Source: Candidatus Pacearchaeota archaeon (lineage in GTDB: Archaea; Nanobdellota; Nanobdellia; Pacearchaeales; GW2011-AR1). From it: a stretch of DNA of 64,000 nt. How positions within the stretch are numbered: position 1 is the first letter of the stretch; each line of letters opens with the position of its first letter. Shown here one piece after another: positions 1 through 64,000 of this stretch. Both the position numbers and the translations under genes were made by a program. The stretch lies in assembly GCA_016186365.1 (NCBI GenBank), contig JACPLT010000001.1, forward strand, positions 13,231 through 77,230, written 5' to 3'. The notes under the pieces were generated by a model. That model was not told the origin of the DNA. It was given only the letters and a program-made list of their open reading frames with translations, and did no database searches.

Positions 1-250
1 TTAGTTTTTCCATTTCGTTTATATCTAAAGCTAAAATCTCTTCAGGAGTAGAAGCAATCTGAAACAAATTATTAGATGCTTTTTCAGTATTTTTATCTTG
101 AGTTCTAAGAGAAAGAAGGCAGGAAATTAGTATTTTGAAAGCTTCAGAGTTGCTTACTCTTTGGTTCTGCTTCATCCTGTTTAAGGTAGTTCTCTCTGAA
201 AAAGCGAAATGCTTTTTCAGTATTTGCATTATTGATTCTATTTTTTCCAT
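1..250 (-). CDS. nth: Endonuclease III (HhH-GPD glycosylase), N-terminal part; runs off the window start
   Basis: Manual translation from ATG at 250: MEKIESIMQIL...AFKILISCLLSLRTQDKNTEKAS...TPEEIL, matching the Nth 'LISxLLSxRTxD' motif; not in the ORF track. Confidence 0.85.
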   Translation of the reverse strand, partial: MEKIESIMQILKKHFAFSERTTLNRMKQNQRVSNSEAFKILISCLLSLRTQDKNTEKASNNLFQIASTPEEILALDINEMEKL

Positions 251-292
251 AATCAGTTGTAAATAAAGAATTATCAAGATATATAAAAATTT

Positions 293-766
293 CTAAATCC
301 CTGAAAATTGATCTTTCCAGTGTTCTAATTCTTCTGAAGATATCTCTCTGTCTTCTTTTGAGATTTCTCCTGCAGCAGGAATTGATTCTTCTAAAGCTTT
401 TAGCTGCGCTTCCCATCCTCCAGGGCGATATGCCATAATTCTAAAATTCCCATATTTTTCATCTCTAATCCCGCATGAAATTTCCTCAGTATTTCCAAAG
501 TCGCTTTCTGCAAGAAACACTTTTTCAGGAGAGCCATCTACTTCATAAAGAACATGGATGTTCAATCCATCTCCCAAAAGATATGATAAAACACAACCTA
601 CATGCAATTTTTCAGAATGATAAGTAAATTCCTTAAAGTCAGAAGTATTAACTTTTTTTCCTAATTTTTGCGCCACGTTAATGCATCTTGCTATAAGCCC
701 AGATGCTGAAATTTGATTTCTAATCATTTCCACTTTTCTGATTAATTCTGATTGTTTCATATTCAA
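293..766 (-). CDS. Hypothetical protein
   Basis: 157-aa ORF with normal composition, no recognisable motif. Confidence 0.6.
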   Translation of the reverse strand: MNMKQSELIRKVEMIRNQISASGLIARCINVAQKLGKKVNTSDFKEFTYHSEKLHVGCVLSYLLGDGLNIHVLYEVDGSPEKVFLAESDFGNTEEISCGIRDEKYGNFRIMAYRPGGWEAQLKALEESIPAAGEISKEDREISSEELEHWKDQFSGI

Positions 767-827
767 TAGAACTTAAAATTGTTTATATACATTATTATAT
801 TACAGAATATATTTTAAATGACCCCGA

Positions 828-883
828 GGTTCAGAAAATTCTTAATTTTCTGACTGCTCAAAAATCTTTGATTTTTGACAGAT
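828..883. repeat. Double-hairpin element flanked by a 10-bp duplication of the tRNA 3' end
   Basis: tcagaaaatt-ctt-aattttctga and tcaaaaatc-ttt-gatttttga; atgaccccga at 818-827 and 884-893. Confidence 0.8.
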
Positions 884-884
884 A

Positions 885-959
885 TGACCCCGAAGGGATT
901 TGAACCCTCGACAACCGGATTAAGAGTCCGGTGCTCTAACCAGGCTGAGCTACGGAGCC
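885..959 (-). tRNA. tRNA-Lys(CTT), CCA not encoded
   Basis: Reverse complement GGCTCCGTAGCTCAGCCTGGTTAGAGCACCGGACTCTTAATCCGGTTGTCGAGGGTTCAAATCCCTTCGGGGTCA folds as a cloverleaf; anticodon stem CCGGA/TCCGG with CTT; T-loop GTTCAAATC. Confidence 0.95.
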
Positions 960-1108
960 GTAGCTCAGGAAATAATCATATATTTAAAAAGATGATGGAA
1001 CACTCTCTAAGGCTTCTTTCCAAGAATAAACTCTAGTTATATTAAGCGGGAAAGAAGTTGCTAGAAACTCCTAATAACATTTATAAATTGACTAAGACTT
1101 TAATATTT

Positions 1109-1546
1109 ATGAATATCTTTATTAGTATCTATGAAATTATTCTCCCTAATATTTGGATTTCTTATTTGTGTATTTTTGGATGGTTTATTTTGTTAATATA
1201 CTCTTTTTTGTTAGACATTAAAATATTAAGAGGCAGAGGTTTTATTAAAAAGAAGAATGGAAAATTTGAATCGCCTTTTCTTATGATTCCTAGATTTATT
1301 CTAATTGTTATACTCCATATTTTTTTATCAGTATTTTCTCTTCCAGCACTTGTAAAAATATTTGACTATAATTATTTTTGGATTCCTTGGGTGTTCATGC
1401 TCTTTTCTCAAATCTTATTGCACACTATTTTATTAGGCACTCCAAATCGGTCAATTTTAATGGGAGTTCATACGAGCAGGTTTTATATTCAAATTGAATT
1501 TGCAGATAAAATTGGAAGGAGATTAGATAGAATTTTTGGAAAATAA
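1109..1546 (+). CDS. Hypothetical membrane protein (about 4 TM)
   Basis: Hydrophobic stretches; ATG at 1109 follows a TTTATAAA box (ORF track starts at TTG 1058). Confidence 0.65.
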   Translation: MNIFISIYEIILPNIWISYLCIFGWFILLIYSFLLDIKILRGRGFIKKKNGKFESPFLMIPRFILIVILHIFLSVFSLPALVKIFDYNYFWIPWVFMLFSQILLHTILLGTPNRSILMGVHTSRFYIQIEFADKIGRRLDRIFGK

Positions 1547-1604
1547 CTTGTGGAGTGTTTTATAGTTTAAAAAGATTTATTAATTCCAAATATCTATAAA
1601 TATT

Positions 1605-1778
1605 ATGGCAATTCCTGCAAGAGAATTTTCTGAATATTGTGAAAGAGATAAACAAGACACGCAAAGAGAGTTACATAAACAAGCAGACAGAGAAGTAAAT
1701 GGCGACCCCGACTATTGGGCAGCATTCAGCGAAGAAATTGATGAACATCCTATTGGTGTTCCTAGAACAATGAGATAA
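1605..1778 (+). CDS. Small hypothetical protein (57 aa)
   Basis: MAIPAREFSEYCERDKQDTQRELHKQADREVNGDPDYWAAFSEEIDEHPIGVPRTMR; AT-rich TATA-like upstream; below the ORF-track cutoff. Confidence 0.55.
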   Translation: MAIPAREFSEYCERDKQDTQRELHKQADREVNGDPDYWAAFSEEIDEHPIGVPRTMR

Positions 1779-1820
1779 AATGGAAGATAAATTGCTTTTT
1801 TATTTGTATTCTCGTTAGAT

Positions 1821-2564
1821 TTAAATTTTGACTATTTTTTTCTGTATATCAGTTGTGATAATTAGCTTGTTTTCTCTTGAAATGTAAAAATTAATTTCAC
1901 TTCTCACTCCAAAATTGCCTTTTAAATAAATGCCTGGTTCAATAGTATACCCTAGATTTTTTATTAAAACCCCTAAATTTTTATGATGTAGGGATTTATA
2001 TCTTCCATGACAGGAAATCGTGCCTATTGCATGACCTGTTTTATGACAGATATTTTTCTCATAACCTTCAGAAATAATTATTGTTCTTGTTGACAAGTCT
2101 GCATTTTTAAGAGAAACAAGCTTTTTTCTCTTTAGGTTTGATTTAATTAAGTTTATGCAAGAATTTCTTGCCTTGATTATTGTATTAAATGCTTTGGACA
2201 TTTTTTCAGGTATTTTATCTCCATAATAAGCCATCCAAGTTATATCTGAAAATGGCGCATCTTTCTGTTTTAACTTACTCCAAATATCTATTAGAACTAA
2301 AGAATTAGGAGTTAGGAGCTTTGATTTCTTCTTTGGAAAGTAATGGGGAATTGCAGAATGTTCATTAAATGCGACAATTGGAGGATTTTTGTCAGGTTTT
2401 AAGTTTAATATATCAAATCTTTTTAAAATAAATTGCTGAACTTCAAATTCTGAAACATGGTTTTTATTTTTTCTTATAAAATTAAAAGTTTCTTCTTTAA
2501 TTTGATTTAGTTTCTTAGAGGCATTAACATGAAGATTGATTTGTTTCTTTTTTCTCAGAACTAT
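1821..2564 (-). CDS. M24 family (Xaa-Pro) aminopeptidase catalytic domain; non-canonical start or 5'-truncated
   Basis: Frame open from 2570: ...SAIPHY...VLIDIW...FSDITWM...HKTGHAIG...TIEPGIY...GVRSEIN, the pita-bread metal ligands. Confidence 0.8.
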   Translation of the reverse strand: MVLRKKKQINLHVNASKKLNQIKEETFNFIRKNKNHVSEFEVQQFILKRFDILNLKPDKNPPIVAFNEHSAIPHYFPKKKSKLLTPNSLVLIDIWSKLKQKDAPFSDITWMAYYGDKIPEKMSKAFNTIIKARNSCINLIKSNLKRKKLVSLKNADLSTRTIIISEGYEKNICHKTGHAIGTISCHGRYKSLHHKNLGVLIKNLGYTIEPGIYLKGNFGVRSEINFYISRENKLIITTDIQKKIVKI

Positions 2565-2592
2565 AAACTTCTAAGACTAATGATATGGTTAT

Positions 2593-2645
2593 TTTAAACA
2601 AGAGAGATAGATATATAATTTATTATCTATCTCTTTGTTTTAAAC
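2593..2645. repeat. Intergenic inverted repeat (hairpin)
   Basis: aaacaagagagatagata ... tatctatctctttgttt (one bulge). Confidence 0.55.
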
Positions 2646-2800
2646 CTACTTTATTTGTCTCAATTCTATAATTACTAGGGTATTAAGTTTTTGAGACAAA
2701 TAAAAATATAATTAATTAGATTAAGAATATAAGTAATTTTATTAATTATTTTAGGGCTGTTAGTAAATTTATCGTCTAATAATAACCACTAACTCAATGC

Positions 2801-4261
2801 TTATATTTCACTAAAAACTTCCTGTTCAGGATAGACAGTTATCCCATTATCAGAAATAGTAACAGCCACAATTTTCTTTTGATGATTCTCTCCCCTCATT
2901 TTCAAAACTTCTATTCCTTTTTCTCTTACATCTCCTCTCTTGAAATTATAAAATACAATTACTCCATCTGCCAAGAATTCTTCAACTCCTGTCTGTGAGA
3001 ATATTTTAGGAATTTGTTCAGTCTCTGTAATAAGTAAATTAGTTGAGCCAAGCTTTTCAAAAAATCTAAACAACTGCTCAATATAAATTCTATAGCTATC
3101 TTCTTTTCCAGTAAAAGCCGATGCAATAGCAGTAAGTGAATCAATAGCAACAAAATCAGGTTTAAAATCAGTAGGCATTATTACAGGATCAATATCAATT
3201 AATAGTTCCCCTTTTTGCTTAGCAAGAAGAGCATCAACATTTCTTGTAATATCAAAGGGATTCATTCTCTGAAGTTTTAACTTTCCTTTTTTTATTAATT
3301 CTTTTGGATTCCAACCAAATTCTTCCATATGCTCAATTAATCTGTCCTCACTTTCCTCAAAGCTCATATAATAGCATTTCTTGCCTTCATTTGCCTTATT
3401 AATAAGTGTTTGAAGGCAAAATATTGTTTTTCCACTTCCAGCACCACCTGCAACAAGCACACTACATCCCTTAGGAATTCCAAGACTAAATAAATCATCA
3501 AATCCAGGAACACCTGTTTTTACTCTTTCCTTTACAAACCTTGTATCTTTTTCATTCATATTCTGAATAACATGTAAAGCAGGAGCTCTTTGCTCTTTTA
3601 TCTCAGCTTCGTGAGGTTCAATCTTCCCACCCTTTAATTCAGCCTCAATTTCAGATTTTATAGAAGCCATGTCGAATTTAGTATTTTTTGCTTTACCTTT
3701 ATTTTCTTTTTTTTGCTTAGAAGCAGCAAACTCTGCGTACCTATGGTCCTCGATTCCAATATGATTTACAAGCCACTCTCCAAGAAATTTTCTTGCCTTA
3801 TCAACTAATTCTTTTATTTTTCCAGAAACAGGAGCTTTAGAAGAAAAAGCTAATTTTAATTCTTTTTCATAATTAATATAAAATTTAACAAAACTTCTAT
3901 GCATTTCCTTGTGCTCTTCAAGTCCAGGAAAATTAATTTTCTTCATATAGTTTTCTTCATAAGAAAAATTTTCTTTGACATAACTCTCAAAAAAACCCAT
4001 TATCTCTCTAACCAAAGCCAAACTAGCAAAAGATTCCTCTGCTTTAATTAATTTATTAATATATTCAAAAAGTCTTTTATGTTGATTATCAATTTTTTCC
4101 TCATGAACCGAAAGTTTAGAAGTCCAAACAAATTCTTTCCCGGGATTAATACTTATGTTTTTTTTAATATCTTGCTTTTTTAATTTAATAGAAATCTTAT
4201 CCTTTTCTTCCTTTTTTTTAGATTTCACCTCTGTCTTTTTCTTCACCATCTTTTTTACCAT
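2801..4261 (-). CDS. Hemerythrin-KaiC/RAD55-like ATPase fusion
   Basis: N-terminal IDNQHKRLF...ENFSYEENYM...EHKEMH...WLVNHIGIED; C-terminal RVKTGVPGFD, Walker A GGAGSGKT, SFEE, Walker B VAIDS, EEFLADGVI, KMRG. Confidence 0.88.
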   Translation of the reverse strand: MVKKMVKKKTEVKSKKKEEKDKISIKLKKQDIKKNISINPGKEFVWTSKLSVHEEKIDNQHKRLFEYINKLIKAEESFASLALVREIMGFFESYVKENFSYEENYMKKINFPGLEEHKEMHRSFVKFYINYEKELKLAFSSKAPVSGKIKELVDKARKFLGEWLVNHIGIEDHRYAEFAASKQKKENKGKAKNTKFDMASIKSEIEAELKGGKIEPHEAEIKEQRAPALHVIQNMNEKDTRFVKERVKTGVPGFDDLFSLGIPKGCSVLVAGGAGSGKTIFCLQTLINKANEGKKCYYMSFEESEDRLIEHMEEFGWNPKELIKKGKLKLQRMNPFDITRNVDALLAKQKGELLIDIDPVIMPTDFKPDFVAIDSLTAIASAFTGKEDSYRIYIEQLFRFFEKLGSTNLLITETEQIPKIFSQTGVEEFLADGVIVFYNFKRGDVREKGIEVLKMRGENHQKKIVAVTISDNGITVYPEQEVFSEI

Positions 4262-4300
4262 CTTAATTAATCAAAGAAAACCTTATATTTAAACCTTATT

Positions 4301-4843
4301 TTACTTTTCTTCAATCACCCTATCACAAAACTGAGAAAGCCTGGAAATCATTTCATCATCAGTTTCTTTTTCTAAAGAAATTATTGTTCCCGAGCAATTC
4401 CATTCTTTCATCTTATTTATAAGAAAATGAGAAAACTTTGTTACACTTCCAGTATTATTATAAAAAATTAAAGTTGAGATAGAATCTAAGAATAATAGTC
4501 TATTGTCAGCAGGCAAGCTATTTACTGCACTTGTAGCTGCTATTGAAATATCTGTTAATCCTCGAGGACTTCCTATAAAAATCGCATTTTCCGCTTTTTG
4601 TGTTTTAAAAGACGCAGGGGTTATAGCGTCTATAAAAAAAACATTTTTTGTGTTTATCCTTTCTTGCTGTAAAAGTTTCATCAAAGCCGCATAAGGTTTA
4701 TTTACACTAATATAAACACAATTGTATTTTTTATTATTAATATAATATTTCAGAATTGCGAGATTTGTAATGACATACTTCTTAGCAGAAGTAATAACCA
4801 AAGAAATTTCCCCCTCTTTTAATTCAGAAAATTTTATTACCAT
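4301..4843 (-). CDS. Degenerate (inactive) KaiC/RecA-fold protein
   Basis: YISVNKP, FFIDAI, SPRGLTDIS, LFLDSISTL, FCDRVIE; Walker B-like motif kept, no Walker A. Confidence 0.75.
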   Translation of the reverse strand: MVIKFSELKEGEISLVITSAKKYVITNLAILKYYINNKKYNCVYISVNKPYAALMKLLQQERINTKNVFFIDAITPASFKTQKAENAIFIGSPRGLTDISIAATSAVNSLPADNRLLFLDSISTLIFYNNTGSVTKFSHFLINKMKEWNCSGTIISLEKETDDEMISRLSQFCDRVIEEK

Positions 4844-5664
4844 TAATACTTACCAACTTTTCTGTTATTTTTAAACTTTGATTCCACTAAAGAGCTTAAT
4901 GATGCATGCGAACTTTGAAGAAGAATATTAAATGCATTTGCCAACTCCCCGATCTCATCTTTTGATTTTTTTAATTTGGTAGGAATCTTTACATCAATAT
5001 TTCCAGAGCCGATATCTTCTGCTATTTCTGTAAGTTTATTGATTGGATTTATCACTCTTAAAAAGAGAATAGAAAGAGCGATTATAACAATCAATAGTTC
5101 CAGCCCAATCACCAAAAATGTAGTGTTTGAGACAGAGCTCAAAATCGCATTGTCCTCTTCTTTTAATATTTCCGAATGCTTGCTGTCAAGGTTCAAAGAA
5201 ATAGTTGAGCTTTCAAAAACATCATCAAAAAGACTATCTGTAGGTATACCTGATTTTCCAGAAAAGTAATCACCCAAAGCGACTGATAAACTTTGAGCAT
5301 CTGATAAAGTTTTCTTGTGTGCACTAAGTTCTTCTGAAATCTCAGTTTGTGTTCTTTTTGACTCTCCATTCTCTATCTCAGAAACAATTTCGCCAAACCT
5401 CAGCACATTATCATTATAGAAAGTATAAAGCTCTTGGTTATGAATAAGGGGGGTATTATTCTCATTTAAATCTGCCTGGAGATGCGCAGAAAGTCCTCTG
5501 ATATTTGCTTCTATCAACACGGCATCGATATTACTTCTTAGAGCAATGTTAATATTCTTCATTGAAGAATTATTCTTCAAAACAAACACAGTTTGAACTG
5601 AAAAAAACACAATAAAAACAATTGATATAACAATAAAGATATTTCTCAATTTCATCTCAAGCAA
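4843..5664 (-). CDS. Two-TM sensor with HAMP domain, no output domain
   Basis: TM-extracellular-TM then INPINKLTEIAEDIGSGN...DEIGELANAFN; ends about 25 aa later. Confidence 0.8.
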   Translation of the reverse strand: MLEMKLRNIFIVISIVFIVFFSVQTVFVLKNNSSMKNINIALRSNIDAVLIEANIRGLSAHLQADLNENNTPLIHNQELYTFYNDNVLRFGEIVSEIENGESKRTQTEISEELSAHKKTLSDAQSLSVALGDYFSGKSGIPTDSLFDDVFESSTISLNLDSKHSEILKEEDNAILSSVSNTTFLVIGLELLIVIIALSILFLRVINPINKLTEIAEDIGSGNIDVKIPTKLKKSKDEIGELANAFNILLQSSHASLSSLVESKFKNNRKVGKY

Positions 5665-5737
5665 TTCCCCCTATTTTTTTCACTTTCTTTTTCATGTTTA
5701 ATATAATAAATCTACTTATTTAAATGCATCTAATCTT

Positions 5738-6262
5738 TGAGCTGTAAAGTTAAAGGGAGCTAAAAGTCGGTTTGTAGGATTAAGCCATTTAGAAAAATTT
5801 ATAATTAAAGTTCGATTTACTTTAATATGAAAAAGGGAACATTTCACAATAAATGGTATTTTCGATTGCTTCAAGTAATATTTTTGGGATTTTTCATATT
5901 CTTTATAATTGTAGGTATTCGGGGTATTTTTTACAGAGAGGGTGAGCCATTTGTTGGATTCATCTTCGCAGGCATTTTAGCTATCGTGTACTGGCTAATC
6001 ATGAGAAATAAAGGCTCAATGGGTGGTTTTGTTTTTGGTGTGATGGTGGGTCTTCTTTTATTATTTATAATATCTAAACTTAATCCGGGGGACGAAATAG
6101 CTGGAATAGTGATATTTACCTTATTATTGAGTGGATTATTTTTTGCATTTATAGGTTACTTGATTCAAAATAATTCTTGGAAGAAAAACAAGTAGCTCGT
6201 TAGAAAAGGTTACCTTTTTGGCCTATTTATTTATACCAAACACCCGCTTACTTTACAGCTCA
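5738..6262. mobile_element. Non-autonomous TIR element (525 bp) carrying a passenger gene
   Basis: 13-bp perfect TIR tgagctgtaaagt/actttacagctca; 8-bp TSD ctaatctt at 5730-5737 and 6263-6270; no transposase. Confidence 0.85.
5827..6195 (+). CDS. Small 4-TM membrane protein (passenger of the TIR element)
   Basis: 122 aa, four hydrophobic helices, opposite strand to the surrounding operon. Confidence 0.75.
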   Translation: MKKGTFHNKWYFRLLQVIFLGFFIFFIIVGIRGIFYREGEPFVGFIFAGILAIVYWLIMRNKGSMGGFVFGVMVGLLLLFIISKLNPGDEIAGIVIFTLLLSGLFFAFIGYLIQNNSWKKNK

Positions 6263-6292
6263 CTAATCTTGATTCAAAACATCATCTCAATA

Positions 6293-7858
6293 TTATTTAT
6301 TTTTTTTCTTTGTTCCCTTAACAAGTTTATCAACAACATCTTTAGCTTCATAGTTCTTAGAAATTGAAGTTAGATTTTCCTTAGATATCTCTCGTATGAA
6401 AGCAAAACCCCCGATTATATTTCCTTTTATATCTTTAATAGGAGACGCTCTGATAACTACTTTTATTTCTTTTCCATTTTTTTTAATAATTGTTATTTCA
6501 AACTCTGATGCCTTACCAGATAGGGAAGTTCTAATACCTGTTTCTGCAAGTTTCAAATCTTTTTTAGCAGTAATATCTGCAGGACTTTTCTTCATTAATT
6601 CTTCTTTATTGCTATATCCAAGAATTTTTACCATAGCTTGATTCACATCTTTTGTATTTCCATTTAAGTCTATTACCCATAATCCCTCGCCCATAGAAGC
6701 AAGAATCTCTTTATTAAATTGTTCAGTTTCCTCTTTCGCTTTTATTATTTCTCCTAATCCAATATCCTCTTTAGAAATTCCTGTCCTTAAAATAGCAAGT
6801 TTCATTGAAGCTAGAATTCTATTAAATGAATCTATCAATAATTGAACTTCATCTATTGTGCTTTTTCCAAGCTGAACATCTAAATTTCCTTTTGTTATTG
6901 AAACAACGTCTGCTGATAGCTTTTCAATCGAATTTGTAATTCCTTTTGAGAAAACCAATATTAAACCAACCATAATTAAAATGCTTATTATTATAGAATA
7001 CACCATAACCATTAAAATATTACGCTGAATCTTAAACACTTTATTTGATGGTTCAAGATAAACAATCACACCATAATCCAACTTCTTAAAACTCACAACA
7101 TCACTTTCAAATATAAATGTTTCAGATAGTATATTATTTTTAATTTTATTATTTATTAACTCAATAAGTTTATCATGTTTTTCAGCAGGATTAGATTTGT
7201 CTAAATTATTTCTCGTATCTATAGTGAGATTTCCTTCTCTGTCTAGAAAGAGAGTATGACTTTCTTTATCTGAATCAATAAGTCCATTAAAGAGGGAATT
7301 GAGCGAGATAGAAGATAGAACAAACCCCTCCATTCTGTTTTGAGAGAAGATTGGCACATTAACTGTTATAGCAGGTTTATTATCCACTAAGCTTATGAAA
7401 GAAGCAGAGACATATGGCTTTTGAGTTTTTAAAATTCCCTTGCAATAATCCCTATAAGTAAAATTAAGGTTTTTTAAATTAGGTATTGAATTAGTAACTC
7501 TTTTGTCAGCAACAATTACCTTGCAATTCTCATCCATTATAGACATAGTTTGGAATAAATTACTTGATCCGACTATTACATCAAACTCCTGACTTATATC
7601 ATTCAAAGTTTCATTATCCGGATTAATCGTGACTTTGATGTATTTTTCATCGTTTGCAAGATTTTGAAGCCTGCCCATAACTGTATCAAGATACACTTCA
7701 ACTATTTTAGATTTAGTTTCTATAATCTTTTGAGCTACAACATTTTGACTTTCTACAACAATCTTCTTTGTTATAATCCCCACAGATATAACCAGAAACA
7801 GTGAAACTAAGAGGAGTGAAAGTATGATTATTATCATCAATTTTATCCTTAATTTCAT
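6293..7858 (-). CDS. Cache-HAMP-PAS sensor without a kinase or MCP domain
   Basis: TM, dCache-like (NFTYRDYCK, PYVSASFIS, AITVNVPI), TM, HAMP (ITNSIEKL...DEVQLLIDSFN), PAS (GLWVIDLNG...VNQAMVKILGYS...IKKNGKEI...SPIKDIKGNIIG). Confidence 0.85.
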   Translation of the reverse strand: MKLRIKLMIIIILSLLLVSLFLVISVGIITKKIVVESQNVVAQKIIETKSKIVEVYLDTVMGRLQNLANDEKYIKVTINPDNETLNDISQEFDVIVGSSNLFQTMSIMDENCKVIVADKRVTNSIPNLKNLNFTYRDYCKGILKTQKPYVSASFISLVDNKPAITVNVPIFSQNRMEGFVLSSISLNSLFNGLIDSDKESHTLFLDREGNLTIDTRNNLDKSNPAEKHDKLIELINNKIKNNILSETFIFESDVVSFKKLDYGVIVYLEPSNKVFKIQRNILMVMVYSIIISILIMVGLILVFSKGITNSIEKLSADVVSITKGNLDVQLGKSTIDEVQLLIDSFNRILASMKLAILRTGISKEDIGLGEIIKAKEETEQFNKEILASMGEGLWVIDLNGNTKDVNQAMVKILGYSNKEELMKKSPADITAKKDLKLAETGIRTSLSGKASEFEITIIKKNGKEIKVVIRASPIKDIKGNIIGGFAFIREISKENLTSISKNYEAKDVVDKLVKGTKKKNK

Positions 7859-8502
7859 ACTTCATCTCCTCCAATAATATAAAGGGCAATTCCTACTAAA
7901 ACAAAAAGAATAGAAGCATTTAATGCTAGAGCCTTACTAAAACCTTCAAAAGAATAATAAAGAAAGGGCTGACTGATAGCATATCCAATAAGAGCAATCG
8001 CGGAGATTACTACAACAATTACTCCCAACATTCTAATCGCTTTAGATTTTAAAGGGAAAAACCATAGAAAACCCGCAATTCCTATTAAAATAAAGTTAAT
8101 AATCGCTCCAATTGAAGGCATTCCTGGAGAGACAGTTTTTACCGCTCCAGATGCCTCATTTATAAAAGTATTTTCAATTCCAAGACTAATTCCTAAAAAA
8201 GAAGATATAAGCAAAAGCCCCATGATTAAAATTATCAACGTTAAACCAATCAGAACAATAACATTATTCAAATCCATATTCCCAGAAATCTTTAACATAA
8301 ACAAAAGCATTATCCCGGAAAATAAGAAAGAAACTGCTGCCAAAAACCTCATCTCAACCATTCCAGGAAAAAAGCTTTTTAAGATTGGAATGTTAAAAAT
8401 CCATCCAAAAATAACAACTACAGCACTTATTATAACAATTCCTGCAATTATTCTTACAGCAAGCTGTTTATTGTTTGATTGTTTATTTATTTTTTCACCC
8501 AT
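7855..8502 (-). CDS. 6-TM integral membrane sensor-like protein
   Basis: GWIFNIPILKS...M...A..F and LIGY...LY...ALN motifs resemble membrane sensor segments of histidine kinases; stop overlaps the start of the next gene. Confidence 0.65.
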   Translation of the reverse strand: MGEKINKQSNNKQLAVRIIAGIVIISAVVVIFGWIFNIPILKSFFPGMVEMRFLAAVSFLFSGIMLLFMLKISGNMDLNNVIVLIGLTLIILIMGLLLISSFLGISLGIENTFINEASGAVKTVSPGMPSIGAIINFILIGIAGFLWFFPLKSKAIRMLGVIVVVISAIALIGYAISQPFLYYSFEGFSKALALNASILFVLVGIALYIIGGDEV

Positions 8503-8517
8503 TTTTCACCTGTTTTA

Positions 8518-8937
8518 TCATTTTCTTTCTCCCAAAACTCTTTTTATTTCATCGGTAAATTTTTTGTAATCTAAGGGCTTCTGTATAAATCCATCCACTA
8601 AAAATAATTTTTCAATTTCATTTTTAGGAACAATTGTGCAAAAAAGCATTTTAGGGCTTCCCTTTGCATCTTTTTTCATTAATTCTGCAGTCTCTTCACC
8701 ATTTAAGCCAGGCATCATGATATCTAAAATAACCAAATCATAATTTATAGTCTTTGCAAGAATAACTGCCTTTCTTGAATCTTGTTCTGCTGTTGCTTCA
8801 TAACCCTCTCTCTCAACTATATTTTTCATTGTAGTTAAAACATCTGCTTCATCATCAACAATAAGAATCTTTATTTTTGACTTTCTTTCTCCCATTTTCA
8901 TTTCTTTTACTGATAAACCTCTTTTTTTCTTCATCAT
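8518..8937 (-). CDS. Stand-alone response regulator receiver
   Basis: ILIVDDE, ILDIMMPG, CT, IQKP. Confidence 0.92.
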   Translation of the reverse strand: MMKKKRGLSVKEMKMGERKSKIKILIVDDEADVLTTMKNIVEREGYEATAEQDSRKAVILAKTINYDLVILDIMMPGLNGEETAELMKKDAKGSPKMLFCTIVPKNEIEKLFLVDGFIQKPLDYKKFTDEIKRVLGERK

Positions 8938-8967
8938 TTTATTTTATTAACCCTCTTTCTTTTAAAT

Positions 8968-11037
8968 CTACTTCACTAAGAGATAAGACCTTGTTTTTTT
9001 CCCTGCTTTTGCTTGCCTGCCCTCTTTTTTCTCTCCCTCAAATATAAGCTTAATTCTCTTTTTAAACTCTTCGAAGCGTTCAGTTACTATTCTATCTTTT
9101 TTCAATGATTCAAGGTATTTAATTACTCTCTCTTCGGTTATTCCTTGTTTCTGCAGATTATAAAACTCACTGATTCCAAGAGGCCCAAGAATATCAATTA
9201 AAAGTTCCTTAACTTCTTTTTCTATATCTGCTCTTCCTGAAAACAAGATTTTTATTGGTCTCATTTCTCTCACAGGCTCAAGAGGAACAGCAAAGTGGAA
9301 CACCGTGCCAACTCCTTTTTTGCTTTCAAACCATATTTTTCCATTCTGGCTTTCTACAATCCCCTTGCATATTGCTAATCCAAGTCCTGTTCCTCCAAAT
9401 TTTCTTGCATACATCCCTCCTGCTTGGAAAAATGGCTCAAAAATTCTTCCCTGCTCTTCATCAGCAATTCCATCTCCATAATCTTTGACAGTAAAATAAA
9501 TAAAATCTTTCTCTTTTTTAGCATAAACCTCAATTTTGCCATTATCTTTTGAAAATTTAATTGCATTGTTCAATAAATTTCTCAAAACCTGCATAACTCT
9601 GTCAGAATCAACTTCAATAACAGGCAAGCTATCAATATAAGGTTCTATTTTAATCTTCTTTTCAGGCATAAATCCCTTCATTTCCTCAATTGTTCTTTTT
9701 ATTGGTTCATTTAAGCTAGTTTTGACAAACTCAAACTTTAATCTTGCTGCTTCAATTCTTGAAATTTCTAAAAAGTCTTGAATAATCTTGTCTAATCTTT
9801 CTGTATTATTAAGGACAATTTGCAGTGATTCTCTTTGCTCCTTAGTTAGCTTACCAAAATAGTCTCCCAATACCATCTGCAATTGAGCTTTCATAGGAGT
9901 CATAGGACTTCTTAATTCATGTGAAGTTATAGAAAGGAACTCTGTTTTTGCCTTGTCCACCTGTTTTCTCTGCTCATCTGTTTTTTCCATTTGTTCAATT
10001 GTATTATTAAATACATTTCCCAATTCCTCAAACTCATCACCTGTTTTGATATTTGTCCTCGCCTTGAGATTTCCTCTCTCAATCTCTTTTGTTACAATAT
10101 AGAGCTGGTTCAAGGGTCTTAACATGCTCCTTGATAAATAAAAAATAGCAATAGAAAAAACAATAAATACAGATACTAAAACACTAATAAGGGCATATAA
10201 CAGTTTACTAGCAAGAGCAAAGGCTTCTTTTGTAGGAATAGCATATGTTACTATCCAATTATTTCCTTCAAAGTCAAGATATCCTGGCTCTTTTGCAAAA
10301 GCAACAATACTCTCTGTCCCTTCAATAAATTCAACATAGCTCCCAATTTCTTTGCCTTTAGATTTTTCATTTAATTGATTCCACATATGAGAAGTTTCCA
10401 TAAATAAGTCTCCGGAACCATGAGAAGAATATAAAGTGGCCCCTTCTTTATTGAGTAAATCTACATCATTATCTAATACCCCTTTAAGTAAAACATTATT
10501 TATTTTTGTAATAGGAACTCTTGCAACAATAACTCTGAATACATTTCCGTCTTTATCCTTAACAGGTGCTGCAAAATAAATTATAGGAGCTTTTAATTCC
10601 TCTGCGACCCTTATATCTGAGCCAGAGACTATTTTTCCATCTAAAACACCCCTCCAATAACCAATTAACTCATGCTGTTCTCCTATCATCAAGCCAGAAG
10701 TATCAGCTATTCTTGTTCTATTTATATCAAAAAGAGAGATAGAGGCATAACTTTTGTAAAAGTTCCTATATTCAATAAGCCTTTTTGTTATATCTTCAGG
10801 ATTAGAATCATGGTTGGTTATTAAGGAACCAGTAGCCATTACTTGGATATCAGAATACTTTTCATGCATTAATATATCAATTCTAAGCATGATCTCTTGC
10901 GTTTCCATTTCTAATCTATTGGTTATCTCTCTTTCAAGAGAAGCTTTGCTGACTGTATAAATATAAAAAGAAAGAATAACACCAATAAATAAGACGAATA
11001 TTCCAAATAACAGCAATAACTTATGTGAAAATTTCAT
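8968..11037 (-). CDS. Sensor histidine kinase (TM-dCache-TM-HAMP-HisKA-HATPase)
   Basis: H-box SHELRSP, N-box NLLNNAIKF, G1 DYGDGI, F IFEPFFQ, G2 GGTGLGLAIC. Confidence 0.95.
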   Translation of the reverse strand: MKFSHKLLLLFGIFVLFIGVILSFYIYTVSKASLEREITNRLEMETQEIMLRIDILMHEKYSDIQVMATGSLITNHDSNPEDITKRLIEYRNFYKSYASISLFDINRTRIADTSGLMIGEQHELIGYWRGVLDGKIVSGSDIRVAEELKAPIIYFAAPVKDKDGNVFRVIVARVPITKINNVLLKGVLDNDVDLLNKEGATLYSSHGSGDLFMETSHMWNQLNEKSKGKEIGSYVEFIEGTESIVAFAKEPGYLDFEGNNWIVTYAIPTKEAFALASKLLYALISVLVSVFIVFSIAIFYLSRSMLRPLNQLYIVTKEIERGNLKARTNIKTGDEFEELGNVFNNTIEQMEKTDEQRKQVDKAKTEFLSITSHELRSPMTPMKAQLQMVLGDYFGKLTKEQRESLQIVLNNTERLDKIIQDFLEISRIEAARLKFEFVKTSLNEPIKRTIEEMKGFMPEKKIKIEPYIDSLPVIEVDSDRVMQVLRNLLNNAIKFSKDNGKIEVYAKKEKDFIYFTVKDYGDGIADEEQGRIFEPFFQAGGMYARKFGGTGLGLAICKGIVESQNGKIWFESKKGVGTVFHFAVPLEPVREMRPIKILFSGRADIEKEVKELLIDILGPLGISEFYNLQKQGITEERVIKYLESLKKDRIVTERFEEFKKRIKLIFEGEKKEGRQAKAGKKTRSYLLVK

Positions 11038-11168
11038 CTATTCTTCCTCGGTTTATCTTTCATCTTCCCTCTTTTATATTTATAAACTAAATCCCTTTAA
11101 ATAGCTTCACTTTGAGTGATGGTCCATCAGCAATTTAAATGTAGCTTGCTTTTGCGGATATCTTCTTA

Positions 11169-12194
11169 TTACTTTGTAATAGAGGTTATAAATTGAGAAT
11201 CAATTATATCATCCAAATTTGTTAGTTTGTTTATCTGCCCCCTATTAAAATAAAATTCTGATATAAACTTTCCACTAGAATACAACTCTCCTTCTGGCGA
11301 TTTGGACATTGCCCTTATATTTTCTGCCAAACTGGGCTGATAAATTCCACTTAATCCTGAAGCTAATTCTTCATTTGTGAAGTTCTCAGCTTTTGCCATT
11401 ATATTTAGTGCCTCTTCCCTATTTGTTTTTTGGAATTCTTTTGCTTCAACCAGCGATTTTACAATTGCTTTTACTTTTTCAGGATTTTCTTCAACAAACA
11501 TAGAATTAAAGAAAAGCCCATCCACGATAATTCCTGGAATGTCTCCTGCTTTTCCTAATTGCTTATATCCCTTTGCCAAAGCAGCTGATTTAGTAGGCTC
11601 CCATGTGTGCCCTGCATCTATCTTCCCGTTTTCTAAAGCACTTAAAACATCATCTGCAGAAACATCTACAAATCGAACATCGGTTTCCTTTAACCCTACC
11701 TTTTCTAAAGAAGCAAGCACAAATATATTGGAAAAGCTATTTATTCCATCAATCCCAACTTTTTTCCCCTTCAAGTCAGAGAGAGAATTAAACTCCTTTC
11801 TTCCTATTATAATATCTCCAGATTCTGAATAATCCGTAATATATACAAATTTAGTCTTTATGCCTTCTGAATAATCTTTAATTGCATCAGAATAAACCTC
11901 AAAAATCCCATCTAACCTTTCATCTTTAAATCTTTCCCTAGACACAAAATAATCTTGATCATATATAAGCTCAACTTTAACTCCATTTTTCTCAAAAAAT
12001 CCTTTCTCCTGTGCAACAAATGCAAAAGCATAACCTGGCCATTGACCAATTGATATTTTTACAGGAGTTTCATCAAGATTTATCTTTGTGCTAGAACTAT
12101 AGTAATAAATCCCCCCCGCTATTGCCAGAACTAAAATTACCCCAATAACTATCCAAATTGCTTTATTCATTTTTCCTCTTTTATAATTAAGCAT
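11169..12194 (-). CDS. SsuA/NMT1-type solute-binding protein
   Basis: N-terminal TM anchor; WPGY..VAQEKGFF, SLSDLKGKKVG, GKIDAGHTWEP. Confidence 0.88.
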   Translation of the reverse strand: MLNYKRGKMNKAIWIVIGVILVLAIAGGIYYYSSSTKINLDETPVKISIGQWPGYAFAFVAQEKGFFEKNGVKVELIYDQDYFVSRERFKDERLDGIFEVYSDAIKDYSEGIKTKFVYITDYSESGDIIIGRKEFNSLSDLKGKKVGIDGINSFSNIFVLASLEKVGLKETDVRFVDVSADDVLSALENGKIDAGHTWEPTKSAALAKGYKQLGKAGDIPGIIVDGLFFNSMFVEENPEKVKAIVKSLVEAKEFQKTNREEALNIMAKAENFTNEELASGLSGIYQPSLAENIRAMSKSPEGELYSSGKFISEFYFNRGQINKLTNLDDIIDSQFITSITK

Positions 12195-12253
12195 AGAAAA
12201 TAAACTTTATAAATCCTCTTGTGCAAAACGTGAACCAAACTAATTAAAAAAGA

Positions 12254-12781
12254 TTAATTATTAGATTTCTGCGCGGTATCAATAACTTTATCGGCATAAG
12301 TTTGCGCTTTCTTTATAATTTGCTGCTGGTCTTCAACATCCAAGACTAAGAAAATTGACCGAAGATTTTCTACAGATTTCATATCATTAATAAGACTTGA
12401 AAAAAACCTTTCAACGATAATATTAGAGTTATATGTTGAAAGATTAGTTATAGAATCAAAAACAATAAAATCAAACTCCTGATTTAATATCTTTTTTATT
12501 GCTAAACTCAGTTCAGTTAAAGAAGAAGGAGACGAAAGAAAATAACATCTATCAGAAGAATTAACTTTTTTCATAGAACCAGAAATAGCATCAAGATAAA
12601 AAAAGTTTTTTTCACTTATTTTTCTATTTTTAAAAAGCTCTTCTATTGCGGGCCAGGTTTTATTATAGCTTATATATAAAACTCTCTTTCCACTTAGGCT
12701 TTTTCCAATATCTGTAGTTACTTTTCCGTAATCTAATGAATGTATTAATACAAGATTTGTTTTGTCAAATTTAAATCCCAT
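12254..12781 (-). CDS. Degenerate KaiC/RecA-fold protein
   Basis: YISYNKT, YLDAIS, SSPSSLTELS, IVFDSITNL, YADKVID. Confidence 0.75.
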   Translation of the reverse strand: MGFKFDKTNLVLIHSLDYGKVTTDIGKSLSGKRVLYISYNKTWPAIEELFKNRKISEKNFFYLDAISGSMKKVNSSDRCYFLSSPSSLTELSLAIKKILNQEFDFIVFDSITNLSTYNSNIIVERFFSSLINDMKSVENLRSIFLVLDVEDQQQIIKKAQTYADKVIDTAQKSNN

Positions 12782-13150
12782 TTATTTTTTCTCCAAAATC
12801 TTATTAACTCTTTTTAATAAATCCGAATTATCAAAGGGCTTTTGAATATAATCAACTATATTTTTGCTAATTTTCAACCCTTCCTTCTCAGCATCACTCA
12901 TTCTCACAACACTTAAAAAAGAAATCTTGACATCTTTAGAAATTTTAGATATCATCTCCCTTACTGGAGTTCCAGGCATCATGATATCCAATAGAATCAA
13001 ATCCGGCTTTTCTTTCTTTAATTTCTTTAAAGCATCATCAGCATCAACACAAAGAATTACCTTATATTTATTTTTCTCAAGAAGAAGTTTCATAGTTCTC
13101 CTTATATCCTCTTCATCATCTACAACCATCACTATTTTTTGTTCCGACAT
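12782..13150 (-). CDS. Stand-alone receiver
   Basis: VVDDEED, LLDIMMPG, LS, IQKPF. Confidence 0.92.
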   Translation of the reverse strand: MSEQKIVMVVDDEEDIRRTMKLLLEKNKYKVILCVDADDALKKLKKEKPDLILLDIMMPGTPVREMISKISKDVKISFLSVVRMSDAEKEGLKISKNIVDYIQKPFDNSDLLKRVNKILEKK

Positions 13151-13221
13151 ATTAACTTCCTTTTATTGTTTAACCAACTAATAATCGAGAGTTTATAACC
13201 TCTGAGTATTATCAGATTAGA

Positions 13222-13749
13222 TTATTCTCCCAAATCAATAACCTTATCCACAAACATTCCGCTTTCTTTTATCAAAGCTTCCTGTTCTTTTACTGAAAGA
13301 GCATAAAAAATTGCTTTGGTTTTGCTTTCTTTAATCTTATTAACAAGACTTGCCACAAATTTTGAAACAGGCGCCTTGCTCTGATAAACAAGCAAATTAG
13401 TCAAAGAATCAAATATAATATAATCAAAATTATGCCTGACAAACTTTGAAATAACCAAGGAAATTTCAGTTAATGCTCCGGGAGAAGAGCAATAATAAAC
13501 CCCTTCTGATTGGTCTGGAACATTCTTAATTGTCTTTGAAATAGCATCAACAAAAACAATGCTCTCTGTTTTAATCTTATTTTTCTTAAAAAGTTCAACT
13601 AAAGAATCCTTTGTTTTATTCAAAGTTACATAAGCTATATTACTTTTAGACAATTCTTTGACTATGTCTACTATTTCTTTATTATAGTCTGCACTAGACA
13701 TAATTAAAAGTATTGTCTGGTTATTAGAAAGCTCTTTTTTTATGTTCAT
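13222..13749 (-). CDS. Degenerate KaiC/RecA-fold protein
   Basis: YVTLNKT, FVDAIS, SSPGALTEIS, IIFDSLTNL, FVDKVID. Confidence 0.75.
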   Translation of the reverse strand: MNIKKELSNNQTILLIMSSADYNKEIVDIVKELSKSNIAYVTLNKTKDSLVELFKKNKIKTESIVFVDAISKTIKNVPDQSEGVYYCSSPGALTEISLVISKFVRHNFDYIIFDSLTNLLVYQSKAPVSKFVASLVNKIKESKTKAIFYALSVKEQEALIKESGMFVDKVIDLGE

Positions 13750-13751
13750 TT

Positions 13752-14105
13752 CTATGCTCCAACAAATTTTTTTACTTGTTTAACCAAATCATCTATATCA
13801 AATGGCTTTTGTATAAACCCGACAATATTCTTGCTCTTCATCAAGTCGCCTCTTTCAGCTTCCGAAGTTCTTACAACGGAAAGATAAGCTATCTTTGTTC
13901 CTATCATTTTTGGAATTATTTCTCTTACAGGAGTTCCAGGCATCATTATGTCCATTAAAACCAAATCAGGTTTTTGCTTTTGCCATTTTTTTAAAGCGTC
14001 ATCGGCGCTTACTGCTGTAATGACATTATACCCATTTCTTTCCAAAATTGCTTTAACAGTAGTTACATTGTCAGGCTCATCATCCACAATCATTATTGTT
14101 TTCAT
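13752..14105 (-). CDS. Stand-alone receiver
   Basis: IVDDEPD, LMDIMMPG, LS, IQKPF. Confidence 0.92.
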   Translation of the reverse strand: MKTIMIVDDEPDNVTTVKAILERNGYNVITAVSADDALKKWQKQKPDLVLMDIMMPGTPVREIIPKMIGTKIAYLSVVRTSEAERGDLMKSKNIVGFIQKPFDIDDLVKQVKKFVGA

Positions 14106-14178
14106 TTTATTCTTCCTAAGCTTTTAAAATGAAAAGCCTGAAAATCTTCAATTTTCTTGATTTTTGCCATATTGATCT

Positions 14179-14526
14179 TTATTTTAAAACCTCCTTGATT
14201 TTTTTCACAAATTCTTTTGGTGAAAATGGCTTTTGTATAAATCCGTCTATATCAGCCATATCAACCTCCGATTTTGGAACAACAGTAACATAAACCATTT
14301 TAACTTTGTGATTCAATTTTTCTCTTAATAATCTCAATAAATCATATCCAGACAAAGTGGGCATCATAATATCAAGTAGAATTAAATCAGGTTTAACTGT
14401 TTTAAGCAAATCAATGGCATATGCCCCATTTTTTGCTGTTGTAACTCCATATTCCTCTTTTTCAAGAATCGTCCTCATAGTTTCCAAAACATCCGCTTCA
14501 TCATCCACAATTAGTATCTTTTTCAT
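14179..14526 (-). CDS. Stand-alone receiver
   Basis: IVDDEAD, LLDIMMP, VT, IQKPF. Confidence 0.92.
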   Translation of the reverse strand: MKKILIVDDEADVLETMRTILEKEEYGVTTAKNGAYAIDLLKTVKPDLILLDIMMPTLSGYDLLRLLREKLNHKVKMVYVTVVPKSEVDMADIDGFIQKPFSPKEFVKKIKEVLK

Positions 14527-14669
14527 TTTATCCTCTTTTTAACTAATTGGAGAGGCAGAATTGCTAGGGTCATTTCTTCATCCACAATAAATATCTTTTT
14601 TGCATTTTTATTTTTCTCTTTTTCCTTATCTAACCAGGTTTTGCTTACTTTTAAACCTTTTCAGCCTTT

Positions 14670-15676
14670 GATACTGTCAACTTAAAGGGATAAATATATA
14701 AATCCATGAAATTTTACCTTTGTGAAAGGAGGTAAAATATTATGAAATGTCCTTATTGTAAATCTGAAAATATTTCTAAAAGAGGTAAAAGATTTAATAA
14801 ATCGGAAACAAAACAACTTTATCTTTGTAATAAATGTAAAAGAAAATTTGTTGAACAAAATGGATTTGAAAGAATGAGGTATAATAAAAAACATATTGTT
14901 CGAGCAATTCATCTTCATAATGAAGGGCTTTCACTTTTTCAAGTGAAAGACCATTTATGGCAACATGATGGAATAAAAGTAAGTAGAGAAGCAGTAAGAG
15001 AATGGTGCAATAAGTATAGTATTTTTTTAAAATAGAATAAATGATAATGTTTCTCCAATAATTAAAGGAAATATTCATTATGATGAGAAATATGTTAAAG
15101 TTAATGGTGATGATGCATTTGATTTGAATGCAATAGATAGCAAATCTAAATTTATTCTTGCTCATTTGTTCGTCGAGAAACGAACAAAAAAGAAATGTAT
15201 AGAATTTTTGAAACAAATTAAAGATACATGCTATAATCAAATTCTGACAAAATATTATATTGCAAAATACAATGAGACAAAAAGTAAAAATAAAGTAAAA
15301 TTTGTCTGCGACAAATTTGCAAATTATAAATCCGCATTCAACAAATTGTTTTATAGAATTGCTGAATTGGAATTCGGAGTTCCAATTGCATGTAAAAAAT
15401 ATAATTTTGAGCATAACAATAATCCAATTGAAAGATATAATGGAAAAACAAAAGACAGGATAAAATCAATAAGAAGTGGATTCAAAAATTTTGAAGATGC
15501 AAAATGTTTTATAGATTTAAGAAGAATAATTTACAACTATGTAAATCCTCATCAAGAATTGAAGGGAAAAACTCCTGCTGAAAATGCAGGCATTAATTTG
15601 AAGTTAGAGAGAAATAAGTTGTTGAACCTGATTAAATATGTCAAAGATAACTATGCACCGTTATCTTGACAGTATC
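14670..15676 (+). mobile_element. Insertion sequence (IS1/IS6-like DDE), 1007 bp
   Basis: 11-bp TIR gatactgtcaa/ttgacagtatc; 9-bp TSD tcagccttt at 14661-14669 and 15677-15685. Confidence 0.9.
14742..15669 (+). CDS. DDE transposase split over two frames (Zn-finger/HTH ORF 14742-15035, catalytic ORF from about 15031)
   Basis: CPYC...CNKC zinc finger and HTH; next frame RINDN...HYDEKYVKV...VCDK...NNNPIERYNG...YNYVNPHQELKGKTPAE; junction ATTTTTTTAAAATAG. Confidence 0.88.
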
Positions 15677-16661
15677 TCAGCCTTTCTTCCAGCACAGGCA
15701 ATTCCTCCTTTATCTCCTGCAACCTTTCTTCATACTTCTTCATTCTTATGTTATAAACTAAACCTGAAATTTTATTTTCTTTAAATCTTTCTGTTTGTGT
15801 TTTCTTCATTAAATCATTCAAAACCCGCTCTTCTGTTTTCATTTTTCTTATCTTGTTTATTAATAATTTTTTCTCATATCTTTTATAGGTGAAATAACCC
15901 ACAATTCCCAAGATAATCAATAAGAGTATTATGTGAATCCAGTATCTTTGGAAAAAGTTCATTGCTCCTTTTTTAATTCCAGATAAAGTTGATAACTGTG
16001 CTTTTTCTTTTTCTAATGCAAGATTAAACTCAGTCAATAAATTTTCACTATCATTGTATCTTTCTTCTGAAAAAGCCAGTTTAGCTTGGATTAAGATATT
16101 GAGAGTTTCATTGGAGATACCTGCAGAGGAAGAGGAAAATAATCCAACACTTTTAAGTTCAGCATTATTATTAAGATTATTATCTTCAACACTTATTTTA
16201 TCTAAAAGCAGATATGCAATCTCTTTCCTGCTCTGAATATCATTAGTATATACTAAAACATCTGCATAATCTATATCTTGCCACTTAACTAATCTTAATG
16301 CGTTCCTTGCATCTGTCTTTTCTTTATCTGTTGAATTATTATCTCGCAATATTTCCGCATATCTTGCCTGTTCAAATACTAGTTTTGCTTCAATTAAACT
16401 ATCATTCATATAAACAACAGAAAAGTTTTTTTCTTGCATTTCTTTAATTATCTGCTCAGAGTCATTTATTGCTTGCAATGCATCTTGTTTTGTGATAATC
16501 TTCTCATTTACAATTTGATTGCTATTACTTTTGAGATCACTATTAGAATCATTATAAACAGCAAATCCAGTAAAATTTGAATTCTGAATATTAAAAATAA
16601 AGAAGGATATTCCTAAGACTAAGAAAATGCTTACAATCATAATAAATATTTGTTGTTTCAT
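15651..16661 (-). CDS. Two-TM coiled-coil membrane protein; C-terminus replaced by the IS
   Basis: N-terminal TM plus TGFAV, second TM (FFQRYWIHI...), coiled coil; similar to the C-terminal part of the giant protein upstream. Confidence 0.8.
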   Translation of the reverse strand: MKQQIFIMIVSIFLVLGISFFIFNIQNSNFTGFAVYNDSNSDLKSNSNQIVNEKIITKQDALQAINDSEQIIKEMQEKNFSVVYMNDSLIEAKLVFEQARYAEILRDNNSTDKEKTDARNALRLVKWQDIDYADVLVYTNDIQSRKEIAYLLLDKISVEDNNLNNNAELKSVGLFSSSSAGISNETLNILIQAKLAFSEERYNDSENLLTEFNLALEKEKAQLSTLSGIKKGAMNFFQRYWIHIILLLIILGIVGYFTYKRYEKKLLINKIRKMKTEERVLNDLMKKTQTERFKENKISGLVYNIRMKKYEERLQEIKEELPVLEERLRYCQDNGA

Positions 16662-16662
16662 G

Positions 16663-19600
16663 TTATAGTATGTTCATTCTTTTTATTTTTTCTCTTATTT
16701 TAGCTTCCTCTCTTGCTCTTTTATTCTCTCTCATTTTACTAAAATTGTAGAATGGGTATTTTATAAATCCTATAATTTTAAGGAAAAATATTCTAACTCT
16801 TCCTTGTTTTTTAAATTCTTTTTCGGATTTGATAACTGCTCTTTCCAATTCTTTGTTAGTATTTTCAAATTGAATTTTGCCTGATTCATTTTTCTTTAGC
16901 ATCTCAAAAGTTATTCTCTCCCCTTCTATCTCTGCTAATCTCTCGTTCAAAATTTTAAATTCTGTGTTATATTCACTTTCAGATATTTTTCTATCTCTAT
17001 AGAACTGCTCCTGCACCTTTTTAATTTCATTCTCAACCTGAATTCTTTCTATTACTAAATCCTGCAAAATTTGCTGAGGTTTAAGCATTTTTATTCTTTT
17101 ATTTCTTAAGTTTAATCTCTCTTGTTTTATTTTCGCTAATTTGTTTTGATGCTGGCTCATTACTCTATGATACTCTCCAACAGAAATCTTTCCAGAAAAA
17201 TAATTTCTTTGAGCAGACAAGATAAGCCCCCTTATGTTGTCCTCTTCTTTATCAATGTCTTGTATCTTTCCAGTTATTGCAGATTTTTGATAGGTTTTAT
17301 AAGAAAAAATTCCAAACATTGTTAAAAGTACAAATCCTATTAAAACAAAATGCCAGTATAAATACAAGAATAAACCAAAATTGCCTTTTCTTTCAAGCAG
17401 AAGCAAAACCTGTGATGATTTAGCTCTTTCTTCTGCAGTTGCATAATCTCCTCTTTTAAATGCAGCTATTGCCATGTTTAAAACACTTTCAGCAGAATCC
17501 CCACTAAAAATAACTTTTCCAGTTAACATTGAATTAATAGAAACATTATCCCCATTTTCATCAACAATATCCTTTGCTACATTTCCTGTTAATAAATTAG
17601 TTTTTCTTGGATCTTTTAATGCTTCTAAAATTTTATTTATTAACTTATCAACCCCAACCGCTTTGTCTTTTATACTAATAATCTTTTCAGATAAAACCTG
17701 TGCTTCTTTATTTCTGTTTTCAGAAAGTTTATTTTTAGCTTGTTCAAGTAATTTATTAACCTCGTCTGTATTAAATCCAGAATTCGTCATTTCTAAAATC
17801 GCTTTTTCAGCTTCTGCTAAACTTAAATTGCTTTTTTCTTTGCTAACCTCTTGAATAATCAGTTTTATATTCTGGGTTTCTGTATAACTTATTTTTCCAG
17901 TTCCATCTACTTTATACCCCGATATAACTGCTTTCAGTGTATGTTCTTCATAACCTTCTTTGTAAGAAGGAATTTTTAATTTTACTGTGAATTTTTTAGT
18001 TTCTTTTGAATTAATTCTGTCTATTTTACTTGGAGATATGTCAACATACTGTGATGGAAATCCATCTAAAGTCATTGTTAAATCTTCCAAACTTGAATTA
18101 AAATATTTGTTATTTATTTCTATTTCAAAACTGTCCTGCTCTCCTCTTACGATTTCAATTGTTTTTGAATAAACAATTGATTCTCCACCTGCACCTGCCG
18201 TTCCACCACCACCTCCGCCACCACCAGTTCCAGGAGTTGTAATTGTTACTATTAAAGGATCTAAAATATTAATTTGCTTTGTTGCATTGCTAGTTGAATT
18301 CTCATTTGAATTAGACATTGCAGTTATATTGACAGTATTTGACGAAACAGAGCTTAAAACACCAATAACCAAGCTATTTGTAGAAGAAACTCCAATAGGA
18401 AGATTGCCAATATTTCTTGTATAATTTCCATTACTTAGAGAAAATTCAGAAGGCAAACTCCAATTAAGAACAACACCTGTTGCATCACTTGTTCCAAGAT
18501 TCTTTACACTTGCAACTAATTCAACTCCAGATTGTCCTCTTGTTACAGAACTAGAATAAGTATCAATGCTTGCAACAAGATAAGGTCCTGCTGCTGTTTG
18601 AATATAGACTTGCTTTGAATAAGCTTGTGTACCTGCATTAGAATTTATTGTAATACTATAATCATACAAACCTGTAGGAAGACTAACAGAATTAACTTCA
18701 ACAGAAATATTAATTGCATTTCCACTTGAAACACTGTAATTCATAGAAGAATTGCCAGTATAATTAATACTTAATTTTCCATTCAAACTTGTTGATGATA
18801 AAACTATACTAAAATTCAAAGGAGTATCACCAGTATTATTCAAATACAGCAAGCCAAGAGGATTATTATTGGTTTCTTGAGCAAGAGTATATGACTTAAT
18901 ATCAGGAATTGTTGTTGAATTATAAAATCTTGTATCATTCTCAACAACTAAAGTGTAATTTGAAGAAATATTTGAATTTCCAGCAGAATCAGTTGCATTG
19001 ATCTTAAAGTACCATGTTTCATTTCCCAAAGTAATAGAAGCATTATAATTTGTTAATGTTGTATTTGACATTGACAAAGAAGTCCATGAAATTGCAGAAG
19101 AATTTTTATACATCAACTTAACATTTGATATCTGATAATCCTCAACAATATCTGCACTAATATTTACTGTTACTCCAGGATCAAGCTCTGCAGTTGTATT
19201 AGGAGTATAACTTATATTATAAATTTGAGGAAAACTATCATCTGTAATATTTATATTATAACTAGTTGTTAAATTTCCTCTTCCTGATGAATCATATAAA
19301 TAAATCTGGCTATTAAATCCCGGCATGGTTGTGTTTCCTGCTGCAATTATATAACTTAAACTAGAGGAAGTTCCTGATAAGGAAATTTGTGAGGAGTTCT
19401 GCCAAGTTCCTGTTGCATTATAACCAATTATTGCATAACTCAAGCCAACTGCATCAGAAACAGATGCTGAGCAGTTAACATCTTGCGAATTATTAACAGG
19501 ATTTGTGCATGTAAATGAATTCACAGAAGGATTATTCAAATCAACATAAATTATCGTTGATTTGTTTGCTTGATTTTTATTAGTTGAAGAATCATTTGCA

Positions 19601-22600
19601 AAAAAAGTTATATTATGCGCACCTTCTGCCAATGTCAAAGTTTTATTCCAATTTGTTGTTGAAATATTTCCAAGATTATAAATGGTATTTGAATTATTTG
19701 AATATCCTGCCCAACTTAATGCCTCACCTGTTGTTATATTTAATAAAACAGAAGCAGAAGTATAATAAGTGCTATTTATCGGGCTTCTTATTGTTATTGT
19801 TGGAGGAGTAATATCATTAACACTTGTGTCAACTACAAAATTAATAGTATTAGTTCCAAGGTTTCCAGAACTATCAACACCATAAAGGATTAAAGTTTTG
19901 CTTCCATCACTAAAACTAAGTGTTTTGCTCCAGCTTTTCTCGGTTCCTATCAAACTAACATTTGTAACTCCTCCATCGAGTGAATAATTAGCACTTGTTA
20001 AATTTTCATTTGTTGTAATACTTAATAAAATAGAATTTGTTGAATAACTCTGGTTTAATGGAGAATTTATGCTAATAACTGGAGGAGTAACATCATTTAC
20101 AGTAAATGTTGTAGATGTTGAATTTTCATTTAAAGCAGCATCTTTTGCATAAAAAATACAAGCATATCCTCCTTTTTGTACATTAGTCATTGTATAATTT
20201 GCATATCCAGCAGAGTATAAATCAATAGTATGATTAACAAAAGTTCCAGAAGAATTTTCAGCTATTTTTACAGAACCCAAAGCAAAAGTATCATTAACAT
20301 AAGCATTGCAAACAACACTTTGAGTTTCATTTGCAACAGAAGGGCTTGCACTTACATTCAAAAATCTTGGAGCAATTGTATCAACATAAAAAGTTATTGT
20401 AGTGTTCCCTTGATTATTACTAGTATCATTTGCATAAATAATCAAATTATTTGTTGACTCTGTTCCAAGTGAAGAAAGAGTAACATTCCAATTTCTAGTT
20501 GAAGAATTTGACATATTAGTTAAACTTCCAGAATTTAATTTATATCCTGCCCAGACTGTATTTTCATTTGTTGTTATATTTAATCCAACAGTTGTTGAAG
20601 TTTTATAAGATGCATTTGTAATTGTATCAATAGTTATTACAGGAGGAATTGTATCTCCTAATGCAGTATTTACTGAAAAATAAACTCTGGATGAATTTCC
20701 AATATTATTGCTAGAATCATTTGCATAAAAAATAATATTATGACTTCCTTCAGATAAACTTGTCAAGCTTGCATTCCAACTAGTTGAACTAGTATTTCCC
20801 ATACTAACATTTACAGCACTGTCTAATGAATACCAAGTAGAACCTGCAGCTTCAGAGGTTAAAATTGAAATACTGATGTTATCTGTATTGTAAGTTGAAT
20901 TTAAAGGACTAATAATAGTCAAAGTAGGAGAAATTACATCATTTATATTAAATGAAACATTTGTTGAATTTAAATTTCCAACAATATCAGTTGCATAAAA
21001 AATACAATTATAAGTCCCTTTATTTGCAAGTTTTGTTCCTAAAATCAAATAACTTGCAGTTCCAGATGTTCCTGAAAAACTAATTGTATGATTTTCATAG
21101 CTTCCTAAAGAATTTTCTCCAATAATAACACTTGTAATATTAAATCCATCTGTCCAATTAATAGAACATGTTACACTTTGAGATTGATTTGCAGAACTTG
21201 GGCTTGCCCCCGCATTTGAATATCTTGGAGCAAGAGTATCAGCATAAAAAATAATTGTTTTATTATTTTGATTGTTTGATGTGTCATTTACATAAATAGT
21301 TAAATTATTTGTAGATTCTTGAGATAGGCTTAAAGTTGCATACCAATTTGTTGTTGAAGAATTAGTTAAATTTGTTAATGCTCCTGAATTTAATTTATAT
21401 CCTGCCCAACTCAGTGCTTCATCAGTTGTTATATTAAGAAGGGGAGATAATGAATTATAACTTGCATTTGCAGGAGTTAATATTGTAATTGCAGGAGGTG
21501 TTGTATCTGCAGGGGATACAATTGTAAAATATCTAATAGAAGAACTTCCTAAATTATCAAAACTATCATTTGCATAAAAAGTTATATTATGATTTCCAAT
21601 TAATAATCCTGAAATAACTGCTGTCCATTGTTTAGAAGATACATTTGAGAGTGTTACATTTGTAGTAGAATTGCTATCAAGATTATACCATGCACTTGAT
21701 GCAGCTTCAGAAGTTACAATCTCAGTTGTTACAGATGTTTGAGTATAATTTGTGTTTTCTGGGCTAATTATTGTTATACTTGGAGCAGTTGAATCTGTTA
21801 TATAACTTCCTGTTAACGGATTTGCAGATGCAGCCTCTCCAAGAGAATCAAATAAATAAGCATACCAGGTATGTGTTGCAGAATCTATTTCAGAGGCAAA
21901 TCCGCATGATAGATTAACAGTTGCAGTTGCAGAACAATATTGAGTTCCAGTACATCCAGAAGAATTTGCTCCAGAACTGCTGCAAACATATAATTTTAAT
22001 GTCTGAGAATCTGCATCAGAAGAAACACTATTTATTGTTACGGTTGTTCCTCCAAGAATAGTTACAGCATTATCACTTGCTGAAGTTAAAACAGGAAGTT
22101 GATTTAGGTTTATGGTTTTATTTACAATAGTCTGACTATTTCCAACAAAGTCCTGAGAATAATATCTCAGATAATTAACTCCTCTGGTTGTTAAAACTAT
22201 TTGTCCCCCATTATCAATTGAAGTTGTTGGATTGCAGCCCTGACTTGTTGAACTGCAATAATAAGATTTAGGATCAGAATCTACACTATCAGCTTCCGAA
22301 ATAGTAACAGCATAATTTGGTAATTGAATACTTGAAACAGAATTATCACTAGTTGTAGGAGCAGTATAATCTAAATAAAATGAAACATCTAAATTATTAG
22401 AAGCTGTTTGTCCAACTCCCAATGCATTCTGACAAGAAACATATCTTGTTGCAAATCCTTGCGAAGCAACATTATTTACAGAACAATTTGCCTGAGTGTT
22501 AACAACAGGACAAGTATTAGACATAGAAGAATAAGCTAAATCAGAAGAACTCCACCTACAACTCATTCCAGATTCTCCAGAAACAATTATTTCAGTTAAA

Positions 22601-23883
22601 GCATCATTTACAGTATCATAATAACTTGGAGTTGTGTCTCCTGCTACACTTACAATAGAAGTAGTTAAAGTATCTGCGTTTACAGTATAATTAACCTGAA
22701 CAGTAGAAGAATAAGAATTTCCATCATAAACTCGGCAATATTTTGTATAGTTCCCATTTCCACTTTGAGAAGTAAACCCACAAGTTAGAGTATAAGGGGC
22801 TGCTGAAGAAGTTGTCCCTCCAGTACATTTTGTATTTACTGAATCAGGTAATGAAGAATCATCACAATAAAAATAAAGAGTTGCTTGCTCAGTATCACTA
22901 ACGTTATTAGAAGAATTAGCATAAATTGTTATTGCTGTTGAGCCTGCAACAGGATTTGGAAGAATAGTTGCATTAGATATTGCTGGAGGAAAATTAACAT
23001 TAAATGTAACAGAAGAAGAATTTAAATTTCCATAACTATCATTTGCCCAAACTTTAAGAGTATTGCTACCCGAACTAATATTATTTCCAAGAGAAACATT
23101 TGTATTGCAAGTAAAAGTTCTATTAGTTGTCCCAGAATTATTTGACCACCAACAAGCTTGTAAGTTTGTATCAGATATACTGGTGTTTAATGTAAGGGGA
23201 AGACTTGTATAAGTTATATTAGCAGGATAAACTATACTAATTACAGGAGCAACATTATCTACCGTATAGGTAACATTAAAATACAAGTCATCTGCAGTCA
23301 AAGTCTTAGCACCGCCAGTAGTAGAAATGACTTGCAGATAAGCTAGAGCTTTAGTGCCTGAAGAACCAAAAAAGCTATTACAAGTCCAGGATTCTAAAGC
23401 AGTTACATCTGTACAAATTTCTCCAGGATTAGCGCCTGTTCCAGGACAAGTTGCAGAAGCAGTAGTATATGAGGTTCCACCATCAGCATCAACTTTTACA
23501 GTGCAAGTCCCAATCGAAGCAGAAGAAGACCACCATTCATAACATAATTTTACATTTGTAATTCCACCGCAACTTGTTGTACTACTATTATAATTTTGAG
23601 TCCTTATTCCCATATACTGATTATTTCCTGAAACAGTTGCTGTCTGCGTAACTGCATTGTTAGTATCTATACTAGTAGTCGTACATGCACTAGTAAATGT
23701 TTCAGAAGTTGTCTGAGCAACTTCAGTATTACATGCCTGAGAAACTAGAACCGTATTGGGTGAATTTGCACCCGGAAAGGCATAAGTAGCCAAAACAATT
23801 CCAATCATTAATAAAATAATTAATATACTAAGAAAGAATTTTAATCTTACATCAGCTTTTTTATTCTTTAAAAGATTCATCAT
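16663..23883 (-). CDS. Giant (2406 aa) surface glycoprotein with Ig-like repeats, C-terminal TM and cytoplasmic coiled coil
   Basis: Signal peptide; Cys-rich N-terminus; many DTxPPxITIxSPxNxTY...YANDS.GN repeats; abundant N-x-S/T; Gly linker; TM; coiled-coil tail. Confidence 0.9.
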   Translation of the reverse strand: MMNLLKNKKADVRLKFFLSILIILLMIGIVLATYAFPGANSPNTVLVSQACNTEVAQTTSETFTSACTTTSIDTNNAVTQTATVSGNNQYMGIRTQNYNSSTTSCGGITNVKLCYEWWSSSASIGTCTVKVDADGGTSYTTASATCPGTGANPGEICTDVTALESWTCNSFFGSSGTKALAYLQVISTTGGAKTLTADDLYFNVTYTVDNVAPVISIVYPANITYTSLPLTLNTSISDTNLQACWWSNNSGTTNRTFTCNTNVSLGNNISSGSNTLKVWANDSYGNLNSSSVTFNVNFPPAISNATILPNPVAGSTAITIYANSSNNVSDTEQATLYFYCDDSSLPDSVNTKCTGGTTSSAAPYTLTCGFTSQSGNGNYTKYCRVYDGNSYSSTVQVNYTVNADTLTTSIVSVAGDTTPSYYDTVNDALTEIIVSGESGMSCRWSSSDLAYSSMSNTCPVVNTQANCSVNNVASQGFATRYVSCQNALGVGQTASNNLDVSFYLDYTAPTTSDNSVSSIQLPNYAVTISEADSVDSDPKSYYCSSTSQGCNPTTSIDNGGQIVLTTRGVNYLRYYSQDFVGNSQTIVNKTINLNQLPVLTSASDNAVTILGGTTVTINSVSSDADSQTLKLYVCSSSGANSSGCTGTQYCSATATVNLSCGFASEIDSATHTWYAYLFDSLGEAASANPLTGSYITDSTAPSITIISPENTNYTQTSVTTEIVTSEAASSAWYNLDSNSTTNVTLSNVSSKQWTAVISGLLIGNHNITFYANDSFDNLGSSSIRYFTIVSPADTTPPAITILTPANASYNSLSPLLNITTDEALSWAGYKLNSGALTNLTNSSTTNWYATLSLSQESTNNLTIYVNDTSNNQNNKTIIFYADTLAPRYSNAGASPSSANQSQSVTCSINWTDGFNITSVIIGENSLGSYENHTISFSGTSGTASYLILGTKLANKGTYNCIFYATDIVGNLNSTNVSFNINDVISPTLTIISPLNSTYNTDNISISILTSEAAGSTWYSLDSAVNVSMGNTSSTSWNASLTSLSEGSHNIIFYANDSSNNIGNSSRVYFSVNTALGDTIPPVITIDTITNASYKTSTTVGLNITTNENTVWAGYKLNSGSLTNMSNSSTRNWNVTLSSLGTESTNNLIIYANDTSNNQGNTTITFYVDTIAPRFLNVSASPSVANETQSVVCNAYVNDTFALGSVKIAENSSGTFVNHTIDLYSAGYANYTMTNVQKGGYACIFYAKDAALNENSTSTTFTVNDVTPPVISINSPLNQSYSTNSILLSITTNENLTSANYSLDGGVTNVSLIGTEKSWSKTLSFSDGSKTLILYGVDSSGNLGTNTINFVVDTSVNDITPPTITIRSPINSTYYTSASVLLNITTGEALSWAGYSNNSNTIYNLGNISTTNWNKTLTLAEGAHNITFFANDSSTNKNQANKSTIIYVDLNNPSVNSFTCTNPVNNSQDVNCSASVSDAVGLSYAIIGYNATGTWQNSSQISLSGTSSSLSYIIAAGNTTMPGFNSQIYLYDSSGRGNLTTSYNINITDDSFPQIYNISYTPNTTAELDPGVTVNISADIVEDYQISNVKLMYKNSSAISWTSLSMSNTTLTNYNASITLGNETWYFKINATDSAGNSNISSNYTLVVENDTRFYNSTTIPDIKSYTLAQETNNNPLGLLYLNNTGDTPLNFSIVLSSTSLNGKLSINYTGNSSMNYSVSSGNAINISVEVNSVSLPTGLYDYSITINSNAGTQAYSKQVYIQTAAGPYLVASIDTYSSSVTRGQSGVELVASVKNLGTSDATGVVLNWSLPSEFSLSNGNYTRNIGNLPIGVSSTNSLVIGVLSSVSSNTVNITAMSNSNENSTSNATKQINILDPLIVTITTPGTGGGGGGGGTAGAGGESIVYSKTIEIVRGEQDSFEIEINNKYFNSSLEDLTMTLDGFPSQYVDISPSKIDRINSKETKKFTVKLKIPSYKEGYEEHTLKAVISGYKVDGTGKISYTETQNIKLIIQEVSKEKSNLSLAEAEKAILEMTNSGFNTDEVNKLLEQAKNKLSENRNKEAQVLSEKIISIKDKAVGVDKLINKILEALKDPRKTNLLTGNVAKDIVDENGDNVSINSMLTGKVIFSGDSAESVLNMAIAAFKRGDYATAEERAKSSQVLLLLERKGNFGLFLYLYWHFVLIGFVLLTMFGIFSYKTYQKSAITGKIQDIDKEEDNIRGLILSAQRNYFSGKISVGEYHRVMSQHQNKLAKIKQERLNLRNKRIKMLKPQQILQDLVIERIQVENEIKKVQEQFYRDRKISESEYNTEFKILNERLAEIEGERITFEMLKKNESGKIQFENTNKELERAVIKSEKEFKKQGRVRIFFLKIIGFIKYPFYNFSKMRENKRAREEAKIREKIKRMNIL

Positions 23884-24023
23884 TTTCTCCCCCCTTTCTT
23901 TAAATCTGATTTCAAAAGTTCTTCTAAATATTCAGAAATATCTTTTCCTATTTGAATAGAATGTATCTTAACTTCTTTCCACAACTCTTCATCTATCTTT
24001 AAACTAGTTGTTTTTCTAACCAT
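23880..24023 (-). CDS. Ribbon-helix-helix (CopG-like) regulator, 47 aa
   Basis: MVRKTTSLKIDEELWKEVKIHSIQIGKDISEYLEELLKSDL...; its stop overlaps the ATG of the giant gene; not in the ORF track. Confidence 0.8.
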   Translation of the reverse strand: MVRKTTSLKIDEELWKEVKIHSIQIGKDISEYLEELLKSDLKKGGRK

Positions 24024-24060
24024 GAATTCCTCTTTTTTAATATTATAATATAAAAAGTAG

Positions 24061-24107
24061 TATTTAAATCTTTATTTATAGTATTTTATAATTATATAAT
24101 ACTATAA
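24061..24107 (-). promoter_or_regulatory. TATA box plus palindromic putative operator
   Basis: TTTAAATA box at about 24061-24068 on the minus strand; ttatagtatt...aatactataa inverted repeat at 24076-24107. Confidence 0.45.
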
Positions 24108-24281
24108 TACCAATAAACAATATAAAGATTATTCCCTTTCTTTTTTTGTTAATTTTCAAAACCATTTCTAACAGCAAAAAGAATTCCTTAAAATATTGTT
24201 GATACAATTTAAGTGACAGTTGTTTTTCCAATAATAGACTCGCTAATTAATCTTCTTTGGAAAGCATGTTGCAAAAAAATT

Positions 24282-24485
24282 TTATTTTTGAGCAACTATT
24301 TGAACTACTGGATTTTCAAATCTTTTCTTATCTTCACCAATAAATAAAGTCATAGCACGTTGTTTTCTATATAAATCTCTTTTTAAGTTGTGAAGTTCTG
24401 CTTTTTTCTTTTCAAACTGATTCTTCAACGCCTTGATTTCAGCTTTCATAGCATTTACTATTTCGTTTTCCATTTTGAACAACAC
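24282..24485 (-). CDS. Small coiled-coil protein
   Basis: Heptad pattern; GGAGGTG SD just upstream. Confidence 0.55.
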   Translation of the reverse strand: MLFKMENEIVNAMKAEIKALKNQFEKKKAELHNLKRDLYRKQRAMTLFIGEDKKRFENPVVQIVAQK

Positions 24486-24897
24486 CTCCTTTCATTAATT
24501 TTGAACATTCTAATTTCTTTTCAATAATTATTTTGTTTAATCCATATGTAACAACCACTTTTTCACCAATATCAAAATTGAATTTTTGAAGAATAAGGTT
24601 ATTTAATCTTATCATGGGTTTTCCATATAATTCATAAATTTTATATGTTTTTTTAAGTTCATTTATAGGTTCTCTTATATTCTTATATTTATTTTCATAG
24701 TTATTACCAAAAATCCTCAATTTTTTCTTAATAGTCAAAACCTCTTTTTCTAAGAAATCAGACCAACATTTTCTAGAACAAAAACACCTTTCCTCTGGAT
24801 AAATTAAATCATTTGAATGAATTGTATAACAACAGAATGACTTAAACACATTTTCTATCCGCTTTTTGCAGGTAAAGCAAAAAACAGGTTCAGCCAT
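24439..24897 (-). CDS. Zn-finger protein with SymE/AbrB-like C-terminus
   Basis: CFTC...FCSRKC; C-terminal GKPMIRL...FNFDIGEKVVVTY...IIIEK; GGAGGT SD. Confidence 0.55.
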   Translation of the reverse strand: MAEPVFCFTCKKRIENVFKSFCCYTIHSNDLIYPEERCFCSRKCWSDFLEKEVLTIKKKLRIFGNNYENKYKNIREPINELKKTYKIYELYGKPMIRLNNLILQKFNFDIGEKVVVTYGLNKIIIEKKLECSKLMKGGVVQNGKRNSKCYES

Positions 24898-25333
24898 CTA
24901 AGATACCTCCTTTAGAAACTGATAGAAATGGGTGTTTTTCCTTATATCTAATAGAATCATCAATAATCATATGTTTCTTGAAATAATTTAAATCTAGACG
25001 TATTTCTCCAGGTTCTAGCCCATTAGGATAACCCACAGTCAAAGGTGGATCTGACAATAATCGGATTGTGTAAGTTATTTTATAGAAGTCGTTGTTAATT
25101 CTGAAGTTTCCAGTTGCTTTATAAAATTCATATTTTAAATTAATGATTTTTAATAGTTCTTTCAAATCATTTTCTATTTTAGAAATAACCTTATTATAAT
25201 CTTGTTTTTTATCCCCTTTTATTGCCATTAAAAATAAGATTACCGACGATATATAAACATTGTCATACTCTAGTAAATATAATAAATTATATTTTCCTTC
25301 GATAAAAGTAATATAATTAATTATATTTTGCAA
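24890..25333 (-). CDS. Hypothetical protein
   Basis: Overlaps the start of the downstream gene; start uncertain (probably MAIKG...). Confidence 0.5.
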   Translation of the reverse strand: MQNIINYITFIEGKYNLLYLLEYDNVYISSVILFLMAIKGDKKQDYNKVISKIENDLKELLKIINLKYEFYKATGNFRINNDFYKITYTIRLLSDPPLTVGYPNGLEPGEIRLDLNYFKKHMIIDDSIRYKEKHPFLSVSKGGILDG

Positions 25334-25403
25334 TAAAAAATGTAAGAAAAATATAATTTGTTAGATTTTATCGTAGATAAGGGTTAGCTATATTCCACAT
25401 TTC

Positions 25404-25715
25404 CTAGCGGTATTCTCGCCATGTATGCTTGCACTTTGTGCATTTGAAGAAGCGAGTTTCTGCCTCGTCGGCAGCTCTTGTTTGAGAGCTCCAGAAATAA
25501 GCTTCGCCATTCTTGCATTTTGGGCAGGTCGCGGTTATTTTTGGCATGACATCTGTCTCTTTTTCTTTTAGAATATTAATTTCTTCTTTTTTTGATTTAA
25601 CCTGCTCGTTTGATTCAATCTTTACTTTTCCTTTGGCAGAATAACTGCATCTTGGACAGCCATAATTTTTACTCTTTTCAACTAAAACAGCTCCACACTT
25701 TGGGCAAAATTCCAT
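25404..25715 (-). CDS. tfs: Transcription factor S (TFS/RpoM)
   Basis: FCPKCG...CPRC; CPKC...QTRAADEAETRFFKCTKC.HTWREY. Confidence 0.95.
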   Translation of the reverse strand: MEFCPKCGAVLVEKSKNYGCPRCSYSAKGKVKIESNEQVKSKKEEINILKEKETDVMPKITATCPKCKNGEAYFWSSQTRAADEAETRFFKCTKCKHTWREYR

Positions 25716-25752
25716 TTTATCTCTTGTTAATATATACTTTTAAATGTTCCTA

Positions 25753-26367
25753 TCAACTAAAATATTGTATAATCTTCACAAATACTAATTTTATCCAGCC
25801 AAGTTTTGGAAGCCGCAGATAGGCTTTTCCTATTATAGCAGACTCTTGAATTTCTTTTTCAATTTGAAGCTGGCCTGAATTATTGTCTCCTTTTGTGGAG
25901 TATACTTTTTTGCCATCCTGTTCTTTTATTTCTATAATTCTATGTATTATTGGGTGGGACTGGCCCGCATTAAATATTATTATATCTCCTACTTTTAAGT
26001 TGGAAGCTCTTACCACTAAAATGATGTCCCCAATTTCTATTCCTGTCTTTAGGGGCCAATTGATTGCTTGCTCTTTAGTTATTCCTATGTTTGTATACCA
26101 AATTTCGGATTGAACCCACCATTTGTCAAAGTTTGATTCTAAAACCAGCAGGTTCCCTAAAAAACTTCCGGGGTGATGCATGCTTCCGGATTCTACTACA
26201 ACTAAAGGCATTGCCGAGCCAAATATTAATGATAATAGGGGGAAGAAAATAAATTTGACTATAATAAATGCGAGGATAATGCTGACTATCCAGGAGAGAA
26301 GAGAGTCATCTTTCCATAAGAAGTTCCAGGTTTTTTTTGCTGCCTCTTTTATTTCTTTCCAGTTCAT
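25753..26367 (-). CDS. Signal peptidase I (archaeal Sec11 type)
   Basis: VVESGSM, GDI, PIIHR, TKGDNN. Confidence 0.92.
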   Translation of the reverse strand: MNWKEIKEAAKKTWNFLWKDDSLLSWIVSIILAFIIVKFIFFPLLSLIFGSAMPLVVVESGSMHHPGSFLGNLLVLESNFDKWWVQSEIWYTNIGITKEQAINWPLKTGIEIGDIILVVRASNLKVGDIIIFNAGQSHPIIHRIIEIKEQDGKKVYSTKGDNNSGQLQIEKEIQESAIIGKAYLRLPKLGWIKLVFVKIIQYFS

Positions 26368-26478
26368 ATTTATTAAAGAGAATTTTGGTTTATAAATTTA
26401 GGGGGTATAGAAAAAAATTGTTTAGTAGAAAGAGAGGGGATTAATAAAGTTTATAAGCTGCATAATCTAGACTGAAAA

Positions 26479-27000
26479 ATGATTCAGCTGCCGTTAGCTT
26501 TGCTTGTTCAGTCAGATATAAAAGTAAGAAATATTGAAAATACGGATTGGGCAAGAGTTACAGGCTTTCATTACCATCTTTATTCTGATATATATACTGA
26601 ATTAGACCTGGAAGGCAAGGATAGACATATTGTTTCTCATAATCAAATGCTGATGAAAGCAGTAAATAAAAAATGGGGGTTTGTTGCAGATGTTTCTGGA
26701 ATTTCTCAGGGATATGCTCTTTTTGAGTTAACTGAAAGAAGAGTTCATGTTCGCGAAGTTTATGTTTCTCCAGAATTTAGAAGAATAGGGATTGGGAAAA
26801 GATTAATGAAATCAATAGGATTAAATGCAAATTATTATCCCTGCGATATTCTTCTTGAGCTGCCTGGAAGAGATATTCCTGAATTTGAGAAAGCCAGGAA
26901 ATTTTATGAAAGTTTAGGAATGACATTTATAAGCGGCAATAAAGAAAGATGCGATAGAATGATTTTAAAAGCAGAAAATTTGCATAAGCTGATTCATTAA
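26479..27000 (+). CDS. GNAT acetyltransferase
   Basis: VYVSPEFRRIGIGKRLM, ARKFYESLG. Confidence 0.85.
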   Translation: MIQLPLALLVQSDIKVRNIENTDWARVTGFHYHLYSDIYTELDLEGKDRHIVSHNQMLMKAVNKKWGFVADVSGISQGYALFELTERRVHVREVYVSPEFRRIGIGKRLMKSIGLNANYYPCDILLELPGRDIPEFEKARKFYESLGMTFISGNKERCDRMILKAENLHKLIH

Positions 27001-27075
27001 ATATATTCTAAAATATCGAAAGATTTATAAATATACATATCTTGTATACACCTAGATGTATACACATCTCCTTTC

Positions 27076-27225
27076 CTGTCTCGTCGTGAGACGAGACAGT
27101 TTATGCTAAATGAAACTTAAAAATTCAAAAACAAATAAAATTTTTAAGATCTTGGAGATCTCAGAATCTTTGGATTCTGACGACTATCAAAGTTCCGAGA
27201 ACTTTGAAGTTTTTGAATCCCCAAG
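27076..27225. repeat. Hairpin cluster in the 5' region of the downstream gene
   Basis: ctgtctcgtc-gtga-gacgagacag; cttaaaaatt...aatttttaag; tcagaatc-tttg-gattctga; tcaaagttc-cga-gaactttga. Confidence 0.75.
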
Positions 27226-27252
27226 CTTTTAAATTCCTGATGGAGATTTAAA

Positions 27253-27600
27253 ATGGAAGACTTATTTGAAAATACTGTATTATGCAAGAATTGCCAGACT
27301 AAGATGAAACAGGCAAAGATAATCAGAAGTGGATTTGAGTTAAGAGCATTAGTCTGTGATAAATGCGAGAATAAAATTGTTCATCCTCAAGATGAAGCGG
27401 AATATAACCAATTTTTGAACTTGAGAAATAAAGAGTTCAGAGTTAAATTAAGACTTGTTGGAAACAGCTATGCTGTTTCTATTCCTAAAGAGGTGGTGGA
27501 TTTTATGAAAGAACAGGAAAAGATGTTTGATGATATGGTAAGATTATGTTTTCATGACGCTAAAAGAATAAATTTAATGTTTGGAGAGGAACATGAGTAA
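27253..27600 (+). CDS. Zn-ribbon plus AbrB/MazE-like DNA-binding protein
   Basis: CKNC...CDKC; KLRLVGNSYAVSIPKE. Confidence 0.8.
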   Translation: MEDLFENTVLCKNCQTKMKQAKIIRSGFELRALVCDKCENKIVHPQDEAEYNQFLNLRNKEFRVKLRLVGNSYAVSIPKEVVDFMKEQEKMFDDMVRLCFHDAKRINLMFGEEHE

Positions 27601-28180
27601 AGAATTACCCATAACAAGAGAAGAATCTATAATATTGTTAAAAAGTATGCCTCAAGAGCAGTCTGATTGGAATCATTATTTAGAAACAGAAGCTATAATG
27701 AGAAAATTAGCTGAAAAATTAGGGGAAGATATTGAATATTGGGGAATGATAGGGTTATTGCATGATATTGATTGGGCATTAACTAAAAGTAATTGGCAAG
27801 AGCATTGTATTAAGGCTGTAGAGATATTAAAAGAAAAAGGGTTTGATGAAAAGTTTATAAAAATAATACAAAGCCATGGGTATGGATATAAAGAAATTCC
27901 GGCTTTGATGGATAAGAAAAGAACTGAAAAAATTGAGTATGCTTTAATTTCTGCAGAGACTTTGACAGGAATAATTTATGCTTATGCTTTGATGAGGGGA
28001 AAAATCAGCGATATGGATGTTTCGGGGCTTAGAAAGAAATTTAAAGACAAAAGATTTGCTGAAAATTGCAATAGAGAACTAGTAAAAGAAATAGAGAAAG
28101 CAGGAATAACTTTAGATGAATTATTTGAATTATCGATTAATGCTATGAATGAAATTAAACAGAAGATTGGGTTGAGTTAA
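27593..28180 (+). CDS. HD-domain (HDIG-like) phosphohydrolase
   Basis: NHYLETE...WGMIGLLHDID...HC...IQSH; KKFKDKRFA. Confidence 0.88.
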   Translation: MSKELPITREESIILLKSMPQEQSDWNHYLETEAIMRKLAEKLGEDIEYWGMIGLLHDIDWALTKSNWQEHCIKAVEILKEKGFDEKFIKIIQSHGYGYKEIPALMDKKRTEKIEYALISAETLTGIIYAYALMRGKISDMDVSGLRKKFKDKRFAENCNRELVKEIEKAGITLDELFELSINAMNEIKQKIGLS

Positions 28181-28252
28181 AGATGTTATTTAAATTTTCA
28201 AACAGGTTTGAGAGAGAAAATTTAATACTAAGAAGTTTTTATAACTTCGAGG

Positions 28253-28327
28253 TGTTCGAAAATCAGAGATTTTCGACATCCAGAAAATTAAAATTTTCTG
28301 GCTCTCAAAAACCGGGGGTTTATTGAG
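28253..28327. repeat. Three tandem hairpins between the TATA box and the CDC48 start codon
   Basis: tcgaaaatc-aga-gattttcga; ccagaaaatt-aa-aattttctgg; ctcaaaaacc-ggg-ggtttattgag. Confidence 0.75.
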
Positions 28328-31300
28328 ATGGCAACAGCAAAAGAAGAGATAAAACTTAAAGTAGTAGAAGCACTGCAAGATGATGCGTATAAGGGGATTG
28401 CAAGAGTTGACCCCGAAATAATGAGAAAGTTAGGGCTGAAAAGAGGAGACATTGTTTCTATTAAAGGGAGCAGGGAGAGTGTTGCGATTGTTGATAGAGC
28501 GTATCCTGCGGATATAGGCGAGAATATAATAAGAGTTGACGGAATTATAAGAAAAAATGCTAAAACTGGAATTGGAGAGGTGGTGGTTGTAGGACGGGCA
28601 GATATTAAAGAAGCTAAAAAAATTACAATTGCACCTGCACAAAAAGGAATCATGGTTCAGGGAGACCCAGAAGCACTAAAGCCAGGATTATTGGGGAGAG
28701 CAGTTGTCAAGGGAGATATAGTTGTTTTGGGCGGGACAGCAAGAAGAAGAGATATAATGTCTGATATGGATTTATTTAATGATATTTTTGCAGAAGCTTT
28801 TTCTGGAATGGGTGGAATGGGAGGATTTGGAGGATTTTCAGCTTCAGGAACTAAATTTATGATTGTTTCATGCAATCCCACCCAGCCTTGTATCATAACT
28901 GAAAATACTGAGATTACGCTTAATCCTAAGGCCATGGATATTTCAGAAGATAAGGTTTTTGAAGTTACATATGAAGATATAGGGGGATTGGATGAAGAGC
29001 TTAAAAAAATAAGAGAGATGGTAGAACTGCCATTAAAACATCCAGAGATATTTGAAAAGCTGGGAATAGAGCCGCCAAAAGGAGTGTTGTTGCACGGTCC
29101 GCCAGGAACAGGAAAAACTTTACTTGCTAAAGCAGTTGCAAATGAAGCAGAAGCGAATTTTATCTTATTGAATGGGCCTGAAATAATGAGCAAGTTTTAT
29201 GGGGAGAGTGAAAAAAATTTAAGAGATAAATTTGACGAAGCTGAAAAAACTGCGCCTTCAATTATTTTTATTGATGAAATTGATGCTATCGCTCCAAAAA
29301 GAGAGGAAAGTTATGGGGAAGTTGAGAGAAGGGTTGTTTCTCAGTTATTGACTATGATGGATGGGCTAAAATCAAGAGGGAAAGTTGTGGTAATTGGAGC
29401 AACTAACAGACCGAATTCAATTGATCCTGCTTTAAGAAGGCCCGGAAGATTTGACAGAGAGATAAGCATTAATGTTCCGGATAAAAGAGGAAGGCTGTCT
29501 ATACTTAAAATTCATACGAGAAATATGCCTATTGAGCCTCCAATTAAAAAGGATTATCTTGAAAATCAGATACAAACACTATCGCAGAAAAATAAAGAGC
29601 TTGAACTAGTTATTAAATTAGAAAATGATAGCGAGCTAAAAAAACAAAAAATGCAGGAATTTTTTAACAATAAAGAAGAGATAAATTATCTTCAAAAAAT
29701 CAGTGATAAGTTTAGCGGGGAAGAGAAGAAAGATGAGAAAACATCCAAAGATTTAACACATAAAGAACAAGAAACTGCAATTAATATTTTTAGAAATGGA
29801 GTGTTAGATGAACTCGCAGCAATAACTCACGGATTTGTCGGGGCAGATTTGTCTTCTTTGGCTAAGGAGGCTGCGATGAATGTTTTAAGAAAAATACTTC
29901 CTAAGATTAAGATGCAGGACGGAGAAGAAATTCCTAAGGAGATTCTTGAAAGTTTGAGAGTGACTAAGAAAGATTTTATGGAAGCTTTGAGAACAGTTCG
30001 GCCTTCTGCTATGAGAGAGGTTTTGGTTGAAACTCCCAATATTAAATGGGATGATGTTGGAGGGCTGGGTGATATTAAGCAGGAATTAATAGAAGCTGTT
30101 GAATGGCCGATGAAATTCCCAGGAAGTTTTACAAGAATGGGGATAAGGCCCCCAAGAGGGATATTATTATATGGGCCACCAGGAACAGGAAAAACTTTAT
30201 TAGCTAAAGCAGTTGCAAAGGAGAGTGAAGCTAATTTTATTCAGGTTAAGGGGCCTTCTTTGCTGTCAATGTGGGTTGGCAAAAGCCTTCCCTATAATGA
30301 AGAGTTGATTGTTAAAGAAAATGGGGCGGTAAAAAAGATGAAAATAGGGGAGATAGTTGAGAAAAGAGCAGACGTGGAAATTCTTGCTTTTGACAAGGAT
30401 AAAAAGATAGCATTTTCCAGAATAGACGATTATATCAAACATAAATTAGATACTAATTTACTTGAAATAACCACAAGAACAGGGAGAAAAATAAAAGTAA
30501 CAGATTATCACTCTTTATTTTCATTTATCAACGGCAAATTTACAGATATCCCTGCAAGCCATTTAATAGCTGGAGAAAGTTATATTGCAATCCCTAAAAA
30601 TTTGAATCTTCCTAAGGATAGGATAAAAAATGTTAATTTATATAACTATTTTAAAAATGATGAAACTATATTTTTAGCCAATATTAAAGATTATCTTATA
30701 AGAGCAAAAAAAATATTGGGATTGGGAAGAACTGCAGAATTAATGGAAGTTTCTAAAAAGTATTTGGCAGATATAATCCTGAAAAATCTTCCTGTAAAAA
30801 TAACTAATTTTGAAAATTTGATAAACGAGGCAAAATTAGCTCTTGATTTTAATGATATAAAAATTAAATTGAAGGGAAGCATAAACGAATATCCTGCAAT
30901 ATTAAATATAGATAATGATTTTTGGAGATTAATCGGGTTATGGGTTGCAGAAGGGGATTTTAACAGTTCTACAGTTAGAATTCACAATACAAACAATGAG
31001 ATTAGGGAGGATATAATCAGAATTTGCACAAAATATAAGTTTAGTATATCTGAAATGCCTACTTGCATCACTATAAATTCGTTATTTTTACAAAAAATAT
31101 TGGAAAGGGTGTTTGAATTATTCTCTGGCTCGGATGCTAAAAGAGTTCCTGCTTTATTATTTACTTTAGACAAGGGAAGCAAGGCTAATTTTTTGAAAGG
31201 ATATTTCAGCGGTGATGGCTCAATTTATCCTGCTGAAAATGGAAAATTTAAAATAGAAGCAAGCACCATAAGCAAAGAACTCGCTAACGATTTGATGTAT

Positions 31301-32374
31301 TTATTTTTAGATTTTGGGATTGTTGCCACTTGCTATGAAAAAGAGCTAAAAACCGGAAGCACTTGTTATAGAATCAGCATTTTAGGAGTAAGAAATTTTG
31401 AGAGATTTAGCGAGATAGGTTTTATAGAAAATCAGAAAAATAAAAGAATTATGGATTATGTTAATTCTAGAAAGTGGAATAGGTCTGACGTTATTCCTTT
31501 GTCTGGCGAGCTTTATGAGCTAGCTTCTCAAAGTCAAAGTGTTTATTCAACTAATAAGTCTATAGGAAAAGAGGCGCTAAAGAACATGCTGATTTTGATA
31601 GACAAAGATAAAAGTAGATATAAAGAATATTGGGAATTAGTTGAAGGAGATTTATTTTTTGATTTAGTTAAAGAAGTAAAAATAATTAATGCTGAAAATT
31701 ATGTTTATGATATATCTGTTCCGGCAGGGCAGAATTTTATTGCTGGTTTTGGAGGAGTAATTGCCCATAATAGTGAAGAAGGTGTCAGAAAAATATTTGA
31801 GAGAGCAAGACAGGTAAGTCCATGCATCATATTTTTTGATGAAATTGATTCTCTTGCTTCTAGGAGAGGCGCGGATGCTGGGGGAGGAAGAGTTACTGAG
31901 CAGGTGTTAAATCAGTTGTTAGCTGAAATGGATGGATTGGAAGAGCTGAATAATGTTATTGTAATTGGGGCGACTAATAGGCCGGATATGCTTGACCCCG
32001 CTATATTAAGGCCTGGAAGATTTGACAGAATTTTATTGGTTTCAACTCCTAACAAAGAAGGAAGATTGTCTATACTTAAAATTCACACAAAAAATATGCC
32101 TCTTGCAAAAGATGTAGATTTAGATAAGATATCTGAACTGACTGAAGGTTATGTTGGTGCGGATTTGGAGAGCTTGGCTAGAGAGGCGGCTATGCTTGCT
32201 TTAAGAGAGAATAAAGATGCAAAAGAGGTTACAAAGAAAAATTTTGAGGATGCCATGAAAAAAGTTAGACCTTCTGTAAGCAAGCAGCTGATTGATAAAT
32301 ATAAAAAGATAGAGGAAGATTATCTTAAGAATGCCAAGGCGGCGATTGAGAAAGAGGCGCAGTATTTAGGATAA
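28328..32374 (+). CDS. cdc48: CDC48/VAT AAA+ ATPase (852-aa extein plus intein)
   Basis: N-domain, two AAA modules (GPPGTGKT twice, [21 protein letters not shown]). Confidence 0.96.
30284..31771 (+). mobile_element. 496-aa intein with LAGLIDADG homing endonuclease
   Basis: WVGK|SLPY...TDYHSLF...IGLWVAEG...LKGYFSGDG...VYDISV...AHN|SEEG. Confidence 0.93.
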
Positions 32375-32770
32375 CTTTTTTTGATTAAAAATTTGTTCTG
32401 AATGAGTTTCTATCAACTCTCTTAATTCTTTAACTACATTTTTTTTATTTTTTATATCTTCACAGGAAAAGAATTTCATGCTTTTGCCCTCGTTTAAGAT
32501 AACTTTTTTGCCATCCCAGACAAAATCTGCAATAAAAATATAATATCTTTTATTTTTAATATCTTTTTCTATCAACAATTTGAAATGATTCATGTCTAGA
32601 TGAATGCTTAACTCTTCGTTTATCTCTCTTATAATTGCTTCTTCGGGAGTTTCGCCTTTTTCTATCCCTCCTCCAAAAATCCCCCACATATTTGGATTTT
32701 TGCAATGTTCATCTCTTAGCTGAAGAAGAATTTTATTCTCTTTCTTTAATATTATTCCAGCGTAATCCAT
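32366..32770 (-). CDS. NUDIX hydrolase
   Basis: [22 protein letters not shown]. Confidence 0.92.
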
Positions 32771-32844
32771 AAAAATAATTATGTTTTTTTGATATTTAAA
32801 TATTCCTTAAGAAAATTGTCCACGCCATAATTTAGGATAGTTTT

Positions 32845-33039
32845 TTATTCAGATAATATTTCTTTTATCTGCTGTTCATTCAAATATTTCAAGAAATCTT
32901 CTAACTCTCCCTCTTTGAGTGTTCCTGCAATTCCAGTTATTCCATAGGCAATTACTCTTAAATCTTGCTTTTGGCATGTTTTTCCGAATATGCCTTCTAC
33001 TCTTTTGTATATTCTTGCGTATAAGCTGGTATCACTCAT
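32845..33039 (-). CDS. Hypothetical protein
   Basis: 64 aa, tightly packed in the operon. Confidence 0.55.
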   Translation of the reverse strand: MSDTSLYARIYKRVEGIFGKTCQKQDLRVIAYGITGIAGTLKEGELEDFLKYLNEQQIKEILSE

Positions 33040-33049
33040 TTTTATTTTT

Positions 33050-33472
33050 TTAACTACTAAGCATAATTTCTTGCAATGTAGGCAGGTCTGTCATTCCCAT
33101 TAATCTTTTTGCTGATTCAAAAATGTAATTATCCGACCCATCACTGCCAGTATCCCTGATATCTTGAAAAAATCCGTCACCTTGTACAAATGGCGTGAAT
33201 TCCCCATTTCTAAATTCAGGAAAATTTTCTAATAAGTCAAAGTAAATAGCTAAAAGAAAATCTTCCATTAGTGCTTTGTTTCTTATTTTTTCTTTACTGC
33301 TTTCTTTTACTATACTAATACAAGCTTTAGTATTCCCTACTATATGATTAAAGTGGTATCCCCCGCGTGTAAGCCCATTAGGAAAACCATATTTACTTGG
33401 AAATTGTTTTTTTCTATTGTCCCAATATTTATTTCTTTCTTGAAGTAATTGAATCAATCTATCTTTTGTCAT
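33050..33472 (-). CDS. Hypothetical protein
   Basis: 140 aa, directly after map. Confidence 0.65.
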   Translation of the reverse strand: MTKDRLIQLLQERNKYWDNRKKQFPSKYGFPNGLTRGGYHFNHIVGNTKACISIVKESSKEKIRNKALMEDFLLAIYFDLLENFPEFRNGEFTPFVQGDGFFQDIRDTGSDGSDNYIFESAKRLMGMTDLPTLQEIMLSS

Positions 33473-33475
33473 TTT

Positions 33476-34366
33476 TTATCTTGTAGTAACTTCTATCTGA
33501 TTATCGTATATTATTATAGTGTGCTCGGATTGAGCCACATTTTTTCTTGAGGTTTCTATTAACTGGGGAAACTGGTGAATTACTCCTGATTTTTCCAACA
33601 ATGATAGAGATATGACTGCACGAGTTCCGAATTTTTTAATTATCCAGCGGGAAGCGAAAGGAAGAGTTTTATAATTTTCTTCAATATATTTTAGAATTTC
33701 TCTGGCTAGGGCGTCTCTTATTGCTTTTCTTTCTTTAAACATATAAATTCCAGAAGGTTTTCCGTCATGAACTTTGCCCTCTCCTTTTGTTGAAAATGGC
33801 TCAATAGCATAAGCCCCATCTCTTAGCTTTGTCTTGCTGTTGTTGTCGCAATTCGGAATTGTCAGCCCTGCATGAACTTTATAACTATCAAGCTCGTGTC
33901 CGCAGAGATTTATTATTGGAGTGAAATTATAAGAGGCGATTGTTTTTTGGATTGTTTCTCCTATTTTGCATAACTCTGCATCTTTTTTTGCTATTTTTAA
34001 TGCTGATTCAACAGCTTTATCTGCAGCTTCAATCAGTTTTTTATTTTCTTCGTTATTTTCTAAATCTAACGAAAAAGCAGTATCTGCAATTTTTCCATTA
34101 ACATGAACCCCTATGTCTATTTTTAGCAATCCTCTTGCTGTTTCATTGTCATTATAATTGGGGGTGTAATGAGCTGCGATTTCGTTTATCGATAAGTTTA
34201 CAGGGAAAGCGGGCTTTCCTCCTAACTCTAGAATTTTATTTTCTATTTTTTCTGTTATTTCTAATAATAGAACTCCTGGTTTGATAATTGATTTTGCGAA
34301 ACTTCTGGCTTGAGAGGCGATTTTCCCGGCTTTTTTATATTGTTCTATTTCTTCTTGTTTCATCAA
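33476..34366 (-). CDS. map: Methionine aminopeptidase type II
   Basis: AFPVNLSINEIAAHYTP, KIDIGVHVNG.IADTA, NLCGH, AIEPF, AQSEHT. Confidence 0.96.
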   Translation of the reverse strand: MMKQEEIEQYKKAGKIASQARSFAKSIIKPGVLLLEITEKIENKILELGGKPAFPVNLSINEIAAHYTPNYNDNETARGLLKIDIGVHVNGKIADTAFSLDLENNEENKKLIEAADKAVESALKIAKKDAELCKIGETIQKTIASYNFTPIINLCGHELDSYKVHAGLTIPNCDNNSKTKLRDGAYAIEPFSTKGEGKVHDGKPSGIYMFKERKAIRDALAREILKYIEENYKTLPFASRWIIKKFGTRAVISLSLLEKSGVIHQFPQLIETSRKNVAQSEHTIIIYDNQIEVTTR

Positions 34367-34394
34367 TTTTTAAAGATGCTCTATTTTATATATA

Positions 34395-34847
34395 TTATGG
34401 TTTTATTCTTCTTTCTCTCGGCATAAGATTAGATATTCTATTATTTGAGTATTTTCCGCAGCCAATTAGATTATTTTTGTTTTTTAGTATTATAAATCTT
34501 GAAGCGGTTTCTGAACTCGTATATTCAATATCTTTTCCTGTGAGCCAGTCTTCTGCCTGCTTGTCTGAAAGGTCAATTATATTTTTTGTGGGATTAAGAA
34601 GGTTTATTGCGTCAAAAGAAAGAAGAATTCCGTCCTTTTCCTCTCTTAGCAAATGCAGTCCTATGGATTCTATTCTTATCTCATTGTTCATTTTTGAAAG
34701 CTCTTCTTTGCTGAATATCCCGGAATAAGCATAGATATCGCTGCCAAATCTTATCAATAAGTATGGAAGATGGCTGATGCCAAAATTCTCTTCAATTTTC
34801 TCTATTATTTTTTTCTTTTCTGTGTTTTTTATCAGTTCTATTCTCAT
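34395..34847 (-). CDS. NIP7/PUA-like RNA-binding partner of the m5C methylase
   Basis: IDLSDKQAEDWLTGKDI...IGCGK...NLMPRERR; adjacent to the NOP2-like gene. Confidence 0.75.
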   Translation of the reverse strand: MRIELIKNTEKKKIIEKIEENFGISHLPYLLIRFGSDIYAYSGIFSKEELSKMNNEIRIESIGLHLLREEKDGILLSFDAINLLNPTKNIIDLSDKQAEDWLTGKDIEYTSSETASRFIILKNKNNLIGCGKYSNNRISNLMPRERRIKP

Positions 34848-35284
34848 TTTAATATTTTCTCCATAACTAATTTATCATCTCCATTTTTGTAATGTCTCTT
34901 TTTTATTTTTGATATTTGAAAACCCTGTTTTTTATATACATGAATAGCAGGATAATTTTTAGACCATACTTGCACTTGAATGACTTTTGCATTTTTCTTT
35001 GCAAGATTTACAGCAAATTTTAAAAGTTTTGTTCCGATTCCTTTATTATGATATTTCTTTCTTATGGATAGAAAATCTAAATGTGCTTTTTTATTTCTAA
35101 ATGCTAATACAAAATAACCACTTATTTCTTTGCTTGAAATTATGTAGACTAGGTTTTTTGATTTGAAAAATTTATTTACAATTTTTAATTCTTCTTTTTT
35201 ACTCTCTCTCCATTTATAACCACTATTACATTCTATATCTGCAATTTGTTCCGCGTCTTTTATTGTTGCTTTTCTTATTTTCAT
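34844..35284 (-). CDS. RimI-like GNAT acetyltransferase
   Basis: IRKAT, YHNKGIGTKLL, NYPAIHVYKKQGF, HYKNGDD. Confidence 0.88.
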   Translation of the reverse strand: MKIRKATIKDAEQIADIECNSGYKWRESKKEELKIVNKFFKSKNLVYIISSKEISGYFVLAFRNKKAHLDFLSIRKKYHNKGIGTKLLKFAVNLAKKNAKVIQVQVWSKNYPAIHVYKKQGFQISKIKKRHYKNGDDKLVMEKILK

Positions 35285-36237
35285 TTTTCACCCCGGAATT
35301 TTAGTTTAGCAAGGAAAAATCCTTCTGTATTGTTATCCTGGGGATAAATCCTGTGGCAATTTTCCATTCCTTTCTTAAATATTTCTCCCTGCCATTCTGC
35401 AATTCCCTGCCTGCATTTTATCGGGAGAGAAATTTTTTCTGTTTCCATATTAAATCTTTCTATTAGAAATGAGATATTTTTTTCGTTTTCTTCTGGAGAG
35501 TGAGTGCAGGTGGAATAAACTAAACTGCCATTCTCTTTTAGCAATGGAACTGCTGATGAGATAATCTTTTTTTGAATTCTGCTTAGCTTTTTTATCATGT
35601 TAAGGTTCCACATTTCCAGTGTTTTTGGTGAGCTTCTAAGTGTTCCCTCTCCTGAACAGGGGACATCAAGCAATATTTTATCAAATTTTATCCCTAATTT
35701 TTCAAGTTTTTTGCATAGAATTACTGCGTCGTGCCTTGTTATTATGCTGTTAGTTGAGCCGCATCTCTGAAGATTAGCTGAAAGAATAGCTGTCCTTACA
35801 TTATCTTTGTCATTTGCCAGAATTATTCCTGTATTTTTCATCAGCGATACTGCATAAGTTGTTTTGCTTCCTGGTGAGGCGCATAAATCCAGGACTAACT
35901 CTCCTGGACTGGGGTTGAGGGCAATAATAGACATCATGCTTGAAATTTCCTGAACATAATATTCTCCAAGAATGTGCTCTATGCTTTTTCCTAATTCTCC
36001 TGGAGATAGTTCTGATTCTACAAGTAGAATCTCTTTATACTGCGGATATGGCTGGGAAATCTTCCAGCCCTTGCTTTCCAGTTTGTTTTTTAAAATTTCA
36101 GGAGAAATTTTTATTGTGTTGCATCTTATTGAATTTTGAGGGGGAATATGGATAATCTGCCAGAAAGCTTTCTTGTCTTCTTCATCTTTCAGCAAAGAGT
36201 TCATTCTTTGTTCAAATAGGGGTTTTGGGGTATACAT
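35281..36237 (-). CDS. RsmB/NOP2 family RNA m5C methyltransferase
   Basis: YYVQEISSM, LDLCASPGSKT, ILLDVPCSGEG, VYSTCT..PEENE, EGFF.AK. Confidence 0.95.
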   Translation of the reverse strand: MYTPKPLFEQRMNSLLKDEEDKKAFWQIIHIPPQNSIRCNTIKISPEILKNKLESKGWKISQPYPQYKEILLVESELSPGELGKSIEHILGEYYVQEISSMMSIIALNPSPGELVLDLCASPGSKTTYAVSLMKNTGIILANDKDNVRTAILSANLQRCGSTNSIITRHDAVILCKKLEKLGIKFDKILLDVPCSGEGTLRSSPKTLEMWNLNMIKKLSRIQKKIISSAVPLLKENGSLVYSTCTHSPEENEKNISFLIERFNMETEKISLPIKCRQGIAEWQGEIFKKGMENCHRIYPQDNNTEGFFLAKLKFRGEK

Positions 36238-36267
36238 AAATTTAGAAGAAAACTTGAGTTTTTATAT

Positions 36268-36741
36268 CTATTTTTTTCTTCTGTATGTTCCTGCTCTTAT
36301 ATGTCTTAATATTTTATATCCTGAAACCTCTTTTGCAGGGAGATATTTTGCAGGATGTTTTTCAAAATCGGGATTTAATAATCTGTTTAATCTTCCTGTT
36401 AATCCTTTTTTTCTTTCTAATACCCATAAATCAAAATTTCTTGAATCCTCTGCCTTGCATACTAATCTGCTTCCTGATTTTATTAAATTATACCATTCTT
36501 GAGATTCTCCTTCATAAGAAGAATCTTCTTGATTTTCCTGGTCCATAGAGAGAATTAGAGGCTCTGAAAAAGAGCTTTCATCAACTTTGACTGATAAAAG
36601 CTTCTCATTTCTTTTTCCTTCGGATAATACCTGATTTGCACTACTAACTTTATAATACACATAACTGGCAAGAGTTTGTTTTGCCATTGTTTTTATAAGT
36701 ATCTTTGGCTTATAAGGATTGCTGTGATTAAAAACAATCAA
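36268..36741 (-). CDS. Hypothetical protein
   Basis: ORF downstream of polB; start uncertain (MAKQ...). Confidence 0.55.
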   Translation of the reverse strand: MIVFNHSNPYKPKILIKTMAKQTLASYVYYKVSSANQVLSEGKRNEKLLSVKVDESSFSEPLILSMDQENQEDSSYEGESQEWYNLIKSGSRLVCKAEDSRNFDLWVLERKKGLTGRLNRLLNPDFEKHPAKYLPAKEVSGYKILRHIRAGTYRRKK

Positions 36742-39284
36742 AATCCAGAAAGCTTTGTCTGCTTTCTGCCTTCTGCGAGCTCTTTGATATTTATGCTGAA
36801 AACATCGAAGATGTTTTCTACTGCCGGAATAATCTGATGATTAAGATAATAATCCAGATTATATTCCCCTTTTTCATCTGGAAGCTTGACTTTTTCTCTG
36901 ACAAGGGATTTTTTCTCGCGGGTTTCTGCAATAAAATAATGAATTAACATTCCGATATCTACGGGCATTCCTACCTGCTTCATTTTTTCTGCTGCTATTA
37001 CATGAGGAGTTATTGATTTATATTCTGAAAGAGGTTTTTTTAGCTGGGTTCTAATCATTATTTCTTCTCTCTGCACTTTTCTTTCTTTTAAATTTTTGAT
37101 TGTTTTCTTGACTAGTTCCAGAGCTTCTTTTTCATTACCTTGCTTTAATATTAATTCTAAAACTTTGCTCTGAAGCGCTCTTGCAAGAGGACACCAATCT
37201 CTTCTTACGGTTTCAAATCCGCGGATTTTCATCTTATTATTTTCGGTAATTAAAGCATATTTTTTTTTCGCGCCAGTGTCTGTTGTTTTTTTGGCAACCC
37301 AGATTCCTCTTTTATAAAAATCTTCTAATTCGAGAGCCATAATTCCAGGAAGATTTTTGTTTATTTTTTCTAGAAGTTCCAGGGCGCGTTCTTTTGTTTT
37401 ATTTTCTAGGATAAATGCAATTGAATCTGTATCTGAATAAACAACCTTGTATTCTGCTTTCTGTATTTTTTCTATAACCTCAAGAATATTTTTTCTTGAT
37501 AGTGCGGCTGTGGAAGCTGCAGCTTCTCTGCAATAATATCTGGCTCCAAAAAATCCCTGATAGCCATAGGCTGCATTTGCAATCAGTTTATAAGCATTGC
37601 TTCTAGCTTTTGTTATGGGGGAGGGATTTTTCTTGTATTCGGATTTATATTTTTTTCTTTTTTCTATTATTTTTTCTAATAAGTCTGGAAAAAATCCTTT
37701 TAATTTTGAGAAATATACAAGCCCTTCTTCTCCTAAATTCACTTCTAATGCATTTTTTTCTTTTTTCTTTAAAAATGTTGAAAGCGATAGATTATAACTT
37801 ACTATCACAGAAGAATACATACTGGTAAAATCAAAAAATGCGAGGTTTTCATATAATCCTGGAGTTGGCTGGAAAACAAAAGCTCCTTCATATTTTCCGA
37901 GATTTCTTCTTTTTCCTATTTCTTCATGAATTGGGCGTTTTTCTGCAATTTCATTATATTCATCAAGATTATGGAGAATATAACTTTCTACCAGCTGGGA
38001 CATGCCATTTCTTGTTATGTCAAAAATAGGCTCTTGAATAATCTTGCTTATCTCCAGGACATCGGGCCAGAGTTTTTCTGCAAGAAGAAAAGTTATCTTT
38101 GAGTCATGAAGATTATAATCAAAGAAATCTTTCCAATCTTCCTGACTTAGCTTATTCTGGGGTTTGAATTCAAACTCTTTTTTTCCCAATCCCAATAATT
38201 CTGAAGCAACTTCATCTAAGCCGAGTGTTTCTGACTGAAGATATTGTGAGAAGATGGTTTCTATAAATCTGAATAAGTCAATATGAACAATGCCAAAGAT
38301 ATTACCTGAGGATATCCTGCCTCTTGCAAATGAGGGCTGGGAGTTGTCTAATCCTAGGGAGAGTTTTATTCTATTGTATTCTGCTCTTGCTCTTAAATAA
38401 GGCAGGTCAAATCCGTCTGAAAAATATCCTACTAGGAAGTCAGGAGAGAGCTTTTTTACGTATTCTACAAATTTTTCAAGCATTTCTGCCTCGCTTGAGA
38501 AGCATTCTACGAAATCCTGCTTTTTTGTGCATTTTTTCCAGGTAAGAACTTTTTTATAGAAAATTCTGTTGGCGGTATCCCTCTTTTCGCAGAATTTTCT
38601 ATCTGGATAATTCTGGAACAACGTGCTAGGATTAACAGAATTATCCATAAAAGATTCAGAATAAAGAGAAATCATCAGTATTTCACCCTTTCCTATTTCA
38701 AATTCCTCTGCTTCTATATCAAATGCTAATATTTTTGGATTGAATTCTTTATCTGGGATTTTTTCTATTTTTTCTGCCATAATGCAGAAATCCGCATCAA
38801 TTGAAGTTATTCCTGAGAAATCCGAACTTCCTGTGAGAATTTCTCCTTCTGCAGAATACCATTCCATTGGATTAATCTCTTTTTCTTTTATGTATTTTGT
38901 AATTAGGGGAATATCATACTCTCTTCTGGCAATAATTTCTTTGTAATCTAACAGCTCTGCAATTTTATGGGAATCTTTATGATTTGTTATAAAAATTTTG
39001 AATGCTTTTACTTGTTTGCCTAGGAAATTTTTTTCTTCTAAAGAGATTTTTTCTACTTTTGTTGTTCTTGATGGCAGTTCTATCCTCTTTTTTTCTATCT
39101 CTTTTTTTAGCTCCTCAATCTTTTTATCGCCTGTTTTTTCATCTAAAATCGCATAGAATGAGGCAGGGAAATAATCAATTATACACACTCTTTTATTCTC
39201 TTTAGTCCTGCCTATCATTATTACATAATTTTTTCCATGATAATCAATATAGTCATAATATATGGGGGTGAATTCTAGTTTCAT
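36738..39284 (-). CDS. polB: Family B DNA polymerase with a 31-aa hairpin-derived insertion
   Basis: ExoI FDIE, ExoII FDLPY, DFTSMYSS, KLIANAAYGY, YSDTDS, KKKY, RGFETVRRDW, C-terminal PIP-like QTKLSGF. Confidence 0.96.
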   Translation of the reverse strand: MKLEFTPIYYDYIDYHGKNYVIMIGRTKENKRVCIIDYFPASFYAILDEKTGDKKIEELKKEIEKKRIELPSRTTKVEKISLEEKNFLGKQVKAFKIFITNHKDSHKIAELLDYKEIIARREYDIPLITKYIKEKEINPMEWYSAEGEILTGSSDFSGITSIDADFCIMAEKIEKIPDKEFNPKILAFDIEAEEFEIGKGEILMISLYSESFMDNSVNPSTLFQNYPDRKFCEKRDTANRIFYKKVLTWKKCTKKQDFVECFSSEAEMLEKFVEYVKKLSPDFLVGYFSDGFDLPYLRARAEYNRIKLSLGLDNSQPSFARGRISSGNIFGIVHIDLFRFIETIFSQYLQSETLGLDEVASELLGLGKKEFEFKPQNKLSQEDWKDFFDYNLHDSKITFLLAEKLWPDVLEISKIIQEPIFDITRNGMSQLVESYILHNLDEYNEIAEKRPIHEEIGKRRNLGKYEGAFVFQPTPGLYENLAFFDFTSMYSSVIVSYNLSLSTFLKKKEKNALEVNLGEEGLVYFSKLKGFFPDLLEKIIEKRKKYKSEYKKNPSPITKARSNAYKLIANAAYGYQGFFGARYYCREAAASTAALSRKNILEVIEKIQKAEYKVVYSDTDSIAFILENKTKERALELLEKINKNLPGIMALELEDFYKRGIWVAKKTTDTGAKKKYALITENNKMKIRGFETVRRDWCPLARALQSKVLELILKQGNEKEALELVKKTIKNLKERKVQREEIMIRTQLKKPLSEYKSITPHVIAAEKMKQVGMPVDIGMLIHYFIAETREKKSLVREKVKLPDEKGEYNLDYYLNHQIIPAVENIFDVFSINIKELAEGRKQTKLSGF
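38556..38648. repeat. 93-bp in-frame double-hairpin insertion in polB
   Basis: atagaaaattctg...cagaattttctat and tggataattctg...cagaattatcca. Confidence 0.8.
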
Positions 39285-39388
39285 TAACTTTTAAAATAAA
39301 ATAAATATTTAAGCTTACTTAAAACTAAATGTTACTAATAAGGAGTAACAATAGTAAGATTTATAAATAGGGATTTTGTTTATGGGAT

Positions 39389-39802
39389 ATGACAAGAAGA
39401 ATGACTGCAGGAGTGGCTTCAAATAAAGCTCATAAAAGTTATCATCCTTTTATGGTGAGGGGTGCGTTGACTTTAGAAGAAATGGATGAAAAATTTGGAC
39501 CTGTGGAAGTTCCAAAACCTATTCAATTAAGAATGTTTGATGAAAGTCAAGAGATTCTTGATGAAGTAGCAAAAAGAGTTCATTTTACTGGTGGAAAGTA
39601 TAATCCTTCTAAGGTTTATTCAGCATTAAGATATATTAAAGGTATGGACGAATTAAGAATAAAGTTAATTGGGCTTGGTGTAAGAGTAAGTGGCGAAGAG
39701 AAAACTTGGAAAATCAAAGAAAGATTAATAGAATATTTTGAAAGATATCACCCTGAATTATACTGTAAGGAATATTTTTCTGAAGGCAAACAAGGAAAAT
39801 GA
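39389..39802 (+). CDS. Hypothetical protein
   Basis: 137 aa, TTTATAAA box upstream, overlaps the next gene (ATGA). Confidence 0.7.
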   Translation: MTRRMTAGVASNKAHKSYHPFMVRGALTLEEMDEKFGPVEVPKPIQLRMFDESQEILDEVAKRVHFTGGKYNPSKVYSALRYIKGMDELRIKLIGLGVRVSGEEKTWKIKERLIEYFERYHPELYCKEYFSEGKQGK

Positions 39803-40701
39803 GAATTGAAGAAGTATTGGCCTTGCCAGGAACCAAAATTTTGGATAACACTATCTTTTTTGGAGAGGAGTCTTTTCTTTATAAGATTTATGATATTTCA
39901 TCCGTCAGAGATCTCCCACTTGAGATTTTATTAGCTGAAAAGGAATTGATTGAGCGTAATTCTGGGTTATTAAGATTAGAGGGGGTTTTTTCTTTGGCAG
40001 AAGTTGGCAAGGAGATGCAAAAATATCTTGATAAAATAAACCAAATATTAGGTTATTATCGCGAAGAGCCACATCTTAGATTTAGAAAAGACAGAAATAG
40101 AGCGTATAATAAATCTAAGGAAAAAAGAATATCCGAGATAGAAGAGAGAGGAAAACCTGGAAGGGAATATCATGAAAGATTAGCTCATCTAAACTCCTTG
40201 GCTAAAAGTGTTAAACAAGCGATTGGAACAATTAGCCAGAGAGATGTTTCTGCAGAATTTACAGAAGAAGACAAACAAACTTTCCAGAGATTTCTTTGTT
40301 ATTTTCATACTATTCATATACTTGGAATTCGCAAGTTAAAAAGAGATTTTCATGTGAATTATGATTTGTGGTATGTGCCTAATGGGGATAAAGATATAAT
40401 ATTAACTGATGAGAGTGTTATGGCTGCTGCACTTACCCTTGCTTCAAGAAAGGATTATGATGACAAAAAAGATGGGAATGTAACTGTTGTTTCCAGGGAT
40501 AGCGATATTATAAGAATGCGGGGTTTTTTTGAAAGGGATAGGGTATATAGAAAAAGATTTGATTTGCCTGATACTAGAAGCAGGGTTTTGATTTATTCTA
40601 ATTTTGAGGATTATGGGGAGTATACCTTCCAGGAAAACTATGGGGAAATTCTTTCTCCTGAAGAAGCAATCCCTCAGCAAGAGCAGCTACAGAAAACTTA
40701 A
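39799..40701 (+). CDS. Hypothetical protein, possible PIN-like nuclease
   Basis: KILDNT...AEV..E...TDESVMAAAL...VVSRDSDI acidic pattern. Confidence 0.5.
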   Translation: MRIEEVLALPGTKILDNTIFFGEESFLYKIYDISSVRDLPLEILLAEKELIERNSGLLRLEGVFSLAEVGKEMQKYLDKINQILGYYREEPHLRFRKDRNRAYNKSKEKRISEIEERGKPGREYHERLAHLNSLAKSVKQAIGTISQRDVSAEFTEEDKQTFQRFLCYFHTIHILGIRKLKRDFHVNYDLWYVPNGDKDIILTDESVMAAALTLASRKDYDDKKDGNVTVVSRDSDIIRMRGFFERDRVYRKRFDLPDTRSRVLIYSNFEDYGEYTFQENYGEILSPEEAIPQQEQLQKT

Positions 40702-40709
40702 ATAATACC

Positions 40710-40786
40710 CTTCTCTTATGTCCAGAATGCTTTAAGCATTCTTGAGCACTATCAGGAATAGGATGTATTCCTGAAGGAAAGAGAAG
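40710..40786. repeat. Branched hairpin element
   Basis: tgtccagaatgc-tttaa-gcattcttgagca and tcaggaata-ggatg-tattcctga inside cttctctt...aagagaag. Confidence 0.7.
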
Positions 40787-40834
40787 CAGAACATCTTGTA
40801 TTAATACAAGAAAGAAGCATAATAGGTGTAAAAA

Positions 40835-41851
40835 ATGGGATTGCAGATAGGTGAAATTGTTGTAAGAAAGCCGATAACTTTTAAGGAGCTGGCTGGAAAG
40901 ATAGTTGCAATTGATGCTTTTAATGCGATTTATCAGTTTTTAACTAGTATAAGACAGCCGGATGGAACTCCTTTGATGGATAAGAATAAAGAAATTACCT
41001 CTCATTTATCTGGATTATTCTATAGAAATGTTAATCTGCTGGCTGATGGAATTCTTCCTGTTTATGTTTTTGACGGCAAACCTCCTGAATTGAAGAGAGA
41101 GGAGATTGAAAAGAGGCAGGAAGCAAAAGAAGAAGCAAGAGAAAGATATGAAGAGGCGAAAGAGAAAGAAGATGTTGAGGGAATGAAGAAGTATTCTTCT
41201 CAATTTGTAAAAATTAATGATAAAATTATTAGTGAGAGCAAGGAATTGCTTCTGGCTATGGGGATTCCTGTGGTTCAGGCGAGCGGAGAGGGGGAGGCAG
41301 AGGCAGCTTATCTTGCCCGAATAGGGAAGGCGTATGCTTCTGCATCACAAGATTATGATTCTCTTCTTTATGGAGTTCCTAAACTTATTAGAAATTTGAC
41401 TTTGGCAAGAAAAAGGAAAACTATTTCTGGATATGTTGAAGTTGCTCCAGAAATAATTGATATTGAATATTTATTGAACCAGCTGCAGATTAATAGGGAT
41501 CAGCTGATTTGTTTGGGAATATTGGTTGGAACAGATTATAATCCTGGTGGAGTTAGAGGTATAGGGCAGAAAAGAGCGTTGGATATAGTAAGGAAATATG
41601 TTTATCCTGTCAAGATATTTGATTTTGTTAAAGATAATCCTAAATATTCCATTAACTTTGATTGGCAGGAAATTTATAAAGTGTTTCATGAGTATAAATC
41701 TGAGGATATTGAGCTGAAGTTTGGGAGAGTTGATGAGAATAAGGTTAGAGAGATATTGTTGAAACATGATTTTTCAGCTGATAGAATTGATAATCAGCTG
41801 GAAAAGTTGAGAGAGATTAGGGAGAGAAAGAAACAGAGGACGTTGTTTTAA
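40835..41851 (+). CDS. fen1: Flap endonuclease 1
   Basis: AIDAFNAIYQFL.SIRQPDG.PL, YVFDG, EGEAEAA, SQDYDSLLYG, LVGTDYNPGG, PIP QRTLF. Confidence 0.97.
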   Translation: MGLQIGEIVVRKPITFKELAGKIVAIDAFNAIYQFLTSIRQPDGTPLMDKNKEITSHLSGLFYRNVNLLADGILPVYVFDGKPPELKREEIEKRQEAKEEARERYEEAKEKEDVEGMKKYSSQFVKINDKIISESKELLLAMGIPVVQASGEGEAEAAYLARIGKAYASASQDYDSLLYGVPKLIRNLTLARKRKTISGYVEVAPEIIDIEYLLNQLQINRDQLICLGILVGTDYNPGGVRGIGQKRALDIVRKYVYPVKIFDFVKDNPKYSINFDWQEIYKVFHEYKSEDIELKFGRVDENKVREILLKHDFSADRIDNQLEKLREIRERKKQRTLF

Positions 41852-41852
41852 A

Positions 41853-43034
41853 ATGAGTATAGAAGCTGTTCCAAAAAAAAGAGTTGAAAAAGATGTTATA
41901 GAAGCGTTTAAATTACTTGCGGAAAGTGAAGGAATAAAAATAAATAATTCTGATTTTCCTGTTGTGGAAGTTAGAGAAGGAAAATACTCTTATTATGATC
42001 TTACGAAACGTTCTATTTTTATCCGCCCTCTTGACATAGGCAGTGGGACAACTTATTTTGAGGAGGCAGGGCATGCTTTAAGAGATGTTGTGCAGAGGAG
42101 AAAGGGAGTAGATTATTTAAAGCAAGATCGGAAAGTTCATGAATTTTTAGGGAGAGCAGCAGAGAGTATTGGAAGGGATTTATCTTCTGGAACAGAAATG
42201 ATGGGATTATTTTCTGAAAAACCTCGAGATATGGATGATCCTAGAATTAAGAAAAAACTTTTGAATAGATTGCGAGGGATTAGAGATGTTAAAGATCTTT
42301 TAAGAGAAAGACGAGATAGACTTGCTAAGGGAAGAAGTTATGCGCTTAATCTGTTAAAAGAAAATTATCTTAATTTGCAAGACGCTTATAAAAGTTTTAG
42401 AAGTGGAAAAATAAATGAGCAAGAGTTCATAAGCGAAATGCATAGATTAGAACAAGAGAGTAGGAAAGGAGCCAGAAAATTGAGCGGTAATGAGGAGATG
42501 AGTGTTTCTCCATTTGATGAGAATGAAATAAAAGGGTATCTCTCTTTATATGAATATTTGGGAGAAGTTTTAGGTATAACTAGAAACGCTAAAGATGAAG
42601 AAAAGAGAAAAATTATTGATGGGGCAATGAAATTTGTAGACGAATTGTATAACCCTAAAAAAATAAAATTTGATTTGGATGATCCTCGAGTTTTGGATGT
42701 AGAGTTTCAAATTGGGGAAATTCATGATAGCCATGAGGTTCATAGAAAACCTTATCTTTATGCTCAACAATATGCTCCTTCTGAATTAAAAGGAGCTTAT
42801 TCGCTTTCTGATTCAGAGATAAGAGACAGATTTTTTCATAAAAGAAAGTCAGGATTAGAAAAAGCAGTAGAAACCTTATTTTTCGTTCTTTTTCCTCTTG
42901 TTTTTGTCTATCTTTTAAAATTGAGATTAACGGGGTTTGTTTCTGGAGTTAAACTGGTTAAACTTGATTTATTTCTATTAATTTTTCTTATAATAATCAG
43001 TATTTTATACCTGAAATTTAGAACAAGAAAATAA
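41853..43034 (+). CDS. Hypothetical protein with C-terminal TM hairpin; possible zincin-like motif
   Basis: YFEEAGHALR...HEFLG; two C-terminal TMs. Confidence 0.65.
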   Translation: MSIEAVPKKRVEKDVIEAFKLLAESEGIKINNSDFPVVEVREGKYSYYDLTKRSIFIRPLDIGSGTTYFEEAGHALRDVVQRRKGVDYLKQDRKVHEFLGRAAESIGRDLSSGTEMMGLFSEKPRDMDDPRIKKKLLNRLRGIRDVKDLLRERRDRLAKGRSYALNLLKENYLNLQDAYKSFRSGKINEQEFISEMHRLEQESRKGARKLSGNEEMSVSPFDENEIKGYLSLYEYLGEVLGITRNAKDEEKRKIIDGAMKFVDELYNPKKIKFDLDDPRVLDVEFQIGEIHDSHEVHRKPYLYAQQYAPSELKGAYSLSDSEIRDRFFHKRKSGLEKAVETLFFVLFPLVFVYLLKLRLTGFVSGVKLVKLDLFLLIFLIIISILYLKFRTRK

Positions 43035-43165
43035 ACTATAGTCTAAATGTTTATTTTGCAGGCATTAAAATATCTACACTTGCTAAAAACTTGTCTTTTA
43101 GTTCACTTATTTTTATTGGGACGAACCAGCAAAAGGGTTTTAAATATAGAATTATTGGATAGATT

Positions 43166-43777
43166 ATGAAAAAGAGCATAATATTGTTTATCTTGATAAT
43201 ATTTTTATCGGCGTTTGTATATGCTGAAGAACAACCAGGAGATGCAGGAAAGATTGCAGGAAAAACTGCGGTATCCGCAGTTTTAGGAACGAATGCTTTT
43301 CTTGAGAGAGATATCGTTGTTCCTGAAAATTTGCAGTTGGTTGCTAGGGTTTTATTTGGGTTGAAGGAAAATACGGATATCGCTTTTTCTGAATTTGTTG
43401 TTCTTTGTGCTGTTTGGATAATGCTTTTTATTATAATAATTAAGATTATGGTTTTTATGCCATTTTTGAACAAAGGAATACAAAAATTTGCAGGAGCATT
43501 AATTATAACTTGTTTAGCTTCTATTGCTGGAGGATTGCTTGCTTTAGTTGCTTTATTATTAGATTTGTCAAGTTTATTTGGGATATTTAATAAATATTCT
43601 GTTGTAACCTTGGTAATTGGAATAATTCTATCAATTGTTATTGTCCTTTTTGCGAGTCTTGCTACAAACAAAATTATAACTTCTTCTGATCGTGCACGAG
43701 CAGCTACATCGGGTTTACAAGCAGGGGCTACAGCAGGAATGCTTCAGCAACAGGGAAAAACAATGACTGGAAGATGA
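43166..43777 (+). CDS. Multi-TM membrane protein (family A)
   Basis: Signal peptide; RVLFGL...W motif shared with 43778-44482. Confidence 0.75.
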   Translation: MKKSIILFILIIFLSAFVYAEEQPGDAGKIAGKTAVSAVLGTNAFLERDIVVPENLQLVARVLFGLKENTDIAFSEFVVLCAVWIMLFIIIIKIMVFMPFLNKGIQKFAGALIITCLASIAGGLLALVALLLDLSSLFGIFNKYSVVTLVIGIILSIVIVLFASLATNKIITSSDRARAATSGLQAGATAGMLQQQGKTMTGR

Positions 43778-44482
43778 TTATTCAGCTATCTCTTGCCCTT
43801 CTTTGAATTTATCTGAAAATTCGATTATATTTCCCTCTTCTTGTTCTGCTTTTCTTTTCTTTTTTTCTTCATTTTTTTTATTTATATATGTTGAAAGAAT
43901 ATCTAAGAAATAATAAAATGCTAAGATGATTAATACAGAAGCGATTATTAACAAAGTTCTTGCCCAGGCCGCTTCTTTGCTAAAGATGAATACTCCTACT
44001 GCGTTTATTATTATTTTAAAAACTTTTAGATGAGCTAGGGTGAGTGCAAATAGCAATCCGATAATATAAGCTGCCCAGCCTTTTAGAAAGTCAAGAGCTG
44101 CGATCATTTTAGAAGATTTTAGGAAAACTATCAGCCAGAGAATAATAACAAATAGTAGTGTCATAGATAAAGCGTAATCCATGCCGAACAAAATCCTGAA
44201 AACAATGCTTATTCTTGATAAGAAAGAATCAATCTTGGAAATAATGCTGTTTTCCAGCAGGATTTTTCTCCATTCTTTTCCTAAGTAGTCCCATTTTGTT
44301 TGTGTTATATTTTTTAGCTCTTCTGTTGACGAGGGGACTCCTTCTGGGAATCCTCTTTCGTTTAATTCGCCATAAGCTGATGTTGGATTAGGGTTAGCTC
44401 CGTCTTGTGCTAGGGTTAGGGTTGAAACTAGGAAACTTGCTATTAATATACTCAAGATAAATATTAATTTATATTTTAACAT
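43778..44482 (-). CDS. Multi-TM membrane protein (family A)
   Basis: Signal peptide; RILFGM...W; C-terminal coiled coil. Confidence 0.75.
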   Translation of the reverse strand: MLKYKLIFILSILIASFLVSTLTLAQDGANPNPTSAYGELNERGFPEGVPSSTEELKNITQTKWDYLGKEWRKILLENSIISKIDSFLSRISIVFRILFGMDYALSMTLLFVIILWLIVFLKSSKMIAALDFLKGWAAYIIGLLFALTLAHLKVFKIIINAVGVFIFSKEAAWARTLLIIASVLIILAFYYFLDILSTYINKKNEEKKKRKAEQEEGNIIEFSDKFKEGQEIAE

Positions 44483-44921
44483 TTTCTATTAGTTTTTTAA
44501 GTTTAGGAAAAAATGAACTAAGAAACATTATAAATTTTTCAGCTTCTTCTTTTATATAACTTTTTCCATAATATTTTACTCCATTTCTGAATTGCCTTAG
44601 CTCATTCATCATGTTTATTTCATAATCTGGAAATTTAAGCTCATTTAAGTATGAAACTTCTGCTTCGTGAGCATAATTCCCAGAGGCAGAATATCCATCT
44701 AATAACATTTTTGCCCTTATTAATTCAATTAAAATATCATAAATTGATTCTATAATAAAATTGGCATTGTTATCTGTTATTTCTATAGTATTAACAATTT
44801 GTTTTAGAAAAATATCTCTTTTTTCAGAGTTTTCTGCTAATGAATTTGCCTTGTTCTTATCAGGATACATCTGTCTTACAATGCCCTCTTTTATGTATTC
44901 TTTAAATTCTCTTAAGCTCAT
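44469..44921 (-). CDS. HEPN-like protein
   Basis: Helical; AHEA; LRQFRNGVKYYG (R-x4-Y); downstream of MNT. Confidence 0.75.
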   Translation of the reverse strand: MSLREFKEYIKEGIVRQMYPDKNKANSLAENSEKRDIFLKQIVNTIEITDNNANFIIESIYDILIELIRAKMLLDGYSASGNYAHEAEVSYLNELKFPDYEINMMNELRQFRNGVKYYGKSYIKEEAEKFIMFLSSFFPKLKKLIENVKI

Positions 44922-45439
44922 AATTGAACTACTCCCTTTAATGTTATTCCATTTAAAATACTGCTCTTTAAATTTGTTTCTATACTTTTCAAATCTGGAT
45001 AAAAATTAATATTAATTTTTCTTTCGAGCAGTTTTTCAAAACTTTCTAGTTCCAAATTTTTTTCTTTATACCCTATTATGGCTATATCTATATCTGACCT
45101 TTCTATGTCCTCTCCTCTAGAATAGCTTCCGAATAAAATTATTGTTGATAAGGGAAATTTATCATATAAGTATTCAATTAGTCCTGATAGATACATTCTC
45201 TTTAAATTACTTACTCTTTTAAAATTTTTAAAATTTGAGTTATCTAAATTTGCTTTTACCTCGTATAGAAACTTTTTATCTATAGTTATCATATTTTCCT
45301 TTTCTAGCTGTTTTAACGAGCCAGATATAGATGGGGGGGAGATTTTCAATATCCTTGAAATTTCTCTTACATGGAATCTTCTTGTTGGAAAATCAAATAA
45401 TAACTCCTGGATTTTTTCTTTCGTGTCTGTGTTCTTCAT
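44918..45439 (-). CDS. HTH-minimal nucleotidyltransferase (MNT)
   Basis: wHTH (HVREISRILKISPPSIS); ILFGSYSRGED..SDIDIAI. Confidence 0.9.
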   Translation of the reverse strand: MKNTDTKEKIQELLFDFPTRRFHVREISRILKISPPSISGSLKQLEKENMITIDKKFLYEVKANLDNSNFKNFKRVSNLKRMYLSGLIEYLYDKFPLSTIILFGSYSRGEDIERSDIDIAIIGYKEKNLELESFEKLLERKININFYPDLKSIETNLKSSILNGITLKGVVQL

Positions 45440-45584
45440 TTTATATTTGTTTATTTAAAATAACAATTGTTAATTTAATATTTTATATGTTAATTTAAGA
45501 TAACAATAGTTTATAAAGATTTCTGTTTGAAGAAAGTTGCCGATTAGCGGGAGTTGAAAGGGTAAGAGAAGGGTTGATATCTTA

Positions 45585-46445
45585 TTATTCCATTTTTCCA
45601 CTGGCTATTTTTTCTAACCTTTTTGCGGTTTCAATCAATTTTTTCGTTTCTTCAGTTTCGCCTGTTACTTCTGCTAGCACATTCGCTCTTTTTCTTAGCA
45701 TTGCAGCGTCTGCTAAAGCTTCTTCTTTTGACATAACTTTTGAACTTTCTACATATCCTGCTATCCTTGTGTTGAAAAGGTATTGTCTAATTGTAGCATT
45801 AAAAGAAGCATAAATAATCAAGACTCCAAATATTGGGATATAAATTGGAAGAGCAAATTTCCAAACATTATCTAACTTTCCTGGAAACCACATTAATACA
45901 CTTATCCTATACCCTAGATATAACACAAATGCCCAAATTATTATTTTTTGTAATAATATTTTTGCAGGATTGGGGTTTTTGGTTAATTCCCAAGTTATCC
46001 CAAATATGATTATAAATGGTATAATTGATGTTAAAGTTATTCCCATTGCCCCATAGCTGACTAATGCCGCATATAATTCTTCTGGAGCAATATAAATAAT
46101 TGATAAGTAGGATATTATTATTGCTAATAGCCACCTAATCGCAGTTTTTCCTTTTCCTGTGCCTTGTCCTACTATCGGCACATATTCAAGGACACTCACT
46201 ATAATTAATAAAAGCATACCAAAAACAAGGAATTTAGTTAAAGCCAAATTCCAAATTGATTCCCCTGTAATTGTTTTTCCAAAAACTTTTTCAAATAGAG
46301 TGGGTCCCGATATTTTGGTAAATGCGTTATTTATCGCATCTGCTATGCTAGATGCAGGTATTGCAGCAACAAAATTAGCAACGAACGAAATCATAATTAA
46401 ACCTAGAAACATTAATGCAAATATTCTCACACTTTCTTTTTTCAT
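45585..46445 (-). CDS. Multi-TM membrane protein (family B)
   Basis: Signal peptide, about 6 TM, YGAMGITLTSIIPFII, C-terminal coiled coil. Confidence 0.8.
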   Translation of the reverse strand: MKKESVRIFALMFLGLIMISFVANFVAAIPASSIADAINNAFTKISGPTLFEKVFGKTITGESIWNLALTKFLVFGMLLLIIVSVLEYVPIVGQGTGKGKTAIRWLLAIIISYLSIIYIAPEELYAALVSYGAMGITLTSIIPFIIIFGITWELTKNPNPAKILLQKIIIWAFVLYLGYRISVLMWFPGKLDNVWKFALPIYIPIFGVLIIYASFNATIRQYLFNTRIAGYVESSKVMSKEEALADAAMLRKRANVLAEVTGETEETKKLIETAKRLEKIASGKME

Positions 46446-46545
46446 TTTGTAATGAAAATAATTCTCTATTTAAATCTTTCTCCCTAATTTAGTGTTACTA
46501 AAAAATTATAACAGAGAAGAAAAAACTAATTTTTCTTTTGTGTTA

Positions 46546-46712
46546 TGTCAAGAACCCTACACTAAAAGTGTAGGGCGTTTCGGGTTCTTGAGCATGTCAG
46601 AAACTTATGTTTCTGATCACTCTCAGAAATTAAAAATTTCTGAAGTGCTCAAAAATTGCGTTTATTTACTCACGAACTAAAGTAAGGAGGTTGTATAAAC
46701 CAATTTTTGACA
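46546..46712. mobile_element. Composite hairpin element (4 modules) flanked by TGTTA direct repeats
   Basis: tgtcaagaacc...ggttcttgagca, two small hairpins, tgctcaaaaattg...caatttttgaca; homologous to the reverse complement of 51118-51240. Confidence 0.8.
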
Positions 46713-46953
46713 TGTTAAGGTTACCCATATTATATTTTGTGTAACTTTGAGATTACCTATATTTGTGAGTCTTTTGGCAGTTATGACTTTGAAACGCTAA
46801 ACTAGCAATTAAAACATTAAGAAAAGAACTTGAGAATTAATTATTTAACATCAATAATAGTGGGCTTTTATTGAGTTACAAATAGATTTATTTTTAATTC
46901 AGAAAAATAATTGCCTTTAGCAATAATTACTTTTTTATTTTTTATCTGTAGAA

Positions 46954-47110
46954 TGTTACATTCATGTCATATTTGTTACATTCATGTCATATTTGTTACA
47001 TTCATGTCATATTTGTTACATTCATGTCATATTTGTTACATTCATGTCATATTTGTTACATTCATGTCATATTTGTTTTTGTTACATTCATGTCATATTT
47101 GTTACATTCA
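46954..47110. repeat. Tandem repeat, 20-bp unit tgttacattcatgtcatatt, 7 full copies plus a partial
   Basis: Perfect copies with one 6-nt interruption at 47074-47079; no spacers. Confidence 0.95.
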
Positions 47111-47184
47111 AACTCCTAAAAGTTTTCCTTAAATTAAGGAAAATAGTATATAAAAATTTCCTATTTTAAAGGAAAACTTTATTT

Positions 47185-47451
47185 TATTGGAAGAATGTTC
47201 AGCAGGAAGAAGTAGATTTTGTTGTTAAAGAAAATGGCAAAATAAAAGAATTAATTCAAGTGTGCAAAGATATAAGCGATATTAATACTAAGCAAAGAGA
47301 AATTCGTGCATTGTTAAAAGCGAGCAAGGATTTGGAATGCAAGAATCTTTCTATAATAACTGAAAATTATGAATCTGAAGAAGAAGCTGAATGGTTTGAT
47401 TTAAAAGGAAAAATTAAGTTTGTTCCCTTGTGGAAATGGCTCTTGACATGA
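47185..47451 (+). pseudogene. C-terminal remnant of an AAA ATPase/DUF4143-type protein
   Basis: YWKNVQQEEVDFVVK...LIQVC...REIRAL...IKFVPLWKWLL; ATPase part absent. Confidence 0.75.
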
Positions 47452-47649
47452 TTTTCTATGTATATAGTAAAAGACAAAAAATTTTTAACCAACTTTTTTC
47501 TTTTCTTATCTATTAAAGGACAGAAAATGGTTAATTATTAATATCCTTTAATATAATATAGCGGTAACAAAATATCCCCGTTTTATTAACTTTTAAGTAA
47601 TTACTATATTTTCCGAAATATTTATAAAGACGGGGAAAATTAATTATTT

Positions 47650-48516
47650 ATGAAAAATAAAAAGCTGGTGATTTTGCCGATATTATTTATCGCGATTTTA
47701 GCTTTGTCTTTTGTTGTTAGTGCTGCTGAAAATGCAATTGTAAAAATGGGGGCTGATTTTGTTGAGAGTGTTTATAGTACATTGGAACCTTATCTTAAAG
47801 TTTTAGTTGGATCTACCGCTTCAGATCTTGTTCCTGGTTTTAGTGTGTTTGTAGCCAAAATCTTATTATTAATTATTTTGATAGCTATTATTTATATTAC
47901 ATTATCTAAATCTATGGCTGGATTTTTTGCTGATAAAATGTGGGTATTATGGATTATTTCGATTATCTTATCTGTGATTGGAGTAAGATTTTTAACTCCT
48001 GAATGGATTAATGCAATACTTTTGCCCACAAATACTTTTGCTATTGCAATAACTGCCGGTCTTCCTTTTATATTGTACTTTATGATTGTTAAAGGTTTTA
48101 ATGCGTCTGTTGCTAGAAGAACTGCTTGGATATTTTTTGCAGTAATATTTTTGATTTTATATGCTTCAAGAACAGGAGTTTCGGGAATTACAGCAGAAGC
48201 AAAAAAAGCATATGTTATCTATCCAATAACTGCGGGATTAGCATTACTTATGGTAGTATTAGACGGAACAATAAGAAGTTGGTGGTTTAAGGTTCAAAGA
48301 GAGAGTGCTTTAGCGGGAGGTAAATCCGCGACACTATTAAGTCTTGAAACTGCTCGTACAAATATAGGTACTAATTATTCCGGTAATCCTGCGGGATATT
48401 CTGGAATATACCCTGCTGCGCAAGGTGGAGGATTTGGTCAAATAGGTACTGATGCCTTTTTAGCAGATTCTGCGTATTTGGAAAAACAGATTAGAAAAGT
48501 TATAAAAGCAAAGTAA
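47650..48516 (+). CDS. Multi-TM membrane protein (family B)
   Basis: LPTNTFAIAITAGLPFILYF, RRTAWIFFAV. Confidence 0.8.
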   Translation: MKNKKLVILPILFIAILALSFVVSAAENAIVKMGADFVESVYSTLEPYLKVLVGSTASDLVPGFSVFVAKILLLIILIAIIYITLSKSMAGFFADKMWVLWIISIILSVIGVRFLTPEWINAILLPTNTFAIAITAGLPFILYFMIVKGFNASVARRTAWIFFAVIFLILYASRTGVSGITAEAKKAYVIYPITAGLALLMVVLDGTIRSWWFKVQRESALAGGKSATLLSLETARTNIGTNYSGNPAGYSGIYPAAQGGGFGQIGTDAFLADSAYLEKQIRKVIKAK

Positions 48517-48681
48517 GTCTTTTAGAGTCCTTTGCTTTATTTGGTTCTATCTTTTCTTAATTTTTAAATATATTAGCCCTTTTTTTAATTCTTACTCCTT
48601 TTTTGTATTTTTCATTCGGGAAATAAAAATTTCCCTCAAAATTTCCCAAATATTTATAAACCTAATATTTCTATTCTAATA

Positions 48682-49476
48682 ATGAAAAAGAGAAATAAAA
48701 ATCTGATGATTTTTTTTGGGATGTTTATTATTATGCTGTTTTTATTTATGAACTTTGCCTCTGCTCAAGTTTATGATGATTTGAGAGCGAGTTCAGAACA
48801 AATCATCCAGTGGATTAATGATATTTTTTCTCCGTTCTTTCATGCTCTTTTAGGTGCAGACTCTTTGGATAAATACTTCTTTGAAAGAATATTAATTCTT
48901 ATTCTGGTTTATGTTGTTGTTTGGAGTGTTCTTAAAAAAGTGGAAATTTTCAAGGATCATAAAGGAGTTGTTTTTGTTGTTTCTTTGATAGTTGCTCTTC
49001 TTGGAGCTAGGTATATGTCTGAAATCGATATACTTGAAGGGATACTACTACCTTACGGAACCTTGGCAATAGCTATTTCTGTCGCTCTGCCTTTTTTAAT
49101 ATATTTCTTTTTTGTTAATCTTTCTATTCCTAGTAAGGGGGGAAGAAGAATTGCCTGGATATTATTTGCAGCTGTTTTTTTTGGATTATGGATTTCTAGA
49201 GGCGTTGATTCAATTGGAAACATTGGAAATTGGATATATGGTATTGGGGTTGTAGCTGTTTTGTTGTGTCTTATTTTTGATGATAAGATACAAGAATATT
49301 TTGGCATGTTTGAGGCTACTAGGGCTAGAAGAATCAGATTTGACCAACAAATTGCAGATAGAGAGGCGCAGTTAGTTCATTATCGAGGAATTCAATCGCC
49401 TTCTCAGAGTGTAAAGGACACTATAAAGAGATATGAAGATGAGATTAAAGAATTATATAGGCAGAGAAGAAAATAA
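48682..49476 (+). CDS. Multi-TM membrane protein (family B)
   Basis: LPYGTLAIAISVALPFLIYF, RRIAWILFAA, coiled-coil tail. Confidence 0.8.
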   Translation: MKKRNKNLMIFFGMFIIMLFLFMNFASAQVYDDLRASSEQIIQWINDIFSPFFHALLGADSLDKYFFERILILILVYVVVWSVLKKVEIFKDHKGVVFVVSLIVALLGARYMSEIDILEGILLPYGTLAIAISVALPFLIYFFFVNLSIPSKGGRRIAWILFAAVFFGLWISRGVDSIGNIGNWIYGIGVVAVLLCLIFDDKIQEYFGMFEATRARRIRFDQQIADREAQLVHYRGIQSPSQSVKDTIKRYEDEIKELYRQRRK

Positions 49477-49528
49477 ATTATTCAAAACATAATTTATAAC
49501 CCTTATTTTTATCAAAATTAACTCATAT

Positions 49529-49795
49529 TTATCTACTTTTCTGATAACCCACTATTTTCCTGCTTTTACCTTCGCCCTGATAAATTGGAACTTCCTCAGA
49601 AGATTGGGAGATTTTTGAGCTGGACTTTGGCTTGTTCATGATAAAAACTATTCCCAATATGACGAGGCAGATGCCTGCAATCATCACGTAGGCAGGCGTA
49701 ATCGCTGCTGGAATAGGCAATCTGGAGGTGTTAAAGCTTAATACTATTATAATCAATCCTAATATTGATAAAATATATCCGAGTAATTTTGACAT
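49529..49795 (-). CDS. Small 2-TM membrane protein
   Basis: Two TMs followed by EEVPIYQG...IVGY. Confidence 0.7.
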   Translation of the reverse strand: MSKLLGYILSILGLIIIVLSFNTSRLPIPAAITPAYVMIAGICLVILGIVFIMNKPKSSSKISQSSEEVPIYQGEGKSRKIVGYQKSR

Positions 49796-49854
49796 TTTTT
49801 TGTTCCTCTTTTGTTTATTTGTTGATTATATTAATAACCATGTGTTTTTAAACT

Positions 49855-50466
49855 TTATTCTTTGTATAGAAATACTCTGTTAATTTTAACTGATATTTTA
49901 AAATTATTAAATACTTTTAAGAATAAGCTAAGATTATCTATGTTGATTATTATGGCATTTTTGCCTATTCTTTTTCCCATATATTTTTCCACTAATCCAG
50001 AATAATGAGTTTTATGCTGGTTATATCCAAAAAGCTTTTTATTCAACATAACTCTTTTGGACTCTGGTTTTATGCTTCCCCATTCAAGTATCGCTTTATT
50101 TTCCCCGCTTTCAAGAACAGGAGAATAATGCTGGTAAAGAATAATTGAGCTTCCTAACATGCTGTCTTTTAATTTCCAATCTTTTAATTTCCCTGCAATA
50201 ATATTTATTTCATTTTTGACTCCCAGCGGCTTCCAATAATTTTTAAATTTTGTTGAATTATAAAATTTATCAAGAATTATATTCGTTTCTTTATCAATTG
50301 TTTTTTCTTCCTCAAAAACATCAATAAAAATATCAACATCGCTTTCTTTTCCCGCTTCTTCTCTTGCAGCGCTTCCAAATAATATTATCGACTTAATTTT
50401 ATCTTTATTGCTAAAATTTTGGATAAAAAAAGAAACAAAATCTATGGCATAACTTATTAATTCCAT
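49855..50466 (-). CDS. Minimal nucleotidyltransferase (MNT) with C-terminal extension
   Basis: IILFGSAAR...ESDVDIFID. Confidence 0.88.
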   Translation of the reverse strand: MELISYAIDFVSFFIQNFSNKDKIKSIILFGSAAREEAGKESDVDIFIDVFEEEKTIDKETNIILDKFYNSTKFKNYWKPLGVKNEINIIAGKLKDWKLKDSMLGSSIILYQHYSPVLESGENKAILEWGSIKPESKRVMLNKKLFGYNQHKTHYSGLVEKYMGKRIGKNAIIINIDNLSLFLKVFNNFKISVKINRVFLYKE

Positions 50467-50855
50467 TTTAACCCCTCTCTTTCGAATATTTCTTTTAGTT
50501 TATTAAAATCCTCTAGAACGGATAATATTATTTCAACTGGCTGTAATTTTCCATAGCACAGCATATTCCTTTTTGTCTCTATGTCTGCCAGTAATTTAAT
50601 TATCTCCAGTTTATTATTAAATTCAAATGGCAATCTCTCATTAGCTCTTCTTTCAGAGGAGAACCAATCATGCTTAATTGCTGTTCCTGGATTTATTAAA
50701 TTGTTTTTATGCAAAAAAACTTCTAGCATCTCTACAGAAGCTACTGAAATATTAAAACTTAAATTCCTTTGTCTATTTTGAATGCCTTTCTCTATACTTT
50801 CTTTTATTACTTCTAAGCTTTCATTTATATTCCTTAAGTGATCTTCTATTTTCAT
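50457..50855 (-). CDS. HEPN-like protein
   Basis: Helical; IKHDW; KRNMLCYG; overlaps the MNT start. Confidence 0.7.
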   Translation of the reverse strand: MKIEDHLRNINESLEVIKESIEKGIQNRQRNLSFNISVASVEMLEVFLHKNNLINPGTAIKHDWFSSERRANERLPFEFNNKLEIIKLLADIETKRNMLCYGKLQPVEIILSVLEDFNKLKEIFEREGLKWN

Positions 50856-50891
50856 AAATATCTCAAGTTGCAGGCATATTTAAACTTTTGC

Positions 50892-50948
50892 TACAATCGT
50901 AACTATACTTTAGTTACAATCGTAAACATTAAATTGCTACAATCGTAA
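50892..50948. promoter_or_regulatory. Three 11-bp direct repeats (tacaatcgtaa) at 23-bp spacing; putative operator
   Basis: Copies at 50892, 50915 and 50938, next to the TATA box of the HEPN-MNT operon. Confidence 0.6.
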
Positions 50949-51017
50949 CTAGAGACTTTTTGTGCAATAATTTAAATAGTTTTTTATTTTATTAGTGCTA
51001 AGGGAAGGAGATTTGAA

Positions 51018-51308
51018 ATGAAAAAAGATAATACTCATCAAGAGCAAATAGAAAGATGGGCAGAATATGTAAAGAATAATGAAAATTGGAGGCAAATTCA
51101 TACTAAATTTATTGACATGTCAAAAATTGGTTTATGCAAGCTCCTTGTTTTAACTCGTGAGAAAATAAAATCAATTTTTGAGCATGCTCAAGAACCAGTA
51201 TGGCGTACACGCCATACACTTCAGTGTATGGTTCTTGACAGCCAATTTGAGATTGCAAGGAAATTTTATAAAGATCTTGAGAAAACAGCAAAAGGAAGGG
51301 AGATATAG
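51018..51308 (+). CDS. Small hypothetical protein containing a 41-aa hairpin-element insertion
   Basis: ...HTKFID[MSKI...MVLD]SQFEIARKFY...; AAGGAG SD. Confidence 0.65.
   Translation: MKKDNTHQEQIERWAEYVKNNENWRQIHTKFIDMSKIGLCKLLVLTREKIKSIFEHAQEPVWRTRHTLQCMVLDSQFEIARKFYKDLEKTAKGREI
51118..51240. mobile_element. 123-bp two-module hairpin element, in-frame
   Basis: tgtcaaaaattg...caatttttgagca plus tgctcaagaacca...tggttcttgaca; ttgaca duplicated at 51112-51117 and 51235-51240. Confidence 0.82.
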
Positions 51309-51511
51309 AGAACTGCGTAGCTTGTATGACATTTATCCAGCAGTTCTCTATCTGTTTAACTGCACTAAATTGTCATCTAACTAATGCAGTTATCCATATT
51401 AAAAAAATTGAGGGAGGAAAAATTAAAAAATGACAAGTTATGATGTTATTGAAGTGTCAGAGATTTTCGCTGAAGCTCTAATCCCTGAACACTTCCAAAA
51501 CAAGGAGCAAA

Positions 51512-52279
51512 ATGACAAGTTATGATGTTATTGGAAGTATAGCAATACTGAAGTTTCCGAGGGGAATGAAGAAAAGCGAGAAGAAGAAAACAGCTTTGGA
51601 ATTGCTGGAAAAGCACAAAAATCTAAAAACTGTTGTTGAAAAGTCAGAAAAGGTAAGGGGAAGATTGAGGACGATAAAAACATTATTTCTTGCAGGAGAG
51701 AAAACAAAAGAGAGTATTCATAATGAATCTGGATGCAGGTTTAAATTAAATATTGAAAAGTGCTATTTTTCTCCTAGATTGAGCAATGAAAGAATAGAAG
51801 TTGCAAAAAAAATAGCAGAAGGGAGCAAGGTTTTGGTTTTATTTGCAGGGGTTTCTCCGTTTTCTATTGTTATTGGAAAAATTGCCAAGCCAGAAAAAAT
51901 TGTTTCTGTTGAGCTTGGAAGAGAGTGCTGCAGATATGGCAAAGAAAATGCCAGACTGAATAAACTTGAGAGAGTGGTGGAGATTGTTCAGGGAGATGTC
52001 AAGAAATTAAAAAAATTAATTAAAAAAAGAAAGTTTGATGTGATAGTTATGCCTCGTCCGCAACTTAAGGAAACTTTTCTTGCTTATATCTGGGAATTCT
52101 GCAAGAAAGATACAGAAATATTTTATTACGGATTTGGGAAGGATATTGAGGAAATAGTTTCAGAAATAGAGAAAGAGGCAGGGAAAGCTAAAAAGAAAAT
52201 CAGGATTATTGAAAAAAGAAATGCAGGAGATATTGCTCCGTATAGATATAGGTTTTTAGTTAGGTTTAAGTTAGTTTAA
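51512..52279 (+). CDS. Trm5/Tyw2-family tRNA SAM-dependent transferase (Met-10+ like)
   Basis: SYDVIGSIAI, HNESGCRFKL...YFSPRLSNER, LFAGVSPF, N..LN, GDV, MPRP. Confidence 0.88.
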   Translation: MTSYDVIGSIAILKFPRGMKKSEKKKTALELLEKHKNLKTVVEKSEKVRGRLRTIKTLFLAGEKTKESIHNESGCRFKLNIEKCYFSPRLSNERIEVAKKIAEGSKVLVLFAGVSPFSIVIGKIAKPEKIVSVELGRECCRYGKENARLNKLERVVEIVQGDVKKLKKLIKKRKFDVIVMPRPQLKETFLAYIWEFCKKDTEIFYYGFGKDIEEIVSEIEKEAGKAKKKIRIIEKRNAGDIAPYRYRFLVRFKLV

Positions 52280-52438
52280 GCCGTAATCTGCATATTGGCT
52301 TTCTACTTCGGAATCTAAATCTTCTTTGGAATCATGATATAACCTACTTCTTTCTGGTTCATATAAAGATATGGGAAGAGAATCTACATCTTCATATAAT
52401 CTGGAATCCTGATAATTCTGTGCTGGTTCTGCTGTCAT
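52271..52438 (-). CDS. Small acidic protein (55 aa)
   Basis: MTAEPAQNYQDSRLYEDVDSLPISLYEPERSRLYHDSKEDLDSEVESQYADYGLN; TTTAAA box about 25 bp upstream; not in the ORF track. Confidence 0.55.
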   Translation of the reverse strand: MTAEPAQNYQDSRLYEDVDSLPISLYEPERSRLYHDSKEDLDSEVESQYADYGLN

Positions 52439-52473
52439 ATTTTTCTTATTTTTAGCGGGTTTTTAAATATTAT

Positions 52474-52770
52474 TATTGAACCTTTAGGTGTGCGAGACCA
52501 GGACATATGTCCTGAACCTATACACTATTGAACCTTTAGAAGGCTTCAAGAACTTATGTTCTTGACAGTGCTCAGAAACTGAGAAAATTCCAGAAGAATT
52601 TTCGAGGTGCTCAGAAACTGAGAAAATTCCAGAAGAATTTTCGAGGTGCTCAAAAACCCAAACATATCTTACGCTTCAATGCAAGGTTTTTGACATGCAC
52701 GATATAAATAGCATTTCTGACATTCCCAACTCTCGTGCTTTCAGCACAAGTCAGCACTTTAAGTGCTGCT
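52474..52770. repeat. Nested cluster of hairpin modules with a 14-bp direct repeat and a 39-bp tandem duplication
   Basis: tattgaacctttag at 52474 and 52526; gtgctcagaaactgagaaaattccagaagaattttcgag twice (52568-52645); several TGCTCA..TGACA stems. Confidence 0.8.
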
Positions 52771-52793
52771 CGCCCCTAAGCTATATTCTCTTT

Positions 52794-53064
52794 TCAATCT
52801 TAATAGCAGTTAAACCTTTAGAAAAGGTTTCCAAACTATCAGTTAAAGTCGCTTTTCGACTTTAACTGCTGTTGGAGCCTCTCCGCAGGTACCCAACCGT
52901 CGTATTTCGCTATGCTCAATACAACTTGCAACCATAAAGGTTGCCTTTCTCCAACTGCTCAAATTCTTTTATCAATCTTAATCGCAGTTAAACCTTTAGA
53001 AAAGGTTTCCAAACTATCAGTTAAAGTCGCTTTTCGACTTTAACTGCTGTTGGAGCCTCTCCGC
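52794..53064. repeat. 93-bp direct repeat including the 3' end of the HerA-like gene
   Basis: 52794-52886 versus 52972-53064, one mismatch. Confidence 0.85.
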
Positions 53065-54754
53065 CGTGCCAGGTGAACTTGGGGCGGACTCGCATGGGAT
53101 AAATTCTTTCTGAATTGTCGTCGAGAATAATTGCTGAGCCCTTTAAACTCGGAAGTTCATCCATATATTTGTTTATGCTTGAATAAACATAAGACTGCAT
53201 TATTTCATTTAGTGCCTGAATATCCGGAAGGGCAGTAACTCTATGAGACAAGATTATATCTGCTTGTGTTATTGCATCTTTTGCAAGAGAGCCGGGCTGT
53301 TGTGTGGCCATAACTAGGCTTATTCCTGGCTGCCTTCCCTCTCTTAATAACTGGATTAAAGCATCTGTTGCAGGAGTTTTTCCATCATTGGGCAGGAATT
53401 CGTGAACTTCATCAATAAAAATCCAGACAAGAGGCATCTCCCTCTTTTGCTTGAATGAAAGATAGTCAATCCCATGCTGAACTGCCTGAACTTCTTCTGT
53501 TTTTCTTGACAGCATTCTTTCCTTGAAAAGCTTTTTTGATATCAAACTTATAACTAGAGCGCGAACATTAAATGCCCCTGTCGAGGAATACATGCTCAAA
53601 TCAAGAACTGAAGTTTCTCCTGCTTTTATCAGTTTGGAAATTTCTGTTTCCTGCTCTGAAAACACTTTCCAGGAATCTGCTGCTTCAAATAAACTTGAAG
53701 CAGAGTTTCTTGCATCAATTGTTGAGCTGTGTTCAGAATCTATTTTTTTAATTATGTCTTTTATTGAAAAATTTAGATTTTCTTCTTTCAGCGTGTTTAT
53801 CACTTTTTCTATCAAAACAGCAACTGGCTCGGTTATAGAGAGATTAAAAGTTGTTATCCAGTCTTCTGATTCCAATTCTTTTGGAGAAATTGAAAACTTT
53901 TCATCAACAGGAATCCCTCTTTTTTCATAATCTTCAAAATATCCCAATGGAATAAAAATTTTTACAGGCGTCTTTTTAGGCTTAAGTTTCCATTCTTCCA
54001 GCAAATCTTTTTCTTTTTCATTTTCGAATTTCATTGTCCAGAATACTCCCATTGTATCCAGTATAAGCCCTGCAATGTTTTCTCTTTCCTCTTGAGGCAG
54101 AGTTGCGAGTTCTTCTGCTATTACTCCCAGAGAATAAGACTTTCCCGAATTATGTGAAATAATTCCATTAGCAATAAATGAATGATTTTTATCTACAGAT
54201 AAATCATAAACTTTTTTTATCCCCTCTATAATTTTTATATTTTTTATCCTAACAGGAAATAAATCTGTAAAATTATTATTAACTGATATTAATTTATCTC
54301 CTTTATTTAATTTTTCTGCTTCCATCCATAGAAGAGATAACAATTTTTCTCCAGAAGTTATCAGCAGGGGGTGCTCTTTTGTCAGCTGCAGTTTTCTGCC
54401 GTCTTCTAATTCTATTTCTATAAGATTTTCACTTATAGGGTATTCTAATAACTCTGCATTTTCCCATTCAAACTTTTTTTCATCTTTGTTGAAAGAGAGA
54501 ATTTTGTTTTCTTTGTTAAAATCTTTTATCGGTAAATATCCTTTATCGGTAAAGATAGATGTTCCTTCAGTCAGACATCCTCTTTTTCCTGAAACCAGGA
54601 CTACATGGCTTCTTGCGATGTCCATATAAATCGGATTTGACAGCGAAGTATACTGCCCCATTTTTACGAAACCTTTTCCTAGATAAATCAACCCTCTTTT
54701 TTCGAACCTCTTTTTGTCTGAAGAATCTCTTCCTATGATTATATCATATGGCAT
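53021..54754 (-). CDS. HerA/DUF87-family ATPase with mini-intein
   Basis: Walker A SGKRG|..|SGKS, ILDTMG, Walker B FIDEVHEF, LREGRQPGISLVMATQQP. Confidence 0.9.
   Translation of the reverse strand: MPYDIIIGRDSSDKKRFEKRGLIYLGKGFVKMGQYTSLSNPIYMDIARSHVVLVSGKRGCLTEGTSIFTDKGYLPIKDFNKENKILSFNKDEKKFEWENAELLEYPISENLIEIELEDGRKLQLTKEHPLLITSGEKLLSLLWMEAEKLNKGDKLISVNNNFTDLFPVRIKNIKIIEGIKKVYDLSVDKNHSFIANGIISHNSGKSYSLGVIAEELATLPQEERENIAGLILDTMGVFWTMKFENEKEKDLLEEWKLKPKKTPVKIFIPLGYFEDYEKRGIPVDEKFSISPKELESEDWITTFNLSITEPVAVLIEKVINTLKEENLNFSIKDIIKKIDSEHSSTIDARNSASSLFEAADSWKVFSEQETEISKLIKAGETSVLDLSMYSSTGAFNVRALVISLISKKLFKERMLSRKTEEVQAVQHGIDYLSFKQKREMPLVWIFIDEVHEFLPNDGKTPATDALIQLLREGRQPGISLVMATQQPGSLAKDAITQADIILSHRVTALPDIQALNEIMQSYVYSSINKYMDELPSLKGSAIILDDNSERIYPMRVRPKFTWHGGEAPTAVKVEKRL
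54149..54577 (-). mobile_element. 143-aa mini-intein in the Walker A loop
   Basis: CLTEGT...LTKEHPLL...VYDLSV..NHSFIANGIISHN|S; no endonuclease. Confidence 0.93.
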
Positions 54755-54869
54755 AGCTAAAATAAAACTAAAGAATATATAAATGTTACACTAAACTTTC
54801 TGTTTGTCTTCTATAGACTTTATTACCATAAAGTTTTTAAACTACCTCTTTTTATTTTATCTACAAAAA

Positions 54870-55910
54870 ATGGCTGAAGAAAAAACAAAAGAGCATAAAT
54901 CTGGGAAAAAATCTGAGTCTGAAATAGAAAAAATTGAGAATGAAATTCAGCATGAAGTCAAGGAAGCGAGTTCTGAAGTGAGAAAAAATCCGTGGATGGT
55001 TGCAACTGTTTTGCTGGCGATTGTTTCATTGATATTACTTTATTTTGTATTCCAGTCTGGAGGATCTTTATCAGGACAGGAAGCAGGAACAAAATTAGTA
55101 GAATATCTTAATACAAAAACAGGGGGAGGAGTTGAATATAATTCAAGTGAAGAAGTTTCAGGGTTATACTTGGTAAATGTTATGTATAAGGAAGAAGAAA
55201 TACCTGTTTATACAACAAAAGATGGCAAATATTTTATTCAGTCATTAATTCCAATGGAAGAATCTGTTTCTGATACAACTGATAATACTCCTATAGAAGT
55301 TCCTAAATCTGACAAGCCAAAAGTTGAGGCATTTGTATTTTCATATTGTCCTTATGGGTTGCAATTTGAAAAAGCATTGCTGCCTGTTTATAAAATATTA
55401 AAAGATAAAGCAGATATTGACATTGTCTTTATCGGAGCGATGCATGGAGAATATGAAAAAGTTGAATCTTTAAGGCAGTTATGTGTTAAGAAGCTTTATG
55501 GAAATGACAAATTATGGAGTTATCTCGAGCAGTTTAATGCTGATACTAAAATTGGAGCTTGTGGAAGCGATGCAAATTGTTCTGTTCCTTTTATTGATGC
55601 TATATACACAAAAGCAGGAATTGACAAGACAAGAGTTAATACCTGCATGAAGAATGATGCTGAAGCATTATATCAAGCGGATGTTGATAAGGCTAATTCA
55701 CTAGGAATATCAGGAAGTCCTACATTTGTTATAAACGATGTTGAAACACAGTCAGGAAGAAGTCCAAGTGAAGTTCAGGCAGTAATATGCTCTGCATTTA
55801 ATAGTGCTCCAGAAGAATGCAATCAGACTTTATCTAACCAGCAGGCAACAGCAGGATTTGGAACAGGAACTTCTGCTTCAAGTTCATCTGCTGCTAATTG
55901 TGCAGTATAA
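54870..55910 (+). CDS. Membrane-anchored DsbA/thioredoxin-fold protein
   Basis: TM; FVFSYCPYG (monothiol); GISGSPTFVIN; start at MAEEK. Confidence 0.85.
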   Translation: MAEEKTKEHKSGKKSESEIEKIENEIQHEVKEASSEVRKNPWMVATVLLAIVSLILLYFVFQSGGSLSGQEAGTKLVEYLNTKTGGGVEYNSSEEVSGLYLVNVMYKEEEIPVYTTKDGKYFIQSLIPMEESVSDTTDNTPIEVPKSDKPKVEAFVFSYCPYGLQFEKALLPVYKILKDKADIDIVFIGAMHGEYEKVESLRQLCVKKLYGNDKLWSYLEQFNADTKIGACGSDANCSVPFIDAIYTKAGIDKTRVNTCMKNDAEALYQADVDKANSLGISGSPTFVINDVETQSGRSPSEVQAVICSAFNSAPEECNQTLSNQQATAGFGTGTSASSSSAANCAV

Positions 55911-55963
55911 TTTTATTTTTAATCTCTCATGATCCTATTAAATTAAAGGTGGAAGGGGGAAAG

Positions 55964-56287
55964 ATGAAATTTGGGATTATAATTAGCACAAACGAACCAG
56001 AAATGGTGTGGAATGCTTTTAGATTTGGAGTTACCGCCTTAAATTCAAACCACAATGTAAAAGTTTTTCTAATAAATAAAGGTGTTGAAGTTGAAGATAT
56101 CCCAAGCGAAAAATATAATATAAAAGAACAAATTGACATGTTCATTAAAAATAAGGGGCAAATACTGGCTTGCGGAACTTGCTTAAAGTTAAGGCAAAAA
56201 GAAGGAGCGAATATATGCCCTATTTCAACTATGAAAGATTTGTTAAAATTAGTTGAAGAATCTGATAAGATTATAACATTTGGCTAA
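55964..56287 (+). CDS. DsrE/DsrF-like protein
   Basis: WNAFRF...VFL..KGVE...ACGTCLK.R...CPISTM.DL..LVEESDK. Confidence 0.88.
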   Translation: MKFGIIISTNEPEMVWNAFRFGVTALNSNHNVKVFLINKGVEVEDIPSEKYNIKEQIDMFIKNKGQILACGTCLKLRQKEGANICPISTMKDLLKLVEESDKIITFG

Positions 56288-56301
56288 TCCTAAAATTATT
56301 T

Positions 56302-57462
56302 TCAGCCTTTTTTTAAGTAATCAATTTCTTCTGGCTCTAGCTTTAGCTCTTCTATTGCTTTTGTATTTTTAAGAAGAAGTTTTATCATGGGAAAGTCTTT
56401 CATTGCCCGTTTTATTGAGATATGACAGTATTCTGCATATTTTTCTGCAATTGTTTTTCTGTACTTTTGAGCTTGATTTTTCATCCATATTTTGAGAATT
56501 CTTGTCGGACGTTTATATGAAACAAAGCCAGTCTTAACACTTTTTTTAGATGCTGCAATGCCTGCGGATAAAAGCAGGTTTTGATATATAAGGAATCTCC
56601 AGTGCTGTTGCCTGTGAATTCTTCCCCTGAATACATCTGCCCGGCTTATCTTATCGAACGCATTATATATTTCTTCTCCTCTGTATTCTGCAGGGATATT
56701 TTCCTCAAGCCAGAGAAGAATTTCATCTAATGGCATGTCTACTTTATCATAAAGATTAATCGTCTCGCTGTTAGGCTTATTCTGGAGAATTATTTTTAGT
56801 ACATTGAATATTTTTTCTTCTTTGTCTCTTTCATGTATATCTTCATTCTTTGTCTCTAAACCAATTGTCTGCAAGTCATTTATAGCGGCTCTTACATCTC
56901 CCCTTGCTTTTATTGCTATGTTAAGAAGCAAATCCTCTTGTACAGACATACCCTCTTTTTTTGCTATATCTTTTATTATTTCAAATATTGTTCTGTAGCC
57001 TAATTCTTTCAGCTCGACTAACTCTGCTTTTTTTCTTAACTCGCTGAATTTTGAGTCCCAAATCTTGTTGGCAGTGATTATCATCGGAAAGTTTGTTATT
57101 TCTATCAGTCTTATCAGTTCTGTCAGCCCCCCCCTGTCGTCAGAATTTACTCCATCTACTTCATCTATAAGAAGAATTTTATTTTTTGCAAAAAGAGAAG
57201 ACTGCTGGCTGGCTTCTCCTATTATCTGGTTTATTTTTTCTTTATTTCTTAAATCCGAAGCATTCAGCTCGAGAATTTCTGATTTTAGCTCTAGGGCAAG
57301 AGCATAAGCCAGAGAGGTTTTTCCTGTTCCTGGGGGGCCGTGCAGTATTATTGCTTTTTTTTGAGGGAAATTTTTTATAAAATATTTTAATTTTTCTATG
57401 TTAAAATCCTGCCCTTTTATATCAATAAAACAACCTGCTTTGTATTTTTCGCATAATCCCAT
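56302..57462 (-). CDS. rfcL: Replication factor C large subunit
   Basis: [49 protein letters not shown]. Confidence 0.92.
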   Translation of the reverse strand: MGLCEKYKAGCFIDIKGQDFNIEKLKYFIKNFPQKKAIILHGPPGTGKTSLAYALALELKSEILELNASDLRNKEKINQIIGEASQQSSLFAKNKILLIDEVDGVNSDDRGGLTELIRLIEITNFPMIITANKIWDSKFSELRKKAELVELKELGYRTIFEIIKDIAKKEGMSVQEDLLLNIAIKARGDVRAAINDLQTIGLETKNEDIHERDKEEKIFNVLKIILQNKPNSETINLYDKVDMPLDEILLWLEENIPAEYRGEEIYNAFDKISRADVFRGRIHRQQHWRFLIYQNLLLSAGIAASKKSVKTGFVSYKRPTRILKIWMKNQAQKYRKTIAEKYAEYCHISIKRAMKDFPMIKLLLKNTKAIEELKLEPEEIDYLKKG

Positions 57463-57502
57463 TATAAAACTAAAATAATTGTGTTTATAAATTTCGTTGT
57501 GC

Positions 57503-57667
57503 TGTTAAGTATGTAATCAAATTTAACATCTACCCCTTTGTCCCAAGATTAATTAATAGCAGGAATTTTATTATTCCTCCCTATTAATGAGGGGGAAAAA
57601 TCAAATTCTCTGGAAATAATAGTTTTATTGGGAGGGGGAAATGTTAAACTTTATAGTTTACTTAATA
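57503..57667. mobile_element. MITE copy A (165 bp), TGTTAAGTA ends, 5-bp TSD
   Basis: tgtgc|tgttaagta...tacttaata|tgtgc; homologous to the reverse complement of 60909-61139. Confidence 0.78.
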
Positions 57668-57723
57668 TGTGCTATAAAATACAAAAATAACCCTTGGATA
57701 AATATTTATAAACTATATTTTCT

Positions 57724-59886
57724 ATGATAACAATCATGATATTGAGAAAAAAAAGAGGAATAAAAGGGAGTATCCCGTTATATTTGGTATTTATATTTGC
57801 TTCTTTATTTCTGCTGGTATTTTCTTTTATTATTTTGTCTGGAGTTAAAAGGGAGATTACTGGAAAAGCAATAGTATTCCCTAACTGTCCTGGAGTGGTT
57901 ATTCCGGATTGCGAGAGGGGAAAACTATTAAGCACTGGGACTAATTTTTCAAGCGGCTGTCCTTATTCTATTGTGTGCTGTGGGAATGGCCAGTGCGAAA
58001 CAGGAGAAACTTTGATTAATTGTGCTGCTGATTGTTCTGGAACAAATCCTCCCAGTTCGAATACGAATACTCTTTCAATTAGCTTAGTTTATCCGCCAAA
58101 TAATCAAAATTTTAGCTCTTTAACAAATTATAATTTTATGTTTCTTGCTTCTGATGGTTCTGGAATAAATAAGAATGTCAATTGCTCATTTTTTGTCAAG
58201 AGTATCTTTAACCAATCTGCTAGAATAAGCATTAATCCTGGAAGCAGGTTTAATGTTGGAACAGCCCTTGAGGGAAATGGGGTTTTTGGTTATGTTCTCC
58301 CCTCTTTTGGAAGTTATAACTGGCAGATTAAATGCAAAGATGATGCTGGAAATGAGGGAGTTTCTGAAACAAGAGCATTTTCGGTTGTTCAAGTATCAAA
58401 TGTAGATACAACTCCTCCCACAATTACATTAGTTTATCCTGCTGTAAATAACCAGACATTTTATTCAACAAGCAATAATTTTGCATTTAAGACAAGCGAT
58501 TTAATTTTTCCAACCGGTATTAGTTGTAATCTTTTTTTGGATAGCGGTCTTGTTAAATCTATGAATGTTAATAATTCGCAATTGGCTTATTCTCAGATTA
58601 ATACTTCTTTTGGGAGCCATAGCTGGCAGGTAAAATGCAGGAATAGTGCTAATAATGAGGGGGCTTCTCCTTTGATAAATTTTAATGTAGTTAATTATAG
58701 TCAGATATATAATCCAGGAGTTAATTGCCCCTCTGTAACTCCTCCCTCTTGTGTTAATGGAACTTTAATAAATATGACTGCTTCTTTTGGAGGATGCTTA
58801 TTAGGATATACTTGCTGTGGAAATGCTAATTGTGAATCTCCTTATGAAAGCCAAAGAAATTGTGCTGCTGATTGTTCTGGGCAGATAGCAACCCCTTCGG
58901 GTTATTTTGAGATTGTGTTGGGCGAGATTGAGGGAGAAAGTTTGAATTGGGCATTCAATCAACCCTTAAATTTTAGTGCTATGATTAACTCTACATTTCC
59001 TAGAAGTTCATTTTCCTGCGGTTTTTATGTGGATAATAATTTTTATAGAAATATAATCTTTCCTGATTCCGGGACTAAAGGAGGAATTATCAAAATACCT
59101 ATTGACAAATATGCCGGAACTCTTTCAGCAGGAATTCATACTGCTTATGCTAGATGCGGAATTCTTATTAGTGATTCCAGCGGACAGAGAATTGAAAAAA
59201 CCTCTCAAGTTTCTACATTTAGTGTAAATGGGGTGAGTGATACTCCTGGAGAAAGCAATAACAGCATTCCTCCTGCGGTTTTAATTGTCAGCCCTATAAA
59301 TGATACTTATCCCAGCTCTAGTGTGTTAGTGGATATCAGAGGGCAGAATTTAACTTCCCTTATTGTTTATGATGGTGCCAGCAATAATAGCTGTTCTAAT
59401 ATTTCTTCCTGCCAAATTAATGGGATATATCCTGAAGGAAGCTATCATATTATTTCTTATGGACAATCTCCAGTAGGAGTGATAGTTAAAGATTTATGGT
59501 TTAGTGTTAATTCTTCTTATGCCAACTCTTCTGTTTATTATGACCAAAATGAAACTTCCTTAATAAATAATGATACTATCGCTGGAAATCCTCAAACTAA
59601 TGAAAATACTGTCAACATTAATAGTGTTTCATCAAGCAATGTTACAACTAATATCACTGAAACTCTATCTGCAATATTGATTGGGGAAGATGGTGGAGGA
59701 TTATGGTGGGGAATTATTATATTTGTGATTTCATTAATAATTATTGTAGTAGGAACACTTATCACTTTATTATTGAACAAGCCAAAAGAAGAGAGTGAAA
59801 ACGAAGAGAATACAAGTTTAGTGAATGGAGAAATTGTTGAAACTAGCAATCCTGAAAATGGGACTCTATCTTCCTCTTCCGGCTAA
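57724..59886 (+). CDS. Cys-rich surface protein with Ig-like domains and C-terminal TM
   Basis: Two CPxVxxPxC...CCGN..CE..E...NCAADCSG modules, W.xKC Ig-like domains, TM, acidic tail. Confidence 0.85.
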   Translation: MITIMILRKKRGIKGSIPLYLVFIFASLFLLVFSFIILSGVKREITGKAIVFPNCPGVVIPDCERGKLLSTGTNFSSGCPYSIVCCGNGQCETGETLINCAADCSGTNPPSSNTNTLSISLVYPPNNQNFSSLTNYNFMFLASDGSGINKNVNCSFFVKSIFNQSARISINPGSRFNVGTALEGNGVFGYVLPSFGSYNWQIKCKDDAGNEGVSETRAFSVVQVSNVDTTPPTITLVYPAVNNQTFYSTSNNFAFKTSDLIFPTGISCNLFLDSGLVKSMNVNNSQLAYSQINTSFGSHSWQVKCRNSANNEGASPLINFNVVNYSQIYNPGVNCPSVTPPSCVNGTLINMTASFGGCLLGYTCCGNANCESPYESQRNCAADCSGQIATPSGYFEIVLGEIEGESLNWAFNQPLNFSAMINSTFPRSSFSCGFYVDNNFYRNIIFPDSGTKGGIIKIPIDKYAGTLSAGIHTAYARCGILISDSSGQRIEKTSQVSTFSVNGVSDTPGESNNSIPPAVLIVSPINDTYPSSSVLVDIRGQNLTSLIVYDGASNNSCSNISSCQINGIYPEGSYHIISYGQSPVGVIVKDLWFSVNSSYANSSVYYDQNETSLINNDTIAGNPQTNENTVNINSVSSSNVTTNITETLSAILIGEDGGGLWWGIIIFVISLIIIVVGTLITLLLNKPKEESENEENTSLVNGEIVETSNPENGTLSSSSG

Positions 59887-60825
59887 TACAAAAGAAGCGA
59901 GAAGAGACTCGAGCTGAATAAATTCATCGCTTCCTTCAACAAGCCTGAATTCTATCTCGCCAGTTTTTTCTATTAGTTTTACTTTTAGTTCGGGTTCTAT
60001 ATTTAAGTTCCAGATTTCTTTTTGTATTGCCTTGATTATGTCCTGTCCAGAAATGCTCTCTTTTAACATTATATCCAGAAGCTTTTCTCTTGAATTGACA
60101 AAATCTCCGCTCAAGGCATATTCTAAAACTATCTTAATATCTGAAGGTTTTGCTGATGATACCACTGTAGTAATCAAGTCATAGGTTATTTTTGGGGATA
60201 TTGAAGAGGTAGCTTGCAAAAGGTTGATAACTCGTCTGCAGTCTCCTTCACTTGATTCATAAATTGCTTCTGCTGCTTTTTCTTCTATCTCGAGCTTTTC
60301 TGACTCTGCTATTCTTTTAATTATTTTTTCTATATCTTTTTTTTCTAATAACCTGAAGCGAAATATTGCGCATCTTGATTGAATGGGATCGATAATCTTG
60401 CTGGAATAGTTGCAGGAGAGAATAAATCTGCATGTTGAGGTGAAGTTTTCCATTGTTCTTCTTAATGCCTGCTGTGCCTCTCTTGTCAGGGCGTCAGCTT
60501 CGTCTAAAAATATTACTTTAAATGGAACTTTTCCAATAGCTTTGGTTCTTGCAAAATTCTTTACTTCCTGCCTGACTACATCTATTCCTCTTGCGTCTGA
60601 AGCGTTGAGTTCCAAATAATTTTCCTTCCAAGAGCTTCCAAATAATTCTTTTACTATAACGATAGCAAGGCTTGATTTTCCTGTTCCTGCAGGACCTGCA
60701 AATAATAAATGAGGGATGTTCATTGAATTAGTGAGCCCTTTCACTCTTTTTACAATGTCTTCCTGCCCAGTAATTTCATCGAAAGTATTTGGTCTGAATT
60801 TCTCAGTCCAGATTTCACTTGTCAT
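59866..60825 (-). CDS. rfcS: Replication factor C small subunit
   Basis: WTEKFRP, PHLLFAGPAGTGKS, ELNASDARG, FLDEADALT.EAQQALRR.ME, IQSRC. Confidence 0.96.
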   Translation of the reverse strand: MTSEIWTEKFRPNTFDEITGQEDIVKRVKGLTNSMNIPHLLFAGPAGTGKSSLAIVIVKELFGSSWKENYLELNASDARGIDVVRQEVKNFARTKAIGKVPFKVIFLDEADALTREAQQALRRTMENFTSTCRFILSCNYSSKIIDPIQSRCAIFRFRLLEKKDIEKIIKRIAESEKLEIEEKAAEAIYESSEGDCRRVINLLQATSSISPKITYDLITTVVSSAKPSDIKIVLEYALSGDFVNSREKLLDIMLKESISGQDIIKAIQKEIWNLNIEPELKVKLIEKTGEIEFRLVEGSDEFIQLESLLASFVLAGRGR

Positions 60826-60908
60826 AATAATTGGGGTTAAATCTTTTTTATAAACATTTCTATAGTCTAAGCGCTAAATATTTAAATAGTTTTTAGTTCT
60901 TATCTTAT

Positions 60909-61139
60909 TGTTAAGTAAACCTTGTAAATTAACATCCCGGGGATTGAATATTATTCACAGAGAATTTGATTTTTCTCCCTCATTATGTCAGAAATGCTAT
61001 TTGCCTCGTGCATTTCTGAGCACCCTAAAAACTCACAATTCAATAGAGTTTTTTTGGTAGGGGAGAACAAATAAAATTTCTGCTATACTATTAATTTAAC
61101 GCTAGGCGGAGGATGTTAAGTTAGATTATAGACTTAACA
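60909..61139. mobile_element. MITE copy B (231 bp) with a nested hairpin-module insertion
   Basis: cttat|tgttaagt...acttaaca|cttat; extra about 70 bp (60986-61056) absent from copy A. Confidence 0.82.
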
Positions 61140-61182
61140 CTTATCTGTCAGAAAACATAGTTTTTGAATAATATACCTGTTT

Positions 61183-61299
61183 TTACTTCATTCGGCTTCT
61201 TTGCATTTTTCTTCTTCTTTTCTCTTCTTTAAGGCGTTTTCTCTGCCATTTCCATCTCATCTGCCTTTTCTTTTTCCATCGTCTGCTTGAGCGTTTCAT
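61183..61299 (-). CDS. rpl41e: Ribosomal protein eL41 (L41e), 38 aa
   Basis: MKRSSRRWKKKRQMRWKWQRKRLKEEKRRRKMQRSRMK; MRWKW core of archaeal L41e; not in the ORF track. Confidence 0.85.
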   Translation of the reverse strand: MKRSSRRWKKKRQMRWKWQRKRLKEEKRRRKMQRSRMK

Positions 61300-61349
61300 G
61301 AATATTTGAGAAAAAAAGGATTTTTAAATTTATGCTACCTGCATATTTC

Positions 61350-62195
61350 ATGGAAAAACAGGCAAAAATAGGCAATTTGAAGCTAAAGAATCGGTATTTC
61401 TTAGCGCCGATGGCAGGAGTGAATGATATTGCATTTAGAGAGCTGTGCAGAAAATCAGGAGCAGGGTTAGTATATACTGGAATGATTAATCCTCTTTCTA
61501 AGGAAGAGATTCATTTAGAAGATAGACCTGTACTTCAAATTTTTTGCTCTAGTGAAAAAGGGCTGAAGGAGTTTGTGGAAAAATATAATGATAGGGTAAG
61601 CTTGTTTGACTTTAATCTAGGATGCCCTGCTAAAGTTGCAAGAGAGTGCGGGTTTGGAGTTTTTATGCATAATAAAATTGAAGCTGTTGAAAAAATATTA
61701 AAAATAATCAGGGAGAACAGCAAGGTTCCTTTTAGTATAAAAATTAGAAAGTCGAGAAATGCCATGAAGCTTGCAAAGCTTGCTGAAAAATATTGTGATG
61801 CTATTGCGATTCACCCCAGGACAGGAGAACAGGGATATTCTGGAGAGGCAGATATTAAATTTGCAGAAAAAATAAAGAGAAATATAAAAATTCCTGTTAT
61901 TTATTCAGGAGATGTTGATGAGCGCAATGCTGATGAACTGCTGAAAAAATTTGATTTTGTCATGATTGGAAGGAAAGCTTTAGGGAACCCCAACATATTT
62001 GCAAATTTGACTGGGAATAAAACAAATTTTACTTTTAGGGATTATATCGAAACAGCAAAAAAATATAAACTTAAATTTTCCCAGATAAAAATGCAGGCAA
62101 TGTATTTCACTAAGAATGTTTATGGAGCTGGAGAGATGAGAGAAAAGTTGATGAGGGCGAAGACGATTGAAGAAATTGGAAAAATTATGAGTTAG
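61350..62195 (+). CDS. dus: tRNA-dihydrouridine synthase
   Basis: LAPMAG..D.AFR, DFNLGCP, IKIR, IHPRT..QGY.G.AD, YSGDV, VMIGR.ALGNP. Confidence 0.93.
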   Translation: MEKQAKIGNLKLKNRYFLAPMAGVNDIAFRELCRKSGAGLVYTGMINPLSKEEIHLEDRPVLQIFCSSEKGLKEFVEKYNDRVSLFDFNLGCPAKVARECGFGVFMHNKIEAVEKILKIIRENSKVPFSIKIRKSRNAMKLAKLAEKYCDAIAIHPRTGEQGYSGEADIKFAEKIKRNIKIPVIYSGDVDERNADELLKKFDFVMIGRKALGNPNIFANLTGNKTNFTFRDYIETAKKYKLKFSQIKMQAMYFTKNVYGAGEMREKLMRAKTIEEIGKIMS

Positions 62196-64000
62196 ATGAT
62201 CTGGATAGAGATTTTAACTGCAGCTCCCTTACTGTTTCTAATACTCGTGAATCTGGAGAGAGAATATAAACATGGTCATCTTTTGATCTTACTGCTCTGT
62301 AAATTCTCTGCAGGAATTCTCTGCTTGCTTTGTCTTTATAGAATTCCCAGAAATATTCAGGATGAGTTTTCTGCAGTATTTTCCAAAATGTTTCTGAAAT
62401 ATTAGGGTTGGGATATTTTGTGAAGATTATCGCCCTACAAATATCTCCAGGAAAATCCACTCCTCTTGAACATTTTGTTGTGAAAAGAGAGCTAGCAAGC
62501 TTTTTTTTGAATTTAGAGATGTTCTCTCCCACTTTATCCTGCTTTTGCATTTCTCTCAGCTTTTCTGACGAAAGAATATTTGTTATGCTAAATCTTTCTT
62601 TTTCTATTTCTGAAGGCAAGTCCTGAAAAGCGTTTACATGGACTAAAAATGGAGTTGGAGCTTTTTGAATCGCCAGAGAGAGGGAGTTAAGATAGTCTTC
62701 TCTTGAATGCTTGTTGGATGAAAAATTGGAATATTTGCAGTCAAATTCTTTTCCTGTTTTTATTATTTCTATATTTCCCTGATTTAATGCTTCTGCCTCT
62801 ACAATTTTATAATCTTTTATTCCAAAAATATTTCTTATCACATTTTCAGAATGCAGGGTTCCTGACATGAATACCAGCGCTTTATTTGAATCTATTAACT
62901 CTTTAACTTTTCCTGAAAGGTTAGTGCTTACAAGTTTTACTAAAAGATTTCCTTCGAATATTCTGTATGTCAGGTAAACATCGTCTAAGCTGGGAAAAGT
63001 TCTTGAGGCTTCTAAAGCTCTGTTTGAATAATTCAACTCGTCAATTGAAATTGCGGCTTCCAGTTCTTCATCTTTTCTCAATAACTCTAAAATGTCTTTT
63101 ATTTTCGTCTCTTTAATATGAAAGACTTTATTTTCATCTATGCCTGAAAACTTTTTATTTTTTTCTTCTGTGCTTATTATATCTGTTATCTGGAATATCG
63201 TTTCTTTTGATTCAATATTATCCACTGAAATAGCCCTTATTGATGATGCCAGCTTTGTTAAATTGATTTCATCCTGTTCAAATAAGCTGTCAAGAAAGTT
63301 GTCGGCTTCATCTATTATTTCTACATCTGTTTGAGGTTTTCTTCCGATTGCAAGCTCTGCCCTGTATTTTGCAGAGTTGAATATTATCACATCTGCATCC
63401 ATATATGCCAAATACTGATCATAATAAGAACATCCCGGCTTTCTGTGATAGAAAATATATTCTCTTCCCCCCACCCCTTTATATTTTATTTTTCTTGCAT
63501 CTTTTAAATTTGTTCTCTCGAAATCTGCAGGGAGTATGGGGCTCCAGTAAGGATTTGTCGGGGCGATTGATAATCTTCGGATATCTTTTAGTTCTGGCTC
63601 GCTTTTTGAATTTATTAATGGATTTTCTCTATAATAAGAAAGAAGCTTTGGATAATTTTTTTCTGCTATTTTTATATTTTCCGGAAGAAAGGGGTCTGAA
63701 CAGGGGACAGAGGGCCAGATAATTGAGTCGTGATTATCCCTTCCTGTTATCATCGCTATTTTCATTCTTTTTCCATCTGATTTTATTAAATATTTCTTTT
63801 GAGTATAGTCATCTTCATACTGCTTCTGGAGAGTTTTTACAGGAACTATGATTGAAGCTCTTCCTAATATTCTTGCAATGTTAAGGGCGACTGCAGATTT
63901 TCCTGTTCCGCATGCTCCGTGAAGAAAGATTATTTTATTCCCGGCTTTTATCAAATCTACTATTTCCTTTATTATATCTTCTTGAGTCTTTCCATTTGAA
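62185..64000 (-). CDS. DinG/XPD-like SF2 helicase; start lies beyond the window end
   Basis: Frame open to the window edge (SNGKTQEDII...); GACGTGKS, LQKQY, IIDEAD, MSGTL, RGVDFPGD, QRIYRAVRS. Confidence 0.88.
   Translation of the reverse strand, partial: SNGKTQEDIIKEIVDLIKAGNKIIFLHGACGTGKSAVALNIARILGRASIIVPVKTLQKQYEDDYTQKKYLIKSDGKRMKIAMITGRDNHDSIIWPSVPCSDPFLPENIKIAEKNYPKLLSYYRENPLINSKSEPELKDIRRLSIAPTNPYWSPILPADFERTNLKDARKIKYKGVGGREYIFYHRKPGCSYYDQYLAYMDADVIIFNSAKYRAELAIGRKPQTDVEIIDEADNFLDSLFEQDEINLTKLASSIRAISVDNIESKETIFQITDIISTEEKNKKFSGIDENKVFHIKETKIKDILELLRKDEELEAAISIDELNYSNRALEASRTFPSLDDVYLTYRIFEGNLLVKLVSTNLSGKVKELIDSNKALVFMSGTLHSENVIRNIFGIKDYKIVEAEALNQGNIEIIKTGKEFDCKYSNFSSNKHSREDYLNSLSLAIQKAPTPFLVHVNAFQDLPSEIEKERFSITNILSSEKLREMQKQDKVGENISKFKKKLASSLFTTKCSRGVDFPGDICRAIIFTKYPNPNISETFWKILQKTHPEYFWEFYKDKASREFLQRIYRAVRSKDDHVYILSPDSRVLETVRELQLKSLSRSSNS

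Follow-up and report, generated by a model that had tools for sequence, protein, structure and literature searches.

The hairpin clusters in the 64,000-nucleotide stretch of a Candidatus Pacearchaeota genome analysed here (the window) are several families of gene-less mobile elements. A single family, as proposed in an earlier note on this DNA, is not supported: the families differ, and the TA-flanked B elements are unrelated to the elements with a target guide. The explanation that we consider probable as a whole combines guided IS200 miniatures with guide-less double hairpins (K). These kinds of element are already known. New are the lineage, the outer stems around both element ends, the named partner clade and the swapping of ends with six or more guide/target pairs. 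Sequence inspection confirmed the described stem-loops at all 11 listed loci, and perfect stems of at least 9 bp are clearly enriched (30 in the window versus 7, 5 and 4 in three order-2 Markov simulations). The modules also recur at distant sites as claimed, with 185 BLAST matches in both orientations across the 967-kb assembly of the window's own genome (G000, the contigs of which carry C-numbers) and 42 multi-module arrays counted genome-wide. A K-type pattern has 77 matches in G000 and none for its reversed control. Hence, a streamlined DPANN genome holds dozens of such elements. Their reading as mobile units stands with respect to non-autonomy, empty sites and nesting, but not to present-day activity: no empty-site joint, excision junction or empty allele occurs among the matches listed for contigs of separate runs.

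An IS200-type miniature of 123 bp (51117..51239, plus strand) consists of a left-end and a right-end module. Its left guide (51137-51140) predicts the flank at 5/5 positions of the target pentamer (51112-51116); a right guide (51208-51211) and a terminal cleavage pentamer (51235-51239) were read from the sequence. A 98% copy is found on C6, and relatives on C8 and C25. A second miniature (46547..46713, minus strand) carries a K unit, and its left guide (46690-46693) fits the flank (46714-46718) at only 3/5 positions. Overall, a 4-nt internal guide predicts the tetranucleotide of the upstream flank in 33 of 40 left ends with six different guides, while 20,000 shuffles yield a mean of 10.7 and a maximum of 22. 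In further genomes, with guides read by eye, the rule fits 12/18 ends (shuffle mean 3.0, maximum 10), and in metagenome loci 89/105 (mean 58, maximum 72). G000 alone contributes 3/5 left ends, the element at 46547 being among the misses, and one miniature family of G121 follows the rule at the last two positions only. Autonomous IS200 ends, read by eye, obey the same rule, although the right end of L046 at first seemed an exception. In 57/57 copies, an A follows the right end; IS608 and ISDra2 are known to prefer a certain base at +1 (as described in part of PMC5934647). The flanks are otherwise varied and show no target duplication, a single A being ambiguous, and a miniature inside an IS200 tnpA gene, the one reconstructable site, has left no duplication (L282). 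The covariation of left guide and flank, the shared inner hairpins and the lack of target duplication are direct observations. In addition, two-sided changes affect 7 of 8 pairs of the inner helix in 20 aligned right-end modules, which bears out the claim that structure is recognised, whereas 6 of 7 outer pairs are invariant. Recombination of left with right modules is combinatorial, the loop of one left end lies inverted within its outer stem (L092), and a fully collapsed miniature is present on C39.

The idea that no archaeal counterpart exists had to be abandoned, as both PATEs (palindrome-associated transposable elements) of Haloquadratum walsbyi and SMR-A elements of Haloquadratum are known (relevant parts of PMC3119063); papers on these elements in Pacearchaeota were not found in the open-access literature. 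As far as the pertinent sections of PMC3119063 and of a report on PATE-like minimal IS200/IS605 elements of Geobacillus (10.1101/2023.03.14.532601) describe them, such elements share with our miniatures the lack of a transposase gene and of target duplication, the near-terminal hairpins in common with an IS200/IS605 element, and a short target motif that is kept at the left flank and covaries with the guide. PATEs are described there without terminal inverted repeats, whereas each end of the miniatures is enclosed by a near-perfect outer stem. Because these stems produce inverted termini, we regard the miniatures as a PATE-like variant and not as strict PATEs. Combinatorial left and right modules and a tnpA-only IS200 clade as the probable partner set them further apart. 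With IS608 and ISDra2, as portrayed in the passages concerned of PMC5934647, the miniatures share a guide 5' of the hairpin that pairs with the cleavage site, as well as the +1 preference; they differ by lacking a transposase gene, by the extra outer stems and by the pairing of the right-end cleavage motif within such a stem.

The miniatures are very likely of IS200 origin, the only subclass seen in Archaea according to the part of PMC6006769 concerned. Their mover is, with good confidence, predicted from sequence comparison to be a transposase of one IS200 clade (clade X, a starred clade, 100/99), acting in trans. In G000, contig C26 begins with the C-terminus of a clade-X tnpA (64.5% over 31 aa) and its right end, and left ends with differing flanks lie at the starts of C2 and C28. 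This IS is multi-copy and cut by contig ends; as its gene was not assembled whole, it may be broken. The C26 right end has an 8-bp stem identical to that of the 46547 miniature, and between both right ends the first guide base and the -3 cleavage base have changed together, so that guide and cleavage site covary between autonomous and miniature ends. Moreover, the inner hairpin of a clade-X left end of G143 is nearly identical to that of the miniatures, and clade-X left ends already sit inside an outer stem. Co-occurrence is weak: clade X occurs in only 4 of 17 module-bearing genomes versus 10 of 233 others (p 0.01, with clade calls made by eye and kin that are not independent), whereas any Y1 gene occurs in 7/17 versus 59/233 (p 0.16). 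The lineage profile (E<=1) detected no Y1 gene in G024, G121, G103, G158 and G217, which are rich in miniatures or K, and neither did tblastn in all 615 kb of G024. G024 nevertheless harbors near-identical copies. The HUH-mover claim is retained in part: a Y1 transposase likely mobilises the large elements in trans, but a RAYT is not supported. Clade-X TnpA would peel off and paste the miniatures as single strands, with the internal 4-base guide matching the upstream flank. The outer stems, in which the terminal cleavage motif is repeated along with its complement around each of the two ends, might aid folding or extrusion of the DNA and allow modules to be swapped. With a small clade named as the candidate source of the transposase, and with short natural substrates that offer at least six guide/target pairs, the retargeting of IS200 ends becomes directly testable.

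K units consist of two tandem hairpins (50-70 bp) with inverted ends and cause no target duplication. For 43 of 65, an empty paralogue of the filled site exists in our comparison, a direct observation. A 2+2 boundary fits 37 of these 43 and is the sole fit in 12, while a 3+1 boundary, judged by eye, suits a G150 family better. Judged by eye as well, the hosts at the 43 sites are mostly hairpins of PATE/IS200-type elements, and K sits in TTTA-loop hairpins in G024, G121, G150, G159 and G240. Right-end modules occur in 9/19 K-rich genomes versus 8/231 others. K has no guide and no conserved tetranucleotide flank, and its boundary is one base off the canonical one. In the 46547 miniature, a K unit (46595..46645, plus strand) lies at the junction of both end modules without duplication, and the sequence formed by joining its flanks is present at 15 other places in the sequences searched. 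Another (40719..40776, plus strand, read from sequence) lies upstream of a FEN1-like gene with XPG domains, where it fills the loop of an intergenic hairpin with 8-bp arms (40710-40717 and 40779-40786); it has homologues elsewhere in the genome and is not among the units listed with an empty paralogue. A third (27159..27209, plus strand) is nested in a start-codon unit, the empty form of which was found once. A K-like double hairpin (818..893, minus strand) is enclosed by two 10-bp copies of the 3' end of tRNA-Lys (gene 885-959; repeats 818-827 and 884-893), and similar tRNA-end duplications occur at around eight other loci. An M double hairpin with K-like geometry (60986..61057, plus strand) fills the central loop of a family A element. 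Finally, a single short hairpin with K-like arms (61146..61167, plus strand) has, like the hairpin at 51452-51495, no second copy in the genome by BLAST of the assembly.

In the overall explanation, K would have arisen by loop collapse of such miniatures, and the same kind of Y1 enzyme would carry it, without a guide, into the hairpins of other elements. That a Y1 enzyme moves K is possible, if somewhat short of an even chance. The fuller reading, in which K units are parasites of parasites, collapsed IS200 miniatures devoid of guide and recognition loop that Y1 pastes into folded DNA, chiefly TnpA-bound hairpins, is more tentative and on balance unlikely. If true, K transposition would be single-stranded and targeted to structure rather than sequence, the SMR-A elements of haloarchaea would be accounted for, and, together with swappable end modules, these genomes would constitute a natural library of retargeted IS200 ends. 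The mechanism of such hairpin-attacking repeats was termed enigmatic in the section of PMC3119063 that treats them, and for small repeats that attack hairpins of IS200/IS605 elements, K provides both the sequences and the exact junctions. As characterised in that section, SMR-A shares with K the inverted ends, the lack of target duplication and a strong preference for PATE and IS200/IS605 hairpins. K acts like SMR-A, yet we do not consider it a member, because its two tandem hairpins span 50-70 bp instead of ~110 bp, the comparison being one of descriptions. In contrast to SMR-A as depicted there, K has arms similar to the outer stems of the main host and also enters B, D and family A elements as well as tRNA duplicates.

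A serious alternative, though one that we would sooner doubt than accept, is that K, M and D are moved without duplication by a non-Y1 enzyme that binds their conserved arms (for instance a recombinase of the tyrosine or serine type, or a transposase that escaped recognition), the miniatures merely being preferred targets, as was proposed for SMR-A (same part of PMC3119063). The K arms are conserved in sequence while the loops vary, the boundary differs from that of Y1 elements, 11 of 19 K-rich genomes have no Y1 match, and the genes of G000 include a resolvase-like ORF and three for tyrosine recombinases. On the contrary, no candidate gene adjoins K or the miniatures as a fixed partner, only the XerA-like recombinase of the three has a G024 homologue among the matches listed, and K ends copy the terminal motif and spacer of the miniatures. 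It is improbable that K spreads without any enzyme, by template switching or gene conversion, and survives only where host hairpins stay intact. In G024, all seven K copies share one sequence and one position in the right-end hairpin; local duplications (10-81 bp, with fold-backs) lie beside hairpins, and the inverted L092 loop would suit such a process. However, the same K subfamilies with exact boundaries are found in unrelated hosts without flanking homology (miniature junction, B centre, D spacer, family A loop and tRNA duplicate).

The insertion in the PolB gene is an element of its own, for which an IS630 transposase acting at TA is the likely mover. This B element (38557..38647, plus strand) comprises 91 bp between two TA dinucleotides and lengthens the exonuclease region of the gene (36738-39284, minus strand) by 31 in-frame codons. 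It is missing from 9/9 aligned orthologues (gap of 30-31 residues), which provides the empty-site orthologues that had been called for. Of the in-frame insertions claimed by the note, PolB is the only one in the window, and it lacks TCA..TGA ends. Two further elements were absent from the earlier listing: an intergenic B element (51306..51396, plus strand) and a B3-type TA-flanked double hairpin (47463..47555, plus strand, limits approximate). B has TA on both sides and the empty site one TA, such that a TA duplication is indistinguishable from blunt T|A insertion. The ends of the PolB element appear to resemble those of an IS630 on C37 with an intact DDE_3 ORF; this match reaches 20-23/30 in only one subfamily, and 29 B copies average 14 and 16 of 30 against a background of ~11. 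We consider it likely, with considerable confidence, that B is an IS630-type MITE. The pertinent part of PMC2229807 covers IS630-dependent MITEs (including RUP, ERIC and Correia) and Rickettsia palindromic elements and cites in-frame archaeal repeats. B resembles the elements outlined there in its TA flanks, length of ~91 bp, apparently IS630-like ends and in-frame fusion in a conserved gene, but each half of B folds alone and a strong local IS630 match is confined to one subfamily.

Start-codon (D) units carry a ribosome-binding site (RBS) and leave an ATG. The one at 27111..27253 (plus strand) follows an A and begins with TG; its terminal hairpin, the loop of which is purine-rich, is followed by the ATG at 27253, and paralogues are present on C12, C27 and C42. 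Another (28253..28328, plus strand) has three hairpins; the third one immediately precedes the cdc48 start codon and has a G-rich loop. The likely reason why D units persist at start codons is their RBS hairpin end, together with the ATG left behind. Together with in-frame additions as in PolB, they distort the annotation of gene starts and proteins in this lineage. The duplications described earlier hold for the tRNA-Lys end (10 bp), a gene start (25 bp) and a 14-bp repeat, but no long one is present at 27110-27253 or 28253-28328. The 25-bp repeats (51427-51451 and 51509-51533, within 51427..51533, plus strand) duplicate the start of a Trm5/TYW2 methyltransferase gene and enclose the single-copy hairpin and a purine-rich, RBS-like stretch. 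The 14-bp repeats (52474-52487 and 52526-52539, within 52474..52539, plus strand) flank a 38-bp element. Its halves are similar to the two ends of an IS that is present in multiple copies at contig ends and that we take to be IS481-like from its TG..CA ends. Next to this element lies a stack of nested hairpin modules (52544..52722, plus strand), which contains a right-end-like module and a tandemly duplicated stretch of 39 bp; the empty form of its host hairpin is on C17. Family A, an imperfect palindrome of ~160 bp, has 44 profile matches genome-wide and no consistent target duplication. In the window, it occurs enlarged by the M unit (60910..61138, unstranded) and as an empty copy (57504..57660, unstranded, limits approximate) not listed before.

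Mosaic arrays of short hairpins, reminiscent of BIMEs, and probable HUH chemistry are shared with REP/REPIN-RAYT systems. One REP/REPIN family with a domesticated single-copy RAYT, or a shared 5-nt core as in integron attC, is nonetheless very improbable. K junctions do show only a purine|pyrimidine preference, and family A contains 7-mers that we take for an attC-like or dif-like pattern. Yet all inspected Y1 genes are IS200-type with their own guided ends, which speaks against the proposed RAYT system, and flanks follow the tetranucleotide guide instead of the proposed core. B is TA-flanked and unrelated, hairpins are added in pairs and never singly where an empty site exists, and no cassette ORFs were found between modules. 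REPs carry a GTAG/CGTC-type tag 5' of the hairpin; none was found among the feet and spacers listed, nor was a single-copy RAYT-class Y1 flanked by repeats found in these incomplete assemblies.

An origin of the clusters as artefacts of assembly, or as hairpins that AT-rich DNA forms by chance, has a negligible probability: this is a short-read assembly of a repeat-rich genome with several contigs ending in repeats, but the stems are enriched over simulations, the same modules exist in other genera, and separately assembled contigs cross four loci unchanged, which refutes the artefact reading for these four. The contigs stem from four runs of one study, one of which may be the source sample. 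Locus 46546 is entered but never spanned. Locus 27116 is spanned by contigs of runs X1 and X3, 28253 by X1 and X2, and both 38556 and 40719 by all four runs, with zero differing letters in the contig pieces.

The stem-loops themselves are real, as the described hairpins are present at all 11 loci (11/11) for which they had been reported. Perfect stems of at least 9 bp number 30 in the window, compared to 4–7 in three simulations, and module copies occur throughout the source assembly (G000; 967 kb in 43 contigs, 82% complete; the window is contig C43:13231-77230), in line with the recurrence at distant sites reported in the earlier note. Concerning possible assembly artefacts, contigs assembled from four runs, all belonging to the same study, cross the loci at 27116, 28253, 38556 and 40719 without differences; no empty-site joint occurs in the contigs of those runs among the matches listed. 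The repeats do not form the single family that had been proposed. A self-comparison of G000 yields 263 repeated regions (38.6 kb in total, IS ends and protein repeats included), which fall into several unrelated families: two-module miniatures, the double hairpins K and M, start-codon units (D), the TA-flanked element B, the palindromic family A, family C and tRNA-end duplications. At least five multi-copy ISs are unassembled and interrupt the G000 assembly at contig ends. A 21-base module pattern matches 33 loci among GTDB genomes, the titles of which all name Nanoarchaeota, Pacearchaeota or Woesearchaeota, so that the source is probably a DPANN archaeon of Pacearchaeota type. In Rfam at the gathering threshold tRNA is the sole match, and a search of viral contigs with the right-end pattern gives a single match, within a coding region, which we take as chance.

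The miniatures (46547-46713 and 51117-51239) are gene-less and of IS200 type. Each of their modules consists of a long outer stem around an inner hairpin whose loop is of the TTTA type, and the four bases that precede this hairpin are read as a guide predicting the upstream flank. Guide base 4 is taken to pair with position -1, which agrees with the published guide and site sequences of IS608. In the latter element a guide of this sort pairs with the cleavage site, and passages of PMC5934647 give both sequences, with guide bases 1 and 2 pairing with positions -3 and -4. Left ends were collected by one regular expression, which missed some copies, from G000, 572 kb of the related genome G024 and 19 of the 33 GTDB-genome loci, omitting those that duplicate G024. 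The tetranucleotide predicted by this pairing is found at the flank in 33 of these 40 left ends, across six guides (20,000 shuffles: mean 10.7, maximum 22). Within G000 alone this holds for three out of five left ends, the 46547 element in the window being a miss. Further genomes, for which guides were read by eye and loci without a readable left end were excluded, follow the rule in 12 of 18 loci, previously unseen guides among them (shuffle mean 3.0, maximum 10). For metagenome loci it is 89 out of 105 readable ends (shuffle mean 58, maximum 72), a set that is non-independent because two guides dominate and copies identical to those of G024 are included. As the copies are kin throughout, the shuffles are evidence of covariation and do not provide a probability. 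Across an alignment of 20 right modules, 93% of the cells pair under a structure that is our own reading of these same sequences; two-sided changes occur at seven of the eight inner pairs, and six of the seven outer pairs are invariant. At one locus a miniature lies inside the tnpA gene of an IS200 and is not accompanied by a duplication. At locus L092 (1400-1470), the inner hairpin and guide of the left module are inverted within the outer stem and the flank still agrees with the guide; the left module of L152 is similar in look.

Among the Y1 loci of module-bearing relatives, one clade of IS200 tnpA genes (clade X; support 100/99) has ends that match those of the miniatures. In G000 the assembly splits this element: C26 opens with its right end and the C-terminus of its tnpA, and both C2 and C28 open with its left end, with differing flanks. 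Its right end and that of the 46547 element have an identical 8-bp stem, and between the two a joint change affects guide base 1 and cleavage base -3; the left guide of the clade-X element agrees with the adjoining flank. The outer stem is already present in clade-X left ends, and the inner hairpin of the one in genome G143 is nearly identical to that of the miniatures. The proposed co-occurrence with a Y1 transposase was tallied by hand over 250 further genomes from this order, of which 17 have the right module. It is weak, which counts against this partner: clade X is present in 4/17 versus 10/233 (p 0.01), and any Y1 match in 7/17 versus 59/233 (p 0.16). No autonomous element with the exact left-end core of the miniature appears in metagenomes among the matches listed (122 distinct loci). 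A lineage-profile search of five repeat-rich genomes gives no Y1 match, nor does tblastn across 615 kb of G024, and a scan of G024 ORFs (572 kb) for the HUH motif yields no plausible candidate. Between the G024 and G000 proteomes no common mover is evident among the matches listed, a reverse-transcriptase-like ORF in both excepted. Judged by sequence appearance, such ORFs lie at C6:80092-81354 and C11:48048-48521 of G000 and at C4:47569-48620 of G024, and are presumably of the DGR type. A tyrosine recombinase and a resolvase-like ORF are encoded in an integrated element at C42:18984-22312 of G000. ISs are often missing from assemblies, G000 being one case, and passages of PMC3119063 describe the same paradox of elements and no Y1 match in Haloquadratum. 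As main partner, the IS200 at G000 contig ends that shares a hairpin with family C is rejected on its different ends. The same goes for the one IS200 behind all four matches of a PF01797 search of G000 (C20, C27, C37 and C43). A second family of double hairpins, of 30–35 bp, occurs in autonomous IS200s from more than one clade, within the 5' arm of their right-end hairpin (G000 C20:1850-1905, C27 and C43:135-200; L044, L050, L058, L282, L316, L326 and L328), where the insert seems to be tolerated because its G000 host is multi-copy.

How the K units move is the most interesting remaining piece. A K unit (50–70 bp) comprises two short hairpins, a 5–6-base spacer and 2-base feet. Empty paralogous sites were found for 43 out of 65 units (G000, G024 and 378 kb of genome G121) and reveal insertion without duplication. 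A 2+2 boundary fits 37 of the 43 and is the sole fit in 12, versus one for 3+1; at 31 of the 37 sites a pyrimidine comes after an A. K lies in miniatures (at module junctions or in inner hairpins), in the middle of B, in the spacers of D, in family A and in tRNA duplicates, and the same host types recur in G150, G159, G240, G093 and G217. At least eight matches to the K-type pattern occur in 19 of 250 genomes. Right modules are present in nine of these 19 K-rich genomes versus eight of the 231 others, and a Y1 match in 8/19 versus 58/231 (p 0.11). Neither a guide nor a conserved flank was found in K sequences. Carriage by a Y1 enzyme is the route we tentatively favour, somewhat short of an even chance, because the arms and spacer of K recur in the miniatures and one miniature, on C39, is collapsed. 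A bulge-helix-bulge intron geometry seems, by eye, not to agree with the 2-base feet.

The insertion in PolB amounts to 91 bp plus one TA. PolB-family matches occur in 18 of 20 relatives, and the aligned orthologues (9/9) are without the 30–31 residues at the insertion. An intact, TA-flanked IS630 on C37 has B-like ends; the likeness is strong for one subfamily but weak when all are averaged. At 60861-60909 the left half of a B3-type element adjoins family A, which looks as though it had been inserted there with loss of the right half. Nine other G000 ORFs were compared to G024 for in-frame inserts: four have no match, three have no long gap and one matches merely a 25% paralogue. In the last (C40), a family-C element coincides with a gap of 44 residues, which confirms one of several family C copies lying within called ORFs.

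Passages of PMC3119063 report PATEs and SMR-A from an archaeon, SMR-A entering the palindromes of PATEs and IS605 by a mechanism left unknown there and causing no duplication. Parts of 10.1101/2023.03.14.532601 describe PATE-like elements with covarying guides in Geobacillus, and PMC2229807 deals with IS630-linked MITEs, citing Suyama 2005 for in-frame repeats in archaea. In sections of PMC6006769 the IS200 subclass is the sole Y1 subclass seen in Archaea, and in those of PMC13343696 IS200/IS605 is the most common of the archaeal IS families. In behaviour the miniatures resemble PATEs, from which their inverted termini set them apart, and K resembles SMR-A at a shorter length. Based on this comparison, the miniatures are PATE-like, K is SMR-A-like and B a probable IS630-type MITE, and the REP/REPIN-like (RAYT) assignment of the earlier note is abandoned. 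The system is a variant of element kinds already known.

D units have a K-like geometry. Of their 28 terminal hairpins, 23 precede a TG that completes an ATG, four precede another hairpin unit and one precedes neither; at 18 of the 23 a frame of at least 76 codons begins. Family A, an imperfect palindrome of about 160 bp (57504-57660 and 60910-61138 in the window; 44 matches genome-wide), has no consistent target duplication across 22 full copies and is absent from the 397 kb of G024 that were searched. Each of its ends resembles 11-6-11 inverted arms, which we take to be a dif-like layout. A hairpin of family C, a 90-bp repeat with around 25 copies in G000 (e.g., C40:1544-1692, C20:7438-7533, C27:22494-22640, C30:6105-6180), also occurs in the left end of a different IS200 that lies at contig ends. 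At about nine loci (G000 C1, C6, C10, C12, C17, C24, C27 and C32; 818-893 in the window), tRNA-end duplications of 10–46 bp surround hairpin-rich inserts of 60–200 bp, for which a putative integrase route is plausible. Both copies share the local gene's own variants at two tRNA-Ser loci, which indicates local copying. A 20-bp unit is repeated in tandem at 46934-47119 (about eight copies). Finally, cdc48 (28328-32374) contains an intein with a LAGLIDADG domain, and a HerA-like gene (53021-54754) contains another intein; the 3' end of the latter gene is included in a 102-bp direct repeat of 97% identity (52785-52886 and 52963-53064).

Follow-up and report, generated by a model that had tools for sequence, protein, structure and literature searches.

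Selfish palindromic repeats that lie inside genes are already known from Rickettsia, where the accessible parts of the relevant sources (Ogata 2000 via PMC2229807, PMC10969869 and PMC2996958) describe the RPEs as palindromes placed in frame in conserved genes, guanylate kinase among them, and usually in unstructured segments. A review table, likewise accessible in part, lists them with 105-150 bp, stems that run from end to end and a target duplication that is uncertain. Palindromes fused into protein genes have also been described for an archaeon, Methanocaldococcus jannaschii (Suyama 2005 via PMC2996958 and PMC2229807, in the portions available). As regards mobility, the available portion of PMC2229807 depicts RUP of Streptococcus pneumoniae as an IS630-Spn1-related MITE of ~100 bp that targets TA, has ends like those of a resident IS630, is proposed to move in trans, contains stops in every one of its six frames and lies mostly between genes. 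The same portion covers two further families. CIR of Caulobacter and Brucella measures ~110 bp, has a terminal TA, a GANTC motif and two independent stem-loop arms on a linker, and is described there as not in genes and with no identified transposase. Correia/NEMIS of Neisseria is a bacterial element with a TA duplication, ~24-bp ends and a single end-to-end stem, and it comes in a short form that is fused in frame to ORFs and a long, intergenic form with ~50 extra internal bases. Further sources for comparison, again accessible in part, were PMC3184786 and PMC3718332.

The window analysed here, by which we mean the whole stretch of 64,000 nucleotides, contains a palindromic insert in the gene for a family-B DNA polymerase. 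The host appears to be a DPANN archaeon, because the named homologues of this PolB mostly carry Candidatus Pacearchaeota labels. In our preferred reading, to which we assign a probability of about 0.88, the insert is a TA-flanked MITE with IS630-like ends that was moved in trans and has been kept as a tolerated surface loop. The unusual part is its double-hairpin build, in which each end is paired with an internal copy of itself. The features of the gene, the insert and a second copy in the window are as follows:

36738..39284, minus strand: polB, family-B DNA polymerase, the host gene (848 aa; PF00136 and PF03104)
38556..38648, minus strand: 31 in-frame codons, residues 213-243, at a beta-turn of the exonuclease domain between strands 202-210 and 242-248 (pLDDT <50 at 213-238)
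38555..38556, no strand: left TA of the target-site duplication (T precedes the element in 41/41 copies)
38557..38647, plus strand: 91-bp double-hairpin MITE, polB copy, defined by profile family and stem covariation
38557..38582, plus strand: left terminal inverted repeat, ~26 bp, IS630-end-like; the outer 12 bp belong to stem 1 and the inner 14 bp lie in loop 1
38590..38615, no strand: internal abutted pair of 12-bp partial ends (arm, TC, arm), which closes both hairpins and was not seen in autonomous IS630
38622..38647, minus strand: right terminal inverted repeat, ~26 bp; the outer 12 bp belong to stem 2
38648..38649, no strand: right TA of the target-site duplication (A follows the element in 40/41 copies)
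51305..51397, plus strand: second MITE copy in the window, AACTGC-arm type, which gives the TAG stop of the small ORF 51018-51308

The first-pass annotation had reported 31 extra in-frame codons in polB and two adjacent perfect stems of 13 and 12 bp, and both observations hold. Stem 1 joins 38556-38568 to 38590-38602 (perfect 13 bp, 21-nt loop), and stem 2 joins 38604-38615 to 38636-38647 (perfect 12 bp, 20-nt loop). The span of 93 bp that it gave, 38556..38648, is right for the insert, which encodes a peptide running MDNS...RIFY (residues 213-243); the element proper is likely 91 bp long (38557-38647), with the 93 nt made up of the element and one duplicated TA. Since a T precedes and an A follows the 93-nt copies throughout the genome (41/41 and 40/41), the repeat itself measures 91 bp and has a TA dinucleotide on either side. 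Removing 93 nt from polB or from the adenylate kinase gene (adk), or 92 nt from a hemerythrin gene that carries another copy, restores the frame and leaves a single TA. The gap of 31 aa that had been expected in an alignment of PolB orthologues is present: the turn is insert-free in 115 of the 119 best homologues (1460 were found), and the segment is shared as conserved protein by none of the 119. The other four have unrelated, shorter inserts at this place, of 2, 6, 6 and 17 aa. The longest of these, in homologue P0009, is a different 17-residue insert in the same exonuclease turn, and together with the two homologues extended by 6 residues it makes the turn look permissive. An assembly artefact at polB was ruled out, as contigs of 4/4 groundwater runs cross the insert with zero differences and with no skipping joint; the runs come from one study, and two of them may be the source sample. 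No empty polB allele was present in the contigs of these four runs, and contigs drop rare variants.

What does the insert do to the polymerase? The AlphaFold model of PolB has a mean pLDDT of 85, and its main low-confidence stretch is the insert, with residues 213-238 below 50. The surface-loop location proposed earlier is thereby supported by a model that puts the insert in a low-confidence turn between two strands, and the insertion site aligns to a 3-residue gap at 165-169, a short turn of 3a2f, which is the top solved archaeal PolB match. The insert is thus predicted to lie at the surface, in a disordered beta-turn. The acidic motif residues D189, E191, D293, D394, D485, D618 and D620, which we take to be catalytic in PolB, are invariant across 70 sequences including this one. 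Root-to-tip distance ranks 12 of 107, which indicates no rate increase; the terminal branch ranks 104, a length to be expected where close kin are lacking. The 31-residue loop that the insert would add is likely harmless, and its effect on PolB itself is probably small. The earlier description of the host as a core replication gene is an overstatement: the large subunit of PolD is also encoded in the genome, and PolB may for this reason not be the main replicase.

A search of the genome contigs for loci related to the polB insert returned one locus, and an iterated profile search found 46 matches in the 967-kb genome (an 82%-complete assembly), 42 of them full length, on many contigs and between unrelated flanks. 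Two identical copies occupy different flanks. With a covariance model built from 32 copies and 28 candidates scored per genome, the family was found in 19 of 149 other genomes of the host's family and in 15 of 149 genomes drawn from the order, 2 of these outside the family, the two genome samples overlapping. Full copies in these relatives have TA at the left end in 26 of 27 cases and at the right end in 27 of 27. The 91-bp element is therefore an IS630-derived MITE: it is short, lacks a transposase, is multicopy at unrelated sites, duplicates TA and has terminal inverted repeats that resemble IS630 ends. The proposal that a palindromic element, as RPEs do, adds in-frame peptide here is borne out by the same observations, in that the insert is a multicopy mobile repeat, the orthologues are without the segment and the predicted location is a surface turn. 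Among the papers listed by a literature search that had most subscription journals beyond its reach, none described the 91-bp family. A MITE census that reports a Woesearchaeon with high MITE density (10.1101/2024.01.18.576219, accessible in part) may include the family, unnamed, in its supplements.

Several other repeats and genes came to light in the course of this survey. The ORF that ends in the second copy of the window (51018-51308, plus strand) has 96 aa, and its homologues in genomes G011 and G006 have ~65 aa; its ~42 extra residues match other places of its own genome and apparently derive from another, unrelated hairpin repeat that was inserted in frame. A genome-wide stem scan also showed other repeated hairpin families, several of them at contig ends. 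Across the MITE family, 13 ORF stop codons lie within or at 10 copies, which is expected if the TA of TAA or TAG is targeted. Elsewhere in the window, a CDC48-like AAA ATPase of 1348 aa (28328-32374, plus strand) has a long internal segment, which looks to us like an intein.

For the polB insert, folding z-scores range from -5.4 to -6.3, as RNA or as DNA, and equally stable shuffles numbered 0 of 200. In a set of 32 copies, from which nested and partial copies, one of 96 nt, one of 85 nt and two duplicates were left out, the ends pair with the internal arms in 93% of 800 cells, and double changes number 128 compared with 40 in shuffles, counts that are inflated by kinship among the copies. The terminal inverted repeats are imperfect, pairing end to end in 71% of cells, and the double hairpin is better conserved than the rod that end-to-end pairing would form. 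Fold-back arms are absent from the ends of autonomous IS630 elements (best match 5-9 of 12). The centre of the MITE resembles two abutted IS ends, with TC where TA would be expected in most copies of the genome. Arm type switches jointly in all four arms, across both hairpins, and the types match different IS630 clades. Among the private stem changes of 25 copies from six subfamilies, we counted 33 uncompensated singles versus 1 compensated pair, with private changes per site of 0.017 in the outer arms, 0.03-0.05 in the internal arms and 0.05-0.08 in the loops. From this pattern, we infer that mobile lineages generate or maintain the stem pairing and that it erodes once a copy has landed.

Two variants of the build were also observed. 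Solo single-hairpin forms of ~45 bp, flanked by TA, occur twice, at C12:11341-11388 and C18:5135-5181. Six MITE copies carry a nested double-hairpin unit of 51-52 nt at the central junction, and related units exist elsewhere in the genome. The copies with the nested unit are:

C42:34108-34251
C5:1733-1875
C33:9112-9254
C32:14639-14780
C34:7334-7478
C38:36813-36956

Two rival explanations concern the stems. One is that the covariation is a by-product, without function, of replication template switching that repairs the arms, a mechanism that can create and maintain such stems (PMC8794818, accessible in part). Arms of 12-13 bp and loops of 20-21 nt are compatible with it, and the armless ends of autonomous IS630 mean that the arms had to arise by some fold-back event. 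In-place repair, however, predicts private compensated changes, of which there is the single pair noted above, and the joint change of arm type in all four arms of both hairpins likewise speaks against it. Template switching may explain the birth of the arms, not their upkeep, and we consider it unlikely as the account of the covariation.

A second alternative is that the hairpins are an RNA element selected at polB, such as an mRNA stabiliser, a processing site or a ribosome pause, so that the copy would be a domesticated one. The polB copy is indeed one of just 2 among the 32 in which both stems are perfect, although 14 of its 93 nt differ from those of the nearest sibling; its 7 private changes are all in loops, with 0 in 50 stem positions, and this combination could reflect selection on structure at the polB site. 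Many MITE copies are also probably co-transcribed, given the 13 ORF stops that fall within or at 10 of them. On the other hand, the stems generally decay in place across the 25 copies, the donor may have brought five of the 7 private changes, which lie close together in the left inner end, and none of the 119 PolB homologues shares the insert. Nor did any Rfam family match at its threshold; four matches at E<=1 were all far under it, and a known RNA family was rejected. On balance, we regard a domesticated RNA element as quite improbable.

Where copies are found and how they are read bears on the preferred reading, in which the MITE would be translated and tolerated. TA sites lie inside ORFs of at least 100 aa in 75% of cases (60,962/81,242), and MITE copies were found inside genes in 5 of 46, a count that comes from a crude ORF call plus Pfam on 24 chosen ORFs and may miss other broken genes. 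In-frame copies number four: one in polB, one in adenylate kinase and one in each of two paralogues of an unknown gene, which share their flanks. They represent three independent events. The copy in the adenylate kinase of contig C20 (L017:308-1009) is in frame near the C-terminus and is missing from 119/119 adk homologues; one of its TA flanks has changed at a silent position, which suggests that this insertion is older. All in-frame copies read one antisense frame, which is open in 8 of the 25 full copies of length 3n; the same 25 copies have two further frames open, in 17 and 15 cases. Mean hydropathy is -0.9 (hydrophilic) in the frame that is used versus ~+0.7 (hydrophobic) in the two that are more commonly open. 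These figures are suggestive of a preference of in-gene survivors for the hydrophilic antisense frame, all four belonging to one subfamily in which two frames are open. A hemerythrin gene is split by a 92-nt copy of the TGAC type, with ends like the resident IS630 (L020, C19:11251-11342), out of frame and with stops; no empty allele of this site was present in the contigs of the four runs, in which rare variants are dropped. None of the six copies with the nested unit was found in a gene. Among the copies examined in relatives (overlapping sets of 30 and 10), there was no convincing in-frame insertion, and we left out of the count a long open frame that runs through one G250 copy (L197) and resembles an antisense shadow of other genes.

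A profile search with the inserted peptide, which sees the polB frame alone, matched 29 proteins among 1.84 billion representatives, two of them from the same genome, and of 14 others that were read at least 5 carry the peptide internally, among them such unrelated proteins as a PIN-domain and a transposase-like protein. In P0254, a PIN-domain protein from another source, the peptide interrupts an N-terminal motif, and in-frame insertion therefore need not always be harmless. Six sister copies have no excess of changes at third codon positions, and the even spread of their differences over codon positions indicates that the inserted peptide is not conserved as protein.

These observations also weigh on the intron that the first-pass annotation had raised as an alternative, in which the 93 nt would be removed by the tRNA splicing endonuclease or another structure-guided route and PolB would have normal length. 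A tRNA intron endonuclease gene is present in the genome, the element is strongly structured and its flanks pair in some folds. Yet strict bulge-helix-bulge tests passed in 0 of 252 cases over 42 copies, with 1 relaxed pass at an intergenic copy, and on the sense strand of polB none of the 4 central pairs forms in any of the three registers. Copies avoid genes, the three independent in-frame events are all stop-free multiples of three in one frame, and the lone frame-shifting in-gene copy found, that of 92 nt, breaks the hemerythrin gene. Because copies are mostly outside genes and no strict bulge-helix-bulge is present, we consider an intron very improbable. The distribution of copies is what translation would produce.

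As to what moves the element, the genome encodes one intact IS630 transposase (DDE_3, 337 aa, contig C37), in a TA-flanked element of 1095 bp including both TA. The left end of this resident IS630 ranks first of 160,717 TA-start sites outside MITE copies when scored with a weight matrix made from MITE ends. Together with the resident element, 80 related loci of metagenomes yielded 69 IS elements with both ends, 60 of them distinct. Their end types are mainly AATTCTG, which forms a clade in a quick version of the transposase tree, and AACTGC, and these are also the two commonest arm types of the MITE. The rare TGAC type of the resident IS is common to four MITE copies of this genome, the best of which matches at 23/26 (left) and 18/26 (right). 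Over 70 distinct copies and 60 IS630s, the inner 14 bp of each MITE end, that is, the part in the loop, match IS ends at 19.2 of 28 positions versus 11.9 after letter shuffling, and much of the loop variation is thus IS-lineage end sequence. Left and right MITE ends point to the same IS above shuffled pairs (18.6; 0/500), by a small margin, and end polarity (37 vs 20) and arm-type agreement (24/70 vs 18.2) give weak signals, the copies being kin. The polB copy fits the ends of the resident IS poorly (13/26 and 11/26) and those of the AATTCTG clade better; its mobiliser is likely an IS630 of this clade that is not in the 82%-complete assembly. A search of 150 family genomes at E<=1e-20 found a relative of the resident transposase in one of them, and of 5 MITE-rich genomes one has DDE_3, in the form of a remnant that contains a stop. 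By analogy with RUP, the MITE most likely owes its movement to IS630 transposases acting in trans. A REP/REPIN-like unit moved as single-stranded DNA by a hairpin-recognising IS200/IS605 (HUH) transposase, to which the double hairpin with covarying stems and 4 Y1_Tnp matches in the genome might point, is hardly credible against the TA duplication, the 26-bp IS630-like ends with their clade-specific arm types and a genome-wide end scan in which no MITE-like end ranked near the three full Y1 matches, the mark of REP/REPIN being ends common to an IS200/IS605-type transposase locus and not to a DDE element.

Under the IS630 reading, and on the analogy of RUP, an IS630 transposase would likely have cut and pasted the 91-bp element in trans into a TA of polB, where the element plus one TA adds up to 93 nt and keeps the reading frame. 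The copy would then likely persist as a hydrophilic surface loop of 31 residues, presumably translated and neutral and hence tolerated. Since stems decay without compensation after landing, the role of the internal arms likely belongs to the mobile phase, in which they would serve as additional partial ends for the transposase or form a fold-back structure, and not to the polB site. More speculatively, the double hairpin might be a reusable hitch-hiking scaffold, whose internal end pair would work in the transposition of an element otherwise too short and whose four arms and both inner ends would be re-tuned, repeatedly, to the incoming IS630 lineage; one such tuning might have opened the hydrophilic frame, from which DPANN enzymes would repeatedly acquire loops of 31 residues. 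We put this forward as a tentative and rather doubtful extension.

Taken together, RPE-style loop insertion extends to DPANN archaea, and to a DNA polymerase and adenylate kinase. The present analysis contributes how copies behave inside genes, how subfamilies correspond to IS clades and how the stems decay. The birth and spread of coding palindromes become testable with an enzyme of 337 aa and a substrate of 91 bp. The four-arm build follows several IS630 clades and begins to decay only when a copy has been inserted, which poses the question of how very short MITEs arise and stay mobile.

Among the described systems, the element shares with RUP its size class, the TA target, the resident-IS630-like ends and the proposed movement in trans. 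Unlike RUP with its stops in all six frames, some subfamilies here have an open frame that is used in genes, and the ends fold onto internal copies of themselves, with end types that track several IS630 clades. The likeness to the RPEs is drawn from their description, and the element is not filed as an RPE member. It too is a palindrome in frame in conserved genes, and the adenylate kinase copy parallels the RPE in guanylate kinase, but it is archaeal and measures 91 bp, and, in contrast to RPEs as the accessible parts of the reviews describe them, its TA duplication is clear and its transposase family can be identified, with a candidate transposase. The coding palindromes of M. jannaschii, also compared by description, share the archaeal setting and the fusion into protein genes in a different lineage. 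Correia/NEMIS resembles the element in its TA duplication, its end length and the in-frame fusion of its short form, and the six copies with the nested unit parallel its long form, but two local hairpins here take the place of the single stem. With CIR, the element has in common the approximate size, the terminal TA and the two independent arms, which here copy IS630 ends. In sum, the element works like RUP for mobility and like the RPEs or the M. jannaschii palindromes for coding insertion, and CIR is the closest two-arm fold.

Follow-up and report, generated by a model that had tools for sequence, protein, structure and literature searches.

The four 3' ends that follow one another behind a conserved HerA-like ATPase gene of a Pacearchaeota archaeon rather probably record a series of insertions, in which tiny non-coding hairpin units entered the last codons of that gene. 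Each unit would carry at its front a copy of the gene end from a related lineage, leaving the gene intact and pushing the prior end downstream. The units enter at fixed points, carry a copy of the right flank, and have arms complementary to the target and conserved single-strand folds; they have no coding capacity, and their number varies. Repeated integration of units that bring a replacement gene end had been proposed in a first-pass annotation of this DNA. This reading is supported by doubled ends at 73 loci, by the mostly synonymous differences between paired ends, by tRNA ends and by unit numbers that vary between near-identical hosts. The insertion of units with a gene end stands, and three points were refined: the alleles number three, the units are of two nested types of one family, and the hairpin formed by the current end can be explained by an inverted arm.

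All positions refer to the window, the whole stretch of 64,000 nucleotides that was analyzed, which is contig C43 of a genome (G000) of 0.97 Mb, with a GC content of 32.8% and a completeness of 82%. Named records with the same ATPase gene carry the labels Pacearchaeota, Woesearchaeota or Nanoarchaeota, which indicates that the host is a DPANN archaeon.

53021..54754, minus strand: host gene, a conserved HerA/DUF87-like ATPase of 577 aa (open reading frame and profile searches)
54149-54577, minus strand: mini-intein within the P-loop of the ATPase, about 143 aa (about residues 60-202; profile searches)

The ATPase is called HerA-like only, because its score lies below every curated cut-off of the NCBIfam HerA equivalogs and above that of Pfam DUF87. 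A homologue is present in 58 of the 61 related genomes searched, and the C-terminus, WHGGEAPTA-x-K-x-EK-x-x-stop, is well conserved in relatives. No endonuclease domain was found in the mini-intein, and most relatives have an open frame that is shorter than the intein-bearing frame of G000.

A gene for a Trm5-type methyltransferase is convergent with the ATPase gene. The start of this gene (MTSYDVI, 25 identical nt) is present twice, 82 nt apart, at 51427-51533 on the plus strand. Between the two starts lies an insert that forms a hairpin and has a new purine-rich stretch resembling a ribosome-binding site; the arrangement mirrors, at a 5' end, the doubled 3' ends. The window also holds a 55-codon open reading frame between the stack and the Trm5 gene (52271-52438, minus strand) that has no NCBIfam match, an intergenic tandem array of about 7 copies of a 21-nt unit (46954-47110, plus strand) and, on both strands of 43166-49476, several similar-looking membrane-protein frames of 200-290 aa, three of which were scanned and gave no Pfam match.

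The four ends on the minus strand lie where the first-pass annotation had placed them, and they represent three alleles rather than four, since ends 1 and 3 are identical.

53021-53050, minus strand: end 1, the current end, TAVKVEKRL* (sequence)
52959-52988, minus strand: end 2, TAIKIDKRI* (sequence), probably the replacement end of the large unit M, later displaced by U1
52843-52884, minus strand: end 3, GEAPTAVKVEKRL* (sequence), an orphan copy identical to the current end
52781-52810, minus strand: end 4, TAIKIEKRI*, probably the oldest end of the stack, adjoining the flank

Ends 2 and 4 differ at 6 of 30 nt, which amount to three synonymous codons, one change from stop to stop and one Asp/Glu exchange. 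End 1 differs from ends 2 and 4 at 11 and 10 nt, with V/I, L/I and E/D as the only peptide changes; it was confirmed as a perfect hairpin, with a stem of 12 bp, that encodes nearly the same peptide in other codons. Ends 1 and 3 lie within an 81-nt exact repeat, R, whose copies are 178 nt apart, in the layout flank-R-middle-R-flank.

The assembly was checked in contigs of four runs of one study, possibly the source of the window; none of their records covers the four ends together. Run X1 has R as one 79-nt contig with a depth of 14, the middle piece has a depth of 6.7, and the flanks have depths of 6.7-8.8. The middle piece joins R at both its ends, and the depths fit two tandem copies; the loop in these contigs is consistent with a tandem copy at twice the flank depth. 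All four runs have 12 additional bases behind 52884 that are missing from the window. Since they complete a terminal hairpin resembling that of related units, the window has a deletion or an assembly slip at this point. Neither an excised circle nor a same-strain empty site was seen in the DNA contigs.

The stack consists of two nested units of one hairpin family. The 178-nt spacing splits into U1, of 62 nt (end 1 and a 32-nt spacer), and M, of 116 nt (128 nt with the bases found in the runs), which is made of G-E-A-P, end 2 and a 74-nt body; U1 occurs twice.

53051..53062, minus strand: G-E-A-P core, the start of the sequence duplicated by M and the usual start point at the ATPase in relatives (comparison of relatives)
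52989..53050, minus strand: U1 copy 1, 62 nt, end 1 (53021-53050) plus the 32-nt spacer, which best matches the type II loci L033 and L104, at their terminal hairpin
53018..53046, minus strand: perfect hairpin, 12 bp, with Arg-Leu-stop read from its right arm, the reverse complement of the A-V-K-V codons
52990..53008, minus strand: U1 terminal hairpin of the type II family, forming a strict bulge-helix-bulge shape with the first bases of end 2
52885..52958, minus strand: M body, homologous to the spacer of L104
52949-52958, minus strand: inverted arm of the M body, 10 nt (sequence)
52928-52944, minus strand: hairpin A of the M body (sequence)
52903-52921, minus strand: module B of the M body (sequence)
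End of the M body, minus strand: terminal hairpin, incomplete in the window and 12 nt longer in 4 of 4 runs (run contigs)
52811..52872, minus strand: U1 copy 2, identical to copy 1 (exact repeat)
52440..52780, minus strand: further hairpin modules behind the stack (repeat and motif comparison)

The last of these regions holds a type II module that is identical at 28 of 28 positions to one on contig C17 of G000. This module is split by a member of a repeat found across the genome, the first 14 nt of which occur 20 times in G000. The region also has a 39-nt tandem pair at 52568-52645 and two further motifs resembling terminal hairpins. End 4, too, may have come as a replacement at an earlier time.

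The order of events is suggested by the inverted arm of M. As a reverse complement, this arm fits the Pro-Thr junction of a gene free of U1 at 10 of 10 positions, and the current gene at 9 of 10. Because the arm matches in full only a gene that lacks U1, M was likely built on a U1-free allele and came in first, with U1 arriving later in both copies. The entry point of M would have been immediately upstream of the G-E-A-P codons; with M would have come TAIKIDKRI*, leaving TAIKIEKRI* as an orphan. U1 would later have taken its place at the Pro/Thr codon boundary in each of the two copies that resulted, through two insertions, through conversion or through the arrival of M from a donor that already had U1. 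The M body is homologous to the spacer of L104 from the arm to the terminal hairpin (score 82; maximum of 2000 shuffles, 50); the L104 unit has a length of 129, and its host gene agrees with that of G000 at 82% of all bases and at 66% of third positions. Terminal inverted repeats and a short exact target duplication of the MITE type are absent from the units.

The palindromic form of the current end is rare by chance: random codings of TAVKVEKRL* reached a 9-bp stem in 13 of 100,000 cases, and in 38 single-ended relatives the stem at the gene end has 4 bp at most. Its Arg codon is the rare CGA, which makes up 3.3% of the 7107 Arg codons in G000. Behind the stop, type II units have an inverted copy of a stretch of the carried end, on average 8.7 nt long. 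In U1 this arm starts two codons upstream of the stop, and the A-V-K-V codons, taken as their reverse complement, give Arg-Leu-stop. Judging from these letters, the arm would have written the last codons of the current end, and selection may have kept this version since the protein still ends properly. The locus also contributes a sequence rule for a perfectly palindromic coding end.

The C-terminus and the downstream DNA were compared among relatives. A doubled end was found in 1 of 29 relatives picked by protein similarity. The C-terminal pattern was matched in 149 of 401 genomes, and tandem ends 118-183 nt apart occurred in at least 10 genomes besides G000 among the matches listed; two doublets, in G074 and G087, proved on checking not to be tandem. 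Scans of the collection gave 30 and 63 loci, which with 11 earlier ones make 104 and reduce to 76 distinct entries, and to 73 distinct other loci after removal of those that contained N or in which one copy was truncated. An orphan was matched by the search pattern only if its E-A-P-T was intact, and fully decayed orphans were missed in this way; with this pattern, and with loci that are kin, the counts of doubled ends overstate their independence.

Nine of the 73 loci have unrelated tails and were set aside, and 64 with comparable tails were counted. Outside the search pattern, the differences fall on the three codon positions as 43/34/200, and 176 changed codons are synonymous against 50 non-synonymous (neutral share, 0.20); with the nine loci restored, the numbers are 189 and 102. 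Paired ends agree in 8.25 of 9 residues, against 4.8 between loci, and pairs with at least 10 base differences still agree in 7.2 residues, against 4.6 between loci. In 16 of the 64 pairs the ends are identical. The predominance of synonymous differences indicates that the ends diverged while coding, in related hosts, which makes import likely. Orphans decay, since beside the nine unrelated tails (9 of 73) five more have lost or early stops, and they are therefore probably not maintained. No decayed orphans were seen by eye at 36 empty sites.

Stacks are present at other loci too, in all at 14 of the 73. Two loci with 95% identity upstream (L055 and L102) have three units and one unit, respectively, and have the first unit, the last orphan and the flank in common; two others (L096 and L077) have two units and one, with a common last orphan and flank. 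At L126 the units differ from those of near-identical hosts. The direction of the events, that is, which copy came in, would follow from the position of the flank. A comparison of arms with both copies favored the active copy as the incoming one in five cases and the orphan in two, 60 of the 67 being uninformative. Incoming ends are not richer in GC at third positions (136 against 157 of 577), nor are CGN codons more frequent in them (6 against 4). Their better folding compared with the last orphans (24 against 11 of 48, p = 0.098) is a trend only.

The type II family comprises U1 and M of G000 and the units at L033, L104, L037, L105, L123 and L141, with the order arm, hairpin A, module B, terminal hairpin and then orphan end. 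An alignment of eight sequences showed compensatory change at 7 of 18 predicted pairs. The mean arm length of 8.7 nt against the own gene compares with 6.5 nt against other loci and 5.4 nt at the 36 empty sites. L105 has an extra copy that starts at the Thr codon, as the orphan of U1 does, with a similar hairpin-shaped end as read by eye. The terminal hairpin of U1 and the start of its orphan form a strict bulge-helix-bulge (BHB); 5 of 2153 hairpins in the genome qualify as such, and 2 of the 5 are these. A model of the family matched 5 of 151 genomes and gave seven new sites, one with a 24-nt flank copy and an arm, one with a 6-nt copy and five with none. The first of these sites, L161, lies at a tRNA end on the opposite strand, and its 24-nt copy is one of the right flank; on contig C17 of G000 a type II unit duplicates 26 nt of intergenic DNA.

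A second family, type I, provides the body at 67 of the 73 loci, the remaining 6 lacking it. Its stem lies between tandem GA pairs, with a C-G or T-A closing pair in 62 of 67. The stem has 149 G-U against 23 C-A pairs when read on the sense strand, and this large excess indicates that the core folds on that strand. In 47 of the 67 cores, which were chosen for well-paired stems so that the covariation count leans towards structure, 95% of the cells pair, against 23-50% in slid controls. The core model matched 71 of 151 genomes, up to 34 times each. The right flank has a copy upstream at 22 of the 43 sites examined (null, 8.4%), and 21 sites are without duplication; the former include tRNA ends, the ATPase (four sites) and one other protein end with synonymous recoding (L199). 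At L182 (G247, contig C7, 22136-22191) the core starts at position 37/38 of a tRNA-Gln(CUG) intron; a 4-bp exon-intron helix can be read there by eye. At L213 (G119, contig C3, 42454-42515) the core lies in frame, over about 20 codons, inside an open frame of 623 codons, which we take to resemble a translation factor.

When other genes of G000 were searched for doubled ends, the ATPase alone among the protein ends clearly exceeded the null: its end-anchored peptide score is 67, and the next best of 989 open reading frames scored 34 (the null expects 0.4 at 35 or more). The tRNA genes do carry such ends. The 3' end is doubled in 9 of 33, and an arm of at least 8 nt (8-13) is present in 8 of these 9 against 1 of the 24 others. 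In several of the tRNA cases the repeat extends beyond the gene end into the flank, and a tRNA on contig C32 has units of two families in a row. Many of the tRNA introns on contigs C6, C10, C11, C17 and C32 share a hairpin-plus-tail module, and the tRNA-Gly intron on C17 has 302 nt with internal tandem repeats. On contig C12, at about 18050-18130 (L146), EKLLESID* and EKFLESIK* stand 27 nt apart with an arm that matches the active codons; the score is within the null range. A scan of 12 loci against Rfam gave no match at the gathering score and three weak matches far below the cut-off, and resemblances to tRNA halves, 5S rRNA, box C/D RNA, integron attC and ribozymes found no support.

As to how a unit would move, we see about an even chance that it travels as a folded single strand and finds its site by base pairing, both through the arm behind the carried end and through a helix between terminal hairpin and target. 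This short helix would join the terminal hairpin of the unit to the first target bases, and a host enzyme would perform the strand exchange in trans. The last orphan would then be the resident end, and the unit would bring the carried end along from a related host. Our best guess for the activity, and a tentative one, is a Xer-like tyrosine recombinase or general recombination. The 62- and 116-nt units contain no gene and are thus without an integrase of their own. Among six Pfam families sought in five carriers (Y1 transposase, reverse transcriptase, tyrosine recombinase, IS110 recombinase, splicing endonuclease and Cas1), no specific dedicated enzyme or autonomous partner emerged. A tyrosine recombinase and the tRNA splicing endonuclease are each present in all five carriers, and both are general; the tyrosine recombinase matches of G000 lie on contigs other than that of the window. 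A Y1 transposase is present in three of five and a reverse transcriptase in one of five. Cas1 was found in none of these five incomplete genomes, and the IS110 recombinase (PF02371) was likewise found in none (completeness, 82-89%). G000 has four near-identical IS200-like Y1 transposase copies with common hairpin ends, on C20, C27, C37 and C43, and two reverse transcriptase genes, on C28 and C11.

Known elements resemble these units in part. Prophage e14 encodes its own integrase. This element, of 15 kb, is integrated within the 3' end of E. coli icd, with the pseudogene icdC behind it; the intact end stands in front, the orphan C-terminal copy behind carries synonymous and conservative changes, and loss of e14 recombines the two icd ends (PMC13626634). 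The units are like e14 in that they insert near the 3' terminus of a gene, inside it, and are preceded by an intact end and followed by the displaced one; they are unlike it in their size of 62-180 nt (about a hundredth), in encoding nothing, and in having target-complementary arms, stacked arrays and many targets. Casposons are archaeal, target the 3'-distal part of aEF-2 or a tRNA, are flanked by a target duplication, and have terminal inverted repeats and Cas1, with the target sequence unaltered (PMC4046053). The units share with casposons the conserved gene or tRNA 3' ends as targets and the flanking duplication, but they lack terminal inverted repeats, their copies differ, and their five incomplete carrier genomes gave no Cas1; membership was rejected on the absence of the repeats and of Cas1. 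An IS110/bridge-RNA element was rejected in the same way on the absence of PF02371 from the five carriers, which are 82-89% complete.

IS200/IS605 elements are not known to make a target duplication. For one of them, IS608, a folded single-stranded intermediate and a target chosen by base pairing are described (PMC5934647). Both features would apply to the units only by inference, and on these grounds IS608 is a possible parallel. The units have a long flank copy, however, and the ends of the Y1 elements resident in G000 do not resemble them by eye, and for these reasons they were not taken for a non-autonomous derivative of IS200/IS605. REP/BIME and MITE-like repeats are short, non-coding, modular hairpins that occur in many copies and in mosaic stacks. 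Unlike these, the units have a flank copy of 25-46 nt that is often recoded and is not a short exact duplication, they have no terminal inverted repeats, and they occupy fixed sites inside conserved gene ends. Archaeal BHB introns are approached by the strict BHB of U1 and by the type I core in the tRNA intron at 37/38. In contrast to such introns, splicing at the BHB of U1 would not rejoin the gene, and the 73 loci have no consistent BHB; a frame-restoring intron was rejected, given that cleavage at the U1 junction motif does not restore the host frame. The most fitting reading of the units, which are members of no family tested, is that of end-replacing integrative elements in a minimal version without coding capacity. 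Our search, in literature largely outside subscription journals, found no published description of such units.

Against an insertion of travelling units it might be argued that ordinary hairpin repeats break the gene end and that host recombination or repair then copies the intact allele of a relative in front, the arms being scars of template switching. We consider such a rescue unlikely. At least three unrelated hairpin bodies with the same flanking layout would agree with it, as would tandem cores at one site (L051, L126) and type I cores that lack a duplication (21 of 43 sites) or lie in frame in a gene (L213) or in a tRNA intron (L182). However, in dozens of loci the arms at the ATPase keep a common centre that is not complementary, and new template switches would not remake it. 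Moreover, M is homologous between hosts along its whole body, and the flank copy also occurs where a rescue would be needless (L161 and contig C17 of G000).

The decay of the orphans, at nine loci with unrelated tails and five more with lost or early stops, also bears on the improbable case that both ends are functional, with the insert spliced from the mRNA in the manner of tRNA or often flipping out of the DNA and with all copies selected as switchable C-termini. Little would be gained by a switch between peptides so nearly alike. The strict BHB at U1, the splicing endonuclease of all five carriers and the intron position of the tRNA-Gln core do point towards splicing, but cutting at the U1 sites would leave the reading frame unrestored. 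In addition, relaxed BHBs are present at 55 of the 73 loci against 46-49 in shuffled sequences, with no common position, and only 4 would restore the frame.

A local origin, in which the gene end was duplicated in tandem and the spare copies then drifted neutrally, appears largely refuted from the sequence comparison, and we hold it to be very improbable. Neutral drift predicts about 80% non-synonymous changes, whereas 78% of the changed codons are synonymous, with up to 15 differences in 39 nt; different hosts have homologous spacers, and the copies start at a fixed point. The 16 identical pairs, the identity of the two U1 copies and the inclusion of flank in some repeats are what a duplication would leave.

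A strain-chimeric assembly has less chance still. The data are a short-read metagenome, the window lacks 12 bases that all four runs have, and no record spans the stack; yet the middle piece is joined in X1 to the repeat at both ends, with the repeat at twice the flank depth, and strain mixture cannot create such a loop. The same layout also recurs in many independent assemblies. A diversity-generating retroelement with template and variable repeats, brought to mind by the reverse transcriptases of G000 and by repeats at a gene C-terminus beside hairpins, has a negligible chance and is ruled out by the substitution spectrum, which follows no adenine rule (of 347 differing positions, A stands at 135 in the orphan and at 147 in the active copy), and the reverse transcriptase occurs in one of five carriers, on other contigs.

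With the successive insertion of units as the preferred reading, this locus gives an internal order of events and two entry points for one family in one gene. In its broadest form, which we regard as possible but less likely than not, Pacearchaeota would hold protein-free mobile units of 60-180 nt that are retargeted by base pairing, bear target-complementary arms and a captured gene end, and depend on a host enzyme in trans. Such units would move alleles of gene ends and tRNA halves between lineages, and their cores would also seed tRNA introns; the present locus would be a three-step nested record that includes last codons and a stop written by an arm. A practical consequence is that short-read assemblies are broken or distorted by such stacks where genes and tRNAs end. 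The type I core within a tRNA intron bears on the spread of archaeal tRNA introns. If true, short complementary arms together with a host enzyme would make a minimal programmable insertion system. If right, the reading would also mean that gene-end alleles can move between lineages, and that a common, undescribed and harmless route exists for gene-free DNA into conserved genes of DPANN archaea.
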